A stretch of 64,000 nucleotides of DNA from Bacteroidales bacterium (GCA_036261255.1 DATALD010000012.1:17065-81064), one strand, 5' to 3'; positions 1 through 64,000 are shown, numbered from the stretch's first letter. The notes: generated by a model not told the origin, from the sequence alone. A program made the numbers and translations.

Positions 1-2
1 CT

Positions 3-992
3 TCTGCTGTTGCCAATGAAGGTGGGGTAGGTGTAATATCTAGTGCGGGGCTGGGAGTCCTTTACAGAGATTTCTCAACAAATTACCTTGAAGCAAGTAT
101 CTACGGTCTAAAAGAGGAGATCAGGAAAGCAAGGGAGAAGACAAAGGGCATCATCGGCATAAATGTAATGGTTGCCATGACAAATTTTGCTGATATGATT
201 AAGACATCAATATCCGAGAAAGTAGATGTTCTTATTGCCGGCGCCGGCCTCCCGCTCGATCTGCCATCGTACTTAAAGAAAGATAGTAAGACAAAGCTTA
301 TCCCCATAGTATCATCAGTTAGAGCAGCCAGGATCATCTGTGATAAGTGGAAAAACAATTATGATTACCTGCCCGATGCTATGATAGTGGAGGGTCCGAA
401 GGCAGGAGGTCATCTTGGTTTTAAGAAGGAACAGCTTACAGATAATGATTACAGCCTTGAGAAGCTTGTCCCCGAAATTGTTACCGAACTTAAGACTGTT
501 GAGGCAAAATACAATAAACGCATACCGCTTATTGCTGCAGGAGGTATTTATACAGGGGATGATATCAATAATATTATGAATCTTGGAGCATCAGGAGTGC
601 AGATGGCAACGCGTTTTGTTACGACTCACGAATGCGATGCGTCAGAGGCTTTCAAGCAAACCTATATTGATGCCGAAGAGAAGGATATTCAGATAATCTC
701 AAGTCCTGTCGGAATGCCGGGAAGAGCAATATTCTCGAATTTCATTCAGAAAGTTAAGGAAGGGAAAAAACAACCGGCAAGATGTCCTTTTAAATGTATA
801 AAAACATGCGATATAGACAGCAGTCCTTACTGCATAATTGTAGCGCTTGTAAATGCCATGAAAGGTAATTTTGAGAATGGATTTGCATTTGCAGGGAGCA
901 ATGCTTCAAGAGCAACAAAGATCTCTTCAGTGAAAGAAATTTTCCATTCCCTTGTGCAGGAGTACATGGAGAGTAAGAAGAAGGCTTTGTAA
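3..992 (+). CDS. Nitronate monooxygenase (2-nitropropane dioxygenase-like) FMN oxidoreductase, 5'-truncated by the window edge
   Basis: Frame is open from base 3 (SAVANEGGVGVISSAG...GINVM). Motifs VEGPKAGGHLG, IAAGGI, GVQMATRF and SPVGMPGRA are typical of the family. Confidence 0.9.
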   Translation, partial: SAVANEGGVGVISSAGLGVLYRDFSTNYLEASIYGLKEEIRKAREKTKGIIGINVMVAMTNFADMIKTSISEKVDVLIAGAGLPLDLPSYLKKDSKTKLIPIVSSVRAARIICDKWKNNYDYLPDAMIVEGPKAGGHLGFKKEQLTDNDYSLEKLVPEIVTELKTVEAKYNKRIPLIAAGGIYTGDDINNIMNLGASGVQMATRFVTTHECDASEAFKQTYIDAEEKDIQIISSPVGMPGRAIFSNFIQKVKEGKKQPARCPFKCIKTCDIDSSPYCIIVALVNAMKGNFENGFAFAGSNASRATKISSVKEIFHSLVQEYMESKKKAL

Positions 993-1026
993 TAAAAGAA
1001 GATTGATTATTTTTGTGGATCAAAAT

Positions 1027-1050
1027 CCTCCTTCGCTAAAGCTACGGAGG
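1027..1050. repeat. REP-like imperfect palindrome CCTCCTTCGCTAAAGCTACGGAGG
   Basis: Imperfect hairpin seen directly. It resembles small extragenic palindromes I recall in Bacteroidota (not searched). Confidence 0.5.
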
Positions 1051-1056
1051 ACGAAG

Positions 1057-1109
1057 CGGGGTGTGGCGCATCCCGATAGCTATCGGGAGGTAGCGCACTA
1101 CGGAAGTTC
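1057..1109 (+). pseudogene. Degenerate partial copy of tRNA-Pro (5' half) with an 18-bp palindrome inserted in the D-loop
   Basis: CGGGGTGTGGCGCA (1057-1070) and GGTAGCGCACTACG (1089-1102) are identical to the adjacent tRNA. TCCCGATAGCTATCGGGA (1071-1088) replaces GTT. The sequence then jumps to GAAGTTC of the T-arm. Confidence 0.8.
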
Positions 1110-1122
1110 TTTAATAATATTT

Positions 1123-1195
1123 CGGGGTGTGGCGCAGTTGGTAGCGCACTACGTTCGGGACGTAGGGGCCGGAAGTTCGAGTCTTCTCACCCCGA
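1123..1195 (+). tRNA. tRNA-Pro (anticodon CGG)
   Basis: Acceptor CGGGGTG/CACCCCG; D-arm GCGC-AGTTGGTA-GCGC; anticodon arm CTACG-TTCGGGA-CGTAG; T-arm GGAAG-TTCGAGT-CTTCT. CCA is not encoded. Confidence 0.97.
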
Positions 1196-1197
1196 CA

Positions 1198-1327
1198 AAA
1201 AGAGAAAAGCCTTTTCCGCCTTTGCGGGAAGGGCTTTGTTTTTTCAGTGCGACGAAGGCTCTGCTTTCAGGAGCAATGAAAAAACAAAGCCCCTGGTGAG
1301 CGGAGCGAACGAAGGCTTTTCTCTTTT
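1198..1327. repeat. 130-bp nested inverted-repeat element (MITE/REP-like)
   Basis: Perfect 16-bp outer IR at 1198-1213/1312-1327 and perfect 16-bp inner IR at 1231-1246/1277-1292. Confidence 0.75.
1207..1245 (+). terminator. Rho-independent terminator after tRNA-Pro
   Basis: Stem GCCTTTTCCGC-CTTT-GCGGGAAGGGC (with G-U pairs) followed by TTTGTTTTTT. Confidence 0.65.
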
Positions 1328-1392
1328 GGCATCGCCCCCCTGGAAGTCCGCCATTAACCAACATCAGGAGGTTAATGGCAATCTTCTCACCT

Positions 1393-1408
1393 TGGCATAA
1401 TTTTTGCT
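1393..1408 (+). promoter_or_regulatory. sigma54 (-24/-12) promoter
   Basis: TGGCATA-ATTT-TTGCT matches the TGGCACG-N4-TTGCW consensus with correct spacing, 32 bp before the ATG at 1441. Confidence 0.65.
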
Positions 1409-1440
1409 GTGAAATCATTAACAGCTAAACCTTAGATACC

Positions 1441-2253
1441 ATGAAAAAAATACTGGCTGTTTTCTTGCTTACACTGTTCGTCCTTTCATGTGAGAAAGAT
1501 AAAAGCAACAGAGATTTAGCTATCGAAAACATGTATGTGCCTTTGATAAGTAAGGTTTTGATTGATGGTGAAACATTTATTGAATATTCATATAATGAAT
1601 CAAATTTATTGACGGAAGAAAAAAGCAGATATCATTATACTAAACATACTTATGATAATATTAACCGGTTGGTGACCTCTGATTTTTATATGGATATTCG
1701 CCTTGCCAGTAGCAACTACAGTGTGCTTCAGGATGCTATGAACCGGACTGAATGGGTCAACCCTGAAAATACAGCGAGAATGATTTTACACCTGCTTAAA
1801 TATAATACTTTGAAAAACACAGTAAGTGTTTCCCTTATTCGTCCTGATGGCAGCAAAGATTCTACTGAATATCTTTATGAGGATGGCAGGATAGTGAAAA
1901 GGACGGGATATTATAATGGTTCAGTTTCAAACTACATTGATTATTATTATGATGATAAAGGAAATGTATTAAAAGAAACAAGGTACAATGTTTCATTGTC
2001 GGGCGATGCTGAATTAAGTACAACTACCGAGTATGAATATGATAATATGAATAATCCTTATCGATCATTCAAAAGATTACTGACACCAGGTATTTTTACA
2101 AACCCCAATAATATTATTAAAGAAACATATACAATTTATTTCGACATTGACCCATCGGTCGATAAGGTATCCGTAAAAAGGTATTCCTATGAATACAATA
2201 ATGCCGGTTATCCTGTTTCGGTAAATGGGTCGACTGTTTATGTTTATAAATAG
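1441..2253 (+). CDS. Lipoprotein with YD/RHS-like beta-strand repeats, function unknown
   Basis: Lipobox LFVLS-C. Recurrent units EYSYNESNLL, EYLYEDGRIV, DYYYDDKGNV, EYEYDNMNNP and SYEYNNAGYP. Confidence 0.75.
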   Translation: MKKILAVFLLTLFVLSCEKDKSNRDLAIENMYVPLISKVLIDGETFIEYSYNESNLLTEEKSRYHYTKHTYDNINRLVTSDFYMDIRLASSNYSVLQDAMNRTEWVNPENTARMILHLLKYNTLKNTVSVSLIRPDGSKDSTEYLYEDGRIVKRTGYYNGSVSNYIDYYYDDKGNVLKETRYNVSLSGDAELSTTTEYEYDNMNNPYRSFKRLLTPGIFTNPNNIIKETYTIYFDIDPSVDKVSVKRYSYEYNNAGYPVSVNGSTVYVYK

Positions 2254-2310
2254 AATTTTCCATCTCATGCATTAGTCTTCCATTAAATTCTGATTTCATT
2301 GTTTCCTTTC

Positions 2311-2385
2311 ACCACGGATTTCACGGAGAACACGAATTTTTCATGGATTTAATAGCATACGAATCACACGGATTGTACGGATTTT
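2311..2385. repeat. CACGGA 9-bp-period repeat array
   Basis: ACCACGGATTTCACGGAGAACACG is 23/24 identical to 8818-8841. Further CAYGGA/TACGGA units follow. Confidence 0.75.
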
Positions 2386-2516
2386 CAGGATTAAAGAGTC
2401 CTAATCCCTTAAGGTTCTCTTAGTCACTTCGTCCATAATAGTTTAGCTGCTTTGCCAGGAAAGAATCCTTTGTCTTTTTATGGAATGAATTTTGTTATAT
2501 CATTTATAAAAAAAAC

Positions 2517-2954
2517 ATGAAACGTTTTGCAGTATTTTTAATATTCATCACATTTGAAACTGTATCTTATTGCCAGATCCCGGCCAACCAAAAATCAATC
2601 TCAATAAGTAGTCTCTGGTCAAAGATTAACGAAACTACCTGGTTCCAGGATAATGGGTTTGCCGGCCAATCGTATGTTTTCTATGAAGATCATCTTGGCA
2701 AAAAACGTTGCATTTACCAGCTTCATGGTAGTGGATTATATGTTGTTATACGTGATTGTACTGATTTTGAAATTATTGATAGCCTCCGAATTAGAATTAA
2801 TAATGCTGAATTCACTTTACAAGAATCATATTTGGTGTCGGATAGCGGAACAATGAGATTGTATAGCAAAACACCTCTGGTTTATAACAGAACGGGACTT
2901 ATTGATATTGATCTTGTTAAAAGCAATGATTTTAAGGTTCGTGATATAGATTGA
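2517..2954 (+). CDS. Hypothetical secreted protein
   Basis: 145 aa with signal-peptide-like N-terminus and an A-rich pre-start region. Confidence 0.65.
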   Translation: MKRFAVFLIFITFETVSYCQIPANQKSISISSLWSKINETTWFQDNGFAGQSYVFYEDHLGKKRCIYQLHGSGLYVVIRDCTDFEIIDSLRIRINNAEFTLQESYLVSDSGTMRLYSKTPLVYNRTGLIDIDLVKSNDFKVRDID

Positions 2955-3051
2955 AACATTAAGATAAAATTTGATTTATTTCAGTTCATATTCAATTTCA
3001 GAATTACCCTGTGATCTGGTATTTCCGAATTTGTTCCTTTATTAAAACTAT

Positions 3052-5703
3052 TCATAGATTAAACCAATATGATACCTTAACGAGGAATGTGTTATGTCCC
3101 ATTGTGCTGAAAAGTTCTTTCACATCATTTCCATAGGAGAACATCCCATTCTTATCATTACTTGTCCGTCCTTGGGACCAGACAAGGTATATTGTTGATC
3201 CTGGCAAATATTCCCATCTAACAACAAGGTTAGACCGGAACTGACGAAAGTTGAAATCAGGATTTTCAAAAGAATAACCCTCCCCATCATTAACCTTATA
3301 CATGCCATTTGAATAGGTGAGCCCGGCGGGTGTGAATTCAGCAAATCGTTCTCTGAACCTTTCAGCATCAGGGTTAGTTACTCTTTTGAATGCTGAATAC
3401 TTGCCTGCTGAAATAAAAGGTTGTCCATAATATTCAATACTTAATTCAGGATTAATAGTATAGTTAATTCTGAATGTAAGGCTGCTTGTTTTTTGATTCA
3501 GCTTGCCAAATAGATACACAGGTTCACCGGCGCCGGTTACCGTTTTCACATATTGCATTTCAGAGTCCTGTATTCCATATTCCGGATCGACTGAAATGGC
3601 GATTGAATTAGTTGGCCTGTAATTTATATCGCCATAATAATTATGCCTGCTGCTGCTTTTCGCATCACCTGAACCATGGTAATTTCCAATTGAAAAGCTG
3701 AGCTTTTTTGACCTGTCAGAGCTGATATTCATATTAAAACTCTGATTACCTGGCAGCGTAAACGAAGGACCTCCTCGTAATAATGTTGTGGAAATATTTT
3801 GACCTTGTCTGTTAAACTGCCCATTTAGTTGCCATTTGTTCTTGAACTGGGCATTGAAATTGGTATTGTGATTTATTGATAGTAGCTGCCCATCAAAGTT
3901 AAAATACTCCCATAGATTGGTGTTAAGGTAAAAATTGTTGAATATCCAGAAAGGATTTCTTAGGTAGTAACCCATCCAGTTACCCTGGTAGATAACATCG
4001 GAATATCTCATGTAACCTATGTCATTGAATTCAAGGCCTGGAGAACGTACTATTATACATGTCTCAAATTGAAATCTTTTCTTACTTGACTTTCCAAATT
4101 TCAAGGTTCCGCCATAGCCTGGAAGTGAGGTAAGAGAGGAATCGACAGATAGATATCCAGCATCTGGCCTCTGATAGTACCGGGCAGATGAAAGCTGAGT
4201 TTCAGTTATTGAGCGTGTTGAGCCTCTGACATTACTGTACTCGGCATTTCCTGCGATATACCATGTCCTGTCGTTCCAATTGTGCTGAAAATCTAATCCT
4301 GCAGTATATGCTGCTGAGTGAAGAAAGTCGAGATTTGTGGATTTGATATCTCTGTTCACTGATGTTATTATAGCGCCCAGTATTGTCTGACCCTTATTTA
4401 AATCCTGTTGTATCCTTCCTGTAAAATAGTTTGTGAGAGGCTCAACAGTCTCTTTACTTCTGAACCCTGCACTATCGATCAAAGCATCTTCCCTTGAGGT
4501 CAGGCTTTCCATGATACCAACAGACAAGCCTTTCTTTGTCTTTCCCGAAATCTTAACTGCACCAAGAATTGTTGTTGATTCCGGCATCCTGATAAATGCT
4601 CCGCTTCCAACTGATGGATAGTATTGGGGATATTTACCGATCCTGCGGGAGTAAAACAGGTTGTCGGAGCTCATATTATGAATAACTATCGTCTGATCGG
4701 GCGCAAACTGATAGATATTCCGGCCTTCAATAAAGAAAGAACGTTTTTCAGAAAAATATGATTCAAATGCAGTTAGATTGACCTCAGAAGGATCGGCTTC
4801 TACCTGTCCGAAATCAGGATTAATTGTAAAATCAAGGGTGAAGTTGTTTGACAGACCAATTTTGCCATCAAGACCGGCAGAGATCTTTGAGAGTTTCCCT
4901 GTGTTGAAAGGGTCACCCTCAGTTTTCTGAAACCTCTCAGTTCGTGCCACTGTATATGGCATTAATTCAATCTGACGTTTTGGTTTTATGTTATCTATTC
5001 CATACAGTTCACCAAACAAATGAATTACCCCTGGTGACCCTTTTGGAACAAACTGCCATTGAGAACGTTCCTGAAGCCTGAAAATTTTCCTTGTTACCTG
5101 GAGACCCCATGTTTGTGAGTTATTCTTATCAAAGCGAAGCTGGCTCAAAGGTATCTTCATCTCTGCATTCCATCCGTCTTTATCGGCAGATGTCTTCATA
5201 TACCAGATGGGGTTCCAGCTATCATCCTCATTCTGACCATCCTCTGACATCGCTGCATCACTTTTTGCTCCTGAAGCAGAAGCAGAAAACAGGTAAGCGG
5301 TTCTCTTGTCATAGTGACTGTCAAATTCCACGAAGACTATATCACCACTGAAATTATCCCTTCGCGACATTATTTTACTGATCTTGCCAGGTTCATTATC
5401 AAAACAGTGGATAAACATATAGATATTATCATTGTCGTAAAGGATCTTAAAAGCAGTCTGCTGGGAGGGAGGTTTGTTTTCAACAGGTTGGGATTGGATA
5501 AAATCACTTGTCCATTCAACAAGGTTCCAGCATTCCTCATTCACATTACCGTCGATCAGAGGCTCTACTTTTGAAAAAGAGGTTTTATAAGTTCTTTTTG
5601 TTATTACTGAATCAGTTTTTTGAACAGAAAAACATGGTCTTACTAGTAAAACGAACAATAGGCAGAGAAAAAGTTTTTTCGGATTCTTTCCTGTATAATT
5701 CAT
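3052..5703 (-). CDS. DUF5916-type outer-membrane protein with N-terminal carbohydrate-binding family 9-like domain
   Basis: IDGNVNEECW, FKILYDNDNIY, WNAEMKIPLSQLRF, LDFTINPDFGQVEADP and FFSEKRSFFIEG motifs. C-terminal beta-signal KVSYWFNL. Confidence 0.85.
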   Translation of the reverse strand: MNYTGKNPKKLFLCLLFVLLVRPCFSVQKTDSVITKRTYKTSFSKVEPLIDGNVNEECWNLVEWTSDFIQSQPVENKPPSQQTAFKILYDNDNIYMFIHCFDNEPGKISKIMSRRDNFSGDIVFVEFDSHYDKRTAYLFSASASGAKSDAAMSEDGQNEDDSWNPIWYMKTSADKDGWNAEMKIPLSQLRFDKNNSQTWGLQVTRKIFRLQERSQWQFVPKGSPGVIHLFGELYGIDNIKPKRQIELMPYTVARTERFQKTEGDPFNTGKLSKISAGLDGKIGLSNNFTLDFTINPDFGQVEADPSEVNLTAFESYFSEKRSFFIEGRNIYQFAPDQTIVIHNMSSDNLFYSRRIGKYPQYYPSVGSGAFIRMPESTTILGAVKISGKTKKGLSVGIMESLTSREDALIDSAGFRSKETVEPLTNYFTGRIQQDLNKGQTILGAIITSVNRDIKSTNLDFLHSAAYTAGLDFQHNWNDRTWYIAGNAEYSNVRGSTRSITETQLSSARYYQRPDAGYLSVDSSLTSLPGYGGTLKFGKSSKKRFQFETCIIVRSPGLEFNDIGYMRYSDVIYQGNWMGYYLRNPFWIFNNFYLNTNLWEYFNFDGQLLSINHNTNFNAQFKNKWQLNGQFNRQGQNISTTLLRGGPSFTLPGNQSFNMNISSDRSKKLSFSIGNYHGSGDAKSSSRHNYYGDINYRPTNSIAISVDPEYGIQDSEMQYVKTVTGAGEPVYLFGKLNQKTSSLTFRINYTINPELSIEYYGQPFISAGKYSAFKRVTNPDAERFRERFAEFTPAGLTYSNGMYKVNDGEGYSFENPDFNFRQFRSNLVVRWEYLPGSTIYLVWSQGRTSNDKNGMFSYGNDVKELFSTMGHNTFLVKVSYWFNL

Positions 5704-5719
5704 AATTGCAGATCTAATA

Positions 5720-6361
5720 TTATCTGGTTGAGGCTTTTCTAAAATAAATATCCCCGCTTACTGTTTCGAGATTAATCAGATCCCCTCCATTATTGAGCTT
5801 TTCTGAAAGTTTTGATGGTTTCCCGTTACGGGTTTTTGCAGGTGAGAAATCAAGATTTGAATACATGTTGCCCGACACTGTCGAAAAATTGAGATCGGCG
5901 TTTTTATCAGCAGGTACCGACAGATCAATAAAACCACTGATTGATTCTACCTTCATGGCTCTGGTTTCTCCGGTTATTGTAATATCAGCATTGATTGTTT
6001 CAACTGAAAACATTGTATTTTCTGGTATAAATAACTGCCAATAAATTATAGATTCATAACAACAATTATTTTTTCCTTTGGAGTAGTTATCCTTAAATTT
6101 TGCGTTCACAATAACTGATTTTCCGTTGTCGTCGAAAGATGCTAAATAGGCATCATTGTCTTCATTATCATTAACATTAACTGATGCTTTAACATAAACC
6201 TCATTCTTATTCCATGTCTGGATACTTATTGAATCGGCGATTTGAATCTTAAGAGTAACAGCCTCTTTTCCTGTAAAGCTAATTGTTTTTTCTATTATCT
6301 TCTGTGCTTGCATTGGGCAAAAGCATAGCCACAAAACAACTAATGCAGTAATTGTTTTCAT
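5720..6361 (-). CDS. DUF4097 family beta-strand repeat protein
   Basis: Signal peptide; repeated ETINADI/ESISGFI/STVSGNM/ETVSGDI units. Confidence 0.8.
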   Translation of the reverse strand: MKTITALVVLWLCFCPMQAQKIIEKTISFTGKEAVTLKIQIADSISIQTWNKNEVYVKASVNVNDNEDNDAYLASFDDNGKSVIVNAKFKDNYSKGKNNCCYESIIYWQLFIPENTMFSVETINADITITGETRAMKVESISGFIDLSVPADKNADLNFSTVSGNMYSNLDFSPAKTRNGKPSKLSEKLNNGGDLINLETVSGDIYFRKASTR

Positions 6362-6400
6362 TTAGTTTAAATTTAAAAGTAAGAACTTAGTTAATGTTTT

Positions 6401-6435
6401 TGTGGATTACAGATTGATGCAATCCGTAATCCACA
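6401..6435. other. Intra-operon RNA hairpin between the two DUF4097 genes
   Basis: TGTGGATTAC/GTAATCCACA 10-bp IR enclosing GATTG/CAATC. Confidence 0.55.
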
Positions 6436-6446
6436 TAAACCATCTG

Positions 6447-7217
6447 TCACTGGCCTTTTCTTAGGTATATATCCCCGCTTACTGTACCGATTGAGAATTT
6501 GAATCCGCCTCCGTTAAGCGAATAATTGGTTACATTTCCTCCTATCCTTCTCATTTCTTTCTGTGATTGAGGAAAGTCGAAGTCAGAATAAATAGCTCCT
6601 GAAATAACGCTCAATCCAAGGTCAGTGGCTGTCTTTACAGGAAGGGTAATATCTATATCTCCGCTAACTGATTGTATTGATGATGCCTTAGTACTATTCA
6701 CTGTACTGAATGTTATATCTATATTCCCACTGATTGTTGAAAGGACCAGAGGACCGGTAACATTGTCGAGTTTAATATCATGACATGTTTTGATGGCAAT
6801 TTCATTCTTAATGTTTTTTATCGTTACATCGTTGTTCCTTTCACATCCGCTTGACAACTCTACCGACATGCCCTCAGGGACTTTGATGTTATATTCGCTT
6901 TCCCTGGTAAAAGGAATAAGGCAGGTAATAGTAATGATGTTTTCGGTTTTTTGTACATCGAGACCAATACCTGTATTGTCAGTTCCTGCCGGGAATATAG
7001 GCTTTAATCCTTTTGCTTTCTCAGGCATAGTAAAATCTCCCTTGTTTGCAGTGATCACAATTTCGCTTCCGCTATATCCTTCAATTGGCAATGAGCCGCT
7101 GAAGTCTTTTAAAACTACTCTTCCATCTTTTGGAGATTCAACCGAAATTTTATATTCCTGCGCAGTTATACTACTTGCTGTGAGGAGAAGAATGACAGCT
7201 ATGATACTTGTTTTCAT
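6447..7217 (-). CDS. DUF4097 family beta-strand repeat protein
   Basis: Signal peptide; STISGNI, QSVSGDI, SVISGAI and GTVSGDI repeats; NGGG motif near the C-terminus. Confidence 0.8.
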   Translation of the reverse strand: MKTSIIAVILLLTASSITAQEYKISVESPKDGRVVLKDFSGSLPIEGYSGSEIVITANKGDFTMPEKAKGLKPIFPAGTDNTGIGLDVQKTENIITITCLIPFTRESEYNIKVPEGMSVELSSGCERNNDVTIKNIKNEIAIKTCHDIKLDNVTGPLVLSTISGNIDITFSTVNSTKASSIQSVSGDIDITLPVKTATDLGLSVISGAIYSDFDFPQSQKEMRRIGGNVTNYSLNGGGFKFSIGTVSGDIYLRKGQ

Positions 7218-7293
7218 TGTTTAATCGCATATTTAATTAATTAATCAGAATTCAAACCATAACAAACCCGGAATTTGCCATGATATATTTTGA

Positions 7294-8097
7294 TCAGATA
7301 AGAACATGCAGACTATTCTCTGCAACATCTCTTACCTCTTTAAGTGTGTTCCTGTTTGATATTATCTCCTGTATTGGCTTTAGTGCACTTTTTACCTTTC
7401 TCTCTGCAAGAATATTAATAAGCGCAACCTGGACGATAGGATCAGTCTGGAGTGAAAGAGATTTTACCAATGAATCAGTCACTGCCTGCTGATCTGTAAA
7501 CTTTGATAGTGCATAAACAGACGCCAGGCGCACATTCACATTTTTATCATAATTTAAAGTTTTAACGAGTACTTCAATAACTTTGTTATCTGCGTTGCCA
7601 AGGTCGGTTGCATAATTCACAGCCTGAATCCTGTCGCTCGATGATTCATCTTTAAGCATTGTGAATAAAGCAGTTCGCTTAAGATCACTAACCTCGGAAT
7701 GAAGTTGGGCTAATTCTTTAGAAGCTATGGTGTTATTCATTTGTGTACGGACAAATAATCCTATAAATGTTCCGGCAATGAGAAGAGCAATTCCTGCAGC
7801 AATCCTGTATCCGGCAATGTTATACCATGGAATAGCGGGCTTTAGCAATGATCTGTTTTTATCTTCTTCCTTTTTGATCTCATTATGAAGCATGTGATAG
7901 AAATTGATCCGAAGTGATTCATCCGGCTGTTCCATTTCATTTTTTGACATTGCATTGAGAATCTTCTGACCTTCTTTAAATTCATCAAGGCAGCTCTCAC
8001 AAGTTTCAAGATGTTTTTCAATCTCTCTTCTTGTTTCTTCATCGAGATTATTATCGAGGTAATCTGTCATACGTATTCCAACTTCTTCGCATTTCAT
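7294..8097 (-). CDS. Zinc-finger (ZAS/zf-HC2) anti-sigma factor with one TM helix and periplasmic HEAT-like repeats
   Basis: MKC...HLETCESC (HxxxCxxC); TM segment IAAGIALLIAGTFIGLF; RIQAV, NVRLASVYAL and VQVALINIL HEAT-like helices. Confidence 0.85.
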   Translation of the reverse strand: MKCEEVGIRMTDYLDNNLDEETRREIEKHLETCESCLDEFKEGQKILNAMSKNEMEQPDESLRINFYHMLHNEIKKEEDKNRSLLKPAIPWYNIAGYRIAAGIALLIAGTFIGLFVRTQMNNTIASKELAQLHSEVSDLKRTALFTMLKDESSSDRIQAVNYATDLGNADNKVIEVLVKTLNYDKNVNVRLASVYALSKFTDQQAVTDSLVKSLSLQTDPIVQVALINILAERKVKSALKPIQEIISNRNTLKEVRDVAENSLHVLI

Positions 8098-8107
8098 AAT
8101 TTCTCAA

Positions 8108-8647
8108 TTAAACCTGTTTAAAATATATAACCCTCAATTGACGGATTGCCCTGTGCATTGCTACTTTAATCGCTGGAACTGATTGATTTACTATCTGGGA
8201 AATCTCATCGTATTTTAGTCCCTGGTACCTGCTTAGTATTATCAACTCCTTTTGTTCGCTACTTAAGGCAGCAATTGATCGCTCAAGTCTTTCGTAATCA
8301 TCCTCGGGAAAACCTTCATTTTCATCGCTGACATCAATGGGGTAGGAGTCGACATTCTTAAAGAGCTCACCTGATCTTTTTTCTTCTTTACAATAATCAA
8401 TATGCAGATTCCTCGCCATCTGATAGATCCATGATTTAACACTGTACTCGTTCTTGTAGGTGTTTTTATACCTGATCATTCTGTAAAATAAATTCTGCGT
8501 CAGGTCCTGGCTTATCAGTTTGTTTCGTGTCAGCTTAAGAAAATAATTATAAAGCCTTACATTGTAGCGTTCAAAGAGCACTGACATCTCCGACAGATTC
8601 CCATCCTTTACATTCTGCATTATTATTTCATCATCTAAATCTGCCAC
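8108..8647 (-). CDS. ECF-type RNA polymerase sigma factor
   Basis: DLTQNLFYRM and WIYQMARNLHIDY (region 2); GLKYDEISQIVNQSVPAIKVAMHRA (region 4). GTG start; adjacent anti-sigma gene. Confidence 0.93.
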   Translation of the reverse strand: MADLDDEIIMQNVKDGNLSEMSVLFERYNVRLYNYFLKLTRNKLISQDLTQNLFYRMIRYKNTYKNEYSVKSWIYQMARNLHIDYCKEEKRSGELFKNVDSYPIDVSDENEGFPEDDYERLERSIAALSSEQKELIILSRYQGLKYDEISQIVNQSVPAIKVAMHRAIRQLRVIYFKQV

Positions 8648-8816
8648 GGTCTAAGTATTGTTTCTGATATGATTACTTATAAAGTTACAAATGGTTACAG
8701 GCAAAACAGGTGTTTTTATTAAATACTTAATAAAGTCACTGTCAACCAGCATTTTATTTCTCGTAGAGATACAAAGACGCAAAGCCAGATTCAATCTGTC
8801 CCTCCATCCTCCTTCT

Positions 8817-8863
8817 AACCACGGATATCACGGAGAACACGGAGAACACGGATATTTCACGGA
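8817..8863. repeat. CACGGA repeat array (5 copies, periods 9, 9, 9, 11)
   Basis: CACGGA at 8820, 8829, 8838, 8847 and 8858. The last copy overlaps the MarR stop codon. Confidence 0.8.
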
Positions 8864-9294
8864 TTTATTTCAGATAAATTCCTAAGAATTGTTTTTAAGG
8901 ATGACTCAAATTGTGTTATTTCATCATCAGAAAAACCTTCATAAAACAAATCTGTCATGTCAGTCGAGATCTTCTGGTAATCAGTTCTTAATGAACTGCT
9001 TTTCTCAGTCAGGCAGACAATTACCACCCTTTTATCATCCTCTGATTGTTTGCGTATTATGTGTCCTGACTTTTCAAGTCTCTCCAACATTGTTGTCAGA
9101 GTAGATTTGCTAAGGGATGTTTCTCTTGCCAGGTCATTAATAGGTATCTTGTCATTTTTCCATAATGCAAATATTATCCTGCCCTGCGCATGGTTAATGT
9201 CGATATTTGCATCTCTGAGCATCCTGGAAAAGATTCTCCCGGATAATTGATGTACCTGGGAGATCAGATAACCGCCTTCTCGTTTTTTGTTCAT
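8857..9294 (-). CDS. MarR family transcriptional regulator
   Basis: Winged HTH: INDLARETSLSKSTLTTMLERLEKSGHIIRKQSEDDKRVVIVCLT. Confidence 0.92.
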   Translation of the reverse strand: MNKKREGGYLISQVHQLSGRIFSRMLRDANIDINHAQGRIIFALWKNDKIPINDLARETSLSKSTLTTMLERLEKSGHIIRKQSEDDKRVVIVCLTEKSSSLRTDYQKISTDMTDLFYEGFSDDEITQFESSLKTILRNLSEINP

Positions 9295-9752
9295 AGTATG
9301 GTTTCAGACTGGCTGAACTGAAAGTAACTTTTTACATAAGAAGGTTTAAGTTTCAATATGGCATAATCTTCTGAATCCTTCCCTTCTGGGTAGTACATTA
9401 TCCATTCATCAATCCATAAAGCATGTTTTATTGATTTGTCAATTACAATTTCAATCTCTCCCTGGCACATGAAACCATGCCATGAACGTGGATCGCAATA
9501 GTAAACTGATACTTTAGGATTGGCAATTATCTGTCTTACCTTTGTTGATGATGTGTTTGTTGTAAAAAACAATGTCAGATCCTCATCATACTTCGACATA
9601 AATTCAACAAGATGGGGGAATAGTTTGCCATTTCTCAGGTTAAGCATAGCTCTTGTTGACGGAAAGCCATTTGAGTCGAGTGTTGTAAGATATGCTGCAT
9701 CTGTTTTTTTAATCAGGTCCAATCCCTGCTTTACGAAATTCTTGTTCATCAT
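9291..9752 (-). CDS. Pyridoxamine 5'-phosphate oxidase-like (general stress protein 26-type) FMN-binding protein
   Basis: YLTTLDSNGFPSTRAM, FFTTNTSSTKVRQIIANPKVSVYY and YYPEGKDSEDYAILK; 4-bp overlap with MarR. Confidence 0.88.
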   Translation of the reverse strand: MMNKNFVKQGLDLIKKTDAAYLTTLDSNGFPSTRAMLNLRNGKLFPHLVEFMSKYDEDLTLFFTTNTSSTKVRQIIANPKVSVYYCDPRSWHGFMCQGEIEIVIDKSIKHALWIDEWIMYYPEGKDSEDYAILKLKPSYVKSYFQFSQSETIL

Positions 9753-9762
9753 TTGAAAATAA

Positions 9763-9807
9763 AATTAGTACTATATAATACAAATATAATACTATATAGT
9801 ACTAATT
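9763..9807 (-). promoter_or_regulatory. Operator (perfect 15-bp inverted repeat) bracketing a TAnnTTTG -7 promoter box of the PNPOx-MarR operon
   Basis: AATTAGTACTATATA (9763-9777) / TATATAGTACTAATT (9793-9807). TATATTTG on the minus strand at 9781-9788. Confidence 0.75.
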
Positions 9808-9839
9808 CAGCTCACAAGATTTTTATTTGAAAGAGTTTT

Positions 9840-10526
9840 TCAGAGTTTCTCCGAAACAACACATATATCGATAGCCTTTAACGGTTTGCCTTCGATTGAA
9901 ATTCTGTCGATTTCATTTTGTTCCACCCGGTTTATCTTAAAACTTGCATTTTGAAGGTATTTTTCCACATCGGAAGGTTCGTACAATCTGAACTTTTCTG
10001 CTGTGAACTCCTGGTTTTCCATAATACTTTTCGGTCGGAATCCTATATACAATCTGCCCCCAGGTTTTAATACACGATGGAGTTCTTTTAGCTGTTCAGT
10101 AAGGTTTTCCCAGAAGTAAATAGTATTAATGCAGATTACAGAATCAAATTTTTCATTTTCGAAGGGTAAAGACCTGGAATCCTGGCATATTATCCGAACC
10201 AGGTTTTCTTTAATTAAGTTCATGTTTGTTTCTTTCGCAATTTTCACCATTGTCTCAGAAAGATCAACACAGGAAAGCCTGATATCTTTGTTTTTATTGA
10301 AATATTCTTTCAGATATTTCCCGTTTCCAATACCAATTTCAAGAATGTTTGACCTGCTTTCTATTGATAATAACCCAAACATTAATTCATAAATAGTTGC
10401 ATTAGACAGGTTCATCTGGTTGCTGACAACAACTCCCATTTCACCTGTAGGTCTTGATAGTTGCCTTCCTAATTCTTCTGCATCGATATCAAGAATCGAT
10501 ATTTCTGTTGGTTTCCTATCGCTCAT
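9840..10526 (-). CDS. Class I SAM-dependent methyltransferase
   Basis: ILEIGIGNG (motif I), CVDLSETMV, LPFENEKFDSVICINTIYFW and LHRVLKPGGRL. Confidence 0.9.
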   Translation of the reverse strand: MSDRKPTEISILDIDAEELGRQLSRPTGEMGVVVSNQMNLSNATIYELMFGLLSIESRSNILEIGIGNGKYLKEYFNKNKDIRLSCVDLSETMVKIAKETNMNLIKENLVRIICQDSRSLPFENEKFDSVICINTIYFWENLTEQLKELHRVLKPGGRLYIGFRPKSIMENQEFTAEKFRLYEPSDVEKYLQNASFKINRVEQNEIDRISIEGKPLKAIDICVVSEKL

Positions 10527-10546
10527 TTTTCTTTATATGCAAAACT

Positions 10547-10819
10547 TTAATCATCTTTCCAATTCCACCATTTTAACTTTTCTACATCCTGTTCTTCTAT
10601 TGGAGTTTCAGCATAATATACAGCACACCTGAAAACATACAATAGGCATCTGTCCTGTTTTTTACCTGCAAATCTGTTTGACAAATCATAAAGAGCTTCA
10701 GGGTCTTTATCGATCAGGTCAGATACTTTAAGGATACCTATATTCAACAGATCATTTGCAATTGAGTTACCAACACCTGGGATTGTTTTTAATTCTTTAA
10801 TTACCAAATATTTATTCAT
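10547..10819 (-). CDS. Small helix-hairpin-helix protein (Cdd1/mitomycin-resistance-like family)
   Basis: LKTIPGVGNSIANDLLNIGI, QDRCLLYVFRCAVYYA and KLKWWNWKD. Confidence 0.8.
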   Translation of the reverse strand: MNKYLVIKELKTIPGVGNSIANDLLNIGILKVSDLIDKDPEALYDLSNRFAGKKQDRCLLYVFRCAVYYAETPIEEQDVEKLKWWNWKDD

Positions 10820-10889
10820 CTTTGTGAATATTTATTCAATTAGCAGAATATCTGTTTTATATTCTCCAAAACTAATATTTTGGGAGTGT

Positions 10890-11243
10890 TCAGAACTTGA
10901 AATCGAGTTCAATTTTTACAAGTAATTCTGCAAAATAATTATTTCCAAAATGAATATTCACAGGCAGAACATTTATTGCAGTTCTTTTTGAAGGTGAATT
11001 GATCCTGAAGCCTCCTTCGAGGTATCCGCCAATATGAAGACCGCTAATGTAATCAGAGGTTTGTGGTATTGGATTTCCATCCGATTTACCTCCTGTCCCC
11101 ATTAAGCCTCTTGTTTTATTTATCAATCCGCCGCAACCGATGACCAATGAGACTCAATTAATTTTCACAAAATCGAAATATAGGTTTGTCTCAAGGTTAA
11201 TAGAGTTAAAAACTGGTCGCGTGCATTGAGTATGAATTTTGAA
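10890..11243 (-). pseudogene. 3' remnant of a probable outer-membrane beta-barrel gene
   Basis: Frame open 11243-10890 except one TGA at 11154-11156. No credible start or signal peptide. C-terminus ELLVKIELDFKF resembles a beta-signal; a terminator-like hairpin follows at 10864-10886. Confidence 0.4.
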
Positions 11244-11279
11244 CTATAATTGGCTTATCGTATCTTGTACTTCCTTATG

Positions 11280-12164
11280 TTATTTCAGGCGTTTAACATT
11301 AGTTGAACTGACCTTATAGGAGCCAATTCTCTGTTTTGTAATCAGGTATTTTCCCTTGTCAAGATATTGTTCAATAAACGGAAGGTCAGGAGCATAATGA
11401 AAACTGCCTCCCGGTTTAAGTGCATTGAGTATTTCCATATATTTCCTTGCATAATCAATATAGTTGCCATCGTTCCTGAAATGATTATGCTGAAAATGGT
11501 TTGAGAAACCAAGATTACTTGTTATTGTTCCCCACTTATCTTTTTCAAATTCATAATCAAACCAGTCTGAATTATGAAGGAACACATTACCAGATGCGAA
11601 CCTGTCAAAACCATGAGCATCAATGTCTTTTCCTCGCAGGAAATGTACTAGATTTCCTTCTCTACCGCATCCTATATCAAGAACAGGTTCAAGGATATTA
11701 TTGATGTCAATCTGTAATATTTTAATCTGAAGATCAGGGCTATATTCTGAACATGCAACAGGTTCTATTTTTTCACCTTCCAGGGAGTAAATCTTTTCTG
11801 CAAATGCATTTGTTTTTCTCAACCATTCGGATATTTTGACGTAATGATTTTTGGCTACTGAATCAATTGATGTCTTGTGAGCTTTTAAGCTGGTAAATAA
11901 ATCAACATATATATACCGAAGCGATGATTTAGCTTGTATATCAATAGTATAATATTGGTTTGTATGGCAAAATTCTTCGATCGCCCTGTTTGTGAGATAA
12001 TCGATCAACAGGCTTTCAGTTTCAGCATCAATTGAATCAATTTTTTCAATTGATTTTAATGTTTCAGGACTGAATTTTAAGGAATCACCTATCGAATCGA
12101 AAAAAAGGTTTTTACCCTGGTTGTATTTGAACTGTCTTTCTAAATCCTCTGGGGTAATCTTCAT
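11280..12164 (-). CDS. Class I SAM-dependent methyltransferase-fold protein with uncharacterised N-terminal half
   Basis: PVLDIGCGREG, GFDRF and ILNALKPGGSFHY. Confidence 0.78.
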   Translation of the reverse strand: MKITPEDLERQFKYNQGKNLFFDSIGDSLKFSPETLKSIEKIDSIDAETESLLIDYLTNRAIEEFCHTNQYYTIDIQAKSSLRYIYVDLFTSLKAHKTSIDSVAKNHYVKISEWLRKTNAFAEKIYSLEGEKIEPVACSEYSPDLQIKILQIDINNILEPVLDIGCGREGNLVHFLRGKDIDAHGFDRFASGNVFLHNSDWFDYEFEKDKWGTITSNLGFSNHFQHNHFRNDGNYIDYARKYMEILNALKPGGSFHYAPDLPFIEQYLDKGKYLITKQRIGSYKVSSTNVKRLK

Positions 12165-12196
12165 ATAATCAGATAAAAATGATGTGGTTCATTGCA

Positions 12197-13222
12197 TTAA
12201 TTAAACAAATTAATATCCTGATATCCAATGAGAGCAGGATTTCCTTCTGACAGGTACATTTTACGATTTTCAAGATCAAATACTGTTGACCATATTGTTT
12301 CAAACCTGATGTTCTTATACTGGCACATAAAGCCATATTCCCCTCTCAATAGCTCTTTTATAAAAAGAATTGGCTCGGCATGTACCGGTTCTTTTATAGC
12401 ATTGAAAGCTGTGTTATATCTTGTTTTTGAGGAGTAAACATTTTGATTGCTCCGGTCGTGCTGCTTCATTTTTTCTGAAGTAAAATGATTCACTGTCACG
12501 ATAAAAGGCTGCCCATCCTTATTTACATCAGGGTAACGTAAATTGATTCTGGAAGGGTTGCATTCCGCAACAACCATTTCATTTGATATGTCAATTAAAA
12601 GAATGTTGCAGCTTGACGCCACAGGAAGAATCTTCAGCGCCCGGATGCTTTCACTTACTGTTTTGCAGTTTTCAAGAATGTACCTGACAATGAATAATGA
12701 GTTCAATCCAGGTTTTATTCCATCTTTTTTTGGGACAACAAAGGTCATTGCCGCTACAAGACCATGTTCATTCATGCCTTCTTCTCCATTTACAAATGAG
12801 GAGGTATTGAGAATAAACTTGTGCTTCCCCATAGGTTTGTAGTAGATGCTTTTACTTACTTCTTTAAGAAAAGGAGGCAAGTCGTTATCTCTTCCATAAT
12901 ATGCTTTGTTGTTGCTTACAAAACCAAAAGCGGTGCATCCTCTTACCTCAACGTTATGGTTTTTTCTTATAGTCAGGCAGCATCCCATGCACATCAGCCA
13001 TGAACCAAACAGCTCATGGTCAAAATTGATTGTATCTGTTATTCCTCTGATCTCTTCAGATGCTTCGGGGAAGATCTGTCTCAGGATATGCAGGCTTTGT
13101 TTTCCGTGATTTGCCTGCTCTTTGTTTAATCTTATTGGAAAATCACTTCTGTTTTTTTTGAAGAAATGACCCAATATTCTCCCCATTTTGTAAGGGGATC
13201 CTTCAAGTTCCAAATGATACAT
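12197..13222 (-). CDS. C45 family autoproteolytic peptidase/acyltransferase (Ntn hydrolase)
   Basis: Cleavage-site RG|CTAF followed by YYGRDND; EGMNEHGL; FIVRYILENCKTVSE; VTVNHF. Confidence 0.87.
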   Translation of the reverse strand: MYHLELEGSPYKMGRILGHFFKKNRSDFPIRLNKEQANHGKQSLHILRQIFPEASEEIRGITDTINFDHELFGSWLMCMGCCLTIRKNHNVEVRGCTAFGFVSNNKAYYGRDNDLPPFLKEVSKSIYYKPMGKHKFILNTSSFVNGEEGMNEHGLVAAMTFVVPKKDGIKPGLNSLFIVRYILENCKTVSESIRALKILPVASSCNILLIDISNEMVVAECNPSRINLRYPDVNKDGQPFIVTVNHFTSEKMKQHDRSNQNVYSSKTRYNTAFNAIKEPVHAEPILFIKELLRGEYGFMCQYKNIRFETIWSTVFDLENRKMYLSEGNPALIGYQDINLFN

Positions 13223-13226
13223 CCCG

Positions 13227-13234
13227 CAAATATA
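13227..13234 (-). promoter_or_regulatory. Bacteroidota -7 promoter box (TATATTTG), 4 nt before the C45 start codon
   Basis: Matches TAnnTTTG; no clear -33 TTTG. Confidence 0.5.
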
Positions 13235-13266
13235 TGGAATTTAAGCTAAGCCTTTTCGGTTAACCG

Positions 13267-13298
13267 CTTCATCCCTTCGCCGCTTCGCCTCTTCGTCC
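13267..13298. repeat. 8-bp-period degenerate tandem array
   Basis: CTTCATCC CTTCGCCG CTTCGCCT CTTCGTCC. Confidence 0.6.
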
Positions 13299-13330
13299 TC
13301 GTCCCTACGTCTATCCTTCAGTCCGCTAAC

Positions 13331-13780
13331 TTATTCTATCTTTTCTCCTGCTTTGTCAATATCAAAATACTCACCGTCAAGTTCAACAAATGCCTTGCCA
13401 TCTTCAAAGCTTTCTGAAGAATCATATATTAAAGGAATAACCTCTTTCCCGGTTTTGTCTATGAACCCGTATTTGTCGTTAAGCTCAACACAAGCAAGTC
13501 CCTCCGAAAAATCTTCGGCATATTGGTATTTCAAAGGAGTGATTTCTTTTCCTGCCCTGTTTATGAAACCAAATGTAATTATTCCACCAGGTTTTTGCTC
13601 ACCGACCAAAGCAAATCCTTCGCGAAATTCGCTACCGAAAGCATATTTGGCAGGAATAACAATGGTACCTTTTTCATTTTTGTACCCGTAATTTGCATGT
13701 TCTTCAAAAAGAGATAAGTTTTGTGCGTTTAGAGCGATTGTAAAAAGCGACATCATTAATACTGTCAGTGTTGTTTTCAT
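13331..13780 (-). CDS. WG repeat-containing secreted protein
   Basis: Signal peptide; YGYKNEKG..IPAKY, FGFINRAGKEITPLKY and YGFIDKTGKEVIPLIY units with FREG/FSEG/FEDG. Confidence 0.9.
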   Translation of the reverse strand: MKTTLTVLMMSLFTIALNAQNLSLFEEHANYGYKNEKGTIVIPAKYAFGSEFREGFALVGEQKPGGIITFGFINRAGKEITPLKYQYAEDFSEGLACVELNDKYGFIDKTGKEVIPLIYDSSESFEDGKAFVELDGEYFDIDKAGEKIE

Positions 13781-13902
13781 TGTTCAAATTATAATTTTTG
13801 GGTTTAACTTAAATTATTTGTTTATCAGGTTTTTAGATTTATGTCTATTAAGTTCCAAAAAGTTACTCGTGATACGCAAAGATGCAAAGGAAAAATGTCG
13901 TT

Positions 13903-14970
13903 CTAATCTATGACAGCATTGATTTTTCCCCACAGGGCATTGTCAAAACCTGAAACAGCAAATTCGGAATTACCCGGGTCCGATGCTTCTCCCATTCTTA
14001 TTACAACCATATTTTTCGAAGGTATCACATAAATGCGTTGATCGTTGGCTCCCATTGCAGCATACATATCAGCAGGAGCATTTGTAATCAAGGGACCCTG
14101 GAAAACAGTTTGTTCACCAGGAACCATATAGCTTGTCTTGCCATTTAACCACCATAAATATCCATACGAAGGATTTATGTTCTGAGATGATGTTATGCTT
14201 TCATTGAAGTAAGACTCATTTATAATCTGTTCATCATTCCATTTTCCTTTGTTCAGCGCAAGTATTCCAAATCGTGCCATGCCTCTGGCAGTGCTGTGGT
14301 AAATAGTGAAAATGATGCCAAAGTTCCAGTAGCCGTCCATGCCGATTTTGGTTTTGATCTTCTCATGGAAATAGGTCTCAAATTGTTTATCTGATGCCTC
14401 AGTTACTATATCGATCAGTTTCTGGAAAATATTACTGTAAGCCCAACGGGTCCCGGCATCGGCAACATACGTCAGGTTTGGTTTTATCACAAGTTGTTTA
14501 GTATCGTCGTTTCCTGATGTCATTGTTAGCAAATGTCTGACAGTAATTAAGTTTTCTTTTTCAATGGACATGCTTGTCCATCCTGTTCCCAGGTAATCGG
14601 AGGCTTTATTATTAATACTAAGAAGACCTTCCTGCTGGGCTATTCCTGTTGTTGCTGATACCAGGGTTTTTCCTGCGCTATTCCATTCCCAGGTATCCTG
14701 TGCTGTTTGACCATTGAAATATTCTTCCATTGCAATTCTGCCGTTGACAAGGATCATAAATGATTTTGTGTTCTTTTGAATGAGGAAGTTTTTCAATGCC
14801 GGGATTGCATCCTGGTTCCACCCTAAGCCTGAAGGTGATACTGTTTGCCAGGAAGAACCTGAGGCGGGAGGGAAGTACATAGAATCAGATGGTTCCCGGT
14901 TTTCATCGTCTTTTTTGGTGCAACCCGCAATTGATAATACAGCGATCAGGATTAATGTCAGCTGCTTCAT
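13903..14970 (-). CDS. Serine hydrolase of the beta-lactamase class C/PBP-like family, lipoprotein
   Basis: Lipobox LSIAG-C; SxxK (SAGK), YSN, YGYLWW and AMGANDQRIYVIPS. Confidence 0.88.
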   Translation of the reverse strand: MKQLTLILIAVLSIAGCTKKDDENREPSDSMYFPPASGSSWQTVSPSGLGWNQDAIPALKNFLIQKNTKSFMILVNGRIAMEEYFNGQTAQDTWEWNSAGKTLVSATTGIAQQEGLLSINNKASDYLGTGWTSMSIEKENLITVRHLLTMTSGNDDTKQLVIKPNLTYVADAGTRWAYSNIFQKLIDIVTEASDKQFETYFHEKIKTKIGMDGYWNFGIIFTIYHSTARGMARFGILALNKGKWNDEQIINESYFNESITSSQNINPSYGYLWWLNGKTSYMVPGEQTVFQGPLITNAPADMYAAMGANDQRIYVIPSKNMVVIRMGEASDPGNSEFAVSGFDNALWGKINAVID

Positions 14971-15050
14971 ATATTATGGTTTTAGTACAACAATGATATA
15001 ATTAATCCACATAAACTGCGCCATCTTTATTTTGCGTCAGTTGGAAAAAT

Positions 15051-15512
15051 TTATTGCTTATTACCAGGCAATTTATAGTAAAAATGTACTACTTGTTCTT
15101 CGTCAGTGGGTTTTGTTGAACGATAAAATTCTATTGCATAATCGTCAACCTTATCTGCCTGTACAAAGACTTCTTCAAAACCATTTTTCATACAATATTC
15201 ATTTGTAAATTCCACTAATCGACGTCCTATTCCTTTTCTTTGGTATTCAGGCAGAACCGCAAGATCGTAGATGTATGCCAACGGTTTTTCAGAATAATAC
15301 TGATCGAGGACATATAAAGTAAGTCCTGCAATAATCCTTTTTTCAACCAAGGTTACAATCGCATAAAAATGATTGTTTTGAAGAAGCTTTTTTAGATGGG
15401 TTTCTCCTGGTCGTGTATATGGATCCATCTTAAAGACGTTTTCAAAAACCGAGATGAGCTCACAGAACTCTTCGATATTATTTTGCTGTAATATTTTAAT
15501 CTTTTCCTTCAA
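15051..15512 (-). CDS. GNAT acetyltransferase, AAC(3)-I-like
   Basis: TTG start; IAGLTLYVL, YIYDLAVLPEYQRKGIG, VFVQADKVDDYAIEFY and VVHF. Confidence 0.85.
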   Translation of the reverse strand: MKEKIKILQQNNIEEFCELISVFENVFKMDPYTRPGETHLKKLLQNNHFYAIVTLVEKRIIAGLTLYVLDQYYSEKPLAYIYDLAVLPEYQRKGIGRRLVEFTNEYCMKNGFEEVFVQADKVDDYAIEFYRSTKPTDEEQVVHFYYKLPGNKQ

Positions 15513-15559
15513 GAAGCAGTCTATTTGCCTTGAGCGTCGCAGGATGATATTTCAATATA

Positions 15560-16018
15560 TTATTCTTTAATGACAAAATAAGAACCACGAATAGTCCCTG
15601 CAAGTTTTGATCTTTGTCTTGCGAACTTAAATTTTTCTACTAGCTCTTCCGGTACTTCCATACCTTCTGACAACTTAAAACCAACTGCACGTTTTTTAGC
15701 ATCATCAATAGAATACATGACATTTATAGAAAGTCCATTTTCATAAAATATATATGTCCATTTAGTACCGTCAACAACAAATTGAGAAGTATCAAGTGGT
15801 TTTGATGCAATTTTAATATCACGTTGCTTCAGGAGAAGATTATTGACATAATCAATAATGTCTTTACTTTCAGATGCTGGTTTTACAATAAAATCATGAT
15901 TGTATTTATTTTTAAAATACCTTGATTCATTTGCACGTAAGCCTGCAAGTGACTTTGATACTGGCGAAGACTCCAGCCCTGTTAAGGATACATTTTCAAA
16001 ATCAACTGTATTTTTCAT
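15560..16018 (-). CDS. Conserved hypothetical protein (152 aa), preceded by a strong Shine-Dalgarno site
   Basis: Well-formed ORF (SPVSKSLAGLRANESRYFKNKY; KRAVGFKLSEGMEVP; SKLAGTIRGSYF). AAGGAGGT at 16023-16030 on the minus strand. Confidence 0.75.
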   Translation of the reverse strand: MKNTVDFENVSLTGLESSPVSKSLAGLRANESRYFKNKYNHDFIVKPASESKDIIDYVNNLLLKQRDIKIASKPLDTSQFVVDGTKWTYIFYENGLSINVMYSIDDAKKRAVGFKLSEGMEVPEELVEKFKFARQRSKLAGTIRGSYFVIKE

Positions 16019-16144
16019 GTGAACCTCCTTTTAATAATTCTGAACATCTATTCAGACCTTAAAAGATCATTTTTGTTCACATGGCGACAGTTTGGAAAGA
16101 TAACCTTGAATCACGTCCTTGTCCGTCTTAAGCCTCTAAAGCCT

Positions 16145-16300
16145 TTACAGCTTCAAGGACTCCATGTCAAGACGCGAGGAAATTCTTTCCCAGAACCGGG
16201 GAGCATAAACAAAAACATCATCACCAGTGTATGGAATATTGTCAGCACCGGCGTAAACCTGTACCAGGTTGGTTGTATTGAAGCTTACAACTCCGCTGAG
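16145..16300 (-). pseudogene. Start-less 51-codon gene remnant
   Basis: Open stretch LSGVVSFNTTNLVQVYAGADNIPYTGDDVFVYAPRFWERISSRLDMESLKL* with protein-like composition, bounded upstream by TGA. Confidence 0.35.
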
Positions 16301-16375
16301 TCAGTGTTTTGTTTTCACCCGGGGCGGTAGATTGCGTTTGTATACTTGTTGCTCCTGATTATCTTCTAATCAATA

Positions 16376-17731
16376 TTAAAACTTCAAGGTAAATACCGAT
16401 CCCTTATCCGGAGAGGAGTTCACTGAAATTGTGCCATTGTGATTCTGCATTATTTGTTTTGACAGGCTTAATCCAATACCTGAACCATGTTCTTTTGTTG
16501 TATAGAATGGCACAAAAATATCTTCAACAATATCAGCTGATATCCCTGTCCCATTGTCTTCAACCTGGATTAATATGCTACCATTGGCACAGAATGCTTT
16601 CAGGTGAATTGTTCCTTCCTTTTTGCCGGACAAAGCTTCGACTGCATTTTTGATAAGGTTAATAAGAATCTGCTCGATCTGGGAATAGTCCGCTTCAAGT
16701 GTAAGCTCCTCAGGGTAAACACTTGCAGAAATTTTTATATTATCCGGAATGTTTGATTCCATGAGCATAATGCATTTCCGCAAAAGGCTGTCGATAATGA
16801 ATCTGCTTAAAACGGGTTTTGGCAAAGATGCTAAGCTTCTGTACTTATCAACAAATTCGAGTAATCCTTTTCCTGTTTCATTAATTGTATCTAACCCTGA
16901 AAGTGTTTTTGATATTATTCTCTGATTAACTTCTGCCGGCACTATCGTATTTTCAGTGCCTTGATTTTTATAATACCCCGATATCGCTGAACTAAGAGAA
17001 GTTATCGGGCTTATTGAATTCATTATCTCATGGGTTAACACCCGGATTATCTTTTGCCAGGAATCAAGTTCTTTTTTATCGAGTTCATTTGTAATATCAT
17101 GAAAAGATACCAGTTTAATCACATTGTTTTCAAATTTCAACTCTGCGGCTTTTATTAAAACACTCTGTAGAGCATTGTTAACAATCATTTTATGTAATAT
17201 TTCCTGTCCGGGACTAATAGTATTTATAATTCCGAAAAGATTGTCATCCTTTGTTTTTAATGATGCCATCTGTTCGGGTTGTTGAATGTTTAAATACTTT
17301 TTTGCAGCGCTATTATAAAACTTTATCGTGCAGTTAACATCAAATGATAGTAGCCCGGTATCAACATGGTCAACAACACTTTGCAGGAAACGGCTTGTTC
17401 TTTCAGTTTCAATCCTCGCATTCCGGATGATAGTATTTACTGAATTCATCCTGTCATGTAATTTGCCGAATGATTTATTAGTCTCATTAGAAAACCAGAT
17501 AGATGTATCTTGATTCTGAACCGATGAAAAGAATTTTTCAAGATCTGAATTTGTTCTGTTAACCTTATCAACAAGTAACAATGTTTGAAACACAATCAAA
17601 AATGTAATACCTGCCAATGTGTAATAGTATCCGCTCTCAAGATGCTGTAATACTATTCCTAATACTACGCAGGATAATGCTATAAAGCTTACCCTGAGAA
17701 ATACATTGATGAAGAATTTATTCAAAAGCAT
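16376..17731 (-). CDS. Sensor histidine kinase (NtrY/NtrB-like): 2 TM with minimal periplasmic loop, PAS-like domain, HisKA, HATPase
   Basis: RVLTHEIMNSISPI, QILINLIKNAVEA, VEDNGTGI, FVPFYTTK and GSGIGLSL. Confidence 0.93.
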   Translation of the reverse strand: MLLNKFFINVFLRVSFIALSCVVLGIVLQHLESGYYYTLAGITFLIVFQTLLLVDKVNRTNSDLEKFFSSVQNQDTSIWFSNETNKSFGKLHDRMNSVNTIIRNARIETERTSRFLQSVVDHVDTGLLSFDVNCTIKFYNSAAKKYLNIQQPEQMASLKTKDDNLFGIINTISPGQEILHKMIVNNALQSVLIKAAELKFENNVIKLVSFHDITNELDKKELDSWQKIIRVLTHEIMNSISPITSLSSAISGYYKNQGTENTIVPAEVNQRIISKTLSGLDTINETGKGLLEFVDKYRSLASLPKPVLSRFIIDSLLRKCIMLMESNIPDNIKISASVYPEELTLEADYSQIEQILINLIKNAVEALSGKKEGTIHLKAFCANGSILIQVEDNGTGISADIVEDIFVPFYTTKEHGSGIGLSLSKQIMQNHNGTISVNSSPDKGSVFTLKF

Positions 17732-19107
17732 GTTTTAGCTTTCAAAAGGTTATACTTTTGCATTTTATTGTACATTGTTTGCCTGGCTATACCCAGCTCC
17801 TGTGATGCTTTTAATACGCTTCCGCTATTGTTTTTCAGTGCAATCTGAAGGGCTTGTTTTTCCATTTCAGCAAATGTCTGAGGCTTTTGTTGAAGAGATT
17901 GTTGCTGTGGTGCATATGTAATAATAAAATCTTCCGGTTTTAAAATATTAGAATCACATAATATGACAGCTTTTTCTATTGTATGACATAACTCCCTCAC
18001 ATTTCCAGGCCAGTTATGCTTCATAAGTTGGTCAAGTGTTTTGCTGCTGAATTTCAGATAATATTTCTCATATTTGTTTGCATACTCCTTTAGAAAATGC
18101 TCTGCAAGCAAAATAATATCTTCTCCCCGGTTGCGCAGGGGAGGTATTTCTATCACAATTGTGTTGATGCGATAATACAGATCTTCACGGAATAGATTTT
18201 TCGAGACCATATCAGGCAGTTTTTTATTAGTTGCACAGATAAGTCTTATGTCGAAGGGTATTGGTGTTTTTGATCCGACCTTAAATATTACCCGGTTCTG
18301 AATGGCGGCAAGAAGTTTTGCCTGCATAGTAAGAGACAGGTTTGCTATTTCATCCAAAAACAGCGTTCCACCTGAGGCTGTCTCGAACCATCCGGCTTTA
18401 TCTTCTTTTGCATCTGTAAAAGCCCCTTTGACATGCCCGAATATTTCACTCTCGAATAACGTTTCGGTTATTGAGCCGATGTCAATACTGAAGAACGCTT
18501 CGTCAGCTCTTCGTGAAAGATTATGGATTTCTTTGACAATCAATCCTTTTCCTGTTCCGTTCTCGCCAACAACTAAAACATTGGCATCTGTCCTGGCAAC
18601 CTTTTTTATTACCTGCAGAATATCTTCCATAACCTTTGACTTCCCAATCAGGGGACCATCCTGCTTAGTAATTCCTTTGTTTATTTGTTTTTGCCTGTCC
18701 CGGAGTTTTTTATTTTCAATCTTTGATTGCCTCAGTCTGAATGCTGCCTGCAGAGAAGCAATAAGCCTATCATTGTCCCATGGCTTTACAACAAAATCAA
18801 CCGCTCCTTCTTTAATTGCCCTAACAGCCAGGCTAACATCAGAATATGCAGTTATCATCACCACAGCTGCCAACGGATCTGATTTTAATATCCGGTTAAG
18901 CCAGTAAATACCTTCATTACCTGTATTTACGCCAGCTGAAAAATTCATATCCAGGAGGATAACATCATATACCTCATTGCTTATACTGCTGATGATCTGG
19001 TTTGGATTTTTTATACCTGTTATTCTCTCAAATTCCGGTTCAAGGACCTGGACCAGCGTTTTTAAAACCTGTTCGTGATCGTCAACTATCAATAACCTGC
19101 CATTCAT
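17722..19107 (-). CDS. sigma54-dependent response regulator (NtrC family bEBP)
   Basis: REC domain (LLIVDD, LLDMN, VVKP); GENGTGK; ESEIFGHVKGAFTDA; LFLDEI; FREDLYYR; WPGNVREL; Fis-type HTH. Start placed at MNGRLL. Confidence 0.94.
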   Translation of the reverse strand: MNGRLLIVDDHEQVLKTLVQVLEPEFERITGIKNPNQIISSISNEVYDVILLDMNFSAGVNTGNEGIYWLNRILKSDPLAAVVMITAYSDVSLAVRAIKEGAVDFVVKPWDNDRLIASLQAAFRLRQSKIENKKLRDRQKQINKGITKQDGPLIGKSKVMEDILQVIKKVARTDANVLVVGENGTGKGLIVKEIHNLSRRADEAFFSIDIGSITETLFESEIFGHVKGAFTDAKEDKAGWFETASGGTLFLDEIANLSLTMQAKLLAAIQNRVIFKVGSKTPIPFDIRLICATNKKLPDMVSKNLFREDLYYRINTIVIEIPPLRNRGEDIILLAEHFLKEYANKYEKYYLKFSSKTLDQLMKHNWPGNVRELCHTIEKAVILCDSNILKPEDFIITYAPQQQSLQQKPQTFAEMEKQALQIALKNNSGSVLKASQELGIARQTMYNKMQKYNLLKAKTCF

Positions 19108-19118
19108 CTTTTTATTAA

Positions 19119-19157
19119 TGTCTATATATTGGACACAAAATGTCCGATATATAGACA
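19119..19157. promoter_or_regulatory. Tandem enhancer (UAS) sites, TGT-N11-ACA x2
   Basis: TGTCTATATATTGGACA (19119-19135) and TGTCCGATATATAGACA (19141-19157) are inverted copies of each other with 1 mismatch. Confidence 0.7.
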
Positions 19158-19223
19158 AATATATAATAAGATTTTGTAAGGTTGTTAACTTAATAAATTA
19201 TATTTCAAGGAAATAATAAAATC

Positions 19224-19239
19224 TGGTACGGTAATTGGC
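19224..19239 (+). promoter_or_regulatory. sigma54 promoter for the permease gene
   Basis: TGGTACG-GTAA-TTGGC, 66 bp downstream of the UAS pair. Confidence 0.65.
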
Positions 19240-19270
19240 CGAACAGCTGAACTTTTCCTATAAATTTGAT

Positions 19271-21628
19271 ATGATTATGTTAAGGAACAACAAGACAACA
19301 GCCTTTAGGAGTATCAGAAGATATTCGACGTATTCAATTCTTAATATTATTGGGATGGCCATAGGCATGGCTTCTGCAATCTTAATTCTTTTATGGGTAC
19401 AGGATGAATGGAGCTATGACAGACACTTCAAAAATGCTGACAACCTGTACCGGGTTATTGAGAAACAATATTTTTCAGGAGGAGAAGTCTCCCAGTTTGC
19501 AATATCTCCGGGGATTTTAGCCACTGCCCTGAAAGAAGAATTTCCTGAAATCAGCAGATCAACCACGTACTCAAATCCTCAGTTTCCCATTCAAAAAGGC
19601 ATTGATTTTATTGAAGCAAAGATCGCAGTTTCAGACAAGGAGTTTATAAATATGTTTGATATAGAGTTTGTTCGTGGAGATATTAACAGCTCTATGAATG
19701 GACCTTACGATATGGTCGTTACTGAAAATCTTGCGAATAAATATTTCAATGGCGAAGACCCTCTTGGTAAGACATTGAAATCAGCAGGTTGGCTATTTAC
19801 AATCACTGGGATTGTGAAAAGTATGTCACATAATAGTCACATTGAATTTGATATTTTACTTCCTTCGGAATTAATGGAGCAAATTGGCCCTCCTGTAAAC
19901 GACTGGGATTATAGATGTTATAATTACCTGCAATTGCAAAAGGGAACTGACATTAAAGCTTTTGAAAACAAAATTGGGGATTATATTAAAAAGAATAAAG
20001 AAGGATCGAATTCTGAAATCCTCCTTCAAAACATAAAAAAGATCCATTTATTTTCTTCTCAGAAGTACGCCTATGATGTTCCCGGCCAGGGGGACATAAC
20101 TTATATCAGAGTTCTGAGTCTTGTTGCTGTGTTTATTCTGATTGTTGCCTGTATCAATTTTATGAATCTTTCTATTGCGCTTTTATCCAGGAGGTTAATG
20201 GAAATAGGTATTCGTAAAGTGAATGGAGCTGGTAAAGGCAAACTAATCGTCCGGTTTTTAGGAGAATCTTTGCTTATTGTATTGGTGGCTCATGTAGTTG
20301 CAATGATTCTGGTTGAATTGTTGCTGCCCGGATATAATAATCTTATTGGTAAGCACATAGTTGTTGATTACCGCAGTTTTGGGTTATATACAGGTTTAAT
20401 TTCTATGGTACTGTTTTGTGGCTTGCTTGCAGGAAGTTATCCTTCATTTTATTTGGCTTCTCTAAAGCCAATTGATATAATGAAAGGAATTTTTGGCACG
20501 AATCCAGGCAAGGCGAAATTCAGAAGCGCCCTTGTTGTATTCCAGTTTTCATTATCGGTACTGTTAATTATCTGTACTTTAACTGTCGCAAAACAGTTGC
20601 AATATTTGAAAAATAAGGACCTGGGATATAGTAAAGAAGATATTGGTTATTTTTTGTTTGATACGAACCCAAGGGATCCCCGTTTGGAAACTTTTAAGAA
20701 GGAGATCAGCAATAATCCTGATGTATTGAGCGTAACAAGAGCACGTTATAATCCTGTTAATGTTGAAGGTACCTGGTCGGGTCTTAAATGGACAGGAAAA
20801 AAGGAAGGTGATGATGTTATGTTTTATGTACTTGGGGCTGATGAAGATTATGCAAAAACATTTCAACTTGAACTCAGTGAGGGTCGCTTCTTTTCGAGGG
20901 AGTTTTCAACCGATAATACTGCATTAGTGATTAACGAAGAAGCAGCAAAAATAATGAGTCTTAAGAATCCAGTTGGTGAAATATTATCTACCAGTGAAGG
21001 AGCAAAATTTACAATTATTGGAGTGGTAAAAGATTTTAACTTCAAATCACTACATACCGGAATTGAACCTCTAATCATCACTTTGGAGTCATGTAATACT
21101 TTCTACATCAAGATGAAGCCCGATAAAACAACTTCAACTTTAGAATTTGTAAATAAGACATACAATTCATATAAAAATCATAACCCGTTGTATTTCCATT
21201 TTCTTGATAATGATTTTGCAAACCAGTACAAGTCTGAACAAAGAACAGGTAAAATACTGAGTATTTTCTCATTTTTAGCAATACTGATTTCTTGTCTGGG
21301 TCTTATTGGTTTATCATCATTTATGACAGAATGCCGGACAAAAGAGATAGGAATCAGGAAAATCAACGGAGCAACGGCAGGTGAAATATTCTCACGTTTT
21401 TCAGCAGAATACATGATATGGATAATTATTGCAGTAATTATTGCCTGCCCGATTGCATGGTATGTCATGAATAAGTGGTTGCATACTTTTGCTTTCCGGA
21501 TCGAAATGAGTTGGTTGGTATTTGCTCTTGCAGGTGTCTTAGCTCTGATTATTGCATTACTGACAGTCAGTTTCCAGGCGTTTAGAGCCGCAAGCAAAAA
21601 TCCTGTCGAAGCTCTCAGGTATGAATAG
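19271..21628 (+). CDS. Two-module MacB/FtsX-type ABC transporter permease (~790 aa)
   Basis: YSILNIIGMAIG, IACINFMNL-like VACINFMNL, EIGIRKVNGA, KEIGIRKINGA and C-terminal NPVEALRYE. Start 19271 or 19277; the TTG at 19235 lies inside the promoter. Confidence 0.93.
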   Translation: MIMLRNNKTTAFRSIRRYSTYSILNIIGMAIGMASAILILLWVQDEWSYDRHFKNADNLYRVIEKQYFSGGEVSQFAISPGILATALKEEFPEISRSTTYSNPQFPIQKGIDFIEAKIAVSDKEFINMFDIEFVRGDINSSMNGPYDMVVTENLANKYFNGEDPLGKTLKSAGWLFTITGIVKSMSHNSHIEFDILLPSELMEQIGPPVNDWDYRCYNYLQLQKGTDIKAFENKIGDYIKKNKEGSNSEILLQNIKKIHLFSSQKYAYDVPGQGDITYIRVLSLVAVFILIVACINFMNLSIALLSRRLMEIGIRKVNGAGKGKLIVRFLGESLLIVLVAHVVAMILVELLLPGYNNLIGKHIVVDYRSFGLYTGLISMVLFCGLLAGSYPSFYLASLKPIDIMKGIFGTNPGKAKFRSALVVFQFSLSVLLIICTLTVAKQLQYLKNKDLGYSKEDIGYFLFDTNPRDPRLETFKKEISNNPDVLSVTRARYNPVNVEGTWSGLKWTGKKEGDDVMFYVLGADEDYAKTFQLELSEGRFFSREFSTDNTALVINEEAAKIMSLKNPVGEILSTSEGAKFTIIGVVKDFNFKSLHTGIEPLIITLESCNTFYIKMKPDKTTSTLEFVNKTYNSYKNHNPLYFHFLDNDFANQYKSEQRTGKILSIFSFLAILISCLGLIGLSSFMTECRTKEIGIRKINGATAGEIFSRFSAEYMIWIIIAVIIACPIAWYVMNKWLHTFAFRIEMSWLVFALAGVLALIIALLTVSFQAFRAASKNPVEALRYE

Positions 21629-21668
21629 GATAATAGTTTGCGACTCTAGGTGATGTCATTCACAGACT

Positions 21669-21729
21669 TTTACCGCCTTTGTAGCATTTACCGACTTTGC
21701 AGCCTTTATAGCTTTTACCGCCTACCGCC
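21669..21729. repeat. 9-bp-period tandem array between convergent genes
   Basis: TTTACCGCC TTTGTAGCA TTTACCGAC TTTGCAGCC TTTATAGCT TTTACCGCC TACCGCC. Confidence 0.75.
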
Positions 21730-21996
21730 TTAATAAATGTTCTTCAGCTGATTAAAAAACTGTTTCAGTTCAAGTTTCTTATCCTCATCAAGATCATGCC
21801 ACCTTATACCTTGAACTGCCCCTTCAAGCGCGAAAAGCATATTTATGCAGGCATTAGGGTCAATAGTCTTTATCTTTATCATGGCATCCTGACTTCCGGT
21901 ATCAATTAAATCATTTGGAGTTGTAATTCCGACTGATATTAGTTTATCTGCCAGAGTTTTCCCAATGTTGGGCATTTTGGTTAATTCATCATTCAT
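21730..21996 (-). CDS. TfoX C-terminal domain / helix-hairpin-helix protein
   Basis: LTKMPNIGKTLADKLISVGI and CINMLFALEGAVQGIRWHDL. The native ATG (21996) lies within the IS target duplication. Confidence 0.85.
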   Translation of the reverse strand: MNDELTKMPNIGKTLADKLISVGITTPNDLIDTGSQDAMIKIKTIDPNACINMLFALEGAVQGIRWHDLDEDKKLELKQFFNQLKNIY

Positions 21997-21999
21997 TTT

Positions 22000-23311
22000 C
22001 ATTAGTGTCCACTAAAAATTAAATATCGTTCTTTGAAATCTTGAATACATCGAGGTTGTAGAGCTTTTTTGTTACGTGTCGATTTGAAATGAAAATATGG
22101 TTTTTAGCTTTAAAGAAAGGCAAAAACCATGAATCAAGGCAAATATGTATACTCTCAGCTTACAGATTTTCTACCCAAACGTGTTTTCGATTGTATCGTT
22201 GATAAATATGATGGGAATAAGCATGTTAGGTTCTTTACTTGTTGGAATCAACTCTGCAGTATGATTTTTGGTCAATTAGCAGGACGAGAGAGTATGCGTG
22301 ATCTGATGATTGGTCTTGAAGCACACAAATCCAAGTTTTATCATCTGGGATTTGGAAAAAATGTGACCAGATCTAATCTTTCGAAAGCTAATGAAAAGCG
22401 CAATTACAGAATATTTGAAGAGTTTGCATATCACCTGATTGACGAAGCCAGAAGGGTTACTGTAATAAAAGATTTTAATCTTAATATCAAATCAAATGTG
22501 TATGCCTTCGATTCATCTACTATTGATTTATGCCTGAGCGTTTTCTGGTGGGCTGAGTTCCGCAAAACAAAAGGCGGAGTTAAACTACATACTCTGTTTG
22601 ATGTAAAAACCTCAATCCCAAGTTGTATCCTCATAACCAAAGCCTCAGTACATGATATGAATGCTCTGGATTTGCTCTCGTATGAGCCAGGTGGCTATTA
22701 TATACTTGATCGTGGGTATACTGATTATGAAAGGCTTTACAGGATTACCCGGCATTCAGCATATTTTGTAACAAGAACCAAGAAAAACATCAGGTTTAAA
22801 CGTATGTATTCCAACAGTTTGGATAAGAATAAAGGAGTCCTTTCAGATCAGATTGGAAAACTTGAAGGCTTTTACTCATTACAATACTACCCGGATAAAC
22901 TCCGGAAAATCAAGTATTATGATGAAGAAACAGACAGAATCTTCGAGTTTATGACTAATAACTTTGATCTTAAGGCTCATGAGATTGCCCTACTCTACAA
23001 GTACCGTTGGAAAGTAGAATTGTTCTTCAAATGGATCAAACAGTATCTTAGAATAAAATCATTCTGGGGTACAACTCCCAATGCTGTAAAGATCCAAATC
23101 TACTCTGCTATCATCGTATATTGTCTGGTAGCAATAATTGCAAACAAACTGAAAGTGGACCGCACACCTTACGAAATACTACAAATTTTAAGCATATCGC
23201 TTTTTGATAAAACACCTATAAAAGAGCTACTTACGAACCAAGATTACCAAGAAGTCAAAGAACTAAATTGTATACAGTTGAAAATCAATTATATTTAAGT
23301 GGACACTAATG
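22000..23311 (+). mobile_element. IS4-family insertion sequence, 1312 bp, intact
   Basis: 14-bp perfect terminal IR CATTAGTGTCCACT (22000-22013 / 23298-23311). 9-bp target duplication ATTCATTTT at 21991-21999 and 23312-23320. Confidence 0.93.
22129..23298 (+). CDS. IS4 family DDE transposase (DUF4372 + DDE_Tnp_1)
   Basis: AFDSSTIDL (D), GVKLHTLFD, YYILDRGY (D), and YKYRWKVELFFKWIKQ (Y-2-R-3-E-6-K signature). Confidence 0.95.
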   Translation: MNQGKYVYSQLTDFLPKRVFDCIVDKYDGNKHVRFFTCWNQLCSMIFGQLAGRESMRDLMIGLEAHKSKFYHLGFGKNVTRSNLSKANEKRNYRIFEEFAYHLIDEARRVTVIKDFNLNIKSNVYAFDSSTIDLCLSVFWWAEFRKTKGGVKLHTLFDVKTSIPSCILITKASVHDMNALDLLSYEPGGYYILDRGYTDYERLYRITRHSAYFVTRTKKNIRFKRMYSNSLDKNKGVLSDQIGKLEGFYSLQYYPDKLRKIKYYDEETDRIFEFMTNNFDLKAHEIALLYKYRWKVELFFKWIKQYLRIKSFWGTTPNAVKIQIYSAIIVYCLVAIIANKLKVDRTPYEILQILSISLFDKTPIKELLTNQDYQEVKELNCIQLKINYI

Positions 23312-23353
23312 ATTCATTTTATCATTTTAATTGAGGATTTTTCAAAAAGACTT

Positions 23354-23471
23354 AACCACAGAGTAACACAGAGTATATTAATTAGTTACACAGAGTTAAT
23401 TTGTGGCGCATAATAAATCGTTTGGATAACTCTATGCAACTCATGGTTTTTACCCTGTGACCTCTGTGGTT
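23354..23471. mobile_element. 118-bp MITE-like element with AACCACAGAG...CTCTGTGGTT termini
   Basis: 10-bp perfect terminal IR; internal ACACAGAG copies at 23365 and 23388. Confidence 0.65.
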
Positions 23472-23506
23472 GTTAATTTGAGCAGTCTCAATAAGTTTGG
23501 ATATGA

Positions 23507-24025
23507 TCAATTTAAACCAGTCGTTTTTACGAATTTAATACCATTTATCACAAGTTTGCCATCTGTTATTGTGACTGTAAAACTTGCAGCGAGGAAACCA
23601 TTTATCCCGGATGCATCTTCAATTTTATCATCGTCACCGCCATTTGCTTCATCAAGAGCTGCTGCGACTGAACCATACCAGGTTCCATCATCATCATTAC
23701 AAACGTCAGTAATAGTAAAATTATTACCATTGTATGATCCTTTCAATGAAGCTTCAAATATTGTTCCGGATGTAGAAGGGTAATGACTGTTAGCCTGTAC
23801 TTTCCGGTAAAATGTGAACTTACCATCATTTGTAATTTGGATTTGTAAATAGCTTTGTGGCCATGACACCATTGCATCTCTGTAGGGATCATCAAATTGT
23901 TGTGCTTCGCTGATCCATGTTCCTGCATAAGGACTTTCAGCATCTTTCTTATCTGATTTTTCACAGGAACAAACAAGTGTTACAGCAACTAATAAGGTTA
24001 AAAACCATCCGGATCTAAAATTCAT
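23507..24025 (-). CDS. Hypothetical lipoprotein (lipocalin-like)
   Basis: Lipobox LVCS-C; YAGTWISE. Start moved to MNFRS. Confidence 0.7.
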   Translation of the reverse strand: MNFRSGWFLTLLVAVTLVCSCEKSDKKDAESPYAGTWISEAQQFDDPYRDAMVSWPQSYLQIQITNDGKFTFYRKVQANSHYPSTSGTIFEASLKGSYNGNNFTITDVCNDDDGTWYGSVAAALDEANGGDDDKIEDASGINGFLAASFTVTITDGKLVINGIKFVKTTGLN

Positions 24026-24160
24026 TTTCGTCATAATACAATAAACCCTTATTCGTGTCGGGCACAACTTTTAACAACAATAAAATCTTTTTCTAATAGT
24101 AGTAATTGCAGCAATTTTAAGAAAAAATTTCGAAAAACCTGCTCCCATGCTTTACCTGCC

Positions 24161-24188
24161 CTGTACTCTGCGTCCTGCGCCCTACGCC
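24161..24188. repeat. 7-bp-period tandem array
   Basis: CTGTACT CTGCGTC CTGCGCC CTACGCC. Confidence 0.55.
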
Positions 24189-24261
24189 ATTGAACATTAT
24201 CCTTCCAACCCATGTTGATCTATAAGGTTTCTGCAAGTATTAACAATTAACACTATAAAGA

Positions 24262-24606
24262 ATGAGCCACGAACAATTTAAAGACGTAATTGATGCGCTT
24301 TATAAATGCGCAACAGACTGTATCCATTGCGAGGTTGCATGTCTTGAAGAAGATAATGTAAAGGGTCTGGTGCAATGCATAAAGCTAGACAGGGAGTGTT
24401 CTGAGACTTGTATTTTTGCTGCGAAAATGCTTGCCTCAGATCCGGAGATGTCAACTGATATTCTTAATCTATGCGCCAGCATCTGCGATTTATGTGCAAC
24501 TGAATGTGAGAAACATGCGGGTCACATGGAACATTGCAAAGTATGTGCTGAATCATGCCGCGAATGTGCTGAAGCATGCAGATCAACAGTATCTCTGGTA
24601 TCATAA
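24262..24606 (+). CDS. Four-helix bundle copper-binding/storage protein (DUF326/Csp3-like)
   Basis: 16 Cys in CxxxC/CxxC spacing; CIKLDRECSETC, HCKVCAESCRECAEAC. No signal peptide. Confidence 0.9.
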   Translation: MSHEQFKDVIDALYKCATDCIHCEVACLEEDNVKGLVQCIKLDRECSETCIFAAKMLASDPEMSTDILNLCASICDLCATECEKHAGHMEHCKVCAESCRECAEACRSTVSLVS

Positions 24607-24628
24607 TTCTTAATGAGCATATCGGTGA

Positions 24629-24663
24629 TAGCCCGATTTTATTGCATAGAATCGGCTGTTTTT
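24629..24663 (+). terminator. Probable terminator after the copper-storage gene
   Basis: AGCCCGATT...AATCGGCT stem followed by GTTTTTT. Confidence 0.5.
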
Positions 24664-24767
24664 TAGAGATTTATAAACATTCTAAATTTCTAATAAACAG
24701 CATTTTCCATTGCCGGTAGATCGTTTTAAATTCAATATTTGGCGGTTGAAACTAACCTGCCATAATA

Positions 24768-26318
24768 TTGAACTATACAAAAACGGTCAGCATATTAGCT
24801 TTCATGCTTTTACTACTTGTGAGATGCTCAAAAGAAGAGTATGATTCTTCTATAAAGTTTGATGGTTACGAAAAACACCTGAACATCACTGTTCCTTTGA
24901 AAGGGACAAGGGATCCGTTTGCATTTCAAAACATGAACAGGGCTCTCAACAAGCTGAAAGCATTAAGGCCTGAACTTACAGATTTGACAATAAAACCTAA
25001 TCATCTTTACCTAAGGTTTTTGCCAGGGAATGAGATTCAAATGGATCTTCTCTTAAAAGATTCATCTATTGTTCTGTTTGATCACTCCCTGGATTCCGAA
25101 GATTATGCATCTCCGGATACTTCAAGTTCAGGTTACGGTCCGCAATATTGTGTTGTTCCAATAGACAGATCACTGCCTGCCATTCCTTACGAACTTCTTT
25201 ATGAAGTATTTATCCCGCCTGATGAAGCAACAACAAAAAGCTCTTCAACAGGGAGTTATTCTTTTTACGATGAGCTACTATCTGTATCAGCAAATCTCAC
25301 AGGGAACCTCGACAGCGAAGATACACTTTTACAGGTATCAAGATCATCCGGACGAAGATGGAATCCCTCCGGCAGGATAAGAGCCTGGGATGATCTTGTA
25401 GGCGATTATATTCCTTTGAACCATGTGAATGTGCATGCCCGCTGGTTCACACATATCGAAAGCTCCCTCACCGATTCAGAAGGATATTTCAGCATGAGCT
25501 CTTTCAGGTATAAGGTAAACTATTCAATTAAATGGGAAAACTCATTCTTCACAATACGCGATGGCAACTTCCTCCAGGCCTGGTATAACGGCCCAAGAAT
25601 TAAAGGTGAGTGGAACCTCGATATAAAAGGCGGCAAATCAATTATGTTCGCCACAATCCATCGCGCAGCATACAGGCATTTCTATGGCGATAATCTTGGC
25701 ATGGTAAGGCCTTTCCTAAAGGCTGGTGGCCGAACAAAGATCTGTTATTCAGACAACGATGGCACCGGCAAGTTCCTTGGTGACTATAGCGCCGGTGGCA
25801 TTTTCCCTGATATAAAGATATGGGGAAGAACTAATGGGGAATACAAAACAACAAACAAGATATTTGCTGTAACTGCGCATGAGCTTGGGCACCAGGCTCA
25901 TTCTCAATACCTGGGTAATATTAGATTTTGGCAAACATCAAATATAATCAGGGAGAGCTGGGCCGAAGCTGTTGAATGGGCCCTGGCAAATGATGAGTAT
26001 CACAAGCTGGGTAAGGAGTATTCAAGCGACCAGGCATTGTTTTATAATCACCAGATATATAAGCATAACAACTGGCCCAACATAGCTGACAGGGATTATT
26101 CTCCTATATTCATTGACCTTATTGATAATATAAATCAGTATGTTGAAGTCGGTCCGGAACACCCCAACGATATGATCTCTGAATACAGCATCTCATTTAT
26201 TAACAGTAATTTACTGCGTAACTCTAACGATATCTCCAGCCTGAAAAGTGAAGTTTCAAAGAATAAGCTTGAAGGTGTTGACGATTATAAGATAAAGGAG
26301 TTGTTTGGCCTGTATTAG
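24768..26318 (+). CDS. Exported protein (probable lipoprotein) with a HEXXH zinc-metalloprotease-like motif
   Basis: TTG start; hydrophobic leader ending LLVR-C; AVTAHELGHQAH followed by IRESWAEAVEW. Confidence 0.7.
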   Translation: MNYTKTVSILAFMLLLLVRCSKEEYDSSIKFDGYEKHLNITVPLKGTRDPFAFQNMNRALNKLKALRPELTDLTIKPNHLYLRFLPGNEIQMDLLLKDSSIVLFDHSLDSEDYASPDTSSSGYGPQYCVVPIDRSLPAIPYELLYEVFIPPDEATTKSSSTGSYSFYDELLSVSANLTGNLDSEDTLLQVSRSSGRRWNPSGRIRAWDDLVGDYIPLNHVNVHARWFTHIESSLTDSEGYFSMSSFRYKVNYSIKWENSFFTIRDGNFLQAWYNGPRIKGEWNLDIKGGKSIMFATIHRAAYRHFYGDNLGMVRPFLKAGGRTKICYSDNDGTGKFLGDYSAGGIFPDIKIWGRTNGEYKTTNKIFAVTAHELGHQAHSQYLGNIRFWQTSNIIRESWAEAVEWALANDEYHKLGKEYSSDQALFYNHQIYKHNNWPNIADRDYSPIFIDLIDNINQYVEVGPEHPNDMISEYSISFINSNLLRNSNDISSLKSEVSKNKLEGVDDYKIKELFGLY

Positions 26319-26353
26319 TTGGTAAATGTTGCCCTCTTGCAAGACCTCTCCTC

Positions 26354-26384
26354 TAAATCTCCTCCTCAAGTGGGAGGAGATTTA
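26354..26384. repeat. REP-like hairpin / bidirectional terminator between convergent genes
   Basis: TAAATCTCCTCC / GGAGGAGATTTA perfect 12-bp stem with a 7-nt loop. Confidence 0.65.
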
Positions 26385-26443
26385 TATTCAGGAATGAAGG
26401 GGTGAGATTAGATAAACAGGAACACTAACATTAAAGAGCCATA

Positions 26444-29128
26444 TCATGCTTCCACATTGCTAGCCTGTTCAATCTTCTTCAATATCTCCTCCATCTCAAT
26501 GCCTTCTCCAAGAACATTCCTGAAAAGATCTCCTTCCTTCTTCAACCTGGCAATGGCATTTTTGATAGTGAAATCTGTCATTTTCATTCCTTTTTTAACC
26601 TCATCCCAGTGAAGGGGCATTGAAACAGTCGCTCCGGGTTTTGGCCTGAGTGAATAAGGCCCTGCAACAGTGGCGCCCGGCCTGTTCTGCAGGTGATCGA
26701 GATACATCTTACCATGACGTTTCTTCACAAGTCTTTCAATACTTGTATATCCGGGGATCCTTTCATGAACCATATTTACTATCAGTTTTGCAAACATCTG
26801 AGATTGATCGTATGTATATTTCGCTCCAAGAGGGATGTAGATATGTATACCGGTAGAGCCGGATGTTTTTGGATATGATTCCACTCCCAGCATTTCAAGA
26901 ATGCTTTTTGTTACCTGTGCAGCCTCAATAACCTGGTCGAAGGTGTTCTGGTCAGGATCGAGGTCTATGATGCAGAAATCAGGATTGTCTTCGGCCTGGA
27001 TGCGGCTGAACCAGGGATTCATCTCAATACTGCCAAGGTTAGCCATCCAGAGTAGGGTAGCCTCATCAGCCCCAACAAGGAATTCCTTTTTCTCTCCATC
27101 GGATGTTGTATAGGGAAATGTCCTGACCCATTCAGGTGATTTGCCTTTCACATTCTTCTGGTAGAAGCTCTTCCCATTGATACCGTTAGGAAACCTGTTC
27201 AGTGATTGAGGTCTATCCTTCAGATAAGGCACAATGAACTCCGAAACCTGGTAGTAATAATTGAGCATCTCTCGCTTTGTTATCCCTTCATCGGGCCAGT
27301 ATACTTTTGATAGATTGGTAAATTTGAGATCATGCCCGCTGATATTCTTTACCTGCGTCTCTTCGGTTGGATTCAGAAGGGTGCTCCTTGAATGCGGAAC
27401 AGGAGCTTTCACATAGCGGTTTTCCTTTTCTGAGCTTTCAACATTTCCAACAATGGCATCAACAGGTGTTTCTTTTTCTGCAACTACTTCAGCTGCTTTT
27501 TTGTCAGAGCGTAACCCCTTGAATGAAGGATGCCTGAATACTCCATCGCTCGTCATCTCAGCATAACTTACTTCACACACAAGATCCGGCTTAAGCCAAA
27601 TAGCTTTAGCTCTTGGTGGATTCGGTCTGAACCTCGAAGGCTGGTTCACATCAGGCTCCATGTCAAAGGGACTATCCTTTATTATTCTCTGATTAAAAAG
27701 TTGCATCATCTCTTTTTGCATATTTTCATTAAAGCCTGTTCCCACCTTTCCTACGAATCGCAGTTTCCCGTTCTCAAAAACTCCAAGGAGTAATGCGCTG
27801 AATAGTTTGTCTGTACCTTCATTTATCGTATATCCCCCAATAACAACTTCCTGCCTTTTATGAACTTTAATTTTGAGCCAGCTTTTAGACCTGTAGCCCT
27901 GTTGATATTTGCTATCTGATTTCTTTGCAATAATTCCTTCAAGTCCAAGGTCTCCGGCAGCCTTAAAGAAATTCCGGCCTTTTTCAGGAAAAACCTCGCT
28001 AAGCCTTATCCTGTCATCGCCTTCAAGGAAGATTTCTCTGAGGAGAGAATTTCTCTGTTCAAGAGGCAGGTTCATCAGATTCTTTCCTTCGTACCATAAC
28101 AGGTCGAAGACATACACTATCAATTCGCCATCAGCTTCGCTTCTCCAGTTCTGTAGAGAACCAAAATCAGATACACCTTTTTTATTCAGAACAACAAGTT
28201 CAGTATCGATCACAGCTCTGAATCTCCATTGTTCAAGCGATTCCCTGACAGGATAGTATTTTTCGGTGAAAGATTTTCCATTTCTTGATAAAAGCTGGAC
28301 CTTCCCATTATCAACCAATGCTATTGTCCTGAAACCATCCCATTTTACTTCGAAAAACCAGTCAGGGTCATCAAATGGGTCATCAACAAGTGTTGCAAGC
28401 ATTGGCTTGACAGTATCAGGCATTTTTGAAGATGGAGCATTTTCCAGGATCTCCGAAGCAGTGGTTGAAAGGGATTTCTCCTCTCCTGCATTTTCTTTTC
28501 TATTTTTTGATTTTCCTTTTTCCTTGTTACTGTTATGGATATTTGTACTTGTTTTTGCAACTTCTTCAATTGACTTTCCGGAAAGAACAGATTTGTTCAT
28601 TTCAGTGACATCCTGTACTGAAACCTCTTCATCTTTCATCTTCATAAGAAACCAACTATTCTCCTCCCGGTCTTTCGATTTAATCAGGGCAAACTTTCCT
28701 TTTAGTTTCTTACCTGAGAGAACAACTTTTATTTTTCCGTCTTCTATACCCTTCAGCAGGTGTTTTTCCTGTTCTTTTCTTGGCTTCCCTTGCAGATCCG
28801 CATCTTCGTAGAATCCTTCATCCCATAGGAGCACTGTCCCTCCTCCATATTCTCCCTTAGGGATAATACCTTCGAACAACCTGTAGTCATAAGGATGATC
28901 TTCGACCATCATTGCAAGCCTCCTGTCATTTGGATTTGTCGAAGGACCTTTGGGTACAGCCCAGCTCTTCAGAACTCCATCCATCTCGAGCCTGAAATCA
29001 TAATGTAACCTTCTTGCAGCATGTTTTTGTATAGCAAAGTGAAGAGGTTCTCCCTTCTTGCTGCTTCCTCCAAAAGGTTCAGGAGTTACATCCTTGTTCC
29101 TTTTCTGCCTGTATTTTTCTAGTGCCAT
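26444..29128 (-). CDS. ligD: DNA ligase D (phosphoesterase-ligase-polymerase NHEJ enzyme)
   Basis: PE domain (QKHAARRLHYDFRLE, KSWAVPKGPS, VEDHPYDY); ligase (EVKWDGFR, EGIIAK, WLKIK); polymerase (IIDLDP, KTSGSTGIHIY, YSLRP). Confidence 0.96.
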   Translation of the reverse strand: MALEKYRQKRNKDVTPEPFGGSSKKGEPLHFAIQKHAARRLHYDFRLEMDGVLKSWAVPKGPSTNPNDRRLAMMVEDHPYDYRLFEGIIPKGEYGGGTVLLWDEGFYEDADLQGKPRKEQEKHLLKGIEDGKIKVVLSGKKLKGKFALIKSKDREENSWFLMKMKDEEVSVQDVTEMNKSVLSGKSIEEVAKTSTNIHNSNKEKGKSKNRKENAGEEKSLSTTASEILENAPSSKMPDTVKPMLATLVDDPFDDPDWFFEVKWDGFRTIALVDNGKVQLLSRNGKSFTEKYYPVRESLEQWRFRAVIDTELVVLNKKGVSDFGSLQNWRSEADGELIVYVFDLLWYEGKNLMNLPLEQRNSLLREIFLEGDDRIRLSEVFPEKGRNFFKAAGDLGLEGIIAKKSDSKYQQGYRSKSWLKIKVHKRQEVVIGGYTINEGTDKLFSALLLGVFENGKLRFVGKVGTGFNENMQKEMMQLFNQRIIKDSPFDMEPDVNQPSRFRPNPPRAKAIWLKPDLVCEVSYAEMTSDGVFRHPSFKGLRSDKKAAEVVAEKETPVDAIVGNVESSEKENRYVKAPVPHSRSTLLNPTEETQVKNISGHDLKFTNLSKVYWPDEGITKREMLNYYYQVSEFIVPYLKDRPQSLNRFPNGINGKSFYQKNVKGKSPEWVRTFPYTTSDGEKKEFLVGADEATLLWMANLGSIEMNPWFSRIQAEDNPDFCIIDLDPDQNTFDQVIEAAQVTKSILEMLGVESYPKTSGSTGIHIYIPLGAKYTYDQSQMFAKLIVNMVHERIPGYTSIERLVKKRHGKMYLDHLQNRPGATVAGPYSLRPKPGATVSMPLHWDEVKKGMKMTDFTIKNAIARLKKEGDLFRNVLGEGIEMEEILKKIEQASNVEA

Positions 29129-29163
29129 CTGCTTGATATTAAGAAATTACCTTACCACAATTT

Positions 29164-29282
29164 GAGGCTGTCTCAAAAGGTGAAAATAGCCTCTTTTTTG
29201 TTGATTTTATTCGTACCCCCCTACGAGAACACTTTCAAATATTCAATCCTCCAGAAGATAAATCGACTTTTGATACATCCTC
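29164..29282. mobile_element. 119-bp degenerate MITE / IS-end remnant
   Basis: GAGGCTGTCTCAAAAGG (29164-29180) versus the reverse complement of ACTTTTGATACATCCTC (29266-29282): 14/17 match. Confidence 0.5.
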
Positions 29283-29506
29283 TGTCCAGGGTCACAATAT
29301 ATCTTATGACACAGTACGCTCTACCCAGGACGGGGTGGTTGGTTCATACAACCTCTACAACCTTTACAACACTGTAAGTACAAAACATCTACCTGATTGT
29401 TCAGATTTCCTGTTCTGTCCCCTGAATATGAACAAACAGTAAAAGGCCTTGTTATTTGGTTTTAAATACATAAGACATCTATTTCTTAATTAATTTGATC
29501 ACAGAC

Positions 29507-29854
29507 ATGAAATACACAAGGATCTATTCGGATGAAGCAGGGGAGAGCCATTTTGAAGACGTTGATATTGCTCTAAAAGAAGATGGTCCTCTTGGAATGA
29601 TGTCTGAGGTTTTCAAGGTTAATCTTCTCCAATTCAGGGAGAATGTTGCAGATTATTACTGGGATTACCATAACGCACCAGCAAAACAATTCATCATCCT
29701 TCTCGATGGAGAGATCGAGATAACAACAAGTCTCCTTGAAAAGAGACGGTTTAGCGCCGGCGATATCCTTCTCGTTGAAGATACCAAAGGCAAGGGCCAC
29801 CGGACAGAAAACGTAAACAAGAATATTAGAAAATCAATTTTTATACAGCTATGA
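29507..29854 (+). CDS. Cupin-like hypothetical protein
   Basis: YSDEAGESHFED, WDYHNAPAKQFIILLDGEIE and GDILLVEDTKGKGH. Confidence 0.75.
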   Translation: MKYTRIYSDEAGESHFEDVDIALKEDGPLGMMSEVFKVNLLQFRENVADYYWDYHNAPAKQFIILLDGEIEITTSLLEKRRFSAGDILLVEDTKGKGHRTENVNKNIRKSIFIQL

Positions 29855-30819
29855 ACAATATAACAGGCTTACACCATATTACTGCGCTGACATCTGATGC
29901 GCAAAAAAATCTCGATTTCTATGCAGGAATTCTAGGTTTGAGATTTATCAAAAGAACCGTCAACTTTGATGCACCCGATGTTTATCATCTCTACTATGGC
30001 GATGAAACGGGCACACCCGGAACTGTACTAACTTTTTTCCCTTTCCCTCACATGAAAAGAGGGAAAAAAGGCAATGGACAAGCCAGTGTTATATCATTTT
30101 CAGTTCCGACGAATGCACTTGATTACTGGATGAAAAGACTGAAGAAGTTTGGTGTCATTTTTACCTCTCCAAAGGAAAGATTCAATGAGTCATTTATTTA
30201 TTTCGAGGATTTTGATGGACTTGGTCTTGAAATAACAGCTGTCGAAGATGATGAAAGACCAGGCTTTATTCGTGGTCTTATTCCCGAAGAGTTTGCAATA
30301 AGGGGATTTCACAGTGTGACAATTAATGAGGATAGTTATAATGACACAGCTTCATTCCTGACAGAACAGATGAATTATAGTTTATTGGCAGAGGACCAGA
30401 ACAGGTTCAGATTCTCAGCCGGCAAGAATGCAGGTTTTGTTGAAATTATATTTTCACCAGGCGACCAGTATGGCATCATGGGATCTGGAAGTGTTCATCA
30501 TATAGCATTTGCAACTGACAACTTTGAATCACAGCATAAATTCAGGGAAAACCTTCTTTTTCATTGCACTGTAAGTCCTACAGATGTTATTGACAGACAA
30601 TATTTTAAATCTGTATATTTTCGTGAACCAGGAGGTGTGTTGTTTGAAGCGGCTACACAAATTCCGGGATTTACAATTGATGAGCCTGTTGAGCACCTCG
30701 GAGAGAGTCTCAAATTGCCTGTTTGGGAAGAAAAGAACAGGAACTGGATAGAAAGAAGGTTGCCGGATATTACACTTGATGTCAGAAAATATAAAGATGC
30801 CCAGGTACAAATTCATTGA
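29851..30819 (+). CDS. Ring-cleaving dioxygenase, VOC family (MhqA/MhqE/MhqO-like)
   Basis: GLHHITA, TVNFDAPDVYHLYYGD, SVHHIAF, DRQYFKSVYFREPGGVLFE. Confidence 0.92.
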   Translation: MNNITGLHHITALTSDAQKNLDFYAGILGLRFIKRTVNFDAPDVYHLYYGDETGTPGTVLTFFPFPHMKRGKKGNGQASVISFSVPTNALDYWMKRLKKFGVIFTSPKERFNESFIYFEDFDGLGLEITAVEDDERPGFIRGLIPEEFAIRGFHSVTINEDSYNDTASFLTEQMNYSLLAEDQNRFRFSAGKNAGFVEIIFSPGDQYGIMGSGSVHHIAFATDNFESQHKFRENLLFHCTVSPTDVIDRQYFKSVYFREPGGVLFEAATQIPGFTIDEPVEHLGESLKLPVWEEKNRNWIERRLPDITLDVRKYKDAQVQIH

Positions 30820-31417
30820 ACAGGGTGTAAGCTTAGACAATGCCATCAATGCTCTTGTACTTTTACATGGAAGAGGAGGCAATGCTTATGACATTATCTC
30901 GCTCGCAGATGAATTTTGCGATGATAGCTTCTATATAGTTGCTCCTGAAGCAAGCGGAAATTCATGGTATCCATATTCATTTCTTTCACCCGAAGCAAAT
31001 AATGAGCCCTGGCTTTCATTTGCACTAGGGATGCTTAATGAGCTTATTGAAAGTATTTCCCTCAAGGTAAAGAAGGAAAACATATTTCTGATGGGTTTTT
31101 CACAGGGAGCCTGCCTTTCGCTCGAGTTTGGAGCAAGGTATGGTGAAAAAACCGGTGGCATAATTGCTTTTTCCGGAGGATTGATCGGCGAATCACTTGA
31201 CAGGAACAAATACACCCGTGACCTTACAGGCACAAGAATATATATAGGCAACAGCGATATTGATCCTCACATTCCATTATCGCGAAGTGATGAATCAGCA
31301 GAATTGCTAAGACTACTTGGCGCTGAAGTGGTTTATAAAGTTTATCCTGGCATGGGACATACGATTACAGAAGAAGAGATTGAGGTTGTTAAGGAGCTGT
31401 TCTTTGTTGGGAAATAG
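30797..31417 (+). CDS. Phospholipase/carboxylesterase family alpha/beta hydrolase (MhqD-like)
   Basis: LLHGRG, nucleophile elbow GFSQG, DPHIP and YPGMGH. Confidence 0.9.
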   Translation: MPRYKFIEQGVSLDNAINALVLLHGRGGNAYDIISLADEFCDDSFYIVAPEASGNSWYPYSFLSPEANNEPWLSFALGMLNELIESISLKVKKENIFLMGFSQGACLSLEFGARYGEKTGGIIAFSGGLIGESLDRNKYTRDLTGTRIYIGNSDIDPHIPLSRSDESAELLRLLGAEVVYKVYPGMGHTITEEEIEVVKELFFVGK

Positions 31418-31616
31418 CTATTCACTTCAATTATCCGACCTCTCGCCCTCTTTCCTGGATTTAGGTAGAGGCGCGCAATGAGTTTTTTCCTTGATTTTGT
31501 TAATTTTTTTCTGAACATACTTTGATAAAATATGTTCCTGAGTGTGAATAGCATGTATCCTACAGAAGCTATTGTTCCCTTTGTTTTTCCCAGAGTCATT
31601 TCTTAACTCATAAAGG

Positions 31617-32081
31617 ATGAAAAAATTAACTTTCTTTACAGGCTTGTTTCTTGCTGTTGCTTTGATATCAAATAGTTGCAGTAAAAAAGACAGGGGTTGT
31701 ACCGACCCTGACAGTGTTAATTATGACAAGTTTGCCGAGAAAGATGACGGCAGTTGCAGGTATGAAGGCTACGCTGTAATCTGGTACGAGAGAGATACAT
31801 CTGAAGGCCTGATTGCAGATGGCGCCACAGCGCTTAAATTTTATCTTGATGATCAGCTAATCGGCTCATCCGCAGCTGGTACTTTTTGGGCCGATCAACC
31901 TGATTGCGGTGATAATGGAAGCGTTAGTGTAACAAAGGACCTTGGAAAAGAGAAGAAGAAAAAATTCACACTAAGCGTACGCGACCAGGTTAACTTCGAA
32001 TATTGGAACACACCAATCGACATGGAAGGGAATACTTGTCTTTCGATTGAGCTAACCTGGGGATCAAGAAAGAAAAAATAA
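31617..32081 (+). CDS. Hypothetical lipoprotein with a GCTD-x-DDGSC motif
   Basis: Lipobox ISNS-C; GCTDPDSVNYDKFAEKDDGSC. Confidence 0.75.
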   Translation: MKKLTFFTGLFLAVALISNSCSKKDRGCTDPDSVNYDKFAEKDDGSCRYEGYAVIWYERDTSEGLIADGATALKFYLDDQLIGSSAAGTFWADQPDCGDNGSVSVTKDLGKEKKKKFTLSVRDQVNFEYWNTPIDMEGNTCLSIELTWGSRKKK

Positions 32082-32242
32082 TGATTATGGATTCCGATGC
32101 AGTAATCTCCTTAATTGTTTTTGTAATAATTGCTTTTCTTGTGCTGAAATTCATAACAAGGGTTTTCCTGAAGCTTATATTGTTACTTATTTTGATTGTG
32201 ATTGCTTTGTTCATTATTTTTTCAGGCGGACTTCCAGGATAA
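32081..32242 (+). CDS. Small 53-aa two-helix membrane protein (below the ORF-track cutoff)
   Basis: MIMDSDAVISLIVFVIIAFLVLKFITRVFLKLILLLILIVIALFIIFSGGLPG. TAATG overlap with the upstream stop suggests translational coupling. Confidence 0.7.
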   Translation: MIMDSDAVISLIVFVIIAFLVLKFITRVFLKLILLLILIVIALFIIFSGGLPG

Positions 32243-32256
32243 ACTTCCTGAAAAAA

Positions 32257-32958
32257 TCAATCCCTAATAAGAAATTTTCCTAATAGATTAACTTCTTCAA
32301 CCGGAACAAGCTTTGCACCGTATTGATTTGTTTTCAATACTGCGAAAGCAGAAGAAAGCATTATTATCGCTATTAGTATTATGAACGCCCGGTTCAATCT
32401 GTATGTCAGTCTAATTTTATAGCCTGCAACATAGACCGAAGTTATAGAAAACTTTGTGATAGACAGATTTATTATCTGCAATATAAGTGCCGTTAATGCC
32501 GTCCGGATCGTCCACTGCAACCAGTATTCGTGCAAGCTAAGCGCTACTGATGCACGTTCATCTATCCCGGTACTCTCCGGATGATAGTAACCCGATGATA
32601 ATACTGCTGCAATAATACCTGAAACAATAAAAAGAAAGACGATCATTGCAAGGTCTCTCTTGAACAGAAATGTATTCAAAAACTGCAAAAAGGCAGCTAT
32701 AACAATAACAAGAATAGTATACAGGAAAATAAGGCGATGGAATGATGGTGATTCATAGAACTTTGTTTTAACATACAACCCTGCTGGCGACAAGTGACCG
32801 ATCTCCTCAATCTTATTGAAAATTATTCCGGTATTGTCAGGAATTGCTTTTTTCAGTGTATCAACATTTTTATCGATTATGTTAACCTGTCTGGGTTGGA
32901 ACAAAGAAAGTGATGCAAGAAATGCGATAAAGATATAGTTCAGGCATTTTCTCATCAT
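32257..32958 (-). CDS. Multi-pass membrane protein, possibly a divergent DUF2231-like domain
   Basis: Signal/TM N-terminus (MMRKCLNY...), four hydrophobic helices, His residues (FHRL, SLHEYW) and YGAKLV. Start moved to 32958. Confidence 0.55.
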   Translation of the reverse strand: MMRKCLNYIFIAFLASLSLFQPRQVNIIDKNVDTLKKAIPDNTGIIFNKIEEIGHLSPAGLYVKTKFYESPSFHRLIFLYTILVIVIAAFLQFLNTFLFKRDLAMIVFLFIVSGIIAAVLSSGYYHPESTGIDERASVALSLHEYWLQWTIRTALTALILQIINLSITKFSITSVYVAGYKIRLTYRLNRAFIILIAIIMLSSAFAVLKTNQYGAKLVPVEEVNLLGKFLIRD

Positions 32959-33070
32959 GCTGAGCTGTGTTAGTGGTGAATAAATTGTTGATAGTTGGTT
33001 GTCACTGATTAAAACAATCTTTGTAGTAAAATTGTTTACTACTCCATTTTCGGCGGAGCTACTGCACTGA

Positions 33071-33118
33071 AAAAAATGTACGTATTCGTACACAGATGCC
33101 CGTTAACGTACATTTTTT
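33071..33118. promoter_or_regulatory. Tandem enhancer (UAS) sites, TGT/TGC-N10-ACA x2
   Basis: TGTACGTATTCGTACA (33077-33092) and TGCCCGTTAACGTACA (33097-33112), flanked by A6/T6. Confidence 0.68.
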
Positions 33119-33168
33119 CTAACTATCTCCCTGACCTAATTTGCAGATAATTAATGTTATAACATGGA

Positions 33169-33184
33169 TGGCATGCCAATTGAC
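33169..33184 (+). promoter_or_regulatory. sigma54 promoter of the exporter operon
   Basis: TGGCATG-CCAA-TTGAC. Confidence 0.65.
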
Positions 33185-33210
33185 TGGTTTTGTCCGACAA
33201 ACAAAGTTAT

Positions 33211-34476
33211 ATGGATAACGTGTTGGACAGAATGGACAGAGAGATTTCACCTGAAAAGTTAAAAAGGCGTAAGATTTTCAAAATTTTAATATCAGGCTCT
33301 GTACTTATTATGATCATTGTTGCCTGGACCCTCATCTATGGATTTATTAAACCCGATCTAAAAAGATCCGAAATAAAAACAGCTATTGTTGAGCGTGGTG
33401 ATGTTTATTCAAGCATCACTGCATCGGGCATTGTTGAGGCCGAATACATGAACACTCTTCTTGCGCCTTTCTCCGCGAAGATTATAAAGATCAGAAAACC
33501 TTCAGGCAGCAGGGTTCATAAAGGGGATACTATTCTAATTCTTGACCAGGTTTCTGTTTCAGAAGAATTAAAAAACCTTAAAGATCAGTTAGCGCTTAAC
33601 ATGAATTCATACAGGCAATCGAACCTGAATGTAGATAATGAACAACTGGAGCTTGACTATCAGCTTGAGGTCAAGAAAATGAATATTGCCAACCTTGAGA
33701 CAAGCCTGCACGAAGAGGAACAATTGTTTGCTGTTGGCGGAACATCAGAGGAAAAAATAAGGAATATCAGGCAACAACTCGATCTTGCAAATAAGGAACT
33801 TACACTAGCCCTTAATCAAAATAAGATAAGAATTAATAAAACGGAGGCCGAACTTGAGGCCTTAAACCTGAATATCAGGATAAAGGAGCGCGAACTTGCC
33901 CATGGACAAAAGTTGTATGATGATTCCTGGGTTATTGCTCCCGATGATGGTGTAATTATCAGGATAAACGGAAGGGAAGGACAATCGGTTATTACCGGGC
34001 AGGAAATGGTTACTTTATCTGATCTGTCAACCTATAAACTTACCGGGAAGATTTCAGACTCAAATGCTGACAAGTTACAGACTAACGGGAAAGTGATTGC
34101 TGTTAGTAACAAAATCAGGATAGCTGGTACAATTGGCAATATCAGACCTGAAATAGAGAACGGCATGATCAAATTCGACGTTTTTCTTGAACAGAACAAT
34201 CACCCTGATCTGCATCCTAACCTGAGTATGGAACTCCAGGTTGTGACAGGAGAAAAAGCCGGGGTGCTTAGATTACCTGATGGTCCCTTCTTCGACGGGT
34301 CGAAGCAGATAGATGTTTTTGTTGTCGAAGGGAATAATGCTTATAAAAAGAAGGTTACCACAGGTCTTAACAATTTCGAATATGTTGAGATTGCATCTGG
34401 TCTGGAGGAAGGCGATGAAGTGATCATATCTGATGTTTCCAAAGTCAATCACCTTGAAACTATAAAGATTAAGTGA
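33211..34476 (+). CDS. Efflux periplasmic adaptor (HlyD/MacA-like membrane fusion protein)
   Basis: One N-terminal TM; ITASGIV, GSRVHKGDTIL, coiled coil, VIAPDDGVI, VEIASGLEEGDEVII. Start 33211 or 33232. Confidence 0.92.
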   Translation: MDNVLDRMDREISPEKLKRRKIFKILISGSVLIMIIVAWTLIYGFIKPDLKRSEIKTAIVERGDVYSSITASGIVEAEYMNTLLAPFSAKIIKIRKPSGSRVHKGDTILILDQVSVSEELKNLKDQLALNMNSYRQSNLNVDNEQLELDYQLEVKKMNIANLETSLHEEEQLFAVGGTSEEKIRNIRQQLDLANKELTLALNQNKIRINKTEAELEALNLNIRIKERELAHGQKLYDDSWVIAPDDGVIIRINGREGQSVITGQEMVTLSDLSTYKLTGKISDSNADKLQTNGKVIAVSNKIRIAGTIGNIRPEIENGMIKFDVFLEQNNHPDLHPNLSMELQVVTGEKAGVLRLPDGPFFDGSKQIDVFVVEGNNAYKKKVTTGLNNFEYVEIASGLEEGDEVIISDVSKVNHLETIKIK

Positions 34477-35978
34477 TGGAAAAGGCGACTAATCATAATC
34501 ATTGGGTCATTTTCCTCCTGGTATCATCTATGCTATCAGTTTGTCCTGCAATGCTAAGGGGAGTTGATCCTCCTGATACTCCCCTGTTTTTTACACTGCA
34601 GAATGTAATTGAAATGGCTCTTCAACAATCTCCGGAGTCGAAAAACATAAAGAACAAGCTTGATAATGCTTTCTGGAATTTCAGGAATTATAAAACATCT
34701 TTCAGGCCCAGCTTAAACCTAAGCGGCAGCCTGCCTGATTTTAGAAGTAAAAACACTCCTATAATACAACCTGACGGGTCGGTGCTATTCAGGAATATAA
34801 ACCTTAGCCAGTCGTCAGTATTGTTATCGCTGAACCAGGAGATAGCAGCAACAGGCGCCACGATTTATGCAGCCACTGATCTTGCCCGCATAGACGATTT
34901 TGAAAAGCGTACACTTGACTGGAGCAGCAGTCCTTTCCTTATTGGACTGAAGCAACCTGTCTTCGGTTTTAATAATAAACTCTGGACAAAAAAAATCGAA
35001 CCTCTCAGGTGGGAAGAGTCTCAGAAAAACTATGCCGAAGAAATGGAGCAGGTTGCCTATACTGCCACGCAACTTTTCTTCGAATCTTTAAGGGCTCAGA
35101 CAGATGTTGACCTGTCTGAATCGAACCTTAAAAACAGCCTGTCCAATCTTGAAATAGCAAATGAAAACAGGAAGCTGGGCAAGATCTCACAAAATGATTT
35201 TGACCGTATCAACCTCTCGGTTTTAAATGCAAAAAAAGCGCTGAACAAAGCTTCAATGGAACTTGAAATAGCAGAGTATAACCTAAGATCATACATAGGC
35301 TCTGACCAGCCTGAAAAAACACAGCTTGTGGTTCCTGAAGATGTTCCAAAACTTGTCATTGATATGCAAACAGCATTAGACCAGGCTTCCTCAAACCGTA
35401 AGGAATATCCACAGTTGAAGCGCCGGATGCTTGAAGCTGAACGGAACCTGAAACAGGCCAGGAAGAATAACGGGCTTAATGCCAGTCTCGACATAGTATA
35501 TGGTTTAACCAACACAGGCAAAAAGGTAAGCAACCTGCTTACGAATCCTGAAGTTCAGAAGATAGTCCAGCTTTCATTCAGTATCCCGGTACTTGACTGG
35601 GGACGTTCAGCATCCAGTGTTAAGATGGCTGAGTCGAAGAGTGAGCTAGTAAAATATGAAGTTGACCAGCAAAGCCTGCAGTTTGAAAGAGAGATCATTG
35701 TGCAGGTAGAACAGTTCAGGTTATTGTATGAACAGATTGAAACATCGGAACAAGCCGACAAAGTAGCTGAAGACGGGTATCAGATAGCGCTTAAACAATA
35801 CCAGAACGGAAACCTGGGTATAATAAATCTTAATATTGCATTGCAGGAGAGGGAACAGGCACGGCGAGATTTCATAAATTCACTTGCATCATTCTGGATG
35901 GCTTACTACAAAATAAGGATGTTGACACTATATGATTTTGAAAATAACAGGAGCCTTAAGACAGAGATAAAATATTAA
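34476..35978 (+). CDS. TolC family outer-membrane efflux protein
   Basis: TLQNVIEMALQQSP, FSIPVLDWG and QYQNGNLGIINL. TGATG coupling with the adaptor gene. Confidence 0.92.
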   Translation: MEKATNHNHWVIFLLVSSMLSVCPAMLRGVDPPDTPLFFTLQNVIEMALQQSPESKNIKNKLDNAFWNFRNYKTSFRPSLNLSGSLPDFRSKNTPIIQPDGSVLFRNINLSQSSVLLSLNQEIAATGATIYAATDLARIDDFEKRTLDWSSSPFLIGLKQPVFGFNNKLWTKKIEPLRWEESQKNYAEEMEQVAYTATQLFFESLRAQTDVDLSESNLKNSLSNLEIANENRKLGKISQNDFDRINLSVLNAKKALNKASMELEIAEYNLRSYIGSDQPEKTQLVVPEDVPKLVIDMQTALDQASSNRKEYPQLKRRMLEAERNLKQARKNNGLNASLDIVYGLTNTGKKVSNLLTNPEVQKIVQLSFSIPVLDWGRSASSVKMAESKSELVKYEVDQQSLQFEREIIVQVEQFRLLYEQIETSEQADKVAEDGYQIALKQYQNGNLGIINLNIALQEREQARRDFINSLASFWMAYYKIRMLTLYDFENNRSLKTEIKY

Positions 35979-36008
35979 TACAGTTTTGATTAAGAAAAAG
36001 CCAGTTAA

Positions 36009-37145
36009 ATGATAAAGCATATTCTTATAACAAGTATCAAAGATTTTACAAACAACAAAAGCCTGTTTATTATAAATCTGGTGGCAATTGTATTAGCCTT
36101 AGTATTAATAACAATGGCATCATCATGGATATACCTGAGTCTGAACCCGATATCACCCATTGAGAAAGCTAAATCGTTCTATCAGATAAGGGCTTTTGAT
36201 GAAACCGGGATCCGGCAGTCAGTATCTTTGGAAGATTGTGAAATAATAAACAGGTCAGTAAAAAATGGCTTTGCGTGGTATTATGGACAACTGTTTTCTC
36301 TTGTCACGGTAAATAGAAATAATAATAGAATAGATTATCGGATTACTTCTACTGATGCAAATTTCTGGAAAGCGCTGAATTTCAAATTTCTTAAAGGAGG
36401 ACCTTTTTCTGAGGATCAGTTCAGAAATAAAGAATACGTGGTTGTTATGTCAGAGAGATTTGCCAATGCATATTTTGGATCGACAGACATTCTTGGGATG
36501 AGTTTTATCTACGGGAAACTTAATTTCAAGATAGCGGGGATATTCAGATCTAACCACACTGAAAGTGAGTTTAAATTTGATCTTTATGTACCACACTCTA
36601 TCATCCCGGAGGATGCAGGCAAGGATGTAAATGCTTACTTTTTAATCAATAACAAAGAGGGTAAAAACGAACTGGAATTTTTCCTGAAAAAATATAAGCC
36701 AACAGGAGGTAATCAGATATCTACTGTTCCCTATCTGAGTTCAATGCTTGATATTAAAAATAACCTCCATTTCTGGGCGACATTGTTGATCTCTTTTTTA
36801 CTTCCAATTCTATGTTTTTCGAATATGTTCACGAGGAAGATGGAATTAAAAATACCGGAGATGGCTATTAAACGGGCTTTTGGCGCCTCACGCAAATATG
36901 TCTTTATTAATCTTGTTGCAATTAATGTTTTTTATGTTCTTATAGCCGGTGTATTAGCTATGATGATGGCTCATCCGCTGATCGGCTTTGCTTTTAACCC
37001 GACAGGTTCAGCAAGTATTGAAACGGGTTTTTTGTTCCTGAAGTTTTACATCTCCACAATTCTGCTTTATATAGTATTTGGAGTGGTTTCGGCTATCCAT
37101 CCTGCATGGAAGGTATCCGGGGAATCAATAATTTCTAACGTATAA
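36009..37145 (+). CDS. MacB/FtsX-type ABC permease, single module (class A1)
   Basis: TDANFWKALNFKFLKGGPF; LLPILCFSNM; EMAIKRAFGAS. Confidence 0.87.
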   Translation: MIKHILITSIKDFTNNKSLFIINLVAIVLALVLITMASSWIYLSLNPISPIEKAKSFYQIRAFDETGIRQSVSLEDCEIINRSVKNGFAWYYGQLFSLVTVNRNNNRIDYRITSTDANFWKALNFKFLKGGPFSEDQFRNKEYVVVMSERFANAYFGSTDILGMSFIYGKLNFKIAGIFRSNHTESEFKFDLYVPHSIIPEDAGKDVNAYFLINNKEGKNELEFFLKKYKPTGGNQISTVPYLSSMLDIKNNLHFWATLLISFLLPILCFSNMFTRKMELKIPEMAIKRAFGASRKYVFINLVAINVFYVLIAGVLAMMMAHPLIGFAFNPTGSASIETGFLFLKFYISTILLYIVFGVVSAIHPAWKVSGESIISNV

Positions 37146-37158
37146 ATATTTTCAAAGA

Positions 37159-38316
37159 ATGAATTTCTATCTCTCAAGATTCTTAAGAAATAAGTCCCGG
37201 TATTTAGCAATGATGTTGATTATTGGCTGTGTATATTTTGCCATGCATATTCTTTTTATGCAGTTGCCTGATTTATATAAAGAATTCAATCCAGTATATA
37301 CATTCAATATTGAGAATGTTTATGAATTAAGAACAATGACAAGCAGTCACTCCCTTCTAGGAATTGATGATAATGTTGGGGCTGAAATAAAATTCAATGA
37401 TGATCTTGTCAATGATCTGGAAAATATTGAAGGAATTAATTCAGTTTGCCTTTGTGATGTTTTTGAACCAATGTCTGAGATTTATGGATGTATCTCCCTT
37501 AACGACTCAATTCAGAATTTTATTCTCTATGGTCTTGGTGAGGGGTTTGAAGATGTCCTGAAATTGAAGATTACTAAAAATGATAATAGATTTTCAACCA
37601 ATCCTGAAATATATATTGAATCGACACTTGCTGAAAGGCTTAATGAAGCAGGTTTCAGAGGCAATAAAATTGAAGTCGGAGAAGAAAAAAACAGATATGA
37701 TATTAACGGGACATTTAACCCGCTTGGTATTAATGCCCGTCGGAAAGGCGAACTTTTTGCAGGGATTCAGAAGATAAAAGAATCCGGGAGGATCTTATTC
37801 CGGCTAATCCCGGGAACTGATATTAAGGATGTAGAGAATTCAATCTACAGGTTATTGACAACAAGGTATAATGCTGATAAAAATGCTTTCAGTTACGGTC
37901 CCTTATTCCTGTCAGGAAAGGAAGATTGGTTCGAAAATAAGAACCAGGTTGTGGCAATGTTTATAATTGCAATAATATGCCTGCTTTACATTATGCTCTC
38001 ATTACTTGGTCTTTATTGGAATGAAACAAAGAACCGGAACGTTGAGATTGGCATTATGCGTGCAATTGGGTTTACAAAATGGCAGGTATTCGGAATGGTA
38101 ATAAAAGAAGCTACAATAATTTCTGTTGTTGCTATTATTATTTCTGTAATCCTGATAATTAATTCTTTCCCAAAGGATTTAGAGTCGACAAGGACATTCA
38201 TTTTATCAATATTCGTGAATTCGGCGATCTTACTTGGTATTGTCTGGCTTTCTGTAATTATTCCGGCAGTAAAATCAAGCATGGTTGAGCCGGCACAAGC
38301 TTTATCTGAAGAATAA
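37159..38316 (+). CDS. MacB/FtsX-type ABC permease, single module (class B1)
   Basis: LLGLYW; EIGIMRAIGF; C-terminal EPAQALSEE. Confidence 0.87.
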   Translation: MNFYLSRFLRNKSRYLAMMLIIGCVYFAMHILFMQLPDLYKEFNPVYTFNIENVYELRTMTSSHSLLGIDDNVGAEIKFNDDLVNDLENIEGINSVCLCDVFEPMSEIYGCISLNDSIQNFILYGLGEGFEDVLKLKITKNDNRFSTNPEIYIESTLAERLNEAGFRGNKIEVGEEKNRYDINGTFNPLGINARRKGELFAGIQKIKESGRILFRLIPGTDIKDVENSIYRLLTTRYNADKNAFSYGPLFLSGKEDWFENKNQVVAMFIIAIICLLYIMLSLLGLYWNETKNRNVEIGIMRAIGFTKWQVFGMVIKEATIISVVAIIISVILIINSFPKDLESTRTFILSIFVNSAILLGIVWLSVIIPAVKSSMVEPAQALSEE

Positions 38317-38351
38317 ACAATGAAATTAAAAAAGTTATAACCATAAGTAAA

Positions 38352-39506
38352 ATGATTTTAAACTACCTGAAAACATTATTCCTATCCATAAAGCGGCAAA
38401 AAGGCATTATGTTCCTGAATTTTACTGTGCTGGTAGTTTCGATGATAATTCTGACAATTATTATAAGCGCTTTCAATGAAATGATCTTCACTCCTCATTA
38501 TGAGACTAATGGCGAAAAGCTGTACTTTCTTGAGAACCCTGAGAACAGATCTCCCCGTGATTTTTCAATTAATGAAGAACAACAATTGTTAAAGGTTGAT
38601 GCCCCTGTGAACTGGTGTCTGTTGTCATCCTCTGTGTTCTCATTTCATCCTTCCAAAAAAGGTGTTCTGAAGGATTTTGAGGGACATTATGCCAATGAAA
38701 ACTATCTGAAAATTCTTGATCTCGATTTTATAAGAGGTGAACGATATTCACAAAAACAAATAGAAAATGGACAAAGGGTTATCCTTATCAGTGAAACCGT
38801 TGCTGAATTCATCTTTGAATCAACCGATGTTATCGGAAGAGAAGTCGTAGTATTCAATATGCCGTATAAGGTAGTTGGAGTATTCAAAAACATGTCGCGG
38901 ATAGCCGGTACAACAGCAGTAGCTTTTTTGCCTGCAGAGTTCAATACATGGGATAGAATGAATTGGAATATTGCAGTTACAAACGATGAATTGGACAAAG
39001 ACATCCTGGAAAAAACATTCAACAAACATGCTTCTGAAATTTTTGGTAATGTGGATGGGAGAATAAAACTATTATCAAGAGGCAATCTTGTCCTGAACGA
39101 AATGGGACGATTGCAAATGGGAATTTTTGTAATACTACTCGCCATGGCTCTTCCCGCTTTGTTAATGGTGAATCTTATTATTACACGGATGGAGACAAAG
39201 CTAAACGAGATGGGTATTCGAAAAGCTTTTGGGGCCGACAGGAAAGCTATCTTCTGGCACCTGATCTATGAGAACATAATCTTTACACTAATTGGAGGTA
39301 TAGCTGCCTTACTCATCGGCCAGTTTGTCGTTTCTAACCTGCTGTATGAAGAAGAAAAGTTTACTCTTGTCAGTATGATGAATATACCAGTGTCTACACA
39401 TCTGGTAGTAATGCTGGGTTATATAATCTTTGGATTTATTTCGGGATGGTACCCTTCGAGACTGATTGCAAAAAAGAGTATTGTTACGTCAATTAACAAC
39501 ATCTGA
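38352..39506 (+). CDS. MacB/FtsX-type ABC permease, single module (class A2)
   Basis: ALPALLMVNL; EMGIRKAFGAD; C-terminal SIVTSINNI. Confidence 0.88.
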   Translation: MILNYLKTLFLSIKRQKGIMFLNFTVLVVSMIILTIIISAFNEMIFTPHYETNGEKLYFLENPENRSPRDFSINEEQQLLKVDAPVNWCLLSSSVFSFHPSKKGVLKDFEGHYANENYLKILDLDFIRGERYSQKQIENGQRVILISETVAEFIFESTDVIGREVVVFNMPYKVVGVFKNMSRIAGTTAVAFLPAEFNTWDRMNWNIAVTNDELDKDILEKTFNKHASEIFGNVDGRIKLLSRGNLVLNEMGRLQMGIFVILLAMALPALLMVNLIITRMETKLNEMGIRKAFGADRKAIFWHLIYENIIFTLIGGIAALLIGQFVVSNLLYEEEKFTLVSMMNIPVSTHLVVMLGYIIFGFISGWYPSRLIAKKSIVTSINNI

Positions 39507-39507
39507 A

Positions 39508-40704
39508 ATGAGACTGATCATTTACAAAATACTTCAGCACAAAAGGCGCTATATTTTTCTTCTGATATCACTTGTAGTCATACAGTCGCTCGTTTTTCTG
39601 TCGATGACTTTTATTCAGCATGAAAAGATGAGGCTATTCCCTGAAACAGTGTTCAATATTGAAGATTGTTATAATCTGGAAGTACTATATCCTGGTGATA
39701 AAGCAGATAGTATTGGTTTTAGCACATTTAAGTTCGACGAAGAAAGCCTGGATGTTATCAGGTCAATTGAACATGTAAAACATGCAACTGGTAAATCACC
39801 TTATGTCAGGAAACAAGTGTATGAATCAATGCTCTTTTCTTCGGGAAAAACCGGGAACATTTTTTATACCGAGACTGGCAATGGATTTGAAAAGATACTT
39901 GGTCTGAAATTATTGAAAGGGTCTTTATTCTCACAATCTGAATCAGAGATCAATGAGGCCATAATTACAAAATCACTTGCTGACAGTCTTGGCATTTTTA
40001 ACAAAGAGCTGCCACAGACAATAACTTTAAAGGGAACAAGCAAGAATAATAATGAGGAGATAACATGCTCCATCACAGGGATTGTTGAGGACATTTTTTA
40101 TAAATATTCAGGCAAGAACGTTTGTCCGATTTTTTGCAGGAGAGATACTCAGAAAAATATCGAATTCAGTGGTAGTGTTCTTTTAAAGCTTGATGACAAT
40201 GCCGATATCGATGCAATGGAACTTGAAATTGGTACTTTAATTCAATCATTTACCAAAACGAAGCCTGTTGTTCAACTCATTTCGCTTGATATGGTTGTTA
40301 ATGAACTATGGAATGAACAGAAACGCATGTTTTTAATAATGCTTTCAATCATCCCACTGGTTCTTTTTTATTCTTTCTTCGCTATTTTCGGACTCTTCTG
40401 GAGCGAGATGTCGCATGATAAAGTAAAATATGGGATATTGCGTTCCATCGGCTTTAACCGCTTACAGGTTTTCCTGCTTGGTCTTAAAGAAGCTGTGTTG
40501 TTTTCACTGCTAAGCTTCTTGTTTTCTGGCACCCTTGTTCTTAATATAATCACAATATTCCCTGGCTCACATAGTACGCAGATCATTCTGTCAAATTTGA
40601 CAATATCATTTATAATAATTTTCGTGCTTGTTGTATTGGCCGCCTGTATCCCGGCTTTGAAATTTTCACGGATTAACCCTGTTGAAGCCCTTGCTAACGA
40701 ATAA
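39508..40704 (+). CDS. MacB/FtsX-type ABC permease, single module (class B2)
   Basis: IFGLFW; YGILRSIGF; C-terminal NPVEALANE. Start at MRLII. Confidence 0.87.
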   Translation: MRLIIYKILQHKRRYIFLLISLVVIQSLVFLSMTFIQHEKMRLFPETVFNIEDCYNLEVLYPGDKADSIGFSTFKFDEESLDVIRSIEHVKHATGKSPYVRKQVYESMLFSSGKTGNIFYTETGNGFEKILGLKLLKGSLFSQSESEINEAIITKSLADSLGIFNKELPQTITLKGTSKNNNEEITCSITGIVEDIFYKYSGKNVCPIFCRRDTQKNIEFSGSVLLKLDDNADIDAMELEIGTLIQSFTKTKPVVQLISLDMVVNELWNEQKRMFLIMLSIIPLVLFYSFFAIFGLFWSEMSHDKVKYGILRSIGFNRLQVFLLGLKEAVLFSLLSFLFSGTLVLNIITIFPGSHSTQIILSNLTISFIIIFVLVVLAACIPALKFSRINPVEALANE

Positions 40705-40737
40705 TCTCTTGCTAAATATATCTTAAATAATTTCACT

Positions 40738-41415
40738 ATGAACAACGTAATCACTCTTGAAAACATCACAAAGATCTACTCAACAAAAGAGATCGAAACA
40801 ACTGCATTAAGTAATGTGAACCTTGAAATTAAGAAAGGTGAATTTGTATCGGTAATGGGGCCATCGGGTTGTGGTAAAAGTACAATGCTCAATATCATCG
40901 GGCTTCTTGATGCGCCAACAGAAGGTAGCGTAAAGATTGATGATAGTCCGACCGAGGGTCTTAAAGACAAAGCCCTGTCGCAATTAAGAAACGAAAAAAT
41001 AGGTTTCATATTCCAGAGTTTTCACCTTGTTAATGACCTGCCTGTTATTGATAACGTGGAGTTACCGCTCCTGTACCGGAAAGGAGTATGGGCAGGTGAA
41101 CGCCGCAAAAGAGCCAAGGCATCGCTTGAAAAAGTGGGATTAAGCGCCCGCAGCAAGCATTATCCCAACCAGCTATCAGGTGGACAACGCCAGAGGGTGG
41201 CAATAGCACGCGCAATAATCGGCCAGCCGGATATAATCCTTGCCGATGAACCGACAGGGAACCTCGACAGCAAAATGGGAGCGGAGATAATGGAAATCCT
41301 TCACAGGCTGAACAAGGAAGAGGGAACAACAATCGTCATGGTTACTCATGATGAGCGCCTGGCACAGCAAACTGACCGTATTATCCGCCTGTTCGACGGG
41401 GCAAGGGTGAATTAA
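40738..41415 (+). CDS. ABC transporter ATP-binding protein (LolD/MacB NBD-like)
   Basis: [41 protein letters not shown] and VTHD. Confidence 0.96.
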
Positions 41416-41458
41416 CTTTCAATGTGGAAATGATCCATCAGTCCTAAACAAAATACTA

Positions 41459-42679
41459 ATGATAAAAAATTACCTTAAAGCAGCCATTTATTCAATGTTT
41501 CGCAGGAAATGGTTCTCCCTGCTAACTCTCTTCTCAATCTCCATATCACTGGTTATGGTAACATGCGGGGCATCAATGTGGAACATGATTACCGCTCCGA
41601 TAGCCCCTGAAGTAAACAAGGGACGGACTTTTTTTTTGAATGCTCGGCTGGATTCGAAAAGTGGCGACCGCCAGTTTTCTGATATCTCTCTTATTATGGA
41701 AATTACAAGCGGATTTTTAATTCAGGATGTTTATCGGTTCAAGACTCCTGAACTAACTACCATTTATGAAAAACACGGTGGTTATACCGAGTTTATCCGA
41801 AATAATAAAACAAAAAAAGCTCAGATGATACGGACCGACGCCAATTTTTTTAAGGTTTTTGAATTTGACTTTATTACCGGTAAACCATATTTACAAACCA
41901 ATTCAACGGAAAAAGCTAATACCTTATGTGTCATTTCAAAAGAGCTGGCAGATTACTTTTTCGGTGGTCCAGATTGTCTTGGGCAGGTTATAAATGACCT
42001 AACACATCAATTCAAAGTGGTGGGGGTTGTAACAAAACCGACTTCCCAAACTTCTTTAAAATCAGATATCTATTACCTCGCAAAACCGGATGAAATCAAC
42101 AGGGGAGGATTGTATCAGCATAATGTAGCTTTTCTATGTCACTCAAAACAAGATAAACAAACGCTAGATGCTGAATTGAATAAATACACATTCAACAGCG
42201 ATAAGGGACAAGTTACAATGAGTTCTGATTCACCTGCAATCCAGTACCTCACTGAAAAAATTGACTTTGAAGAAGGAAGCTTGCGTGCATATATTGCTCT
42301 TGGCCTGATTGCATTGATCATTCCCGCCCTGTGTCTGGTTGATATCCTGAAGAATAACCTGAGTCACCGCAACGAGGAACTTGCTATCAGAAGAGCTTTT
42401 GGGGCCCCGCGAAAAAGTATAACCTCATTACTTTTAATTGATAACCTTCTACTGACATTAACCGGAGGGATACTTGGGTTAGGATTTTCATTTCTGTTCT
42501 ATGCCGTATTAAGTGATGATACATGGACAAACCTGTTTTTTGTGTTTTTCAACTGGAGGGCATTTTTCTATTATATAGCTGTATTTCTGATTATCGGAGG
42601 TATCGCCGGTGTTTTGCCTTCTTACAGGATTTCGAAGCAACAGATTGTGAACGCCTTATATGCAATTGAAAATGATTAA
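41459..42679 (+). CDS. MacB/FtsX-type ABC permease, single module (class A3)
   Basis: TDANFFKVFEFDFITGKPY; IIPALCLVDI; ELAIRRAFGAP; QIVNAL. Confidence 0.88.
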   Translation: MIKNYLKAAIYSMFRRKWFSLLTLFSISISLVMVTCGASMWNMITAPIAPEVNKGRTFFLNARLDSKSGDRQFSDISLIMEITSGFLIQDVYRFKTPELTTIYEKHGGYTEFIRNNKTKKAQMIRTDANFFKVFEFDFITGKPYLQTNSTEKANTLCVISKELADYFFGGPDCLGQVINDLTHQFKVVGVVTKPTSQTSLKSDIYYLAKPDEINRGGLYQHNVAFLCHSKQDKQTLDAELNKYTFNSDKGQVTMSSDSPAIQYLTEKIDFEEGSLRAYIALGLIALIIPALCLVDILKNNLSHRNEELAIRRAFGAPRKSITSLLLIDNLLLTLTGGILGLGFSFLFYAVLSDDTWTNLFFVFFNWRAFFYYIAVFLIIGGIAGVLPSYRISKQQIVNALYAIEND

Positions 42680-43880
42680 GCACTTGTATAAACAAATTCT
42701 AAAGAAACGAAGACGTTATTATATATCTGCGATCGTCCTCTTTCTTTCCTTCTTTGCATTTATTGTAATGGTAGGATATATTTATCCCGACATTATAAGG
42801 TCATCTTCATTCAGGCTGCCGGTACCTATAGATAACAGGGTTGAGCTTGTTATTGAATGGAAAACAAAAGAAAAAGAGATTCAAAAGAGCTTAAAAGCCG
42901 GTTTGAAAGAAGGGATTTTAAAACTTAATGGAGTTCAGGCAGCTGATTTTATTATAAATGACCTGGGATCAATACATACAATGCATTCATATGATTTTTC
43001 CCCTGGCAATTCTTACTTCATTTTTTGTGGTGAAAATTTCAGTGAGGTTTTCGATTTGAAATTAGAGCAGGGCAAATGGTTTTCAGAGACAGAAAATATC
43101 TCCGACCTAACTCCTGTTGTAATTACCCGAAATCATGCCGATTACCTTGGAATACAGAATGTCACGTCCAATTCCGTATTTGCCAGTGTAAATCCCAACA
43201 GCCGTAATAATGATAGTATCAGGTACCAGATAACAGGCATTATCGAAAATATGGAAAATATACGAAAAATAGGATCCCGGTCTGAACTTGGGAAAAATAC
43301 TTTTCCGGTATTCTCACCCGAGCCGTTTTATGAGAATACTTTTAATTACGATGAAAGGCTGATCCTGAAAATGAACGATGGGTATAATTTCGAATTATTG
43401 AATACACAGGTTTTGAATTTAATGGAGAAAATGAATGCCAGGGATTATATCCATCAACATAGACTTACTTCATTAAATGATGTTCTAAAGACACAGATTA
43501 ATGAGCATTTTACTGGGTTGCGAATGATATATGCTATTCTACTGATTCTACTGACATACATCTTCGTTGTCCTATTTGGCAATTTCTGGAAGATGACCCA
43601 AAAGCGGACCATTGAGATTGGGATCCGCAGGGCATTAGGCCATTCACGAGGAAAGGTTTTGTTTTACATTCTGGCAGAATCGCTATTGTTTTTTATATCA
43701 ATAATGATTCCTGCTTCATTTGCTTATCTCAATCTTTATAAAATTATTAATATCTCATCTCCTCTGCCAATTTACCTGATCAGCATCGGGATTCTTTTTC
43801 TGGTTGTCATGATAGCAACAATAATTCCTGCAATTTATGCCGGCCGTGTTAATCCTGTTCAGGCTCTTGCCGATGAATGA
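42672..43880 (+). CDS. MacB/FtsX-type ABC permease, single module (class B3)
   Basis: LFGNFW; EIGIRRALGH; C-terminal NPVQALADE. Confidence 0.88.
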   Translation: MIKHLYKQILKKRRRYYISAIVLFLSFFAFIVMVGYIYPDIIRSSSFRLPVPIDNRVELVIEWKTKEKEIQKSLKAGLKEGILKLNGVQAADFIINDLGSIHTMHSYDFSPGNSYFIFCGENFSEVFDLKLEQGKWFSETENISDLTPVVITRNHADYLGIQNVTSNSVFASVNPNSRNNDSIRYQITGIIENMENIRKIGSRSELGKNTFPVFSPEPFYENTFNYDERLILKMNDGYNFELLNTQVLNLMEKMNARDYIHQHRLTSLNDVLKTQINEHFTGLRMIYAILLILLTYIFVVLFGNFWKMTQKRTIEIGIRRALGHSRGKVLFYILAESLLFFISIMIPASFAYLNLYKIINISSPLPIYLISIGILFLVVMIATIIPAIYAGRVNPVQALADE

Positions 43881-43929
43881 AAACCATGTAAGTCAATTAC
43901 TTAAATTATATATGCAATAACAAGACACT

Positions 43930-46368
43930 ATGTTCCGAAATATTCTTCTATCCGCTATTGCAAGCCTTAAACGAAAAAAAACCGCTTCGTTGTTTACGAT
44001 ACTCACAATAAGCCTTGGCATGACAATGATTGTGCTGATGTCATCACTTTATCATTCATATACCGGTAACCTTGGACCATATATTAACCGCGACAGGTGC
44101 CTGTACCTTAGCGATCTTAAGTTTGAAAAAAACGGTCAGGCAGCCGAAAGAATTGGCAATGACAGCAAAAATTCAACAACTGATTTTATAAGAAAGACAC
44201 TCTATGATCTTGATTCAACAGCAATTGTTGGAATGTACGGCCGCGTACATGAGGAGGATTTCGGACCCAGGTACAATCCCTTCAAAATAAAGTATATAGA
44301 AACAGATGTCAATTTCTGGAGAATCCATCATTTTGATTTCCTTGACGGAAAAGCTTTTTCTGCCGAAGATGTAGATAATAAAGAAAAGGTGGCAATCATT
44401 TCAAGGAAGATGGCTGTTCAACTTTTGGGAGATGTACAGGTAGCAGGAAAACTTTTCGATTATGGAGATCAAGGAAAGTTCAGGATAGCCGGAATTATTG
44501 AAGATGTAAATCCACACTTTGAGGTAAGCGCTGACCTTTATCTGCCATATACAATAACTTCGTGGGATGAGAATAATTCTACATCGTTCGATGGCATAGA
44601 TTATTACTATAACAGGGGCGCATATAAAGGCATATTAATGGCTCAGAATAAATCTAATTTTAAATCAATAAGGAACAAGTTTGGTATTACTATTGGTAAA
44701 TTGAATAAAACCGGACAGGTTGAGGAATTCGATAGAGTAAATGCTAAATTAAGAACCCCTTCTAATCAAATTCCTTCGATGATCGGACTGAAAAATGATG
44801 AAACAGGAGCTATTATTTTCATTTCAATGGGAGTCATATTCCTTCTGCTCCCAATAATAATTCTTTCAAACATCAATCTTTACTCATTACGCGACAGGCT
44901 TGAAGAAATTGGTATTAGAAAATCATTTGGAGCCAGACGCCAGCATATTATACGCCAGTTTTTTGTCGAGAATGTTATGGTAACTGCTGTCGGTTGCATT
45001 TTAGCGCTTTTCTTAGGTTATTTTTTAAACCGAATACTGGCTTTCATTCTCTATCGCACAACCGAGATCCCCGGATTTGAATTTAACATATCCCTGTTTT
45101 CCTACCTCTTTCTTGGAACAATTGTATTCGGGATATTAACAGTTGTTATCCCTGTTATTCGCATTTCGAAGGTTCAACCTGTATTGGCCATCAATCACAA
45201 TATTTTCTCAGGGGAAACAAGAATGAAGTTTAAGACCCGGAATAAGGGACTTAAGGTAACTACATCTATTCTGCTTTCGCTGGTTTTATTTATGTGCAGT
45301 TTAATTATGATGATATTTAGTGATTACATATCAGGACTTGGTTATGAAACAAAGAATATTATTAAAATCATAGTGGAAGACAATGATCAGAAAGTATACG
45401 ACGATAATTATAACACCACCCGTTTTGATGGATTCCGTGAGGGTCTTCTGCGAATAGAGGGGGTTGAGAAAGTTTCGAATGTTCTTGAAAATCCACCATT
45501 CTGGATTATTCCGCAATACCAGGATTTTATTGTTAACTCAGAAGAAAAACAAATCAGAACCCTCGAAACCGACAGTGTGTTTTTTGATTTGCTGGAAATC
45601 AAGCCTGTAAAAGGGGTATTATACAGATCAGGCATAATCGAGGGAAATTATTTGCCGGCTATTGCAACTCTGGCAGGAGAAAAGGAATTCTTTGATGGAG
45701 ATGCTGTTGGTAAAACATTTAAACGAAAAAGCGATGGTCAGAACATTAAAATTGTAGGGGTAATTGAAAAATATAAGCATCATTCCTCCGCTTCTCCTTT
45801 GACAGGAATAATGGTTTGCCGTAACCGACCGTCGCGCTCTGTACTAATAAAGTTCAATCCCAATACCAATCTGAATAATTTACGAAACAAAATCAGCGAC
45901 CTTACAAAAAACTGGAAAGGAGGCAATATGCTTCTCTCTGAAAATGATAATATTGACACTGAAAAACAACAGGCACTTAAGTTGAACTATTCTGCCTACT
46001 ATGGAGCTTTGCTTGCTATTTCGTTTCTCTTCCTAAATGCATTTATGGGTTACTTTACACTCACTTACTACAATGTGCTAACCCGGAAAAAAGAGATGGG
46101 GATCCGCAGAGCTTCAGGGGCAAACAGACAACAAATAATCTGGAAAATACTTGCCGAGAACCTTTCAGTAATGCTCATTGGCTCTCTTGTTGCAGTTGCT
46201 ATTATCTGGCAAATATTTCATCTCATCAATTTTAATAAATGGGATATCTTCTGGTCAGGGTACAAGTTGTCTTTGGCTATCGGCCTTGTAATAACTCTGG
46301 GAAGCGCCCTTGTACCTGCAATAAAGGGCTCAATTGTTCAACCTGTTGAGGCCCTGGCAGAAGAATGA
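43930..46368 (+). CDS. Fused two-module MacB/FtsX-type permease (class A4 + class B4)
   Basis: First half: LLPIIILSNI, EIGIRKSFGAR. Second half: EMGIRRASGAN, QPVEALAEE. Confidence 0.88.
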   Translation: MFRNILLSAIASLKRKKTASLFTILTISLGMTMIVLMSSLYHSYTGNLGPYINRDRCLYLSDLKFEKNGQAAERIGNDSKNSTTDFIRKTLYDLDSTAIVGMYGRVHEEDFGPRYNPFKIKYIETDVNFWRIHHFDFLDGKAFSAEDVDNKEKVAIISRKMAVQLLGDVQVAGKLFDYGDQGKFRIAGIIEDVNPHFEVSADLYLPYTITSWDENNSTSFDGIDYYYNRGAYKGILMAQNKSNFKSIRNKFGITIGKLNKTGQVEEFDRVNAKLRTPSNQIPSMIGLKNDETGAIIFISMGVIFLLLPIIILSNINLYSLRDRLEEIGIRKSFGARRQHIIRQFFVENVMVTAVGCILALFLGYFLNRILAFILYRTTEIPGFEFNISLFSYLFLGTIVFGILTVVIPVIRISKVQPVLAINHNIFSGETRMKFKTRNKGLKVTTSILLSLVLFMCSLIMMIFSDYISGLGYETKNIIKIIVEDNDQKVYDDNYNTTRFDGFREGLLRIEGVEKVSNVLENPPFWIIPQYQDFIVNSEEKQIRTLETDSVFFDLLEIKPVKGVLYRSGIIEGNYLPAIATLAGEKEFFDGDAVGKTFKRKSDGQNIKIVGVIEKYKHHSSASPLTGIMVCRNRPSRSVLIKFNPNTNLNNLRNKISDLTKNWKGGNMLLSENDNIDTEKQQALKLNYSAYYGALLAISFLFLNAFMGYFTLTYYNVLTRKKEMGIRRASGANRQQIIWKILAENLSVMLIGSLVAVAIIWQIFHLINFNKWDIFWSGYKLSLAIGLVITLGSALVPAIKGSIVQPVEALAEE

Positions 46369-46457
46369 TGCGTTCTGGTTTTGAAATGAAAGGATGTCGT
46401 AAAACTATTAAATTTGAATACCTTTAATGATGTACAAAATTCTGGCAAAAGCATACA

Positions 46458-47819
46458 ATGATACTCATAATAGATGACGATATTGCCATCCAGGCTTCGC
46501 TGCAATTGCTTCTGAAAGAAAACGGTTACAGGGTTTCAGTGGCAGGCAGGCAGGGTGAAGCTCTAAGTTTGCTGAGATCAGAGAAGATATCTCTTATCCT
46601 TATGGATATGAACCTGTCATCAGAGACTACAGGCCGCGATGGACTTGAGCTGCTCACAGATGTAAAGGAATTCTGGCCACAATTACCTGTGATACTTATC
46701 ACAGGCTGGGGATCGATTGACCTTGCTGTTGAAGGAATGAGGAGGGGAGCATTCGATTTTATTACAAAACCATGGGACAACAACCGGTTATTGCAGGCCA
46801 TGAAAAACGCCCTTACACTTCAGAGCCATGAACGGGGAAATCATCAAACAAGGGAGAACCTCGACAAGCAATATAACTTCAATTCAATAACAGGGCAACA
46901 TCCATCTGTTATTACAGTACTCGAAACAATCGCAAGAATAGCTCCTACGACGGCCCCTGTGATGATTACCGGTGAGAGCGGAACAGGAAAAGAAGTTATT
47001 GCACAGGCTATTCACCTTAACAGTAACCGCAGCAATGGACCATTTATACCGGTAAATCTGGGAGCTATTCCACATTCCCTTTTCGAGAGCGAAATGTTCG
47101 GCTACAAACGCGGGGCTTTTACAGATGCTAAAACTGATAAGCCGGGTAAGTTCGAACATGCAAATGGGGGAACTCTTTTTCTAGATGAAATAGGTGAACT
47201 GGATCTGAATTCACAGGTAAAACTGCTCAGGGCTTTGCAGGAAAATAAAATTGAAAGGATAGGAGATACCGGGAGTACGACTGTTGATGTGCGTATTGTA
47301 TGTGCAACAAACAGGAAAATACATGAAATGGTTGAAAACGGTACTTTTCGAGAGGATCTTTATTACCGCATTAACCTGATAAATATTGAATTACCACCTC
47401 TGCGCGAAAGGGCCTCCGACATACCTTTACTCACCGGCTTTTTTCTTGATATTTTCAGAAAACAATATGACAAACCGGCTCTCTCAGTTACAAATGAAGG
47501 TATAAAATACCTGTCGGAATTGATTTTCCCGGGAAACATCAGGGAATTGAAAAATGTACTGGAGCGGGCAGCGCTAATTTCTTCAACTGGTATTTTAGGA
47601 AAAGAGGATTTCATTTCATCCGCAGGTCATACAAACAAAGCCAATCCCGCTGTTAGCCTGCCCGAACCTGGCAGCATGACTATTGAAGAAATGGAAGAAA
47701 CAATGGTGCGAAAAGCGCTTGAGAAATTTAACAACAACATCTCTAAAGCTTCAAAGAGCCTTGGCTTAACCCGGCAGATGCTATACAGGCGAATTGAAAA
47801 GTACAACATAAAACTCTGA
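46458..47819 (+). CDS. sigma54-dependent response regulator (NtrC family bEBP)
   Basis: LIIDDD, LMDMN, GESGTGKE, ESEMFGYKRGAFTDA, LFLDEIGE, FREDLYYR, FPGNIREL and a Fis-type HTH. Confidence 0.95.
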   Translation: MILIIDDDIAIQASLQLLLKENGYRVSVAGRQGEALSLLRSEKISLILMDMNLSSETTGRDGLELLTDVKEFWPQLPVILITGWGSIDLAVEGMRRGAFDFITKPWDNNRLLQAMKNALTLQSHERGNHQTRENLDKQYNFNSITGQHPSVITVLETIARIAPTTAPVMITGESGTGKEVIAQAIHLNSNRSNGPFIPVNLGAIPHSLFESEMFGYKRGAFTDAKTDKPGKFEHANGGTLFLDEIGELDLNSQVKLLRALQENKIERIGDTGSTTVDVRIVCATNRKIHEMVENGTFREDLYYRINLINIELPPLRERASDIPLLTGFFLDIFRKQYDKPALSVTNEGIKYLSELIFPGNIRELKNVLERAALISSTGILGKEDFISSAGHTNKANPAVSLPEPGSMTIEEMEETMVRKALEKFNNNISKASKSLGLTRQMLYRRIEKYNIKL

Positions 47820-47821
47820 TT

Positions 47822-49117
47822 ATGCGGTTCAGGACGAAGCTACTATTATACATCATTGGTCTTAACCTTTTGCTGGTCTGCTTGTCTGCACATTTCCTCA
47901 ATACCAACATAAAGCTGTTCATGGCTCTTGAGGTTGTAATAGTGACTGCAATTATTACCGGACTCATTCTCTTCCGCCAGTATTCCGGAACTATGGACCT
48001 GATAGCTTCAGGAATCGAAAGCCTTAAAGACCAGGACTTCAGTATCAGGCTGAAACCTGTTAAAAACCGTGAGTTTAATGCATTTATAAGTGTTTACAAT
48101 AAGATGCTGGATCAGCTAAGAAAAGAACGTATAGCATTTTCAGAGAAAAGTTATTTGATCAATAAGTTGATGGATGCATCACCAACGGGGATACTGATCT
48201 TCGACTTTGATGATCATCTTAGCAGCCTTAATCCCGCTGCTGCCAGGTTTTTCGGGTTTATTGAAAAAGATATAAAAAACTTAAGTTTTAAAGATTTATC
48301 GCTTAAACTCGGCGGTATGCTGGATAAATGTTCAACATCGAACAATTATATTTTCTATAAAAACGGGAGTGAAGCTTACAGGATACAGAATGGTTTTTTT
48401 GTCGATCGCGGATTTGATACACGATTCATCCTGGTAGATGAGCTTACACATGAGATTTATAAAATGGAGAAGCAAGCTTATGGCAAGGTAATCCGGATGA
48501 TGAGTCATGAAATAAATAACTCTATTGGCGCTGTTAATTCCGTATTGCAGACAATCCGGCCCAGATTGGAACAATATGAAGGTTATGCCAAGACAGTCGA
48601 TGCCTGTATAATCCGGAATGAAAATATGAACCGTTTTATGAGCAACCTGGCTGATGTTGTTCGCATACCTGAACCAAAACGAAAAGCAGTTGATCTGAAC
48701 ATTCTTGCGGGAAATACTCTTCTATTGTTCCGCGAACAACACAATTGCCATCCGATCAGTTTCTCCTCTAGTCTTGATATACAACCTGTGATTGTCAACG
48801 TTGATGACTCGCAGATAGAGCAGGTTTTAATGAATGTCCTAAAGAATGCCTGCGAAGCTATTGAGAATGAAGGGACGGTTGAAATTATAACAAAGTCACG
48901 ACCAGCAAAACTCATTGTTCGTAACAACGGCAGAAGAATTGAGGATACTCAACGGGAGAAGCTATTTACACCATTCTATACAACTAAATCGCATGGTCAG
49001 GGAATTGGATTGACACTTACACGTGAGATCCTTTTAAACCATGGTTGCCGGTTTGAGCTCAAAACAAATCCTGTTAATCAATTAACTGAATTTTCTATTA
49101 TTTTCCAGGTTGTATAG
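47822..49117 (+). CDS. Sensor histidine kinase: 2 TM with minimal loop, HAMP/PAS-like domain, HisKA, HATPase
   Basis: MMSHEINNS, QVLMNVLKNACEA, FTPFYTTK and GQGIGLTL. Confidence 0.93.
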   Translation: MRFRTKLLLYIIGLNLLLVCLSAHFLNTNIKLFMALEVVIVTAIITGLILFRQYSGTMDLIASGIESLKDQDFSIRLKPVKNREFNAFISVYNKMLDQLRKERIAFSEKSYLINKLMDASPTGILIFDFDDHLSSLNPAAARFFGFIEKDIKNLSFKDLSLKLGGMLDKCSTSNNYIFYKNGSEAYRIQNGFFVDRGFDTRFILVDELTHEIYKMEKQAYGKVIRMMSHEINNSIGAVNSVLQTIRPRLEQYEGYAKTVDACIIRNENMNRFMSNLADVVRIPEPKRKAVDLNILAGNTLLLFREQHNCHPISFSSSLDIQPVIVNVDDSQIEQVLMNVLKNACEAIENEGTVEIITKSRPAKLIVRNNGRRIEDTQREKLFTPFYTTKSHGQGIGLTLTREILLNHGCRFELKTNPVNQLTEFSIIFQVV

Positions 49118-49208
49118 TACCTTCACTCATGCTTTTGGTCTAAATGAACAAGCTTGTCAACGGAGTTGAAAAGAATTACTTATCTTACCTGCTGTTTTTA
49201 TCCCAGAA

Positions 49209-50066
49209 ATGAAACAGGTTTACAAAATTTTCAACAGAAGTTTTCCAAAAAACTATGTAGTAAGTCATCCACTGACAGGATCACTGATATTTGGCGCTTT
49301 TACGTACCTGTTTGTAATACTATACAGGCCTATGGAGGTCCATGAAGCTCAATCATTCAGCTTTGTGATAACCATTCTTCTCTATTGCATTATCCTTGTT
49401 ATTCCTGTTTTTGGCATTGCAGTCCTGATAAATAAAACTAACTGTTTCTCGGCAGTAAAGAAGTGGACAATTGCAAAAGAGATTTCTTCTGTTGTTTTAA
49501 TCCTGACAATCACAGGCCTCACTACCTATTTTATTGGATTCATTATTGAAGAACCGGCAGAAAGGTGGAATTGGGCAACCTTTTCCAATGCCTTTTTTAC
49601 CGCTTTCCTTGTTGGTTTTGTGCCTCTTCTTATTTCTACATTTCTGAATGCAAGATTTCTTTTTGCTCCTGCTATAAATGAAGAAACAAATGCACCCGTA
49701 AACAAGGAAGGTGAAGAACTGATCCATATCGAGTCAAAATTAAAGAAGGAAGAGCTCAGCTTTTTACCGTCACAATTCATCTATGCAGAATCTGATGGTA
49801 ATTATGTTACGTTTCATCTTGATAACCAGGGTAAATCAAAGGAGGTAATGATACGTAATTCTATCCACAACATTGAACAACAGCTGACAGGAATCCCAAT
49901 CTTCATCCGAATTCACAGGTCTTTTATAGTAAATGTAACAAAAGTTAAATCAAGACGCGGTAATAGTCTGGGATACAGGCTTAAACTTTTTGGGGCGGAT
50001 GAAGAAGTACCTGTATCCAGACAAAACATCAATAAGATTGATAGTTTCCTGAAACATCGACCCTGA
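49209..50066 (+). CDS. Membrane-bound LytTR family transcriptional regulator
   Basis: Four N-terminal TM helices; YAESDGNY and FIRIHRSFIVN...VPVSR (LytTR domain). Confidence 0.9.
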   Translation: MKQVYKIFNRSFPKNYVVSHPLTGSLIFGAFTYLFVILYRPMEVHEAQSFSFVITILLYCIILVIPVFGIAVLINKTNCFSAVKKWTIAKEISSVVLILTITGLTTYFIGFIIEEPAERWNWATFSNAFFTAFLVGFVPLLISTFLNARFLFAPAINEETNAPVNKEGEELIHIESKLKKEELSFLPSQFIYAESDGNYVTFHLDNQGKSKEVMIRNSIHNIEQQLTGIPIFIRIHRSFIVNVTKVKSRRGNSLGYRLKLFGADEEVPVSRQNINKIDSFLKHRP

Positions 50067-50213
50067 CTTTTTATAACAGGAATTTGCATTTCATACCATA
50101 TTTAAGGTCCGGTTCTCCCATTTATAACAAAAAATATCAAAGTGTCCCAATTCCTTGGTGATCAGAATACCTTGCTTTTCATTTGCATATAAATCAGCTA
50201 ATTAACTTATGTC

Positions 50214-52580
50214 ATGAAAAGTATCTATTACTTCAGGAAGTTTAATTTTTACTGTTTAATTCTTGTGGCAGGGATAATGTTTTATCCTGTTCCTGCCTTC
50301 CCGCAAAATGGAAGTTCAATAACCGGCAGAATTATGGATTCCAGAACCAGACAGAACCTCCCGCTTGCTTATATCCGATTTAGAAATATCACCGACCTTG
50401 ATGGCAAAATAAACCTGACAGCAAGCGACACAGCTGGTATTTTCCATATAAACTCTGTTCAACCGGGAGTTTATAGTCTGGTAGTGACTTCTGTTGGGTA
50501 TAAAAAGTATACTCAACAACTTATCGTTAATTCCGGTAATGAGATTTCTTTGGGGAATATTATGCTGCAAGACTCTATTCTGGTGATAGGGGAGGCAGTC
50601 GTGACTGGAGCAAGACCCTCCGCCAAACTTGAGAACAACAGGACTGTGTTCCTAATGAATAAAAAAATCCTGAACTCATCGGGTACAGCATTAGAGGCAT
50701 TAGGTTTTATTTCAGGTATAAAAGTTGACCTCAAGCAGAATATTACACTCGAAAGTGGGGGCAACGTATTAATTTTCGTAGATGGAATAGAAAGGAATAA
50801 AAGCTTTGTCAGCCAGCTCAATCCCTCACAAATAGATAAAGTTGAAATAATAAATGCTCCACCCTCAAATTTTGACGGGAATGCCAGTGGGGTATTGAAT
50901 ATTACCACTAAAAAAGAAAAGAATTATGGAATAAACGGTCAGGTTCTGGCTGAGGTTCCCACATCTGGTTCCGAAATTTACCTTTTCCCTTCCTATAACC
51001 TTAACTATAATGCCGGGAAATTTGCATTTTTTACATCGTATAACGGGGAGATCAATTATGAGAATATTGATGAGAGTACAACAAGAGTGGTTTATTCCGA
51101 TATTGATACAACAAGGATATCGTCAAACCAATATATAAGACAGAAGAATCTGTCGCATAAATTTCATTATGGAATGGATTTTCTGGCAGATTCTCAAAAC
51201 ATACTGAATTTCTATGGTTATGTAAATTCTTATTCATACGAGCAGGATGGAGAAGCCGTTTTATCCGTCGGAGGCGCTGATTACAGAACATGGAACGCCT
51301 TGAGAGAAGAAACCGATCACAATTTCGGTGTATTCAATTCGATCTACTATAAACGCCTGTCAAAAGAAAACAATAAAGAATTAACTCTCGATATCAGCAA
51401 TTATCATCTTAATGCGTCAAATGCAACTGTCTTTAATAGATACGGAGATAGTCAGGGTTCAATAATTAATAAGCAAAAACCGGTGCAAAACTCTTCTGTG
51501 ATTAAAATAGATTATACTTCTCCAATTTGGAAAAACTTTAAACTGAACGCAGGCATAAAGATGAGGTTTCAGTTAATGCAGGATGAAGAAAATGAAGACT
51601 TTGAGTATGAGGAGAGTACCTATGCCGGCTATGGTTCAATTGATTTTTTTCTTAAAAACAGTGAGGTATATGCCGGTCTGCGTATAGAAGATTCAGAGAC
51701 AGGATTGAAGAATCGCTTCAGAAAATCATATATTTCTTTTCTCCCTACCGCATATTTCAGGCATAAAACAGATTCGCAACAGATCCTGAACTTCTCATTT
51801 AACCGAACTGTTAACAGGCCTTCTATATACCAGCTTAATACTACTGTAAGCAGCGATGACCCTTTGGCAATGAGAACCGGTAATCTATTTCTGGAACCTG
51901 AATTCCACAATAACCTCCAGGCTGAGCATACAATTCAGTTTCACAGTAATATCCTTTCTTACCGTTTGTTCTACACCTTCATTACTAATGCAATCAACAG
52001 CATTACCTTCCTAAAAGAATCACCTGTTGTAATGACACAGGTTTTTAATGCCGGAAGAATTCATCAATATGGGATAAGGCTTACAGGTTCAGCAAAATTT
52101 GGGATACTTACTTTCAACCCATCATTGCAATTCTATAATATTTCCACTTGTGCTTATGAAAGATTCTTATCGTATGGAATTCACGATAGGAATAAACCTG
52201 TCTTTGAGTCGGCCGTTTCATCTGTAATTTCATTGAAAGATGATCTTTCATTTTCTCTAATCTTTCAATACTCTACACCAAAGAACAATATACAGGGGAA
52301 CTCATACAATCAGGCTATCTATTTCATATCTGCCAATAAGACCTTTAACAATCGTTTAAAAGCTGGCGTTGTGTGCGCACTGCCATTTACAAGAAATTTT
52401 GTTTACCAGGGATCAGATATTAAGTCGCCAGAGTTCTCGAACAGTTACAATGGTAATCTTAAACTTTCTGCTTTCCCACTATGGTTACGAATGGAATATA
52501 TGTTTAGTTCCGGAAGGCGTAGAGAAAGTATCAAAAGGGATAAGGAAGAAATTATATCAAAGCCAAAAAAAGGTCTTTAA
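50214..52580 (+). CDS. Outer-membrane beta-barrel protein (TonB-dependent-receptor-like, carboxypeptidase-regulatory N-domain + plug)
   Basis: SITGRIMD, GVYSLVVTSVGY, IDKVEIINAPPSNFDGNASGVLNI and GNLFLEPEF. Confidence 0.85.
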   Translation: MKSIYYFRKFNFYCLILVAGIMFYPVPAFPQNGSSITGRIMDSRTRQNLPLAYIRFRNITDLDGKINLTASDTAGIFHINSVQPGVYSLVVTSVGYKKYTQQLIVNSGNEISLGNIMLQDSILVIGEAVVTGARPSAKLENNRTVFLMNKKILNSSGTALEALGFISGIKVDLKQNITLESGGNVLIFVDGIERNKSFVSQLNPSQIDKVEIINAPPSNFDGNASGVLNITTKKEKNYGINGQVLAEVPTSGSEIYLFPSYNLNYNAGKFAFFTSYNGEINYENIDESTTRVVYSDIDTTRISSNQYIRQKNLSHKFHYGMDFLADSQNILNFYGYVNSYSYEQDGEAVLSVGGADYRTWNALREETDHNFGVFNSIYYKRLSKENNKELTLDISNYHLNASNATVFNRYGDSQGSIINKQKPVQNSSVIKIDYTSPIWKNFKLNAGIKMRFQLMQDEENEDFEYEESTYAGYGSIDFFLKNSEVYAGLRIEDSETGLKNRFRKSYISFLPTAYFRHKTDSQQILNFSFNRTVNRPSIYQLNTTVSSDDPLAMRTGNLFLEPEFHNNLQAEHTIQFHSNILSYRLFYTFITNAINSITFLKESPVVMTQVFNAGRIHQYGIRLTGSAKFGILTFNPSLQFYNISTCAYERFLSYGIHDRNKPVFESAVSSVISLKDDLSFSLIFQYSTPKNNIQGNSYNQAIYFISANKTFNNRLKAGVVCALPFTRNFVYQGSDIKSPEFSNSYNGNLKLSAFPLWLRMEYMFSSGRRRESIKRDKEEIISKPKKGL

Positions 52581-52652
52581 ACATTGTCTTTTTTAAACTA
52601 AAAATCACGTCAACAAGATTTGAGAATTATTCACCAATCAGCTGATACTGAG

Positions 52653-54161
52653 TCAGGATACAAACTTCTTCCCATCTTCTCTGCAAATACTTTTAACAAG
52701 CCTTTTTGCAGACATTATAGCTGTTGGAAGTCCTCCCCCCGGTTCAACCCATTGACCACACATGTAAAAATTACTTAGCCCGGAAATTGTCTGAGACATC
52801 GGTTTCATGATTACACTTGCATTTTCCGGAGTGATAAGCCATCCTTCGAACGATCCTTTCCAGTTGCCGGTATACCTTTCGAATGTAACAGGTGTTGCAA
52901 CATCTGTTACTTCTATATCGGCTGATATGCCAGGAAATACCTGCCCCAGCATGCTGATAACCTGCCCGGCAACTTCATCTTTCTTCTCAAGATATTTTGC
53001 ACGATCTTCTGAAAGATCTTTCCAATAGTCATAATCTGATTCCAGCATTATTGATATTGAAGTTTTGCCTGAAGGAGCAAGAGTGGGATCCTGGTTAAAG
53101 ATATGAACTGGTAACCATTCACGTATCTTTCCGGCAACAGTAACAGGTTTCCTGACCTTGTAACAATGCCCTGAAACAGTTTTTGTTATATCATCGAATT
53201 TTCTGTTTATGCCAAATGAGATAAATAACAATGACGGAAAACGTAGCCATTTCTGGTATGGTTCCCTGCTTTTCTCATCCCCGAATTTGTCTTCTAGCAT
53301 GCCGTATAAAGTCGAATAACCATCAGCTGCTGAGATTACCCTTGAAGCCAAAAATTCCGATCCATCTTCTAGTTTGACACCAACTGCTTTACCATTCTCA
53401 GTTAATATTTTAACTACTTTTTTATTATACTGGATATTGCCGCCCAGCTCCTTATATTTTGCTTCGAGGGTTTCAGACATTGGCTTCGACCCTCCGATAG
53501 GATAACCTGCGTTCCTGTTATGGAGATATCCAAATGTGAATAGCATGAAAAATATTGAGAACTCGGGTATCCACATCTGTCTGAAAGCCTGGGCAAGCAA
53601 AGGATCTTTAACCCGACTGGCATAATCTTCTCCAGTTGTATTCAGCCATGTTTTCATCTTCTTTCCTTTTAACGCGAAGATTGAAATGAGCTTCATTCTC
53701 TTTGATACTTTCCTGAGAAAAGAATCGTGCTTAGATCCGGCATTAAATTGAATGCATACCTTGATACCTGCAATGAAATCGCTGATAATTTCTTTATCCT
53801 TAGAACATGATTCAAGAAGATGTTTTTCGAGACGGTCAACATCAGTATAAAATATGAGAGTTCTGCCTGATTCATCTGTTATCCTGAAATATTCATCAAG
53901 ATCTATTATTTTACTGTTATCAGCTATACCTGTTTCTTCCCACATGTCATGAAGTCCGCTCTTAGGGGATGAACCTACAAGCCAGTGGATGCAGCCATCA
54001 AAAGTATAACCCTTCCTGTTCCATGATGTACAAAGACCTCCGGGCTGGTTATGCATCTCAAAAATCCGGGTTTTATATCCATTTCTCTGTCCGTAGATAC
54101 CAGCGCCAAGGCCGGCAAAGCCTGCACCGATAATGATCATCGAATTGTCCTGAGGTTTCAT
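52653..54161 (-). CDS. Phytoene desaturase-like FAD-dependent oxidoreductase (COG1233)
   Basis: IIGAGFAGL (Rossmann); PGGLCTSW..KGYTFDGCIHWL; ATPVTFERYT; FYMCGQWVEPGGGLP. Confidence 0.88.
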   Translation of the reverse strand: MKPQDNSMIIIGAGFAGLGAGIYGQRNGYKTRIFEMHNQPGGLCTSWNRKGYTFDGCIHWLVGSSPKSGLHDMWEETGIADNSKIIDLDEYFRITDESGRTLIFYTDVDRLEKHLLESCSKDKEIISDFIAGIKVCIQFNAGSKHDSFLRKVSKRMKLISIFALKGKKMKTWLNTTGEDYASRVKDPLLAQAFRQMWIPEFSIFFMLFTFGYLHNRNAGYPIGGSKPMSETLEAKYKELGGNIQYNKKVVKILTENGKAVGVKLEDGSEFLASRVISAADGYSTLYGMLEDKFGDEKSREPYQKWLRFPSLLFISFGINRKFDDITKTVSGHCYKVRKPVTVAGKIREWLPVHIFNQDPTLAPSGKTSISIMLESDYDYWKDLSEDRAKYLEKKDEVAGQVISMLGQVFPGISADIEVTDVATPVTFERYTGNWKGSFEGWLITPENASVIMKPMSQTISGLSNFYMCGQWVEPGGGLPTAIMSAKRLVKSICREDGKKFVS

Positions 54162-54248
54162 TAGATATGAAGTTTAATCCAATAAAGATATTAAAAGTTT
54201 ATTGTTCCTCGTTCCTTGTTCATCGTCATTTCATCCAATCATCGCTTC

Positions 54249-54295
54249 GTCCATAAAGTCCATAAAGTCCATCTAGTCCACGTCACTTCGTCCAT
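54249..54295. repeat. GTCCAT 9-bp-period array
   Basis: GTCCAT at 54249, 54258 and 54267, GTCCAC at 54276. GTCACTTCGTCCAT (54282-54295) is identical to 2423-2436. Confidence 0.65.
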
Positions 54296-54339
54296 TTAGT
54301 AATCCTTTCTTCAAACCTTTTGTTTCCTTTCTTGTTTAA

Positions 54340-55452
54340 ATGCTGCAGCTAAACACAACACAGATGTTACGGCAACCTGACCTGTCACAGATCAACAGGA
54401 GGCTTTTATTTACCGTTCTTCTTGGAGTTGTTTTATACTTCGGGAGAGAAGTATTTATAGTTGTTACTTTCTCGGGTTTTCTTGCAATGCTGATGACCCC
54501 GCTGTCGAATATGATGGAGAGGCATCATATAACACGGATATTCTCTTCTCTTCTTTCAATTCTTGTGATCATGGCTGTGATGGCCGGTATAGTCGTTCTG
54601 ATCTCATCGCAGGTTGTCAGCATGAGTGAGGATTTTCCACAAATAAAATCCAAGGTAGAGGAAGGTATTATTAATCTTGAAAACTGGATTAATAACTCCT
54701 TCGGAATCAGCTCTGATACTTTAAAGACCAGGGCTTCTGAAATGATGAGCAATGCCGGAAGTTTCATAACCGGGGCATTGAAAGGCACATTCTCATTCAT
54801 TGGAGGTTCGATCCTGATCATTGTATTTACATTCCTGTTTTTACTTCATCGTGAGAAATATGAGATTTTTGTTGTTAAGCTTAGTCGACCTGAAAAAAGA
54901 GATGAGGCAAAGAATGTAATAGGCAAGATCAGCAAGATCGCTCAACAATATCTGACCGGGAGGCTTATTTCTATTTTTATACTTGCAATCCTATATGTTA
55001 TCGGATTTTCAATTATTGGGCTCAAAAACGCACTTTTACTCTCACTGATTGCTGCAATAATGACTTTCATTCCTTATGTCGGCCCATTCATTGGAGGTAT
55101 TGTACCGTTCTTCCTCGCAATTGTCAGTGGATCTTTTAACCAGGCGCTGTGGGTTGTTGTTATAATAACATTAGCACAACTTTTCGATAACTATTTTATA
55201 GAACCATACGTTGTTGGGGGTAGTGTAAGCATCAGTCCTTTTTTTACAATCTTCATTCTCATAATGGGGGGTGTTGTCTGGGGAATTGCTGGAGTGATCC
55301 TGTTCCTTCCACTCCTGGGCATTTTCAAGATAATCTTCGAAAATGTTGAAAGTCTTCAACCGTATGCATATCTAATTGGTGATCAGAATAAATCTTCTGG
55401 TCCAAATGGTATTTTTAAACGACTGAAAGACTTTTTTAAAACGAGAAAGTAA
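54340..55452 (+). CDS. AI-2E (PerM) family transporter
   Basis: FSGFLAMLMTPL, YLTGRL, FIPYVGPFIG, DNYFIEPYVVG and VWGIAGVILFLP. Confidence 0.9.
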   Translation: MLQLNTTQMLRQPDLSQINRRLLFTVLLGVVLYFGREVFIVVTFSGFLAMLMTPLSNMMERHHITRIFSSLLSILVIMAVMAGIVVLISSQVVSMSEDFPQIKSKVEEGIINLENWINNSFGISSDTLKTRASEMMSNAGSFITGALKGTFSFIGGSILIIVFTFLFLLHREKYEIFVVKLSRPEKRDEAKNVIGKISKIAQQYLTGRLISIFILAILYVIGFSIIGLKNALLLSLIAAIMTFIPYVGPFIGGIVPFFLAIVSGSFNQALWVVVIITLAQLFDNYFIEPYVVGGSVSISPFFTIFILIMGGVVWGIAGVILFLPLLGIFKIIFENVESLQPYAYLIGDQNKSSGPNGIFKRLKDFFKTRK

Positions 55453-55902
55453 TCAGTTGTTTTGTTTTATTGCCGTCTTCCTGGGGTTATATGAGATTCT
55501 CTTTTGAACCTTGCCAGTTTTAGATTGGATTGTTAATGAAGCATTTGCTTTACGGGCTTCTTCACGGGCTCGCTTAACAGCTTCTGTTTTCTTTCCGAAA
55601 ACCTCTTCAACCTTTTTCTCACCCTCTGCTTTCACAGCCCATTTACTACCTTCATAAGGAATAACATATCTGTCTTCCCCATGATGCTTTACATCAGTCA
55701 CCCTTGATTTCTCTGGATTGGCTGTTTTTTCTCCCCTGTTTGCAGCCCAATCCTTTGCCCTGCTTATTGCTGTTGCAATAGCAATACCTTCATTCATGTC
55801 TTTTTCGTCGAGAAGTGCATTTGCAATATCAATTGCTTTATTCCTGACTTTTGCAGGCAGGTTCTTCATCGAGTCGGGGTAATTACTTTTTGTCCATGGC
55901 AT
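55453..55902 (-). CDS. DUF2188 domain-containing protein
   Basis: MPWTKSNYPDSMKNL, AIDIANALL, AIATAISRAKDW and WAVKAEG. Confidence 0.85.
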   Translation of the reverse strand: MPWTKSNYPDSMKNLPAKVRNKAIDIANALLDEKDMNEGIAIATAISRAKDWAANRGEKTANPEKSRVTDVKHHGEDRYVIPYEGSKWAVKAEGEKKVEEVFGKKTEAVKRAREEARKANASLTIQSKTGKVQKRISYNPRKTAIKQNN

Positions 55903-55975
55903 ATTCTTAAATTATAATACAAGAGAAACAGCCTTGTAAGACCAATGTTCAGAAAAAAATAGTTCGTAGTTCTTT

Positions 55976-57727
55976 CTATTTATCAGGCAGATAGAAGTTG
56001 AAAGTACTTCCTTTGCCCCACTCACTTGAGTACCAGATACGGCCTTTATGCCGGTCAATAAATTCCTTACAGATAATGAGACCCAGGCCTGTCCCTTTTT
56101 CACCTTTTGTACCGGATGATGGAAGGATCTTAGAAATATCGAATAGTCCAGACTTCTGCTCATTCCTGATACCGATTCCTGTATCTGTTATAGATATGGT
56201 AATTCCATTATTCCCGTACTCTGCAGATATAGTTATTGATCCTCCTTCAGTAAATTTGATAGAATTGGAAATAAGGTTTCGTAATATAAACTTAAGCATA
56301 TCAACATCAGCAAAAACAGAAATATCCTTGTCAGCAAGGTAATTTATAGTTGTTTTCTTACTTTCTGCAAGAGGAATTAACACGTTGACAATAGAATCAT
56401 AAATACTTCCAAGACTAACCTTCTGAGGTTTAAACGGTATTTTTCCTGCATGTGCTCTTACCCATGTGAGCAAGTCTTCAAGAAGCTTGTAGGTATTTCT
56501 TGCTGACTCATCAATAATCTGTACATGATTTTCAATTTCCTCAACTTTGAACTTTCTTATCCCGTTTCTTAGTAGTTCAAGAAAGCCAAGTATTGATGTA
56601 AAAGGGCTTTTCAGATCATGTGAAAGTATTGCAATGAACCGGTCCTTGTCGGAATTAAGCTTTTCAAGCTGCCTGTTAAGCTCTTCTATCTGGAGTCTCC
56701 GTATATTAGATCTTATCTGCATCATCGATAAGATAAAAAGCAGGATTGTGACTAATAAACCAATTCCTATTATAGTTAATTGCTCCTTATGAAATATTGA
56801 CATCTCATCCCTTCTGCCTTCGAAAACAAGTGTCCATTTCCTCTCATTGAATTCGGAAATTAACCTGAGATTCATGTTCGGGTCAGGGATAGTTACAGAA
56901 TCAATATCACGGCTATCGAACATTAATGTCTGTTCAGAAATTATTGTATCATCATATATCTTCATCTCAAGGGGGTAATCATAATTGGTGTTTAATGGAC
57001 CAACTATTCCTTCCATCAGATCACGCATCCTGTAAGGGCTATAAACCCATCCCCTGATTGCTCTTCTTCTTTCTTCAACAGTATTTGAAGGCATATCCTT
57101 CCGGTAATCAGGTATGTACATCAAAACTCCCGGCTGAATATCTTCATCAATTTCCTGAACAAGCTTTACAATGTTCGTCAGCATAGCTTTATTGGAATCG
57201 CGTGCTACTGCCATTGCTTTTCCTCTGATTGAATCGGAGTACATATCATACCCAAGGGCGACCTTATTCCTTTCATTATGAGGTTCGAGCATTATTATTG
57301 CCGAATAGTTTTCTCTTTCATAATCAGGATAAATCTTGTAATCAGGTTTATAGTCCTGGTACACTTTTCTGAAATGCTCTTCATGGGTCTTAATATCTTC
57401 TTTTTTAACGATGAGTGAATAGCCAAAACCCTGGATGCCAGGAAGAAATTCATTTACTTTTGTATTCATATAAAACCCATGCATCTCCTCAGCCGTCACT
57501 GTATCCGACACAGCAAAAAAAGCTTTGCCACCACGTAAGAGCTGTGCATGTTCTTCAAGTCGTGTTTCGATTTTTATTCGCAGATCATTACAATGATTTT
57601 CAAAATCTTTTAAGGTTGCTTCCCTGACATTATTCCTGTTAAAAACAACAGAGACAGATGTCAATAAAAGACCTGTAATAAGAACCCCTATAGTTAATAT
57701 TGTTTCTTTTAAAGAGAAACCTGTCAT
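55976..57727 (-). CDS. CHASE-domain sensor histidine kinase (orphan)
   Basis: LPGIQGFGY, LEPHNERNKVALGYDMYSD, GWVYSP (CHASE); ILSHDLKSPF, RNLISNSIKF, DTGIGI, GTGLGL. Start 57727 or 57760. Confidence 0.9.
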   Translation of the reverse strand: MTGFSLKETILTIGVLITGLLLTSVSVVFNRNNVREATLKDFENHCNDLRIKIETRLEEHAQLLRGGKAFFAVSDTVTAEEMHGFYMNTKVNEFLPGIQGFGYSLIVKKEDIKTHEEHFRKVYQDYKPDYKIYPDYERENYSAIIMLEPHNERNKVALGYDMYSDSIRGKAMAVARDSNKAMLTNIVKLVQEIDEDIQPGVLMYIPDYRKDMPSNTVEERRRAIRGWVYSPYRMRDLMEGIVGPLNTNYDYPLEMKIYDDTIISEQTLMFDSRDIDSVTIPDPNMNLRLISEFNERKWTLVFEGRRDEMSIFHKEQLTIIGIGLLVTILLFILSMMQIRSNIRRLQIEELNRQLEKLNSDKDRFIAILSHDLKSPFTSILGFLELLRNGIRKFKVEEIENHVQIIDESARNTYKLLEDLLTWVRAHAGKIPFKPQKVSLGSIYDSIVNVLIPLAESKKTTINYLADKDISVFADVDMLKFILRNLISNSIKFTEGGSITISAEYGNNGITISITDTGIGIRNEQKSGLFDISKILPSSGTKGEKGTGLGLIICKEFIDRHKGRIWYSSEWGKGSTFNFYLPDK

Positions 57728-57900
57728 TAATTGCTTGTATTTATACAACGGGAAACTCATTATGTTATTCCTTAATATGAATTTGACTCATGATTGAGGA
57801 TTTAAGCTTTGCTCAACTATCCGGTTTATCAAATAACAGATCTTTAAATGTACAGAACTTTAATAAGGTATCTATTGTTTTACACGAAAAAGAAAATAAT

Positions 57901-58374
57901 ATGGAAAAAATAAATAAAGTTCCGGAAGGATATAATATGATTATTCCCTATCTGAATATACGAGGTGCAGCTGATGCAATTGAATTTTATAAGCGTGCAT
58001 TCGGCGCTGTTGAACTTGGCCGGATAACTATGGCCGATGGTTCGATTGGACATTGCGAACTTAAAATAGGAGAGGGAAGGTTCATGATCTCAGAAGAAAG
58101 CATGAACTGGGGAAATAAGAGTCCGCAAACCCTGGGAGGAACACCGGTTGCACTTTGCATTTATGTTGAAGATGTTGATGAGGTATATAACAGGGCAATT
58201 GAGGAAGGTGCAACGATTAGCGGAGATATGGGAGTCAAAGATCAGTTTTATGGCGACAGGGCTGGAACGCTTACTGATCCATTCGGACATCAATGGTCAA
58301 TAATGACGCATATTGAGGATGTTTCTTTCGAAGAGATGCAGAAGAGATCGGATGTGATGTTTGCGGGGTATTGA
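57901..58374 (+). CDS. VOC family protein (PhnB/glyoxalase/bleomycin-resistance-like)
   Basis: IIPYLNI, AIEFYKRAFGA, GHCELKIG and DQFYGDRAGTLTDPFGHQW. Start at MEKIN. Confidence 0.9.
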   Translation: MEKINKVPEGYNMIIPYLNIRGAADAIEFYKRAFGAVELGRITMADGSIGHCELKIGEGRFMISEESMNWGNKSPQTLGGTPVALCIYVEDVDEVYNRAIEEGATISGDMGVKDQFYGDRAGTLTDPFGHQWSIMTHIEDVSFEEMQKRSDVMFAGY

Positions 58375-58391
58375 AGTAATTGGTTGTCTAC

Positions 58392-58442
58392 ATTTCCCTT
58401 CCTTCAAAAAGGAATTTCCCCTCCTTCAAAAAGGAGGGGAAA
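58392..58442. repeat. Tandemly duplicated REP-like hairpin / bidirectional terminator
   Basis: TTTCCCCTCCTT-CAAA-AAGGAGGGGAAA (58415-58442), preceded by a 22-bp near-copy (58392-58413). Confidence 0.7.
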
Positions 58443-58456
58443 GTTAGACCCTCTGC

Positions 58457-59941
58457 TTACCTTCTCGATCTGCTACTTTCAGATTTTCTCTCTGAGCTGC
58501 CTGATGAGGAGGATGATTTAGATTCTGAGCTCTTTGCCCTTGAAACTGGTGTTGCCGAGGAGGCTTGTTTTCTTGGTACCCTGGCAGTCTCCTGCTTAGG
58601 CGCAGAAGATCTTTCCTGGCGGCTTGATGAAGCAGGTTGAGCGGTACTTCTTGGCTGGCTTGAAGATGCGGGCCTTGCAGTAGTACTTTTAGTCTGGCTA
58701 GAAGAAGCAGGTCTTGCTTCGGAGTTCCTTGTCTGGCCAGATGATTCTGGTCTTGCAGTTGAACTTCTTGTCTGGCCTGATGAGGCCGGTCTTGCTTCCG
58801 AGCTCCTGTTCTGTGATGACGGATTTGCAGTTGTACTTCTTGTCTGGCTCGAGTTTGCAGGCCTTGCAGTAGTACTTCTTGTCTGACCTGAGTTAGCCGG
58901 TCTTGCAGTAGTACTCCTTGTTTGACCCTGGCGTGTACTGGTGACTTCACGTGTTGATCCTGATTTACGCTCTGATGCTGTTGATCCGGATGACCTGCGG
59001 GTTTCTGTTGCTGACCTTGCGGCAGATCTCTGTGTGGCAGATGCAGCTCTTTCAGAACTTCTCTCATTCACAGCCTGTGATAACCTCCTTGATCCTGCAA
59101 GTGTCTCTGAGCTTTTACGTTCTCTTGAATATAGTTCTTCACCATCTCTTCTTGACTGAGGTCTTGAGTAAGTTGTCTTATAGTAGCCATTGTTTACATT
59201 CACGATAACAGTTGGTGAGTAATATCTGACACTGGTATAGTAATGATCGTGGTAGTGTGCGAACCTTGGTACATCCCAGTGACGGTAGTATGAATGGTAA
59301 TAGTCATAAAGATGATAATGGTAACCGTAATAGTGATGGTAGTAGAAAGGCGTCCATGCTGACCAGTATGTTGGGTAATATCCCCAGTACCAGGATGATC
59401 TCCAGACCACATAACCAGGATTGTAGATGTATGTTATCAGAGGCCATGTGGATACTTCCACATAAGTTGTCCTTACTACTTTCCTGTTGCCTGTATATCC
59501 CGGGTTCGGTGTTTCAGCATAGTAAGGCTCTATAATGTAATTCCTTCCATAAAGAGCTTCATCACCTATAAGCTGGATCTGAACCGATCCATCGCTTAAT
59601 CTCTCAACTGTAAAAACGCCAACATCCTGCTTTTCTTTAGAGTTAAGTGCAACCTGCATCACAATTGTGTGTACATTACCATCTGGATAATCTACTATAT
59701 TAATATAATCAACATAATTATCGCCATTCAGGTCAAGGTTGTTTATTCTTGATTTCTCATCGTTGAGTCTTTTCTCGAATTCCTCCAGAGTCTGCGACTC
59801 CTGGAAAAGATTTAAAACAGCATAAAGATTAAGGTTGTCTCCCGGAAGACCAAGGTATTCATCCGCACTATTCTGTGCCTTCAATGCTGAGCCTGCCGTA
59901 ACCAGAAGTGCGAAAACTGAGGTAAGAAAGAAGTTTTTCAT
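58457..59941 (-). CDS. Secreted protein with an EF-hand-like loop, a Tyr/His/Trp-rich segment and a Ser/Arg/Thr repeat tail
   Basis: Signal peptide; DLNGDNYVDY; Y/H-rich aromatic block; 8 tandem STTARPAxSxQTR-like units. Confidence 0.8.
   Translation of the reverse strand: MKNFFLTSVFALLVTAGSALKAQNSADEYLGLPGDNLNLYAVLNLFQESQTLEEFEKRLNDEKSRINNLDLNGDNYVDYINIVDYPDGNVHTIVMQVALNSKEKQDVGVFTVERLSDGSVQIQLIGDEALYGRNYIIEPYYAETPNPGYTGNRKVVRTTYVEVSTWPLITYIYNPGYVVWRSSWYWGYYPTYWSAWTPFYYHHYYGYHYHLYDYYHSYYRHWDVPRFAHYHDHYYTSVRYYSPTVIVNVNNGYYKTTYSRPQSRRDGEELYSRERKSSETLAGSRRLSQAVNERSSERAASATQRSAARSATETRRSSGSTASERKSGSTREVTSTRQGQTRSTTARPANSGQTRSTTARPANSSQTRSTTANPSSQNRSSEARPASSGQTRSSTARPESSGQTRNSEARPASSSQTKSTTARPASSSQPRSTAQPASSSRQERSSAPKQETARVPRKQASSATPVSRAKSSESKSSSSSGSSERKSESSRSRR
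58610..58915 (-). repeat. Coding tandem repeat, 39-bp (13-aa) unit x8 (one unit 33 bp)
   Basis: STTARPANSGQTR STTARPANSSQTR STTANPSSQNR SSEARPASSGQTR SSTARPESSGQTR NSEARPASSSQTK STTARPASSSQPR STAQPASSSRQER. Confidence 0.85.
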
Positions 59942-60004
59942 GACTTTTGTTTTTTCTTTGAAGAATTATCTCTTCGTTAATGTGAATACATAATCTGTGC
60001 CAAA

Positions 60005-60035
60005 TTTGTGAAGGATCATCCTTTTTTTATATTTG
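60005..60035 (+). promoter_or_regulatory. Canonical Bacteroidota primary-sigma promoter
   Basis: TTTG (60005-60008) - 19 bp - TATATTTG (60028-60035). Confidence 0.75.
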
Positions 60036-60050
60036 TTCTTTTCAAACGAC

Positions 60051-60419
60051 ATGTATAAATTCTTTTTCCGCTTTATTGTGATCACTATCACAATTCTTAC
60101 TGCAAACCTCCTGACAACTGCAATAAGCGACTATCTTATTATATACCGTCACCATGTCAAACCCATAGTTTTTACTTTTATAGGCATGGGAGTGATAGTA
60201 ATTATCTTTTACCCTTTATTTACTAAATTGGAGGAATGGGTAAAGACAATTTCCACCAGATTTATAAAAACGGGCAAGAATGTCGGAGGAAAATACATCG
60301 GTTTATTCCTGGCATTCATTCTGGCAATGTTGGTTCTATGTTACTTTTATGCGAGGATGTGGTATAACATTGACCTTCTCAGATCGTTGCTCAACGGAAC
60401 TATTACAAATTATATATAA
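60051..60419 (+). CDS. Hypothetical membrane protein (3 TM)
   Basis: Three hydrophobic helices. Start at MYKFF, downstream of the promoter. Confidence 0.7.
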   Translation: MYKFFFRFIVITITILTANLLTTAISDYLIIYRHHVKPIVFTFIGMGVIVIIFYPLFTKLEEWVKTISTRFIKTGKNVGGKYIGLFLAFILAMLVLCYFYARMWYNIDLLRSLLNGTITNYI

Positions 60420-60427
60420 ATATGATA

Positions 60428-60880
60428 CTATGATCCAAGTACTCTCTTCACTATTGCAGAAATTTCTTTCCCATCGGCTTTACCTGCCAGCTCTTTTGAG
60501 GCAACACCCATCACTTTCCCCATCTCTGATGGACTCATAGCTCCGACCTTTTCAATGATGGCCTTTACAGCTTTTTCAAGTTCTGCCTCACTCATTTTTG
60601 CCGGAAGATATTTTTCAAGAACTTCTGCTTCGTTTACTTCCTTCTCATAGAGATCAGGCCTGTTCTGTGTCTTATATATCTCTGCCGATTCCCTCCTTTG
60701 TTTCACAAGCTTTTGTATTATCTTAAGTTCTTCATCGCCTGTTAACACTGCATCTGAACCTTTCTCTGAACGTGCAAGAGTAAAGGCTGTCTTGGCAGCT
60801 CTAATGGCTTCGAGTACATTTTTATCTTTTGCTTTCATTGCAGCAATAAGATCGGCTGAGATTTTTTCGGTGAGTGACAT
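60428..60880 (-). CDS. GatB/YqeY domain-containing protein
   Basis: ISADLIAAMKAKD, KLVKQRRESAEIY, EKYLP and MGKVMG...GKADGK. Confidence 0.95.
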   Translation of the reverse strand: MSLTEKISADLIAAMKAKDKNVLEAIRAAKTAFTLARSEKGSDAVLTGDEELKIIQKLVKQRRESAEIYKTQNRPDLYEKEVNEAEVLEKYLPAKMSEAELEKAVKAIIEKVGAMSPSEMGKVMGVASKELAGKADGKEISAIVKRVLGS

Positions 60881-60906
60881 ATCCTGTTAAATTTATGTGA
60901 TCTCTT

Positions 60907-61761
60907 TTAAACGCTTACAGGTTCAACATGAATTGTGACATTCAGATTTATAAACTTGCTTGTCAATTCATCCTCTATTTTGTCACAATATTTATGCGCA
61001 TTGCCCACAGATACTTCTTCAGGAATTTCGATATGAAGATCAATAAACCTGTAATTACCTGCTATTCTTGTTCTTAATTCATGATATCGGACATTCATCG
61101 TATTTAGTGTGGCTTCAAGCTCTTTAATTTCATCTTCCTGCCAGGCTTCATCAAGCAAGGGATTGAAAGCTCTTTTAAGCAACTGATATGATTCGAAAAT
61201 AATGAAGAATGCAACAAGAATTGCAACGATCGGGTCGAGCCAGTTTAGGCCGGTCGCCATTATTAAGATAAGACCAATAGCAACACCAAGAGATGTATAA
61301 ACATCTGTTTTAAGATGCAGGGCATCTGCTTCAAGGGCAACTGAATTGGTTTTTTTCGCTACTTTGTATAATCTCCTGGATACAATTGTGTTAACTATTG
61401 CAGCAGTTATCATAACAGCAGATCCAATACCGATCGATTCAAGTTCAATGAGTGGACCAGTAAGCTTCTTAACGGCTTCAATGATGATCCAGGCTGCAGC
61501 AATAAAAATAAGCAAGGCTTCAATTACCCCTGAAATGTTCTCAATTTTCCCATGTCCGTACGGGTGCCTTGAATCAGGTGGATTATCAGAAACTTTTACT
61601 GAGAAAAAAGCAATCATAGCAGCAATGAGGTCCATTGAGGAATGGATTGCCTCAGATATAATACTTACTGAACCGCTTATCAATCCTGAAACAAGTTTGA
61701 GAATGATAAGGAAACTGTTTGAGATTATTGATAAACGTGCAACCTTTACCTTTTGATTCAT
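60907..61761 (-). CDS. Cation diffusion facilitator family transporter (FieF-like)
   Basis: SEAIHSSMD, HPYGHGKIE, ADALHLKTD and LHIEI...AHKYCD. Confidence 0.93.
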   Translation of the reverse strand: MNQKVKVARLSIISNSFLIILKLVSGLISGSVSIISEAIHSSMDLIAAMIAFFSVKVSDNPPDSRHPYGHGKIENISGVIEALLIFIAAAWIIIEAVKKLTGPLIELESIGIGSAVMITAAIVNTIVSRRLYKVAKKTNSVALEADALHLKTDVYTSLGVAIGLILIMATGLNWLDPIVAILVAFFIIFESYQLLKRAFNPLLDEAWQEDEIKELEATLNTMNVRYHELRTRIAGNYRFIDLHIEIPEEVSVGNAHKYCDKIEDELTSKFINLNVTIHVEPVSV

Positions 61762-61806
61762 CAGGAAAGACGTTAAAAAAGATCAAAGTTAATACATTTT
61801 ATCCTT

Positions 61807-62922
61807 TTAGATCTTCACTAATTCATAATCTCTTTGTCCAAGGCCAATTTTTTCAGCATGTTTAAGACCTGCCTGCCAGTTAGTCTCAGGGTGCATCCTT
61901 TTGAACTTGTCCTCACCTGCCATGTTTGTGTCTGTAACTTCCGGAAGGATGCTGCTTCCGGGTAGAGCTGGTGCAGCAAGCACCATATCGGCACAAGCCT
62001 GGTCAAGAGCAACAGGATCAAAAGATGCAGCTATACCAATATCAGGAACCAGGGGATAATCGTTGAAATGCCAGCAATCACAATTAGGCGAGATATCTAT
62101 AATAAAGTTCACATGAAAAGAGGGCTTATCTTTTACAGCAGCATACGCATATTCTGCAATTCGTTTGTTTACAATATCTGAGCTGCTATCGCTACCGGGT
62201 TGGGCTGCATTGAACTGGCACACAGCAATGCACTGGCCACAGCCAATACATTTCACAGTATTAATGTGAGCTATTTTATCCGGGCCAACAGTTATTGCAT
62301 TCTGTGAACAATACTTTTCGCAGATACGGCAACCTGAACAATTCTCTTCCACTATCTTAGGTGACTCTCCGGAATGAAGGAATAGTTTGCCACCGACAGA
62401 AGCACATCCCATGCCCAGGTTCTTCAGAGCTCCACCAAAGCCTGTTATCTCATGACCTTTAAAATGATTTACACTGATTATCACATCAGAATCCGCTATC
62501 GCACTTCCAATTTTTGCAGACTGGCAGAGTTCAAGATCAACTTTTATTTCCCTGAATTCAGTTCCCCTTATCCCATCAGCAATAATCGCCTGACACCCTG
62601 CAGAAAGAGGGTTATAACCATTTTCGAATGCTGCATCAAGATGAGATGGCGCATTTGCCCGCCTTCCAGAGTAAAGAGTATTACAGTCTGTCAGGAATGG
62701 TATTGCATCCTTCTTCTTAAGCATCTTTATGATTACTGCGGCGAAATTTGGCCTGAGAAATGCAAGGTTGCCAGGCTCTCCGAAATGTATCTTAACAGCA
62801 ACGAGTTTTTTTTCAAAATCAATTGTTTCCAACCCTGCTTTGACTACCAGGGTTTCGAGCTTTTTCAGAAGGTTGTTCGTTGGTTTTGCCCTGAGATCGG
62901 TAAAGAATACTTTTGATGCCAT
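61807..62922 (-). CDS. DUF362 domain iron-sulfur protein with a 2x[4Fe-4S] ferredoxin insert
   Basis: KIHFGEPGN, HFKGH, GGALKNLGMG, CSGCRICEKYC, CIGCGQCIAVC, SPNCDC and DPVALDQA. Confidence 0.9.
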   Translation of the reverse strand: MASKVFFTDLRAKPTNNLLKKLETLVVKAGLETIDFEKKLVAVKIHFGEPGNLAFLRPNFAAVIIKMLKKKDAIPFLTDCNTLYSGRRANAPSHLDAAFENGYNPLSAGCQAIIADGIRGTEFREIKVDLELCQSAKIGSAIADSDVIISVNHFKGHEITGFGGALKNLGMGCASVGGKLFLHSGESPKIVEENCSGCRICEKYCSQNAITVGPDKIAHINTVKCIGCGQCIAVCQFNAAQPGSDSSSDIVNKRIAEYAYAAVKDKPSFHVNFIIDISPNCDCWHFNDYPLVPDIGIAASFDPVALDQACADMVLAAPALPGSSILPEVTDTNMAGEDKFKRMHPETNWQAGLKHAEKIGLGQRDYELVKI

Positions 62923-62989
62923 GATGTATCATTTAAAACGAGGCATAAAGATGCGAGAAATTTTGAAAAACAAGTAAGAAAAATACTGA

Positions 62990-63871
62990 TCAGGTATTAA
63001 TTAATCTCTTAATATGATCTCCTGTTTTTTCAATCAGCCATTTTGGAGTGCTTGTTGCACCGCATATACCGACCGAGTTCTTACCTTCAAACCACTCTTT
63101 TTTTAATTCTTCGGGAGAAGAGATGAAATGCGTTTCAGGATTTACACTCTTGCAAACAGAATAAAGCATCTTCCCATTCGAACTTTCCCTGCCACTCACA
63201 AAAACAACAACATCATGTTTCGCCGCAAAAGTTTTTAACTGAGGTTCGCGGTTCGAGACCTGACCACATATTGTCCTGTGAACGATAAGATTGTTTTTTG
63301 GATCAATACCAGTTTCTATCATAGCTGACCGCAATTGCTCACAGAAGGAGAGATAATTTTTGAAGCCCATTGTTGTCTGCGCAAAAGCATAAACAGGCCT
63401 TCTTATGTCTATTTTCGATATATCTGAAGGATCCGAAACAAGAATACCTTCATTGTTTATTTGTCCCTGCAAGCCAACAACTTCAGCATGCCCTTTTTTA
63501 CCGAAGATGACTATCTGCCCGTTATCTTCTTTCATTCCTTTCCATGTTTGCTTTATCCGCGATTGAAGTCTTTTTACTATTGGACAGGTTGCTTCAATTA
63601 TCTCAATATTATTTTTTTCAGCCAGCTCATAAGTTTCAGGAGGCTCGCCATGAGCCCTTATCAATACTTTACAGTTTTTTAATTTCGTAAATTGATTATG
63701 GTCGATTGAAATCAGTCCTAAAGATGAGAGACGTTCTACCTCCTTATCATTATGCACAATAGGGCCCAACGAAAAAACTTTCTCTCCCTCGAGAAGTGAT
63801 TTTTCTGCTATATCAACTGCATTACGCACTCCAAAGCAAAAACCCGAATGGCTGTCAGTTTCGATTATCAT
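62990..63871 (-). CDS. ispH: 4-hydroxy-3-methylbut-2-enyl diphosphate reductase
   Basis: SGFCFGV, GPIVHN, IRAHG, ATCP, HAEV, QTT, TICGQ, SSNG and GATSTP. Confidence 0.97.
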
Positions 63872-63998
63872 TCCCCGTTTTTATAATTATCTCCCTTACC
63901 CATTCCATCTGTTGATTAATAGTCATCCTGCTATTGTCAAGTACAATTGCATCTTCAGCACGACGAAGAGGACTTATATCCCTGTTTTCATCAGCAAT
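63855..63998 (-). CDS. cmk: Cytidylate kinase, C-terminal end only (runs off the window)
   Basis: Translates [34 protein letters not shown]...*. Overlaps the ispH start, consistent with the common cmk-ispH order. Confidence 0.88.
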
Positions 63999-64000
63999 AT

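Follow-up and report, generated by a model that had tools for sequence, protein, structure and literature searches.

The locus considered here raises the question of how two histidine kinases of a Bacteroidales bacterium, HK1 and HK2, receive their signal. The initial annotation had interpreted both as possible intramembrane sensors in a Gram-negative, sigma-54-based analogue of the BceRS-BceAB modules of Bacillota, whose kinases sense through the ABC transporter. Inspection of the window (the whole analysed stretch of 64,000 nucleotides) showed that the span 16376–49117 consists of two separate modules with about 11.5 kb of unrelated genes between them (an IS4 transposase, LigD, a glyoxalase, and a hydrolase). 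The modules probably represent one old and conserved cassette, present in two independent copies, that places a MacB-type (type VII ABC) envelope pump under the control of a sigma-54-dependent two-component system. Their genes and candidate sites are listed below, beginning with module 1.

16376–17731, minus strand: HK1, histidine kinase of 451 aa with a 2-TM hairpin, HAMP-like linker, PAS, DHp (His234), and CA (Pfam HATPase_c, E 3e-25; hydropathy; AlphaFold2; Foldseek)
17722–19107, minus strand: RR1, NtrC-type sigma-54 activator with REC, AAA+ with a GAFTDA loop, and HTH_8
19119–19135 and 19141–19157, unstranded: two inverted repeats TGTC-N9-GACA, candidate RR1 enhancer sites, spacing 22 bp, kept in the close relatives L002-L006
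19224–19239, plus strand: sigma-54-like -24/-12 element TGGTACGGTAATTGGC, about 32 nt upstream of the permease ATG
19271–21628, plus strand: duplicated MacB_PCD/FtsX permease of 785 aa, 8 TM, two periplasmic domains, ADOP/DarB-like (Pfam/NCBIfam domains, hydropathy)
22129–23298: IS4 transposase, flanking module 1
33077–33092, unstranded: inverted repeat TGTACGTATTCGTACA, candidate RR2 enhancer site; related TGTNCG-N4-CGNACA repeats lie upstream of other HK2-type operons
33169–33184, plus strand: sigma-54-like -24/-12 element TGGCATGCCAATTGAC, 27 nt upstream of the adaptor ATG
33211–34476, plus strand: periplasmic adaptor, HlyD/MacA-like, one N-terminal TM
34473–35978, plus strand: TolC-family outer membrane factor (OEP)
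36009–40704, plus strand: four single-module FtsX/MacB_PCD permease genes (378, 385, 384, and 412 aa; 4 TM each), additional to the canonical operon
40738–41415, plus strand: MacB/LolD/DarD-type ABC ATPase, the sole one in the cluster
41459–43880, plus strand: two single-module FtsX permeases of 406 aa each, at the canonical permease-pair position after the ATPase
43930–46368, plus strand: duplicated (8-TM) FtsX permease of 812 aa, additional to the canonical operon
46458–47819, plus strand: RR2, NtrC-type sigma-54 activator with REC, AAA+ with a GAFTDA loop, and HTH_8
47822–49117, plus strand: HK2, histidine kinase of 431 aa with a 2-TM hairpin, HAMP-like linker, PAS, DHp (His229), and CA (Pfam HATPase_c, E 2e-14; hydropathy; AlphaFold2)

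The Kyte-Doolittle profiles showed exactly two hydrophobic helices in each kinase, both N-terminal (10–28 and 36–57 in HK1; 7–25 and 32–50 in HK2), and none beyond this pair. In the AlphaFold2 models, the helices covered residues 3–29 and 36–72 of HK1, with the loop at 30–35 (pLDDT 79), and residues 3–26 and 30–69 of HK2 (pLDDT 72). The outside loop was about 7–9 residues long in HK1 and 6 in HK2. Since the loop comprised 5–9 residues in 67/67 relatives of HK1 and 6–7 residues in all 83 relatives of HK2 (6 in 81 of them), the short-loop hairpin is a family trait; apparently longer homologues proved to be artefacts of start-codon calling that overlapped the 3' end of the regulator gene. The two N-terminal TM helices, initially placed about 5–10 residues apart, were thus confirmed by hydropathy, AlphaFold2, and 150 relatives, and the topology prediction that had been suggested as a check returned a two-helix hairpin with no periplasmic domain in either kinase, in both the profiles and the models. 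Without such a domain, the stimulus can reach the kinases only inside the membrane or by way of the cytoplasm.

The proposed lack of a sensing domain held for the periplasm but not for the cytoplasm, where a conserved HAMP-PAS unit was found. In both kinases, a HAMP-like two-helix linker and a PAS domain precede the catalytic core, whose H-box is HEIMN at residue 234 in HK1 and HEINN at residue 229 in HK2. The PAS fold was modelled by AlphaFold2 at residues 126–212 and 123–208, respectively, and Pfam PAS_8 matched HK2 with an E-value of 6e-6 and HK1 weakly. The top Foldseek matches were the HAMP-PAS kinases WalK and VicK and the PAS (LOV) kinase YF1, and the best NCBIfam matches of HK1 were AtoS, PnpS, and ZraS, all under the cutoff. 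HK1 and HK2 are AtoS/ZraS-class enzymes built of a TM hairpin, a HAMP-like linker, PAS, DHp, and CA; because of the linker and PAS, they are not bare kinases of the BceS type. For both the kinase core and the regulators, AtoS-AtoC and ZraS-ZraR were also the best matches by NCBIfam and by structure; the REC-AAA+-HTH_8 architecture is common to their regulators and RR1 and RR2. However, AtoS and ZraS have sizeable periplasmic domains, unlike HK1 and HK2, and all scores fell below the equivalog cutoffs. The strict class of intramembrane-sensing kinases, as reportedly defined by Mascher in 2006, comprises small proteins with 2 TM, a linker under 25 aa, and no cytoplasmic input domain; HK1 and HK2 share the short loop, but their cytoplasmic PAS and length of 431–451 aa place them outside this class.

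The assignment of an NtrC-type sigma-54 activator to each kinase was upheld by the domain content of RR1 and RR2 (REC, Sigma54_activat, and HTH_8), which corresponds to the NtrC-family architecture. The likely start of RR1 is the ATG at 19107 (MNGRLLIVDDHE), preferred over a TTG at 19158. Both regulators carry GAFTDA in place of the GAFTGA loop of AtoC and ZraR, with the Phe and Thr retained, and their presumed targets differ in being pump genes. An rpoN gene was found in the same genome (contig C28), and candidate -24/-12 sites lie about 30 nt upstream of the first pump gene in both modules and are kept in relatives, for example TGGTACGGGAATTGGA in locus L006, a relative of module 1. A score of at least 12.5 for such a site was reached in 52% of 54 intergenic regions vs 6.9% of control windows, and TGGCAY-N5-TTGN occurred at the equivalent position in 8/8 HK2-type genome loci. 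The -12 element is degenerate in the window (TTGGC and TTGAC, not TTGC). Tandem inverted repeats are likewise kept upstream of the pump genes in relatives; these promoter and enhancer assignments are motif-based, and the sites are candidates.

It is therefore likely, judging from the sequence, that the two-component pair controls the adjoining MacB-type pump genes in both modules, an estimate that concerns the wiring and not the route of sensing. Each kinase would phosphorylate its NtrC-type regulator, which would bind the inverted repeats about 70–100 bp upstream of the -24/-12 promoter and activate RpoN-RNA polymerase. The predicted output is the lone duplicated permease in module 1 and the entire adaptor-TolC-permeases-ATPase-permeases operon in module 2. 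Since the regulator and kinase genes are the last of this operon, the circuit would be subject to positive feedback. A gap of 89 nt separates the 812-aa permease gene from RR2, so a separate promoter has room there; a terminator scan gave nothing above chance.

The HK1-RR1 pair is divergent from the 785-aa permease, whereas HK2-RR2 forms the 3' end of a co-directional cluster with the adaptor, the TolC-like protein, seven FtsX permease genes, and one ATPase. Both layouts recur in more than 100 loci of several phyla. Among 52 HK1-type loci with enough flanking sequence, a divergent pump operon was present in 44; the sampled loci came from Bacteroidota, Ignavibacteria, Latescibacterota, Acidobacteriota, Gemmatimonadota, and others. 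In every HK2-type locus with upstream sequence available, the kinase-regulator pair occupied the last two positions of an adaptor-(TolC)-ATPase-permease-permease operon. These data sustain the initially noted linkage of both kinases to FtsX-family permeases, which is real and old. An incidental proximity with no functional link could be imagined from the IS4 transposase beside module 1 and from the 8/52 HK1-type pairs (about 15%) with no pump gene nearby. However, the layouts are repeated in several phyla, the same genome has four or five more paralogous modules, the promoter and enhancer motifs are conserved, and L002-L006 keep the lone-permease layout of module 1 with no IS element; this highly improbable reading is already contradicted by the conservation data. 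A search for another conserved accessory ORF of 80 aa or more in the cassette found none, the best candidate occurring in 6/80 loci.

The resemblance to BceRS-BceAB, a flux-sensing system of antimicrobial-peptide resistance in Bacillota (PMC10314905, PMC11009047), lies in a kinase with two TM, a very short outside loop, and a HAMP-like linker, beside an FtsX-family (type VII ABC) transporter presumably induced by that kinase. In contrast to the OmpR-type regulator of Bce, the cassette regulator is an NtrC-type sigma-54 activator; PAS is inserted between the linker and DHp, whereas the Bce kinase is TM-HAMP-DHp-CA. The permeases are of the MacB/ADOP type, with 4 TM and one MacB_PCD or 8 TM and two, unlike BceB, a single chain with 10 TM and one large extracellular domain between TM7 and TM8. 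In addition, the cassette has an adaptor and a TolC duct (module 2), and its hosts are diderm bacteria of several phyla. The short loop and the lack of an extracytoplasmic domain are found here, but the bare input, the OmpR regulator, and the BceB-type permease are not. Because the regulator class, permease architecture, and extra PAS depart from the definition, the cassettes are not Bce modules, and the original interpretation is overstated on this point; of the defining features, only the short loop fits.

For pump-coupled sensing, the closest architectural analogue is PhoR-PhoB with PstSCAB-PhoU of E. coli and Salmonella, where the signal is derived from the transporter (PMC5775613, PMC9239213). 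PhoR, likewise from Gram-negatives, is anchored in the membrane, lacks a periplasmic sensor, has its PAS, DHp, and CA in the cytoplasm, and receives its signal from an ABC transporter. However, it signals via PhoU to an importer and PhoB is of the OmpR type, whereas the cassette transporter is a type VII exporter/extruder. No pst or phoU genes occur in the cassette, and a PhoU-like gene is not conserved among the loci of relatives. Identity with PhoR itself was rejected (TIGR02966 scores of 92 and 55 bits vs a cutoff of 334; no pst/phoU linkage). The claim of an undescribed variant holds only partly: an in-silico study of 2025 (PMC12316311) had placed sigma-54 promoters ahead of COG0577 FtsX permeases in Bacteroidia, and in PhoR-PstSCAB-PhoU a loop-less PAS kinase of Gram-negatives already senses through a transporter (PMC5775613).

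Three routes of the signal were weighed, and we rank coupling to the pump above direct detection by the hairpin, and the latter above a cytoplasmic ligand of PAS. According to the first, on balance somewhat doubtful, the kinase perceives no stimulus of its own but is complexed with the permease, ATPase, or adaptor and reports the transport or mechanotransmission cycle, in a Bce-like or PhoR/Pst-like manner; the contact could be made with TM helices of the permease or adaptor, or with the ATPase via PAS. The absence of an extracytoplasmic domain from both kinase families argues for such coupling, as do the pump parts being the only conserved membrane partners in the cassette and the invariable position of HK2-type kinases within pump operons. 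There are also precedents, namely PhoR, which signals via an ABC transporter as a loop-less PAS kinase (PMC5775613), and BceS, which touches the TM helices of BceB (PMC10314905). No part of the kinase evolves faster than the TM hairpin, whose distances co-varied weakly with those of the best-matching neighbouring permease (partial r 0.31 controlling for the regulator, permutation p about 0.003), whereas the cytoplasmic part showed no co-variation (r -0.14); this Mantel-type test is, however, inflated by shared ancestry and the choice among paralogues. Orthologous kinases also adjoin non-orthologous permeases: in L011 and L024 the kinases are 82% identical but the permeases only 24%, and L033 shares 55–62% permease identity with L002-L006 but only 37–40% kinase identity. 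The HK1-type pairs that lack a nearby pump gene, the C80 module of the same genome with a regulator and pump but no adjacent kinase, and the arrays of 7–10 permeases, in which the partner is undefined, also speak against coupling, and the conserved HAMP-PAS is a possible input of the kinase's own. The most specific form of pump coupling is doubtful: the loop-less HAMP-PAS kinases may dock on the MacB-type pump, with the hairpin on a permease or adaptor helix or PAS on the ATPase, and read its mechanotransmission cycle, which would make them a sigma-54-wired counterpart of Bce flux sensing that evolved independently in diderms across the FCB group and neighbouring phyla. If so, in arrays with many permeases, such as module 2, a single kinase would survey several permease pairs that are interchangeable.

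Direct intramembrane sensing, in which the hairpin would detect a membrane-active or amphipathic compound or a change of bilayer state in the outer leaflet of the inner membrane and the pump would be output only, is rather unlikely. MacB-type pumps typically handle amphipathic or peptide substrates, and DarB/DarD-like NCBIfam matches were obtained here. In the HK2 family, Glu37 inside TM2 is near-invariant (82/83) and retained in the HK2 of the window, and His15 in TM1 (77%) and Ser43 (90%) are conserved polar residues; in the HK1 family, this is true of Arg13 at the start of TM1 (at least 90%). These residues could equally serve dimer packing, however, and the HK2 of the window has lost three of four signature residues (N15, A43, T57). 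Apart from these residues, the hairpin and loop show little conservation, an unusual pattern for a site that binds a specific ligand. Against pump coupling, no intramembrane basic residue that could pair with Glu37 is conserved in the canonical permeases. An unlikely third route is the binding by PAS of a small molecule, either a pump substrate that has entered the cell or a metabolite reporting damage, with the hairpin as an anchor only. Both families possess PAS, and it is constrained to about the same degree as the catalytic domains (mean column identities of 0.49 and 0.53); its fold was modelled with good confidence, and the closest solved structures (YF1, VicK, and WalK) use PAS as the input. 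However, Pfam matched only the generic PAS_8, no cofactor or ligand motif was recognised, and a sensor working only in the cytoplasm would have no need of a strictly conserved hairpin, a 6-residue loop (81/83), and an invariant intramembrane Glu.

If the kinases read pump activity, type VII ABC systems in general would follow a principle of need-based "flux" control, which would then not be a speciality of Bacillota and would have two separate origins, with different output machinery. If the conserved intramembrane Glu or PAS is the sensor instead, the family would be a simple new model in which to study how pump substrates are detected within the membrane or in the cytoplasm. In either case, a cultivable Bacteroidota strain would allow a direct test through the motifs described here, which are the enhancer repeats, the -24/-12 site, the GAFTDA loop, and Glu37 or Arg13.

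Few uncharacterised membrane proteins of Bacteroidota, Acidobacteriota, and related phyla are as abundant as the MacB/FtsX (type VII ABC) permeases, above all the duplicated "orphan" ADOP type. The cassette, which is unstudied yet widespread, links them to a defined regulator and promoter type and points to a likely inducible function in envelope defence or export. Its pump resembles MacAB-TolC and the darobactin exporter DarBCD in the adaptor, the TolC-like duct, the MacB_PCD/FtsX permease, and the LolD/MacB-type ATPase, and a two-component system divergent from a pump operon is also known from MacRS-MacABCsm of Stenotrophomonas (PMC10295115). All four tripartite-pump components were found in module 2, so the proposed TolC exit duct, together with an adaptor, was recovered there but not in module 1, which has the permease only. 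Since no ATPase, adaptor, or TolC gene adjoins the permease at 19271–21628, this protein may not function as a pump. In contrast to the fused E. coli MacB, the cassette ATPase is a separate polypeptide, and the permeases, placed under sigma-54 regulation, are duplicated (ADOP-like) or present as multiple paralogues, seven of them in module 2.

The span 16376–49117 holds two distinct modules, kept apart by ~11.5 kb of genes unrelated to them (IS4 transposase, LigD, glyoxalase, and hydrolase). The G+C content is ~38%, and the closest relatives are uncultured Bacteroidales. Each module contains a histidine kinase (HK1, HK2) and an NtrC-type sigma-54 activator (RR1, RR2).

Genes of the two modules (positions within the window; all module 2 genes are co-directional).
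16376–17731, minus strand: HK1, module 1 kinase
17722–19107, minus strand: RR1; the ATG at 19107 gives a typical start, MNGRLLIVDDHE
19271–21628, plus strand: 785-aa duplicated MacB_PCD/FtsX permease, divergent from RR1-HK1
33211–34476, module 2 run: adaptor
34473–35978, module 2 run: TolC-family protein
36009–40704, module 2 run: four single-module FtsX permeases
40738–41415, module 2 run: one ABC ATPase
41459–43880, module 2 run: two further single-module permeases
43930–46368, module 2 run: 812-aa duplicated permease
46458–47819, module 2 run: RR2
47822–49117, module 2 run: HK2

The initial annotation described both kinases as likely intramembrane sensors, with two N-terminal helices only ~5–10 residues apart and no periplasmic sensing domain. 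Hydropathy placed these helices at residues 10–28 and 36–57 of HK1 and at residues 7–25 and 32–50 of HK2, with no later helix in either protein, and the AlphaFold2 models built from family alignments (mean pLDDT of 79 for HK1 and 72 for HK2) agreed with this two-TM, loop-less topology. Both models followed the same plan: a helical hairpin with a turn of 3–6 residues, a two-helix HAMP-like unit into which TM2 runs on, a PAS fold (HK1 126–212, HK2 123–208), DHp, and CA. The Pfam PAS_8 domain was clear in HK2 (E 6e-6) and weak in HK1; the top Foldseek matches of HK1 were a WalK model, the YF1 LOV kinase, VicK, and the ZraS cytoplasmic domain. According to NCBIfam, the kinase core is like that of AtoS/ZraS, with scores below the cutoffs. 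The observation itself was thus confirmed; the implied lack of a sensor domain was wrong, as both kinases have a conserved HAMP-PAS unit on the cytoplasmic side.

The short loop is a property of both families. A scan for HK1 relatives with one genome per species listed at least 582, and the 80 retained loci include Bacteroidales, Marinilabiliales, Flavobacteriales, Ignavibacteria, Latescibacterota, Acidobacteriota, Gemmatimonadota, Calditrichota, KSB1, and Opitutales, with isolates of Aquimarina, Flagellimonas, and Gaoshiqia among them. All 67 aligned HK1-type members had a loop of 5–9 residues, and Arg13 at the start of TM1 was kept in at least 90% of the family. Relatives of HK2 were rarer, with matches at E ≤ 1e-40 in 11 of the 301 genomes of the phylum, and were abundant in metagenomes (at least 551 matches); their loop measured 6 residues in 81 of 83 aligned members and 7 in the other two. 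Within this family, Glu37 inside TM2 was present in 82/83 members, Ser43 in 90%, and His15 in TM1 in 77%. Apparently longer kinases (~465–520 aa), which could have had additional N-terminal domains, all proved to be artefacts of the ORF start, nearly all overlapping the regulator gene. Of the four positions that mark the family, the HK2 of the window keeps Glu37 and differs at the other three (His15 to Asn, Ser43 to Ala, and HAMP Pro57 to Thr). The first of the two 406-aa single-module permeases that follow the module 2 ATPase also differs from the canonical first permease at many of its conserved residues. Module 2, as an expanded operon, may have diverged in function.

Comparison of the loci upheld the proposed linkage of the kinases to FtsX permeases. 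The sigma-54 regulator preceded the kinase in all 76 HK1-type loci with upstream sequence, and a divergent pump operon was present in 44 of the 52 loci whose upstream sequence reached 6 kb or more; the canonical order is permease (~800 aa)–permease (~800 aa)–ATPase–adaptor–(TolC) facing regulator–kinase. In every HK2-type locus with upstream sequence, the order was permease–permease–regulator–kinase on a single strand, and the full form was adaptor–(TolC)–ATPase–permease (~415 aa)–permease (~394 aa)–regulator–kinase. Module 2 is an enlarged version of this operon, with four additional permeases ahead of the ATPase and a duplicated one ahead of the regulator. The five loci closest to HK1 (L002–L006, 55–69% identity) repeat the layout of module 1 exactly: a single ~785-aa permease, with neither an ATPase nor an adaptor inside 10 kb. 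Module 1 is thus in its native form and was not broken by the IS element next to it. That element, an IS4-type transposase gene (DDE_Tnp_1 with DUF4372), is located at 22129–23298, 500 bp beyond the module 1 permease gene. Truncation of module 1 by this element, with loss of an ATPase or adaptor, was considered and rejected, since the IS-free close relatives share the lone-permease layout.

Four or five further module copies were found in the 3.4-Mb assembly to which the window belongs, on contigs C66, C80, C32, C54, and perhaps C78. On C66 (4976–30578), an array of ~10 genes for duplicated FtsX permeases (~800 aa), served by a single ATPase gene, diverges from an HK1-type regulator–kinase pair, and one of the permeases is apparently split into ORFs of 611 and 203 aa. 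On C80 (13774–23443), TolC-like, adaptor, and ATPase genes face a sigma-54 regulator and two duplicated permeases, with no adjacent kinase. The C80 regulator retains the receiver Asp motif and must therefore depend on a kinase encoded elsewhere.

The genome encodes rpoN, and a candidate -24/-12 element was found before the first pump gene of each module: TGGTACGGTAATTGGC at 19224–19239, ~32 nt upstream of the permease ATG, and TGGCATGCCAATTGAC at 33169–33184, 27 nt upstream of the adaptor ATG. A strict consensus scan of the window (TGGCAC-N5-TTGCW, at most 2 mismatches) returned 34 matches where 29 were expected, and the degenerate -12 elements of both candidates made it miss them; it was replaced by direct reading and a weighted -24/-12 score checked against control windows. 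Scores of at least 12.5 were obtained for 52% of 54 HK1-type intergenic regions vs. 6.9% of size-matched control windows, and the predicted sites clustered ~40–55 nt ahead of the first pump gene. At the equivalent position, each of the eight HK2-type genome loci had TGGCAY-N5-TTGN. Putative enhancers were also recognized upstream of these elements: two TGTC-N9-GACA inverted repeats 22 bp apart (19119–19157), which are kept in L002–L006, and the inverted repeat TGTACGTATTCGTACA at 33077–33092, with TGTNCG-N4-CGNACA-like repeats in other HK2-type loci. In L004, one of the close module 1 relatives, the 5' leader of the permease gene contains an inserted tandem heptamer (TGCAAGA / TGCAAGAC, ~8 copies), which lies ~60 nt beyond the -24/-12 promoter and ahead of the permease start.

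The regulators of both modules have GAFTDA in place of the canonical GAFTGA loop, as do the other pump-linked regulators of this genome on C54, C66, C80, and C32 (6/6 in total); its four other sigma-54 activators have GAFTGA, GSFTGA, or GSFTSA. GAFTDA occurred in 62 of 72 HK1-type regulators (Asp at that position in 69) and in 7 of 8 HK2-type regulators elsewhere. In the sequences compared, GAFTDA is a clade signature of pump-linked regulators, and its presence in both cassette types suggests that they descended from one pump-linked ancestor.

The cassette is widespread and combines two known kinds of system, a sigma-54 two-component system and a type VII ABC pump. The proposed analogy with Bce-type sensing was only partly supported. 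These are not Bce modules (PMC10314905), from which they differ in regulator class, in permease architecture, in the additional PAS domain of the kinases, and in having diderm hosts. The architecturally nearest precedent for transporter-coupled sensing is PhoR; this kinase is membrane-anchored, lacks a periplasmic sensory domain, carries its PAS domain in the cytoplasm, and receives its signal from PstSCAB via PhoU (PMC5775613; PMC9239213); the concept is therefore not new for Gram-negative bacteria. In Stenotrophomonas, the two-component system MacRS is divergent from the MacAB-TolC-type operon macABCsm (PMC10295115). An in-silico survey of sigma-54 regulons published in 2025 described sigma-54 promoters in front of COG0577 FtsX permeases of Bacteroidia and presented them as the first such evidence (PMC12316311). 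The arrangement is only partly undescribed; the literature searches yielded no experimentally studied member, and this survey is the sole direct mention.

Sensing through the pump is a plausible hypothesis, to which we give about one chance in three; direct intramembrane sensing and PAS-mediated sensing are rivals of comparable standing. In favour of coupling to the pump, neither kinase family has any outside domain, and HK2-type kinases are strictly co-operonic with the pump. Pump parts were the only conserved accessory genes around the 80 HK1-type loci (ORFs of at least 80 aa), where no other candidate, PhoU-like or LiaF-like, recurred in more than six loci. The hairpin and loop are the least conserved kinase parts (mean column identity 0.23–0.43 vs. 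0.49–0.58 in HK1 and 0.37–0.51 vs. 0.53–0.64 in HK2). With the regulator signal removed, hairpin distances correlated weakly with the distances for the best-matching permease among the neighbours (partial r 0.31, permutation p ~0.003, n = 39 loci) in a Mantel-type statistic that is liberal under shared ancestry; the cytoplasmic kinase part gave no correlation in the same test (r -0.14). An earlier mirror-tree with the permease nearest the ATPase had been dropped in favour of these distances, as heavy paralogy in the permease tree means that permease positions are not orthologous.

That paralogy itself counts against coupling to the pump, as do the conserved PAS domain, which would suit PAS-mediated sensing, the eight of 52 HK1-type pairs without a pump neighbour (adjacent genes there include a DEAD helicase, an FG-GAP protein, and HsdM), and the C80 module without an adjacent kinase. 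Moreover, near-identical kinases stand beside unrelated permeases (L011 vs. L024, 82% and 24% identity, respectively), and similar permeases beside dissimilar kinases (L033 vs. L002–L006, 55–62% and 37–40%); these counter-examples weaken the hairpin correlation. L011 and L024 are both from Mariniphaga MAGs, with orthologous regulator–kinase pairs 82–83% identical; either permease turnover is fast next to a stable switch, or the orthologous permease is located outside the 10-kb flank. The canonical permease pair has no conserved basic residue in its membrane helices that could partner Glu37. Glu37 may therefore serve dimer packing or, as direct intramembrane sensing would have it, recognition within the bilayer of a cationic or amphipathic compound.

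Directly after HK2, the region 49209–52580 encodes a 4-TM LytTR-domain membrane protein (285 aa) and a CarboxypepD_reg/outer-membrane beta-barrel protein (788 aa). LytTR matches followed the kinase in only two of ~45 HK2-type loci (L107 and L177), which places these genes outside the conserved cassette. Between the modules, LigD (26444–29128, minus strand, 894 aa) is full-length, with phosphoesterase, ATP-dependent ligase, and primase-polymerase domains.

Follow-up and report, generated by a model that had tools for sequence, protein, structure and literature searches.

An operon on the plus strand of the window, the 64,000-nt stretch of Bacteroidales DNA analyzed here, probably encodes an inducible tripartite type VII ABC export system resembling MacAB-TolC. 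Its membrane component is predicted to be a two-part pseudo-heterodimer, composed of an A and a B permease module, with four such units per operon. The operon (33211-49117) carries, in order, genes for an adaptor, a TolC-like duct, A1-B1, A2-B2, an ABC ATPase, A3-B3, a fused A4-B4, a sigma54 response regulator and a kinase. This agrees with the gene content and order given by a first-pass annotation, which listed eight permease modules in seven genes (one of them a fusion), one adaptor, one TolC and one ATPase.

33211..34476 (+), periplasmic adaptor (membrane fusion protein, MacA/HlyD-like); Pfam HlyD_3, HlyD_2, HlyD_D23
34473..35978 (+), TolC-like outer-membrane factor; Pfam OEP, 124 bits, two repeats
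36009..37145 (+), permease A1 (N-half type), accessory pair; Pfam MacB_PCD and FtsX, 4 TM helices
37159..38316 (+), permease B1 (C-half type), accessory pair; Pfam FtsX, TIGR03434 positions 675-803
38352..39506 (+), permease A2; A clade, L015 ortholog 72% identical
39508..40704 (+), permease B2; B clade, L015 ortholog 70% identical
40738..41415 (+), sole ABC ATPase of the operon (MacB/LolD/DarD-like NBD), 225 aa; Pfam ABC_tran
41459..42679 (+), permease A3 (core pair); orthologs in 7/7 operons of this operon family
42672..43880 (+), permease B3 (core pair); B clade, overlaps A3 by 8 nt
43930..46368 (+), fused A4-B4 permease (core), 812 aa; TIGR03434 positions 8-803, 181.5 bits, 8 TM helices, no linker helices
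46458..47819 (+), sigma54-dependent response regulator (NtrC type); Pfam Response_reg, Sigma54_activat, HTH_8
47822..49117 (+), histidine kinase; Pfam PAS_8, HATPase_c, two N-terminal TM helices followed by PAS and catalytic domains

The adaptor scores above the NCBIfam cut-off for TIGR01730 (112.8 bits against 94.9), and its gene and the TolC-like gene overlap by 4 nt. A membrane fusion protein (TIGR01730) and an outer-membrane factor (OEP) encoded with ABC components make up the gene content by which a tripartite pump is recognized, and the presence of both speaks for an efflux function over lipoprotein release. In the ATPase, the Walker A and Walker B motifs, the Q-loop, the H-loop and the LSGGQ signature can all be recognized. 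Its best NCBIfam matches, DarD (255 bits) and LolD TIGR02211 (241.1 bits, cut-off 307.75), are both below their cut-offs.

Two classes of permease module

By hydropathy, each module has four TM helices, the first two separated by a loop of ~215-255 aa, and the fused protein has eight. The FtsX C-terminal domain (PF02687) is present in all seven permease genes at 35-107 bits (cut-off 25.5), while MacB_PCD exceeds its cut-off in A1-A4 and B2, falls short of it in B3 (21.7 vs 27 bits) and is absent from B1. When aligned to TIGR03434, the 803-position NCBIfam profile of duplicated permeases, the A genes match positions ~25-400 and the B genes positions ~480-803. Two A modules share 21-26% identity and two B modules 19-24%, compared to 14-20% for an A and a B module.

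The modules had been predicted to form two clades, and a maximum-likelihood tree of 88 modules does split cleanly in two, with SH-aLRT values of 96 and 94 for the sides. All first-of-pair genes group with the N-halves of fused permeases and all second-of-pair genes with the C-halves. A1 forms a long branch within the A clade, and B1 belongs to the B clade, where its sister is the Puteibacter gene L017_g1 (41% identity). Because both the TIGR03434 alignment ranges and the tree match A to the N-half and B to the C-half, an A+B pair is, as judged by homology, the split form of an eight-helix, internally duplicated MacB-type permease. Origin of each A-B pair by local duplication of one gene was rejected, since in the tree the A modules form one group and the B modules another.

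The class motifs quoted in the first-pass annotation are present, with one correction. GxxW is confined to B1-B3 and P(A/V)xALxxE ends all four B modules, but the class A motif given as R(A/S)FGA is really (R/K)(A/S)FGA; A2 reads RKAFGA and A4 reads RKSFGA. Likewise, the periplasmic domains described as highly divergent do have lower identity (23% in A, 19% in B), but TM2-4 reach only 27-30%, and everything is divergent. The segment E-x-G/A-I-x-R/K-A/S-x-G is kept in 8/8 modules just after TM2, at the site of the MacB coupling helix.

The AF2 model of A4-B4 (pLDDT 82.7, pTM 0.74) has two alpha/beta periplasmic domains and is disordered only at residues 424-427; it models as an eight-TM pseudo-dimer. 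In Foldseek searches the best whole-length match was YbbP (9ge6), followed by MacB, BceB and LolE. By sequence profile of the fused family, MacB is the best match among solved structures at 175 bits, with LolE at 35 bits, which places the putative A+B permease nearer MacB than LolCE.

Pairing of A and B across related loci

Related operons were taken from metagenome contigs because a same-genus search gave no ortholog, its best matches (28-29%) being orthologs of the C32 paralog. No relative was found with A3 as a single-protein query against genome contigs. The 15 loci compared hold 28 split pairs, which are not independent events, and 10 fusions, with A before B in every one. Units per locus number 1, 2, 3, 4 or 6, and no unpaired or mis-ordered module was found among these loci. 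The strict A/B alternation claimed for the window operon holds in the wider sample (28/28 split pairs are A then B), and copy number varies in whole pairs. ABABABAB is one of 70 possible orders for the window operon, and the alternation is beyond chance. An operon with three permease genes, tabulated in Porphyromonas gingivalis (PMC12094164), may count against the pair rule.

The A and B subtrees mirror each other, with a correlation of patristic distances (r = 0.925) matched by none of 2000 within-locus partner shuffles. The adjacent pairing also ranks best of the 24 possible pairings in the window; A and B of a pair evolve as units. Spacing within pairs is -8 nt (A3/B3), +1 nt (A2/B2) and +13 nt (A1/B1), compared to 33-49 nt between units, and the 8-nt A3/B3 overlap is present in all six related loci. 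The tight spacing and the conserved overlap suggest coupled 1:1 synthesis of A and B.

The fused permease had been taken as a Rosetta stone for A+B pairing, and a second fused protein upholds this: in the A subtree and in the B subtree alike, L017_g5 groups as sister to the split A3/B3 clade. Fusion and fission occurred more than once, always with the A-B order. A3B3 and the fused A4-B4 form a core found in every relative, while the accessory A1B1 and A2B2 vary between relatives.

Gene arrangement, mirror trees and fusions together argue for A+B heterodimers, with the limit that block duplication of adjacent genes would also yield mirror trees and tight spacing without obligate heterodimers. 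Block duplication is central to a competing explanation, in which the modules form homodimers of A or of B or mix freely, giving up to seven or more transporters, and adjacency merely records tandem duplication. MacB and FtsX are homodimers (PMC5985334), every module has the full architecture of four TM helices and a loop, and duplication alone can produce the mirror-tree congruence. However, both clades are ancient, none of the 15 loci has one class without the other, fused A-B proteins fall among split pairs in the tree, and the start/stop overlap within pairs is conserved. In addition, P(V/A)xALxxE is retained at the C-terminus of class B, whereas that of class A is degenerate, a difference to be expected if the partners are fixed. 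Homodimers or free mixing are thus considered very improbable, and fixed A+B pairs are preferred.

One ATPase, adaptor and duct beside several units

Every related operon has one ATPase, one adaptor and one duct regardless of the number of units (1-6). Across these loci the ATPase is 81-92% identical, compared to 34-78% for the permeases. From this gene content it is inferred that the four units use the ATPase, adaptor and duct in common and that they differ in substrate specificity. The competition between units and the sensing platform suggested in the first-pass annotation are readings of the same gene content. No conserved cargo gene hints at the substrate.

In the proposed mechanism, transcription from a sigma54 promoter would be driven by the operon's own NtrC-type regulator. 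Each A module would pair with the B module encoded directly downstream, forming an eight-helix unit equivalent to the fused A4-B4. Each unit would use its two coupling helices to bind two copies of the single ATPase, and would sit below the operon's only adaptor and TolC-like duct. The units would act as alternative "heads" on shared machinery, probably differing in substrate range, and candidate substrates include envelope-active peptides, xenobiotics and lipid-like molecules.

Sharing of a single ATPase raises a question of supply. If all genes were translated equally, one ATPase gene would have to fill eight binding sites and the ATPase would be in 8-fold deficit, so that some units may use other ATPases or stay idle. 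It is therefore conceivable, but unlikely, that not all units use the operon's ATPase, adaptor and duct, some working with other ATPases of the genome or as duct-less extractors like YbbAP or LolCDE. The genome encodes seven MacB-type ATPases, six of them outside this operon, for 31 permease ORFs. Several fused permeases are orphans (the one at 19235-21628 of the window has no MacB-type ATPase within 19 kb), and YbbAP works without TolC (PMC12646458). The exact one-to-one-to-one complement of ATPase, adaptor and duct in every related operon and the unusual conservation of the ATPase stand against this and favor sharing.

The extra pairs might instead be redundant or decaying paralogs without distinct specificity. 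Pairs are gained and lost between relatives, one A gene of L035 has an in-frame TAG, and a pair seen in other operons is reduced in L020 to remnants of 140 and 142 aa. In the window, however, 8/8 modules are intact, and A2/B2 are 70-72% identical to their L015 orthologs but only ~20-25% to paralogs. Divergence that has lasted this long with reading frames intact speaks for roles that differ and are maintained, and redundancy or decay is given very little probability.

Probable sigma54 control and the kinase

Two elements upstream of the adaptor gene may account for the inducibility of the operon.

33077..33092 (+), palindrome TGTACGTATTCGTACA, candidate UAS for the sigma54 activator
33169..33183 (+), sigma54-type -24/-12-like element TGGCATgccaaTTGA, of the form TGGCA(C/T)-N5-TTGA

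Upstream of the adaptor gene, 6/6 related loci have a TGT(A/C)C-N6-G(T/G)ACA palindrome, ~70-90 bp ahead of the -24/-12-like element, and this palindrome is a putative binding site for the sigma54 activator. The element itself is not above chance as a single window match, and its -12 part is TTGA where the canonical form is TTGC. The window, L013 and L015 all have it at -42 to -44 relative to the adaptor ATG, and L020 has a variant at -41. With rpoN present in the genome and a bEBP gene inside the operon, the sigma54 control previously proposed is likely. Scans for sigma70-type promoters and terminators gave counts near chance; the consensus does not suit Bacteroidota.

Hydropathy places the TM helices of the kinase at residues 7-25 and 32-50, separated by a loop of ~6 residues, and the kinase is accordingly predicted to have no periplasmic sensor domain. 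The kinases of 12 loci have N-terminal hydrophobic segments at matching positions; two exceed the hydropathy threshold in nine of these loci and one does in the other three.

This layout, common to the kinases of the 12 loci compared, speaks for an alternative in which the core units (A3B3 and/or A4-B4) alone pump through the adaptor and duct. The accessory units would then serve as sensors or co-sensors, signalling substrate load to the loop-less kinase in the way that BceB signals to BceS. Conservation patterns do differ between core and accessory units, and BceAB-BceS complexes exist (8g3a and 8g4c are among the Foldseek matches; PMC12646458). However, the same kinase type occurs in the single-pair operons C32, L030, L033 and L034, so sensing cannot require extra units. 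The regulator is also of NtrC type, where Bce systems use the OmpR type, and the cytoplasmic PAS domain offers another possible input. A division into pumps and sensors is therefore assigned a low probability.

A bolder reading, given a fairly low probability, is one engine with many heads. The ATPase dimer, adaptor and duct would be used in turn by obligate A+B heterodimers, two of them core and the rest lineage-swapped accessory cassettes that change the substrate range. The kinase, lacking an external sensor domain, would read transporter activity and tune sigma54-dependent expression as in Bce flux sensing. Group II ECF importers have shared energizing modules, and the arrangement proposed here would be their exporter counterpart.

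Discussion

The pairing logic had been presented as undescribed, which was an overstatement. A and B correspond to the N- and C-halves of an already familiar type of duplicated permease, type VII permeases both heterodimeric (LolCE) and fused (YbbP, BceB, ADOP) have been reviewed (PMC5985334), multi-permease clusters are already published (PMC3914696), and two-permease MacB-like operons have been tabulated in Porphyromonas gingivalis (PMC12094164). What is new is the split-pair rule, the conserved core with variable accessory pairs, and the kinase without an external sensor domain.

MacB-type "orphan" permeases number tens per genome in Bacteroidota and Acidobacteriota, and this operon family offers a compact, self-contained case. 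Where partners are fixed by gene order, the sharing of one ATPase, adaptor and duct by several units can be asked about directly. The core-versus-accessory pattern predicts which units set the substrate range, and genetics is possible in Puteibacter caeruleilacunae, a cultured relative with a six-unit version. If sharing is true, type VII ABC exporters would gain a modular principle, and thousands of two-gene pairs labelled only "ABC transporter permease" would become easier to annotate; the B profile matches 7546 representative proteins at E <= 1e-30.

Comparison with known systems

LolCDE also has two paralogous four-TM permeases side by side and a separate ATPase used in two copies, but Lol systems have a single pair and neither adaptor nor duct. 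The description of the permeases as LolCE-like therefore fits the architecture and not the sequence. Membership in LolCE was rejected, with no LolC/E NCBIfam model matching any module, LolD below its cut-off and the LolE profile score as low as given above.

YbbP (of YbbAP-TesA), BceB, the ADOP family (TIGR03434) and DarB share the pseudo-symmetry that comes from a duplicated MacB-like unit and the 2:1 ATPase:permease stoichiometry (PMC12646458, PMC5985334). Unlike these fused permeases, the units here are in three cases out of four encoded by two separate genes. YbbP and BceB have ten TM helices, including two linker helices, whereas A4-B4 has eight, joined by a loop of ~10 residues; with this count and the short disordered loop, assignment to the YbbP/BceB type was rejected. 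ADOP was likewise rejected, the fused protein falling far below the TIGR03434 cut-off of 622.3 bits and the single genes scoring 35-87 bits over one half.

In comparison to BceAB-BceRS, the flux-sensing system of Firmicutes, the system here is tripartite and Gram-negative, its regulator is a sigma54 activator and not of OmpR type, and its kinase has a PAS domain. Multi-ADOP clusters of Bacteroidota and Acidobacteriota, such as genomic island 43 of Psychroflexus torquis, resemble the operon in having many paralogous duplicated permeases alongside a few ATPases and other transporter genes (PMC3914696). Their permeases are fused, however, and the split A/B form, strict order and core-plus-accessory pattern are not described there. 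The genome analyzed here also contains an array of ten permeases with one ATPase, adjoining a sigma54 two-component pair.

MacAB-TolC of E. coli and relatives is matched in the four-TM module whose TM1 and TM2 flank a large periplasmic domain, in the MacA-like adaptor and TolC-like duct, and in the permease itself, for which MacB is the closest solved structure by sequence and a strong match by fold. Identity with MacB proper was rejected, as the NF007826 equivalog gives at most 60.7 bits against a cut-off of 966 and the 225-aa NBD is encoded on its own. MacB forms a homodimer and carries its NBD at the N-terminus, whereas here the NBD stands apart, the permease is a predicted A+B pseudo-heterodimer, split or fused, and the operon offers four alternative units. 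Judged by its genes, the operon layout is a variant of the known MacB-type efflux pumps.

Gene content of the operon

Thirteen co-directional genes, separated by intergenic gaps of at most 90 nt, were located between 33.2 and 49.1 kb of the window. The gene content, coordinates and start codons of the first-pass annotation were found to be correct.

Features of the operon and its upstream region (genes on the + strand)
33077-33092: palindrome TGTACGTATTCGTACA, upstream of the adaptor gene
33169-33183: -24/-12-like element TGGCATgccaaTTGA, upstream of the adaptor gene
33211-34476, +: MacA/HlyD-type adaptor, gene 1 of the operon
34473-35978, +: TolC-like outer-membrane factor (duct), gene 2 of the operon
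36009, 37159, 38352, 39508 (starts), +: four single FtsX/MacB permease genes (A1, B1, A2, B2)
40738-41415, +: ABC ATPase, the sole one in the operon, with all catalytic motifs present in the sequence
41459, 42672 (starts), +: two further single permease genes (A3, B3)
43930-46368, +: double (fused) permease of 812 aa with 8 TM helices by hydropathy (A4-B4)
46458-47819, +: NtrC-type sigma54 response regulator
47822-49117, +: histidine kinase, last gene of the operon

By hydropathy, all modules of the window operon have four TM helices and a TM1-TM2 loop of 215-255 residues.

Permease modules form two classes that pair as units

The NCBIfam duplicated-permease profile TIGR03434 (803 positions) was matched at approximately positions 25-400 by the first genes of pairs, at approximately 480-803 by the second genes and at 8-803 by the fused protein. 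Pairwise identity among the window modules was 21-26% within the N-half type (A) and 19-24% within the C-half type (B), as compared to 14-20% between A and B. A maximum-likelihood tree of 88 modules was built by a quick search, with SH-aLRT as the only support measure. It included the 8 window modules, 39 modules of six related operons, the split pair of a paralogous locus on another contig of the same genome (C32), halves from 14 further fused permeases of this genome and 7 single FtsX/MacB genes without a partner. The 16 first-of-pair genes and the 24 N-halves all grouped together (SH-aLRT 96), as did the 17 second-of-pair genes and the 24 C-halves (SH-aLRT 94), which bears out the earlier prediction of two clades. 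The 7 unpaired genes fell outside both groups.

Branching in the A subtree is mirrored in the B subtree, with a patristic-distance correlation of r = 0.925 over 26 pairs; pairs from different loci do not count as independent events. This value was reached by none of 2000 shuffles in which partners were re-dealt within each locus, and among the 24 possible pairings in the window the adjacent one was the best. Gene spacing follows the pairs: A3/B3 overlap by 8 nt (an overlap present in 6/6 related operons), A2/B2 are separated by 1 nt and A1/B1 by 13 nt, as compared to 33-49 nt between units. A fused protein of the Puteibacter caeruleilacunae operon (L017_g5) takes the sister position to the split A3/B3 clade in each of the two subtrees. 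The clade of the window operon's own fused permease branches from among split pairs. More than one fusion or fission event has therefore occurred, always in A-B order. At the A4-B4 junction, about 10 residues form a loop without extra helices, in which 424-427 have low confidence.

Whole pairs vary in number across relatives

Orthologs of A3 (34-85% identity) were confined to a few metagenome contigs and the cultured P. caeruleilacunae. The number of units differs among these operons: two in L020, with remnants of a third; three in L013 and L018; four in L015, L019 and the window; and six in Puteibacter (three split, three fused). In L020, one ORF of 140 aa and one of 142 aa, weakly matching MacB_PCD, lie between the duct and ATPase genes (7938-8778). 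They occupy the place of an accessory pair in other operons and are probably remnants of a decayed unit.

Profile searches also covered another 80 genomes of the order, sampled at one per family, and recovered more loci built of these parts: one with four split pairs (L029), one with two (L032) and five with a single pair. In one one-pair operon (L035:8571-9791, genome G056), the A gene is broken by an in-frame TAG into ORFs of 251 and 144 aa and B is intact. The window's own genome carries a one-pair paralog at C32:1134-8282 (L022), in the order adaptor, ATPase, A, B, sigma54 regulator and PAS kinase; A (423 aa) and B (385 aa) overlap by 4 nt, and the locus lacks a duct gene.

The 15 loci comprise 28 split pairs and 10 fusions. 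In every locus, the leading gene of a pair scored far higher with the A profile than with the B profile, and the second gene the reverse. As had been anticipated, copy number varied by whole pairs, from one to six units, and no unpaired or reversed module was found among the 15 loci by this scoring. Tree orthology groups define a conserved core of ATPase, A3B3, fused unit, regulator and kinase. The accessory pairs form a variable set, most of them following the duct gene and preceding the ATPase; window A1B1 and A2B2 belong to different orthology groups from the accessory pairs of L013 or L019.

Relatives also differ in the extra genes that separate the permease genes from the regulator gene, and among the relatives compared none of these was conserved across the operon family. 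This interval holds an 874-aa thioredoxin/redoxin-like protein in Puteibacter (L017:14982-17606), DUF6567 in L015 (14967-15326) and a transglutaminase-like protein in L029 (6603-7817).

One ATPase, probably shared by several units

Exactly one ATPase was present in 15/15 loci, and each operon has one ATPase, one adaptor and one duct regardless of unit number (the C32 one-pair version is without a duct gene). The segment E-x-G/A-I-x-R/K-A/S-x-G after TM2, at the position of the MacB coupling helix (PMC5985334), is retained in 8/8 window modules. Identity across relatives is 81-92% for the ATPase as compared to 34-78% for the permeases, and the genome encodes 7 MacB-type ATPases versus 31 permease ORFs. 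On these grounds we infer that all units of the operon would share the single ATPase.

Such an arrangement may be a general habit of this genome rather than peculiar to this operon, as suggested by the ratio of ATPases to permease ORFs together with two further cases. Outside the window, ten consecutive fused MacB-type permease genes of about 800 aa lie on one strand of another contig (C66:4976-27759, L023/L024), one of them with its frame split into ORFs of 611 and 203 aa. A single ATPase gene (C66:9914-10588) is embedded in this array, and a sigma54 response regulator and kinase adjoin it in divergent transcription. Within the window, an orphan fused permease of 797 aa (19235-21628) has no MacB-type ATPase within 19 kb. 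The operon makes the question of a shared ATPase testable, which is the main source of its interest.

Regulation

The palindrome TGT(A/C)C-N6-G(T/G)ACA was found 70-90 bp upstream of the -24/-12-like element in 6/6 loci. The element itself lies at -41 to -44 in 4/6 loci; in the other two, starts are likely mis-called. In the window the -12 element is TTGA, which is non-canonical, and the window match alone is not above chance. The genome contains rpoN. Taken at the level of sequence, sigma54 control of the operon is likely.

The kinase has two N-terminal TM helices with about six residues between them, followed by a PAS domain. Kinases of 12 loci have hydrophobic segments at matching positions, with both helices above threshold in 9/12. 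This topology resembles that of intramembrane-sensing kinases such as BceS, a type that needs its own transporter to sense. By analogy, BceS-like sensing through the transporter could be considered for the operon kinase, as a lead only.

Distribution and neighborhood

The operon was not found in the 24 congeneric genomes searched, which carry orthologs of the C32 paralog instead. In the closest congener (G012, L036) the flanking genes, for an 894-aa protein, a glyoxalase, a hydrolase and an amine oxidase, keep synteny with 58-73% identity, and window 33.1-52.6 kb, containing the operon, a LytTR gene and an outer-membrane protein gene, is replaced by about 10 kb of unrelated genes; this is therefore a variable region. 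The operon is an accessory element with a patchy distribution. Single genes of the B type are common in themselves: 7546 representative proteins matched the B profile (E <= 1e-30), and single genes of about 390-410 aa made up about 140 of the 150 best matches.

Following the kinase gene, 49209-52580 encodes a membrane-anchored LytTR regulator (285 aa), whose hydrophobic N-terminal half suggests several TM helices, and a TonB-dependent-like barrel protein of 788 aa (OMP_b-brl_3). A link of the barrel protein to the pump is possible, since in L018 the adaptor gene is immediately preceded by a gene for a 788-aa protein with the same domains. Divergent from the operon, 32257-33093 (- strand) encodes a 278-aa multi-pass membrane protein without a Pfam match; its congener homolog at the syntenic place is only 31% identical.

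Transporter type and comparison with known systems

Against solved structures, the fused-family profile scored best with MacB chains (175 bits), as compared to 35 bits with LolE and 27.5 bits with YbbP. For A4-B4, the AlphaFold model (pLDDT 82.7, pTM 0.74) matched the fold of E. coli YbbP over its whole length, then MacB, BceB, LolE and HrtB in halves. Because MacB ranks top in the profile scores and the model matches YbbP and MacB, the units are, by sequence and predicted fold, MacB-like pseudo-dimers. Together with the adaptor and duct, they point to a MacAB-TolC-like exporter in preference to a Lol-type extractor. Membership of narrower families was rejected for MacB equivalogs (60.7 bits versus a required 966), ADOP (181.5 versus 622.3) and, for the ATPase, LolD (241 versus 307.75); the permeases gave no NCBIfam match to LolC/E.

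As far as we found, the literature holds no description of a strict A-B rule for split pairs in which fusion and fission recur, of the core-plus-accessory structure, or of the association with a kinase that has no external sensor domain. Homodimeric, heterodimeric and fused permeases, as well as multi-permease clusters, are already known kinds. In reviews of the MacB family, permeases are catalogued as homodimers (MacB, FtsX), heterodimers (LolCE) or fusions (YbbP, BceB) (PMC5985334), and the pseudo-symmetry of YbbP has been solved (PMC12646458). In Psychroflexus torquis, ten clustered ADOP paralogs of unknown function, accompanied by few ATPases, have been described (PMC3914696), and two- and three-permease MacB-like operons, the latter being PG0682-0684, have been tabulated in P. 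gingivalis (PMC12094164).
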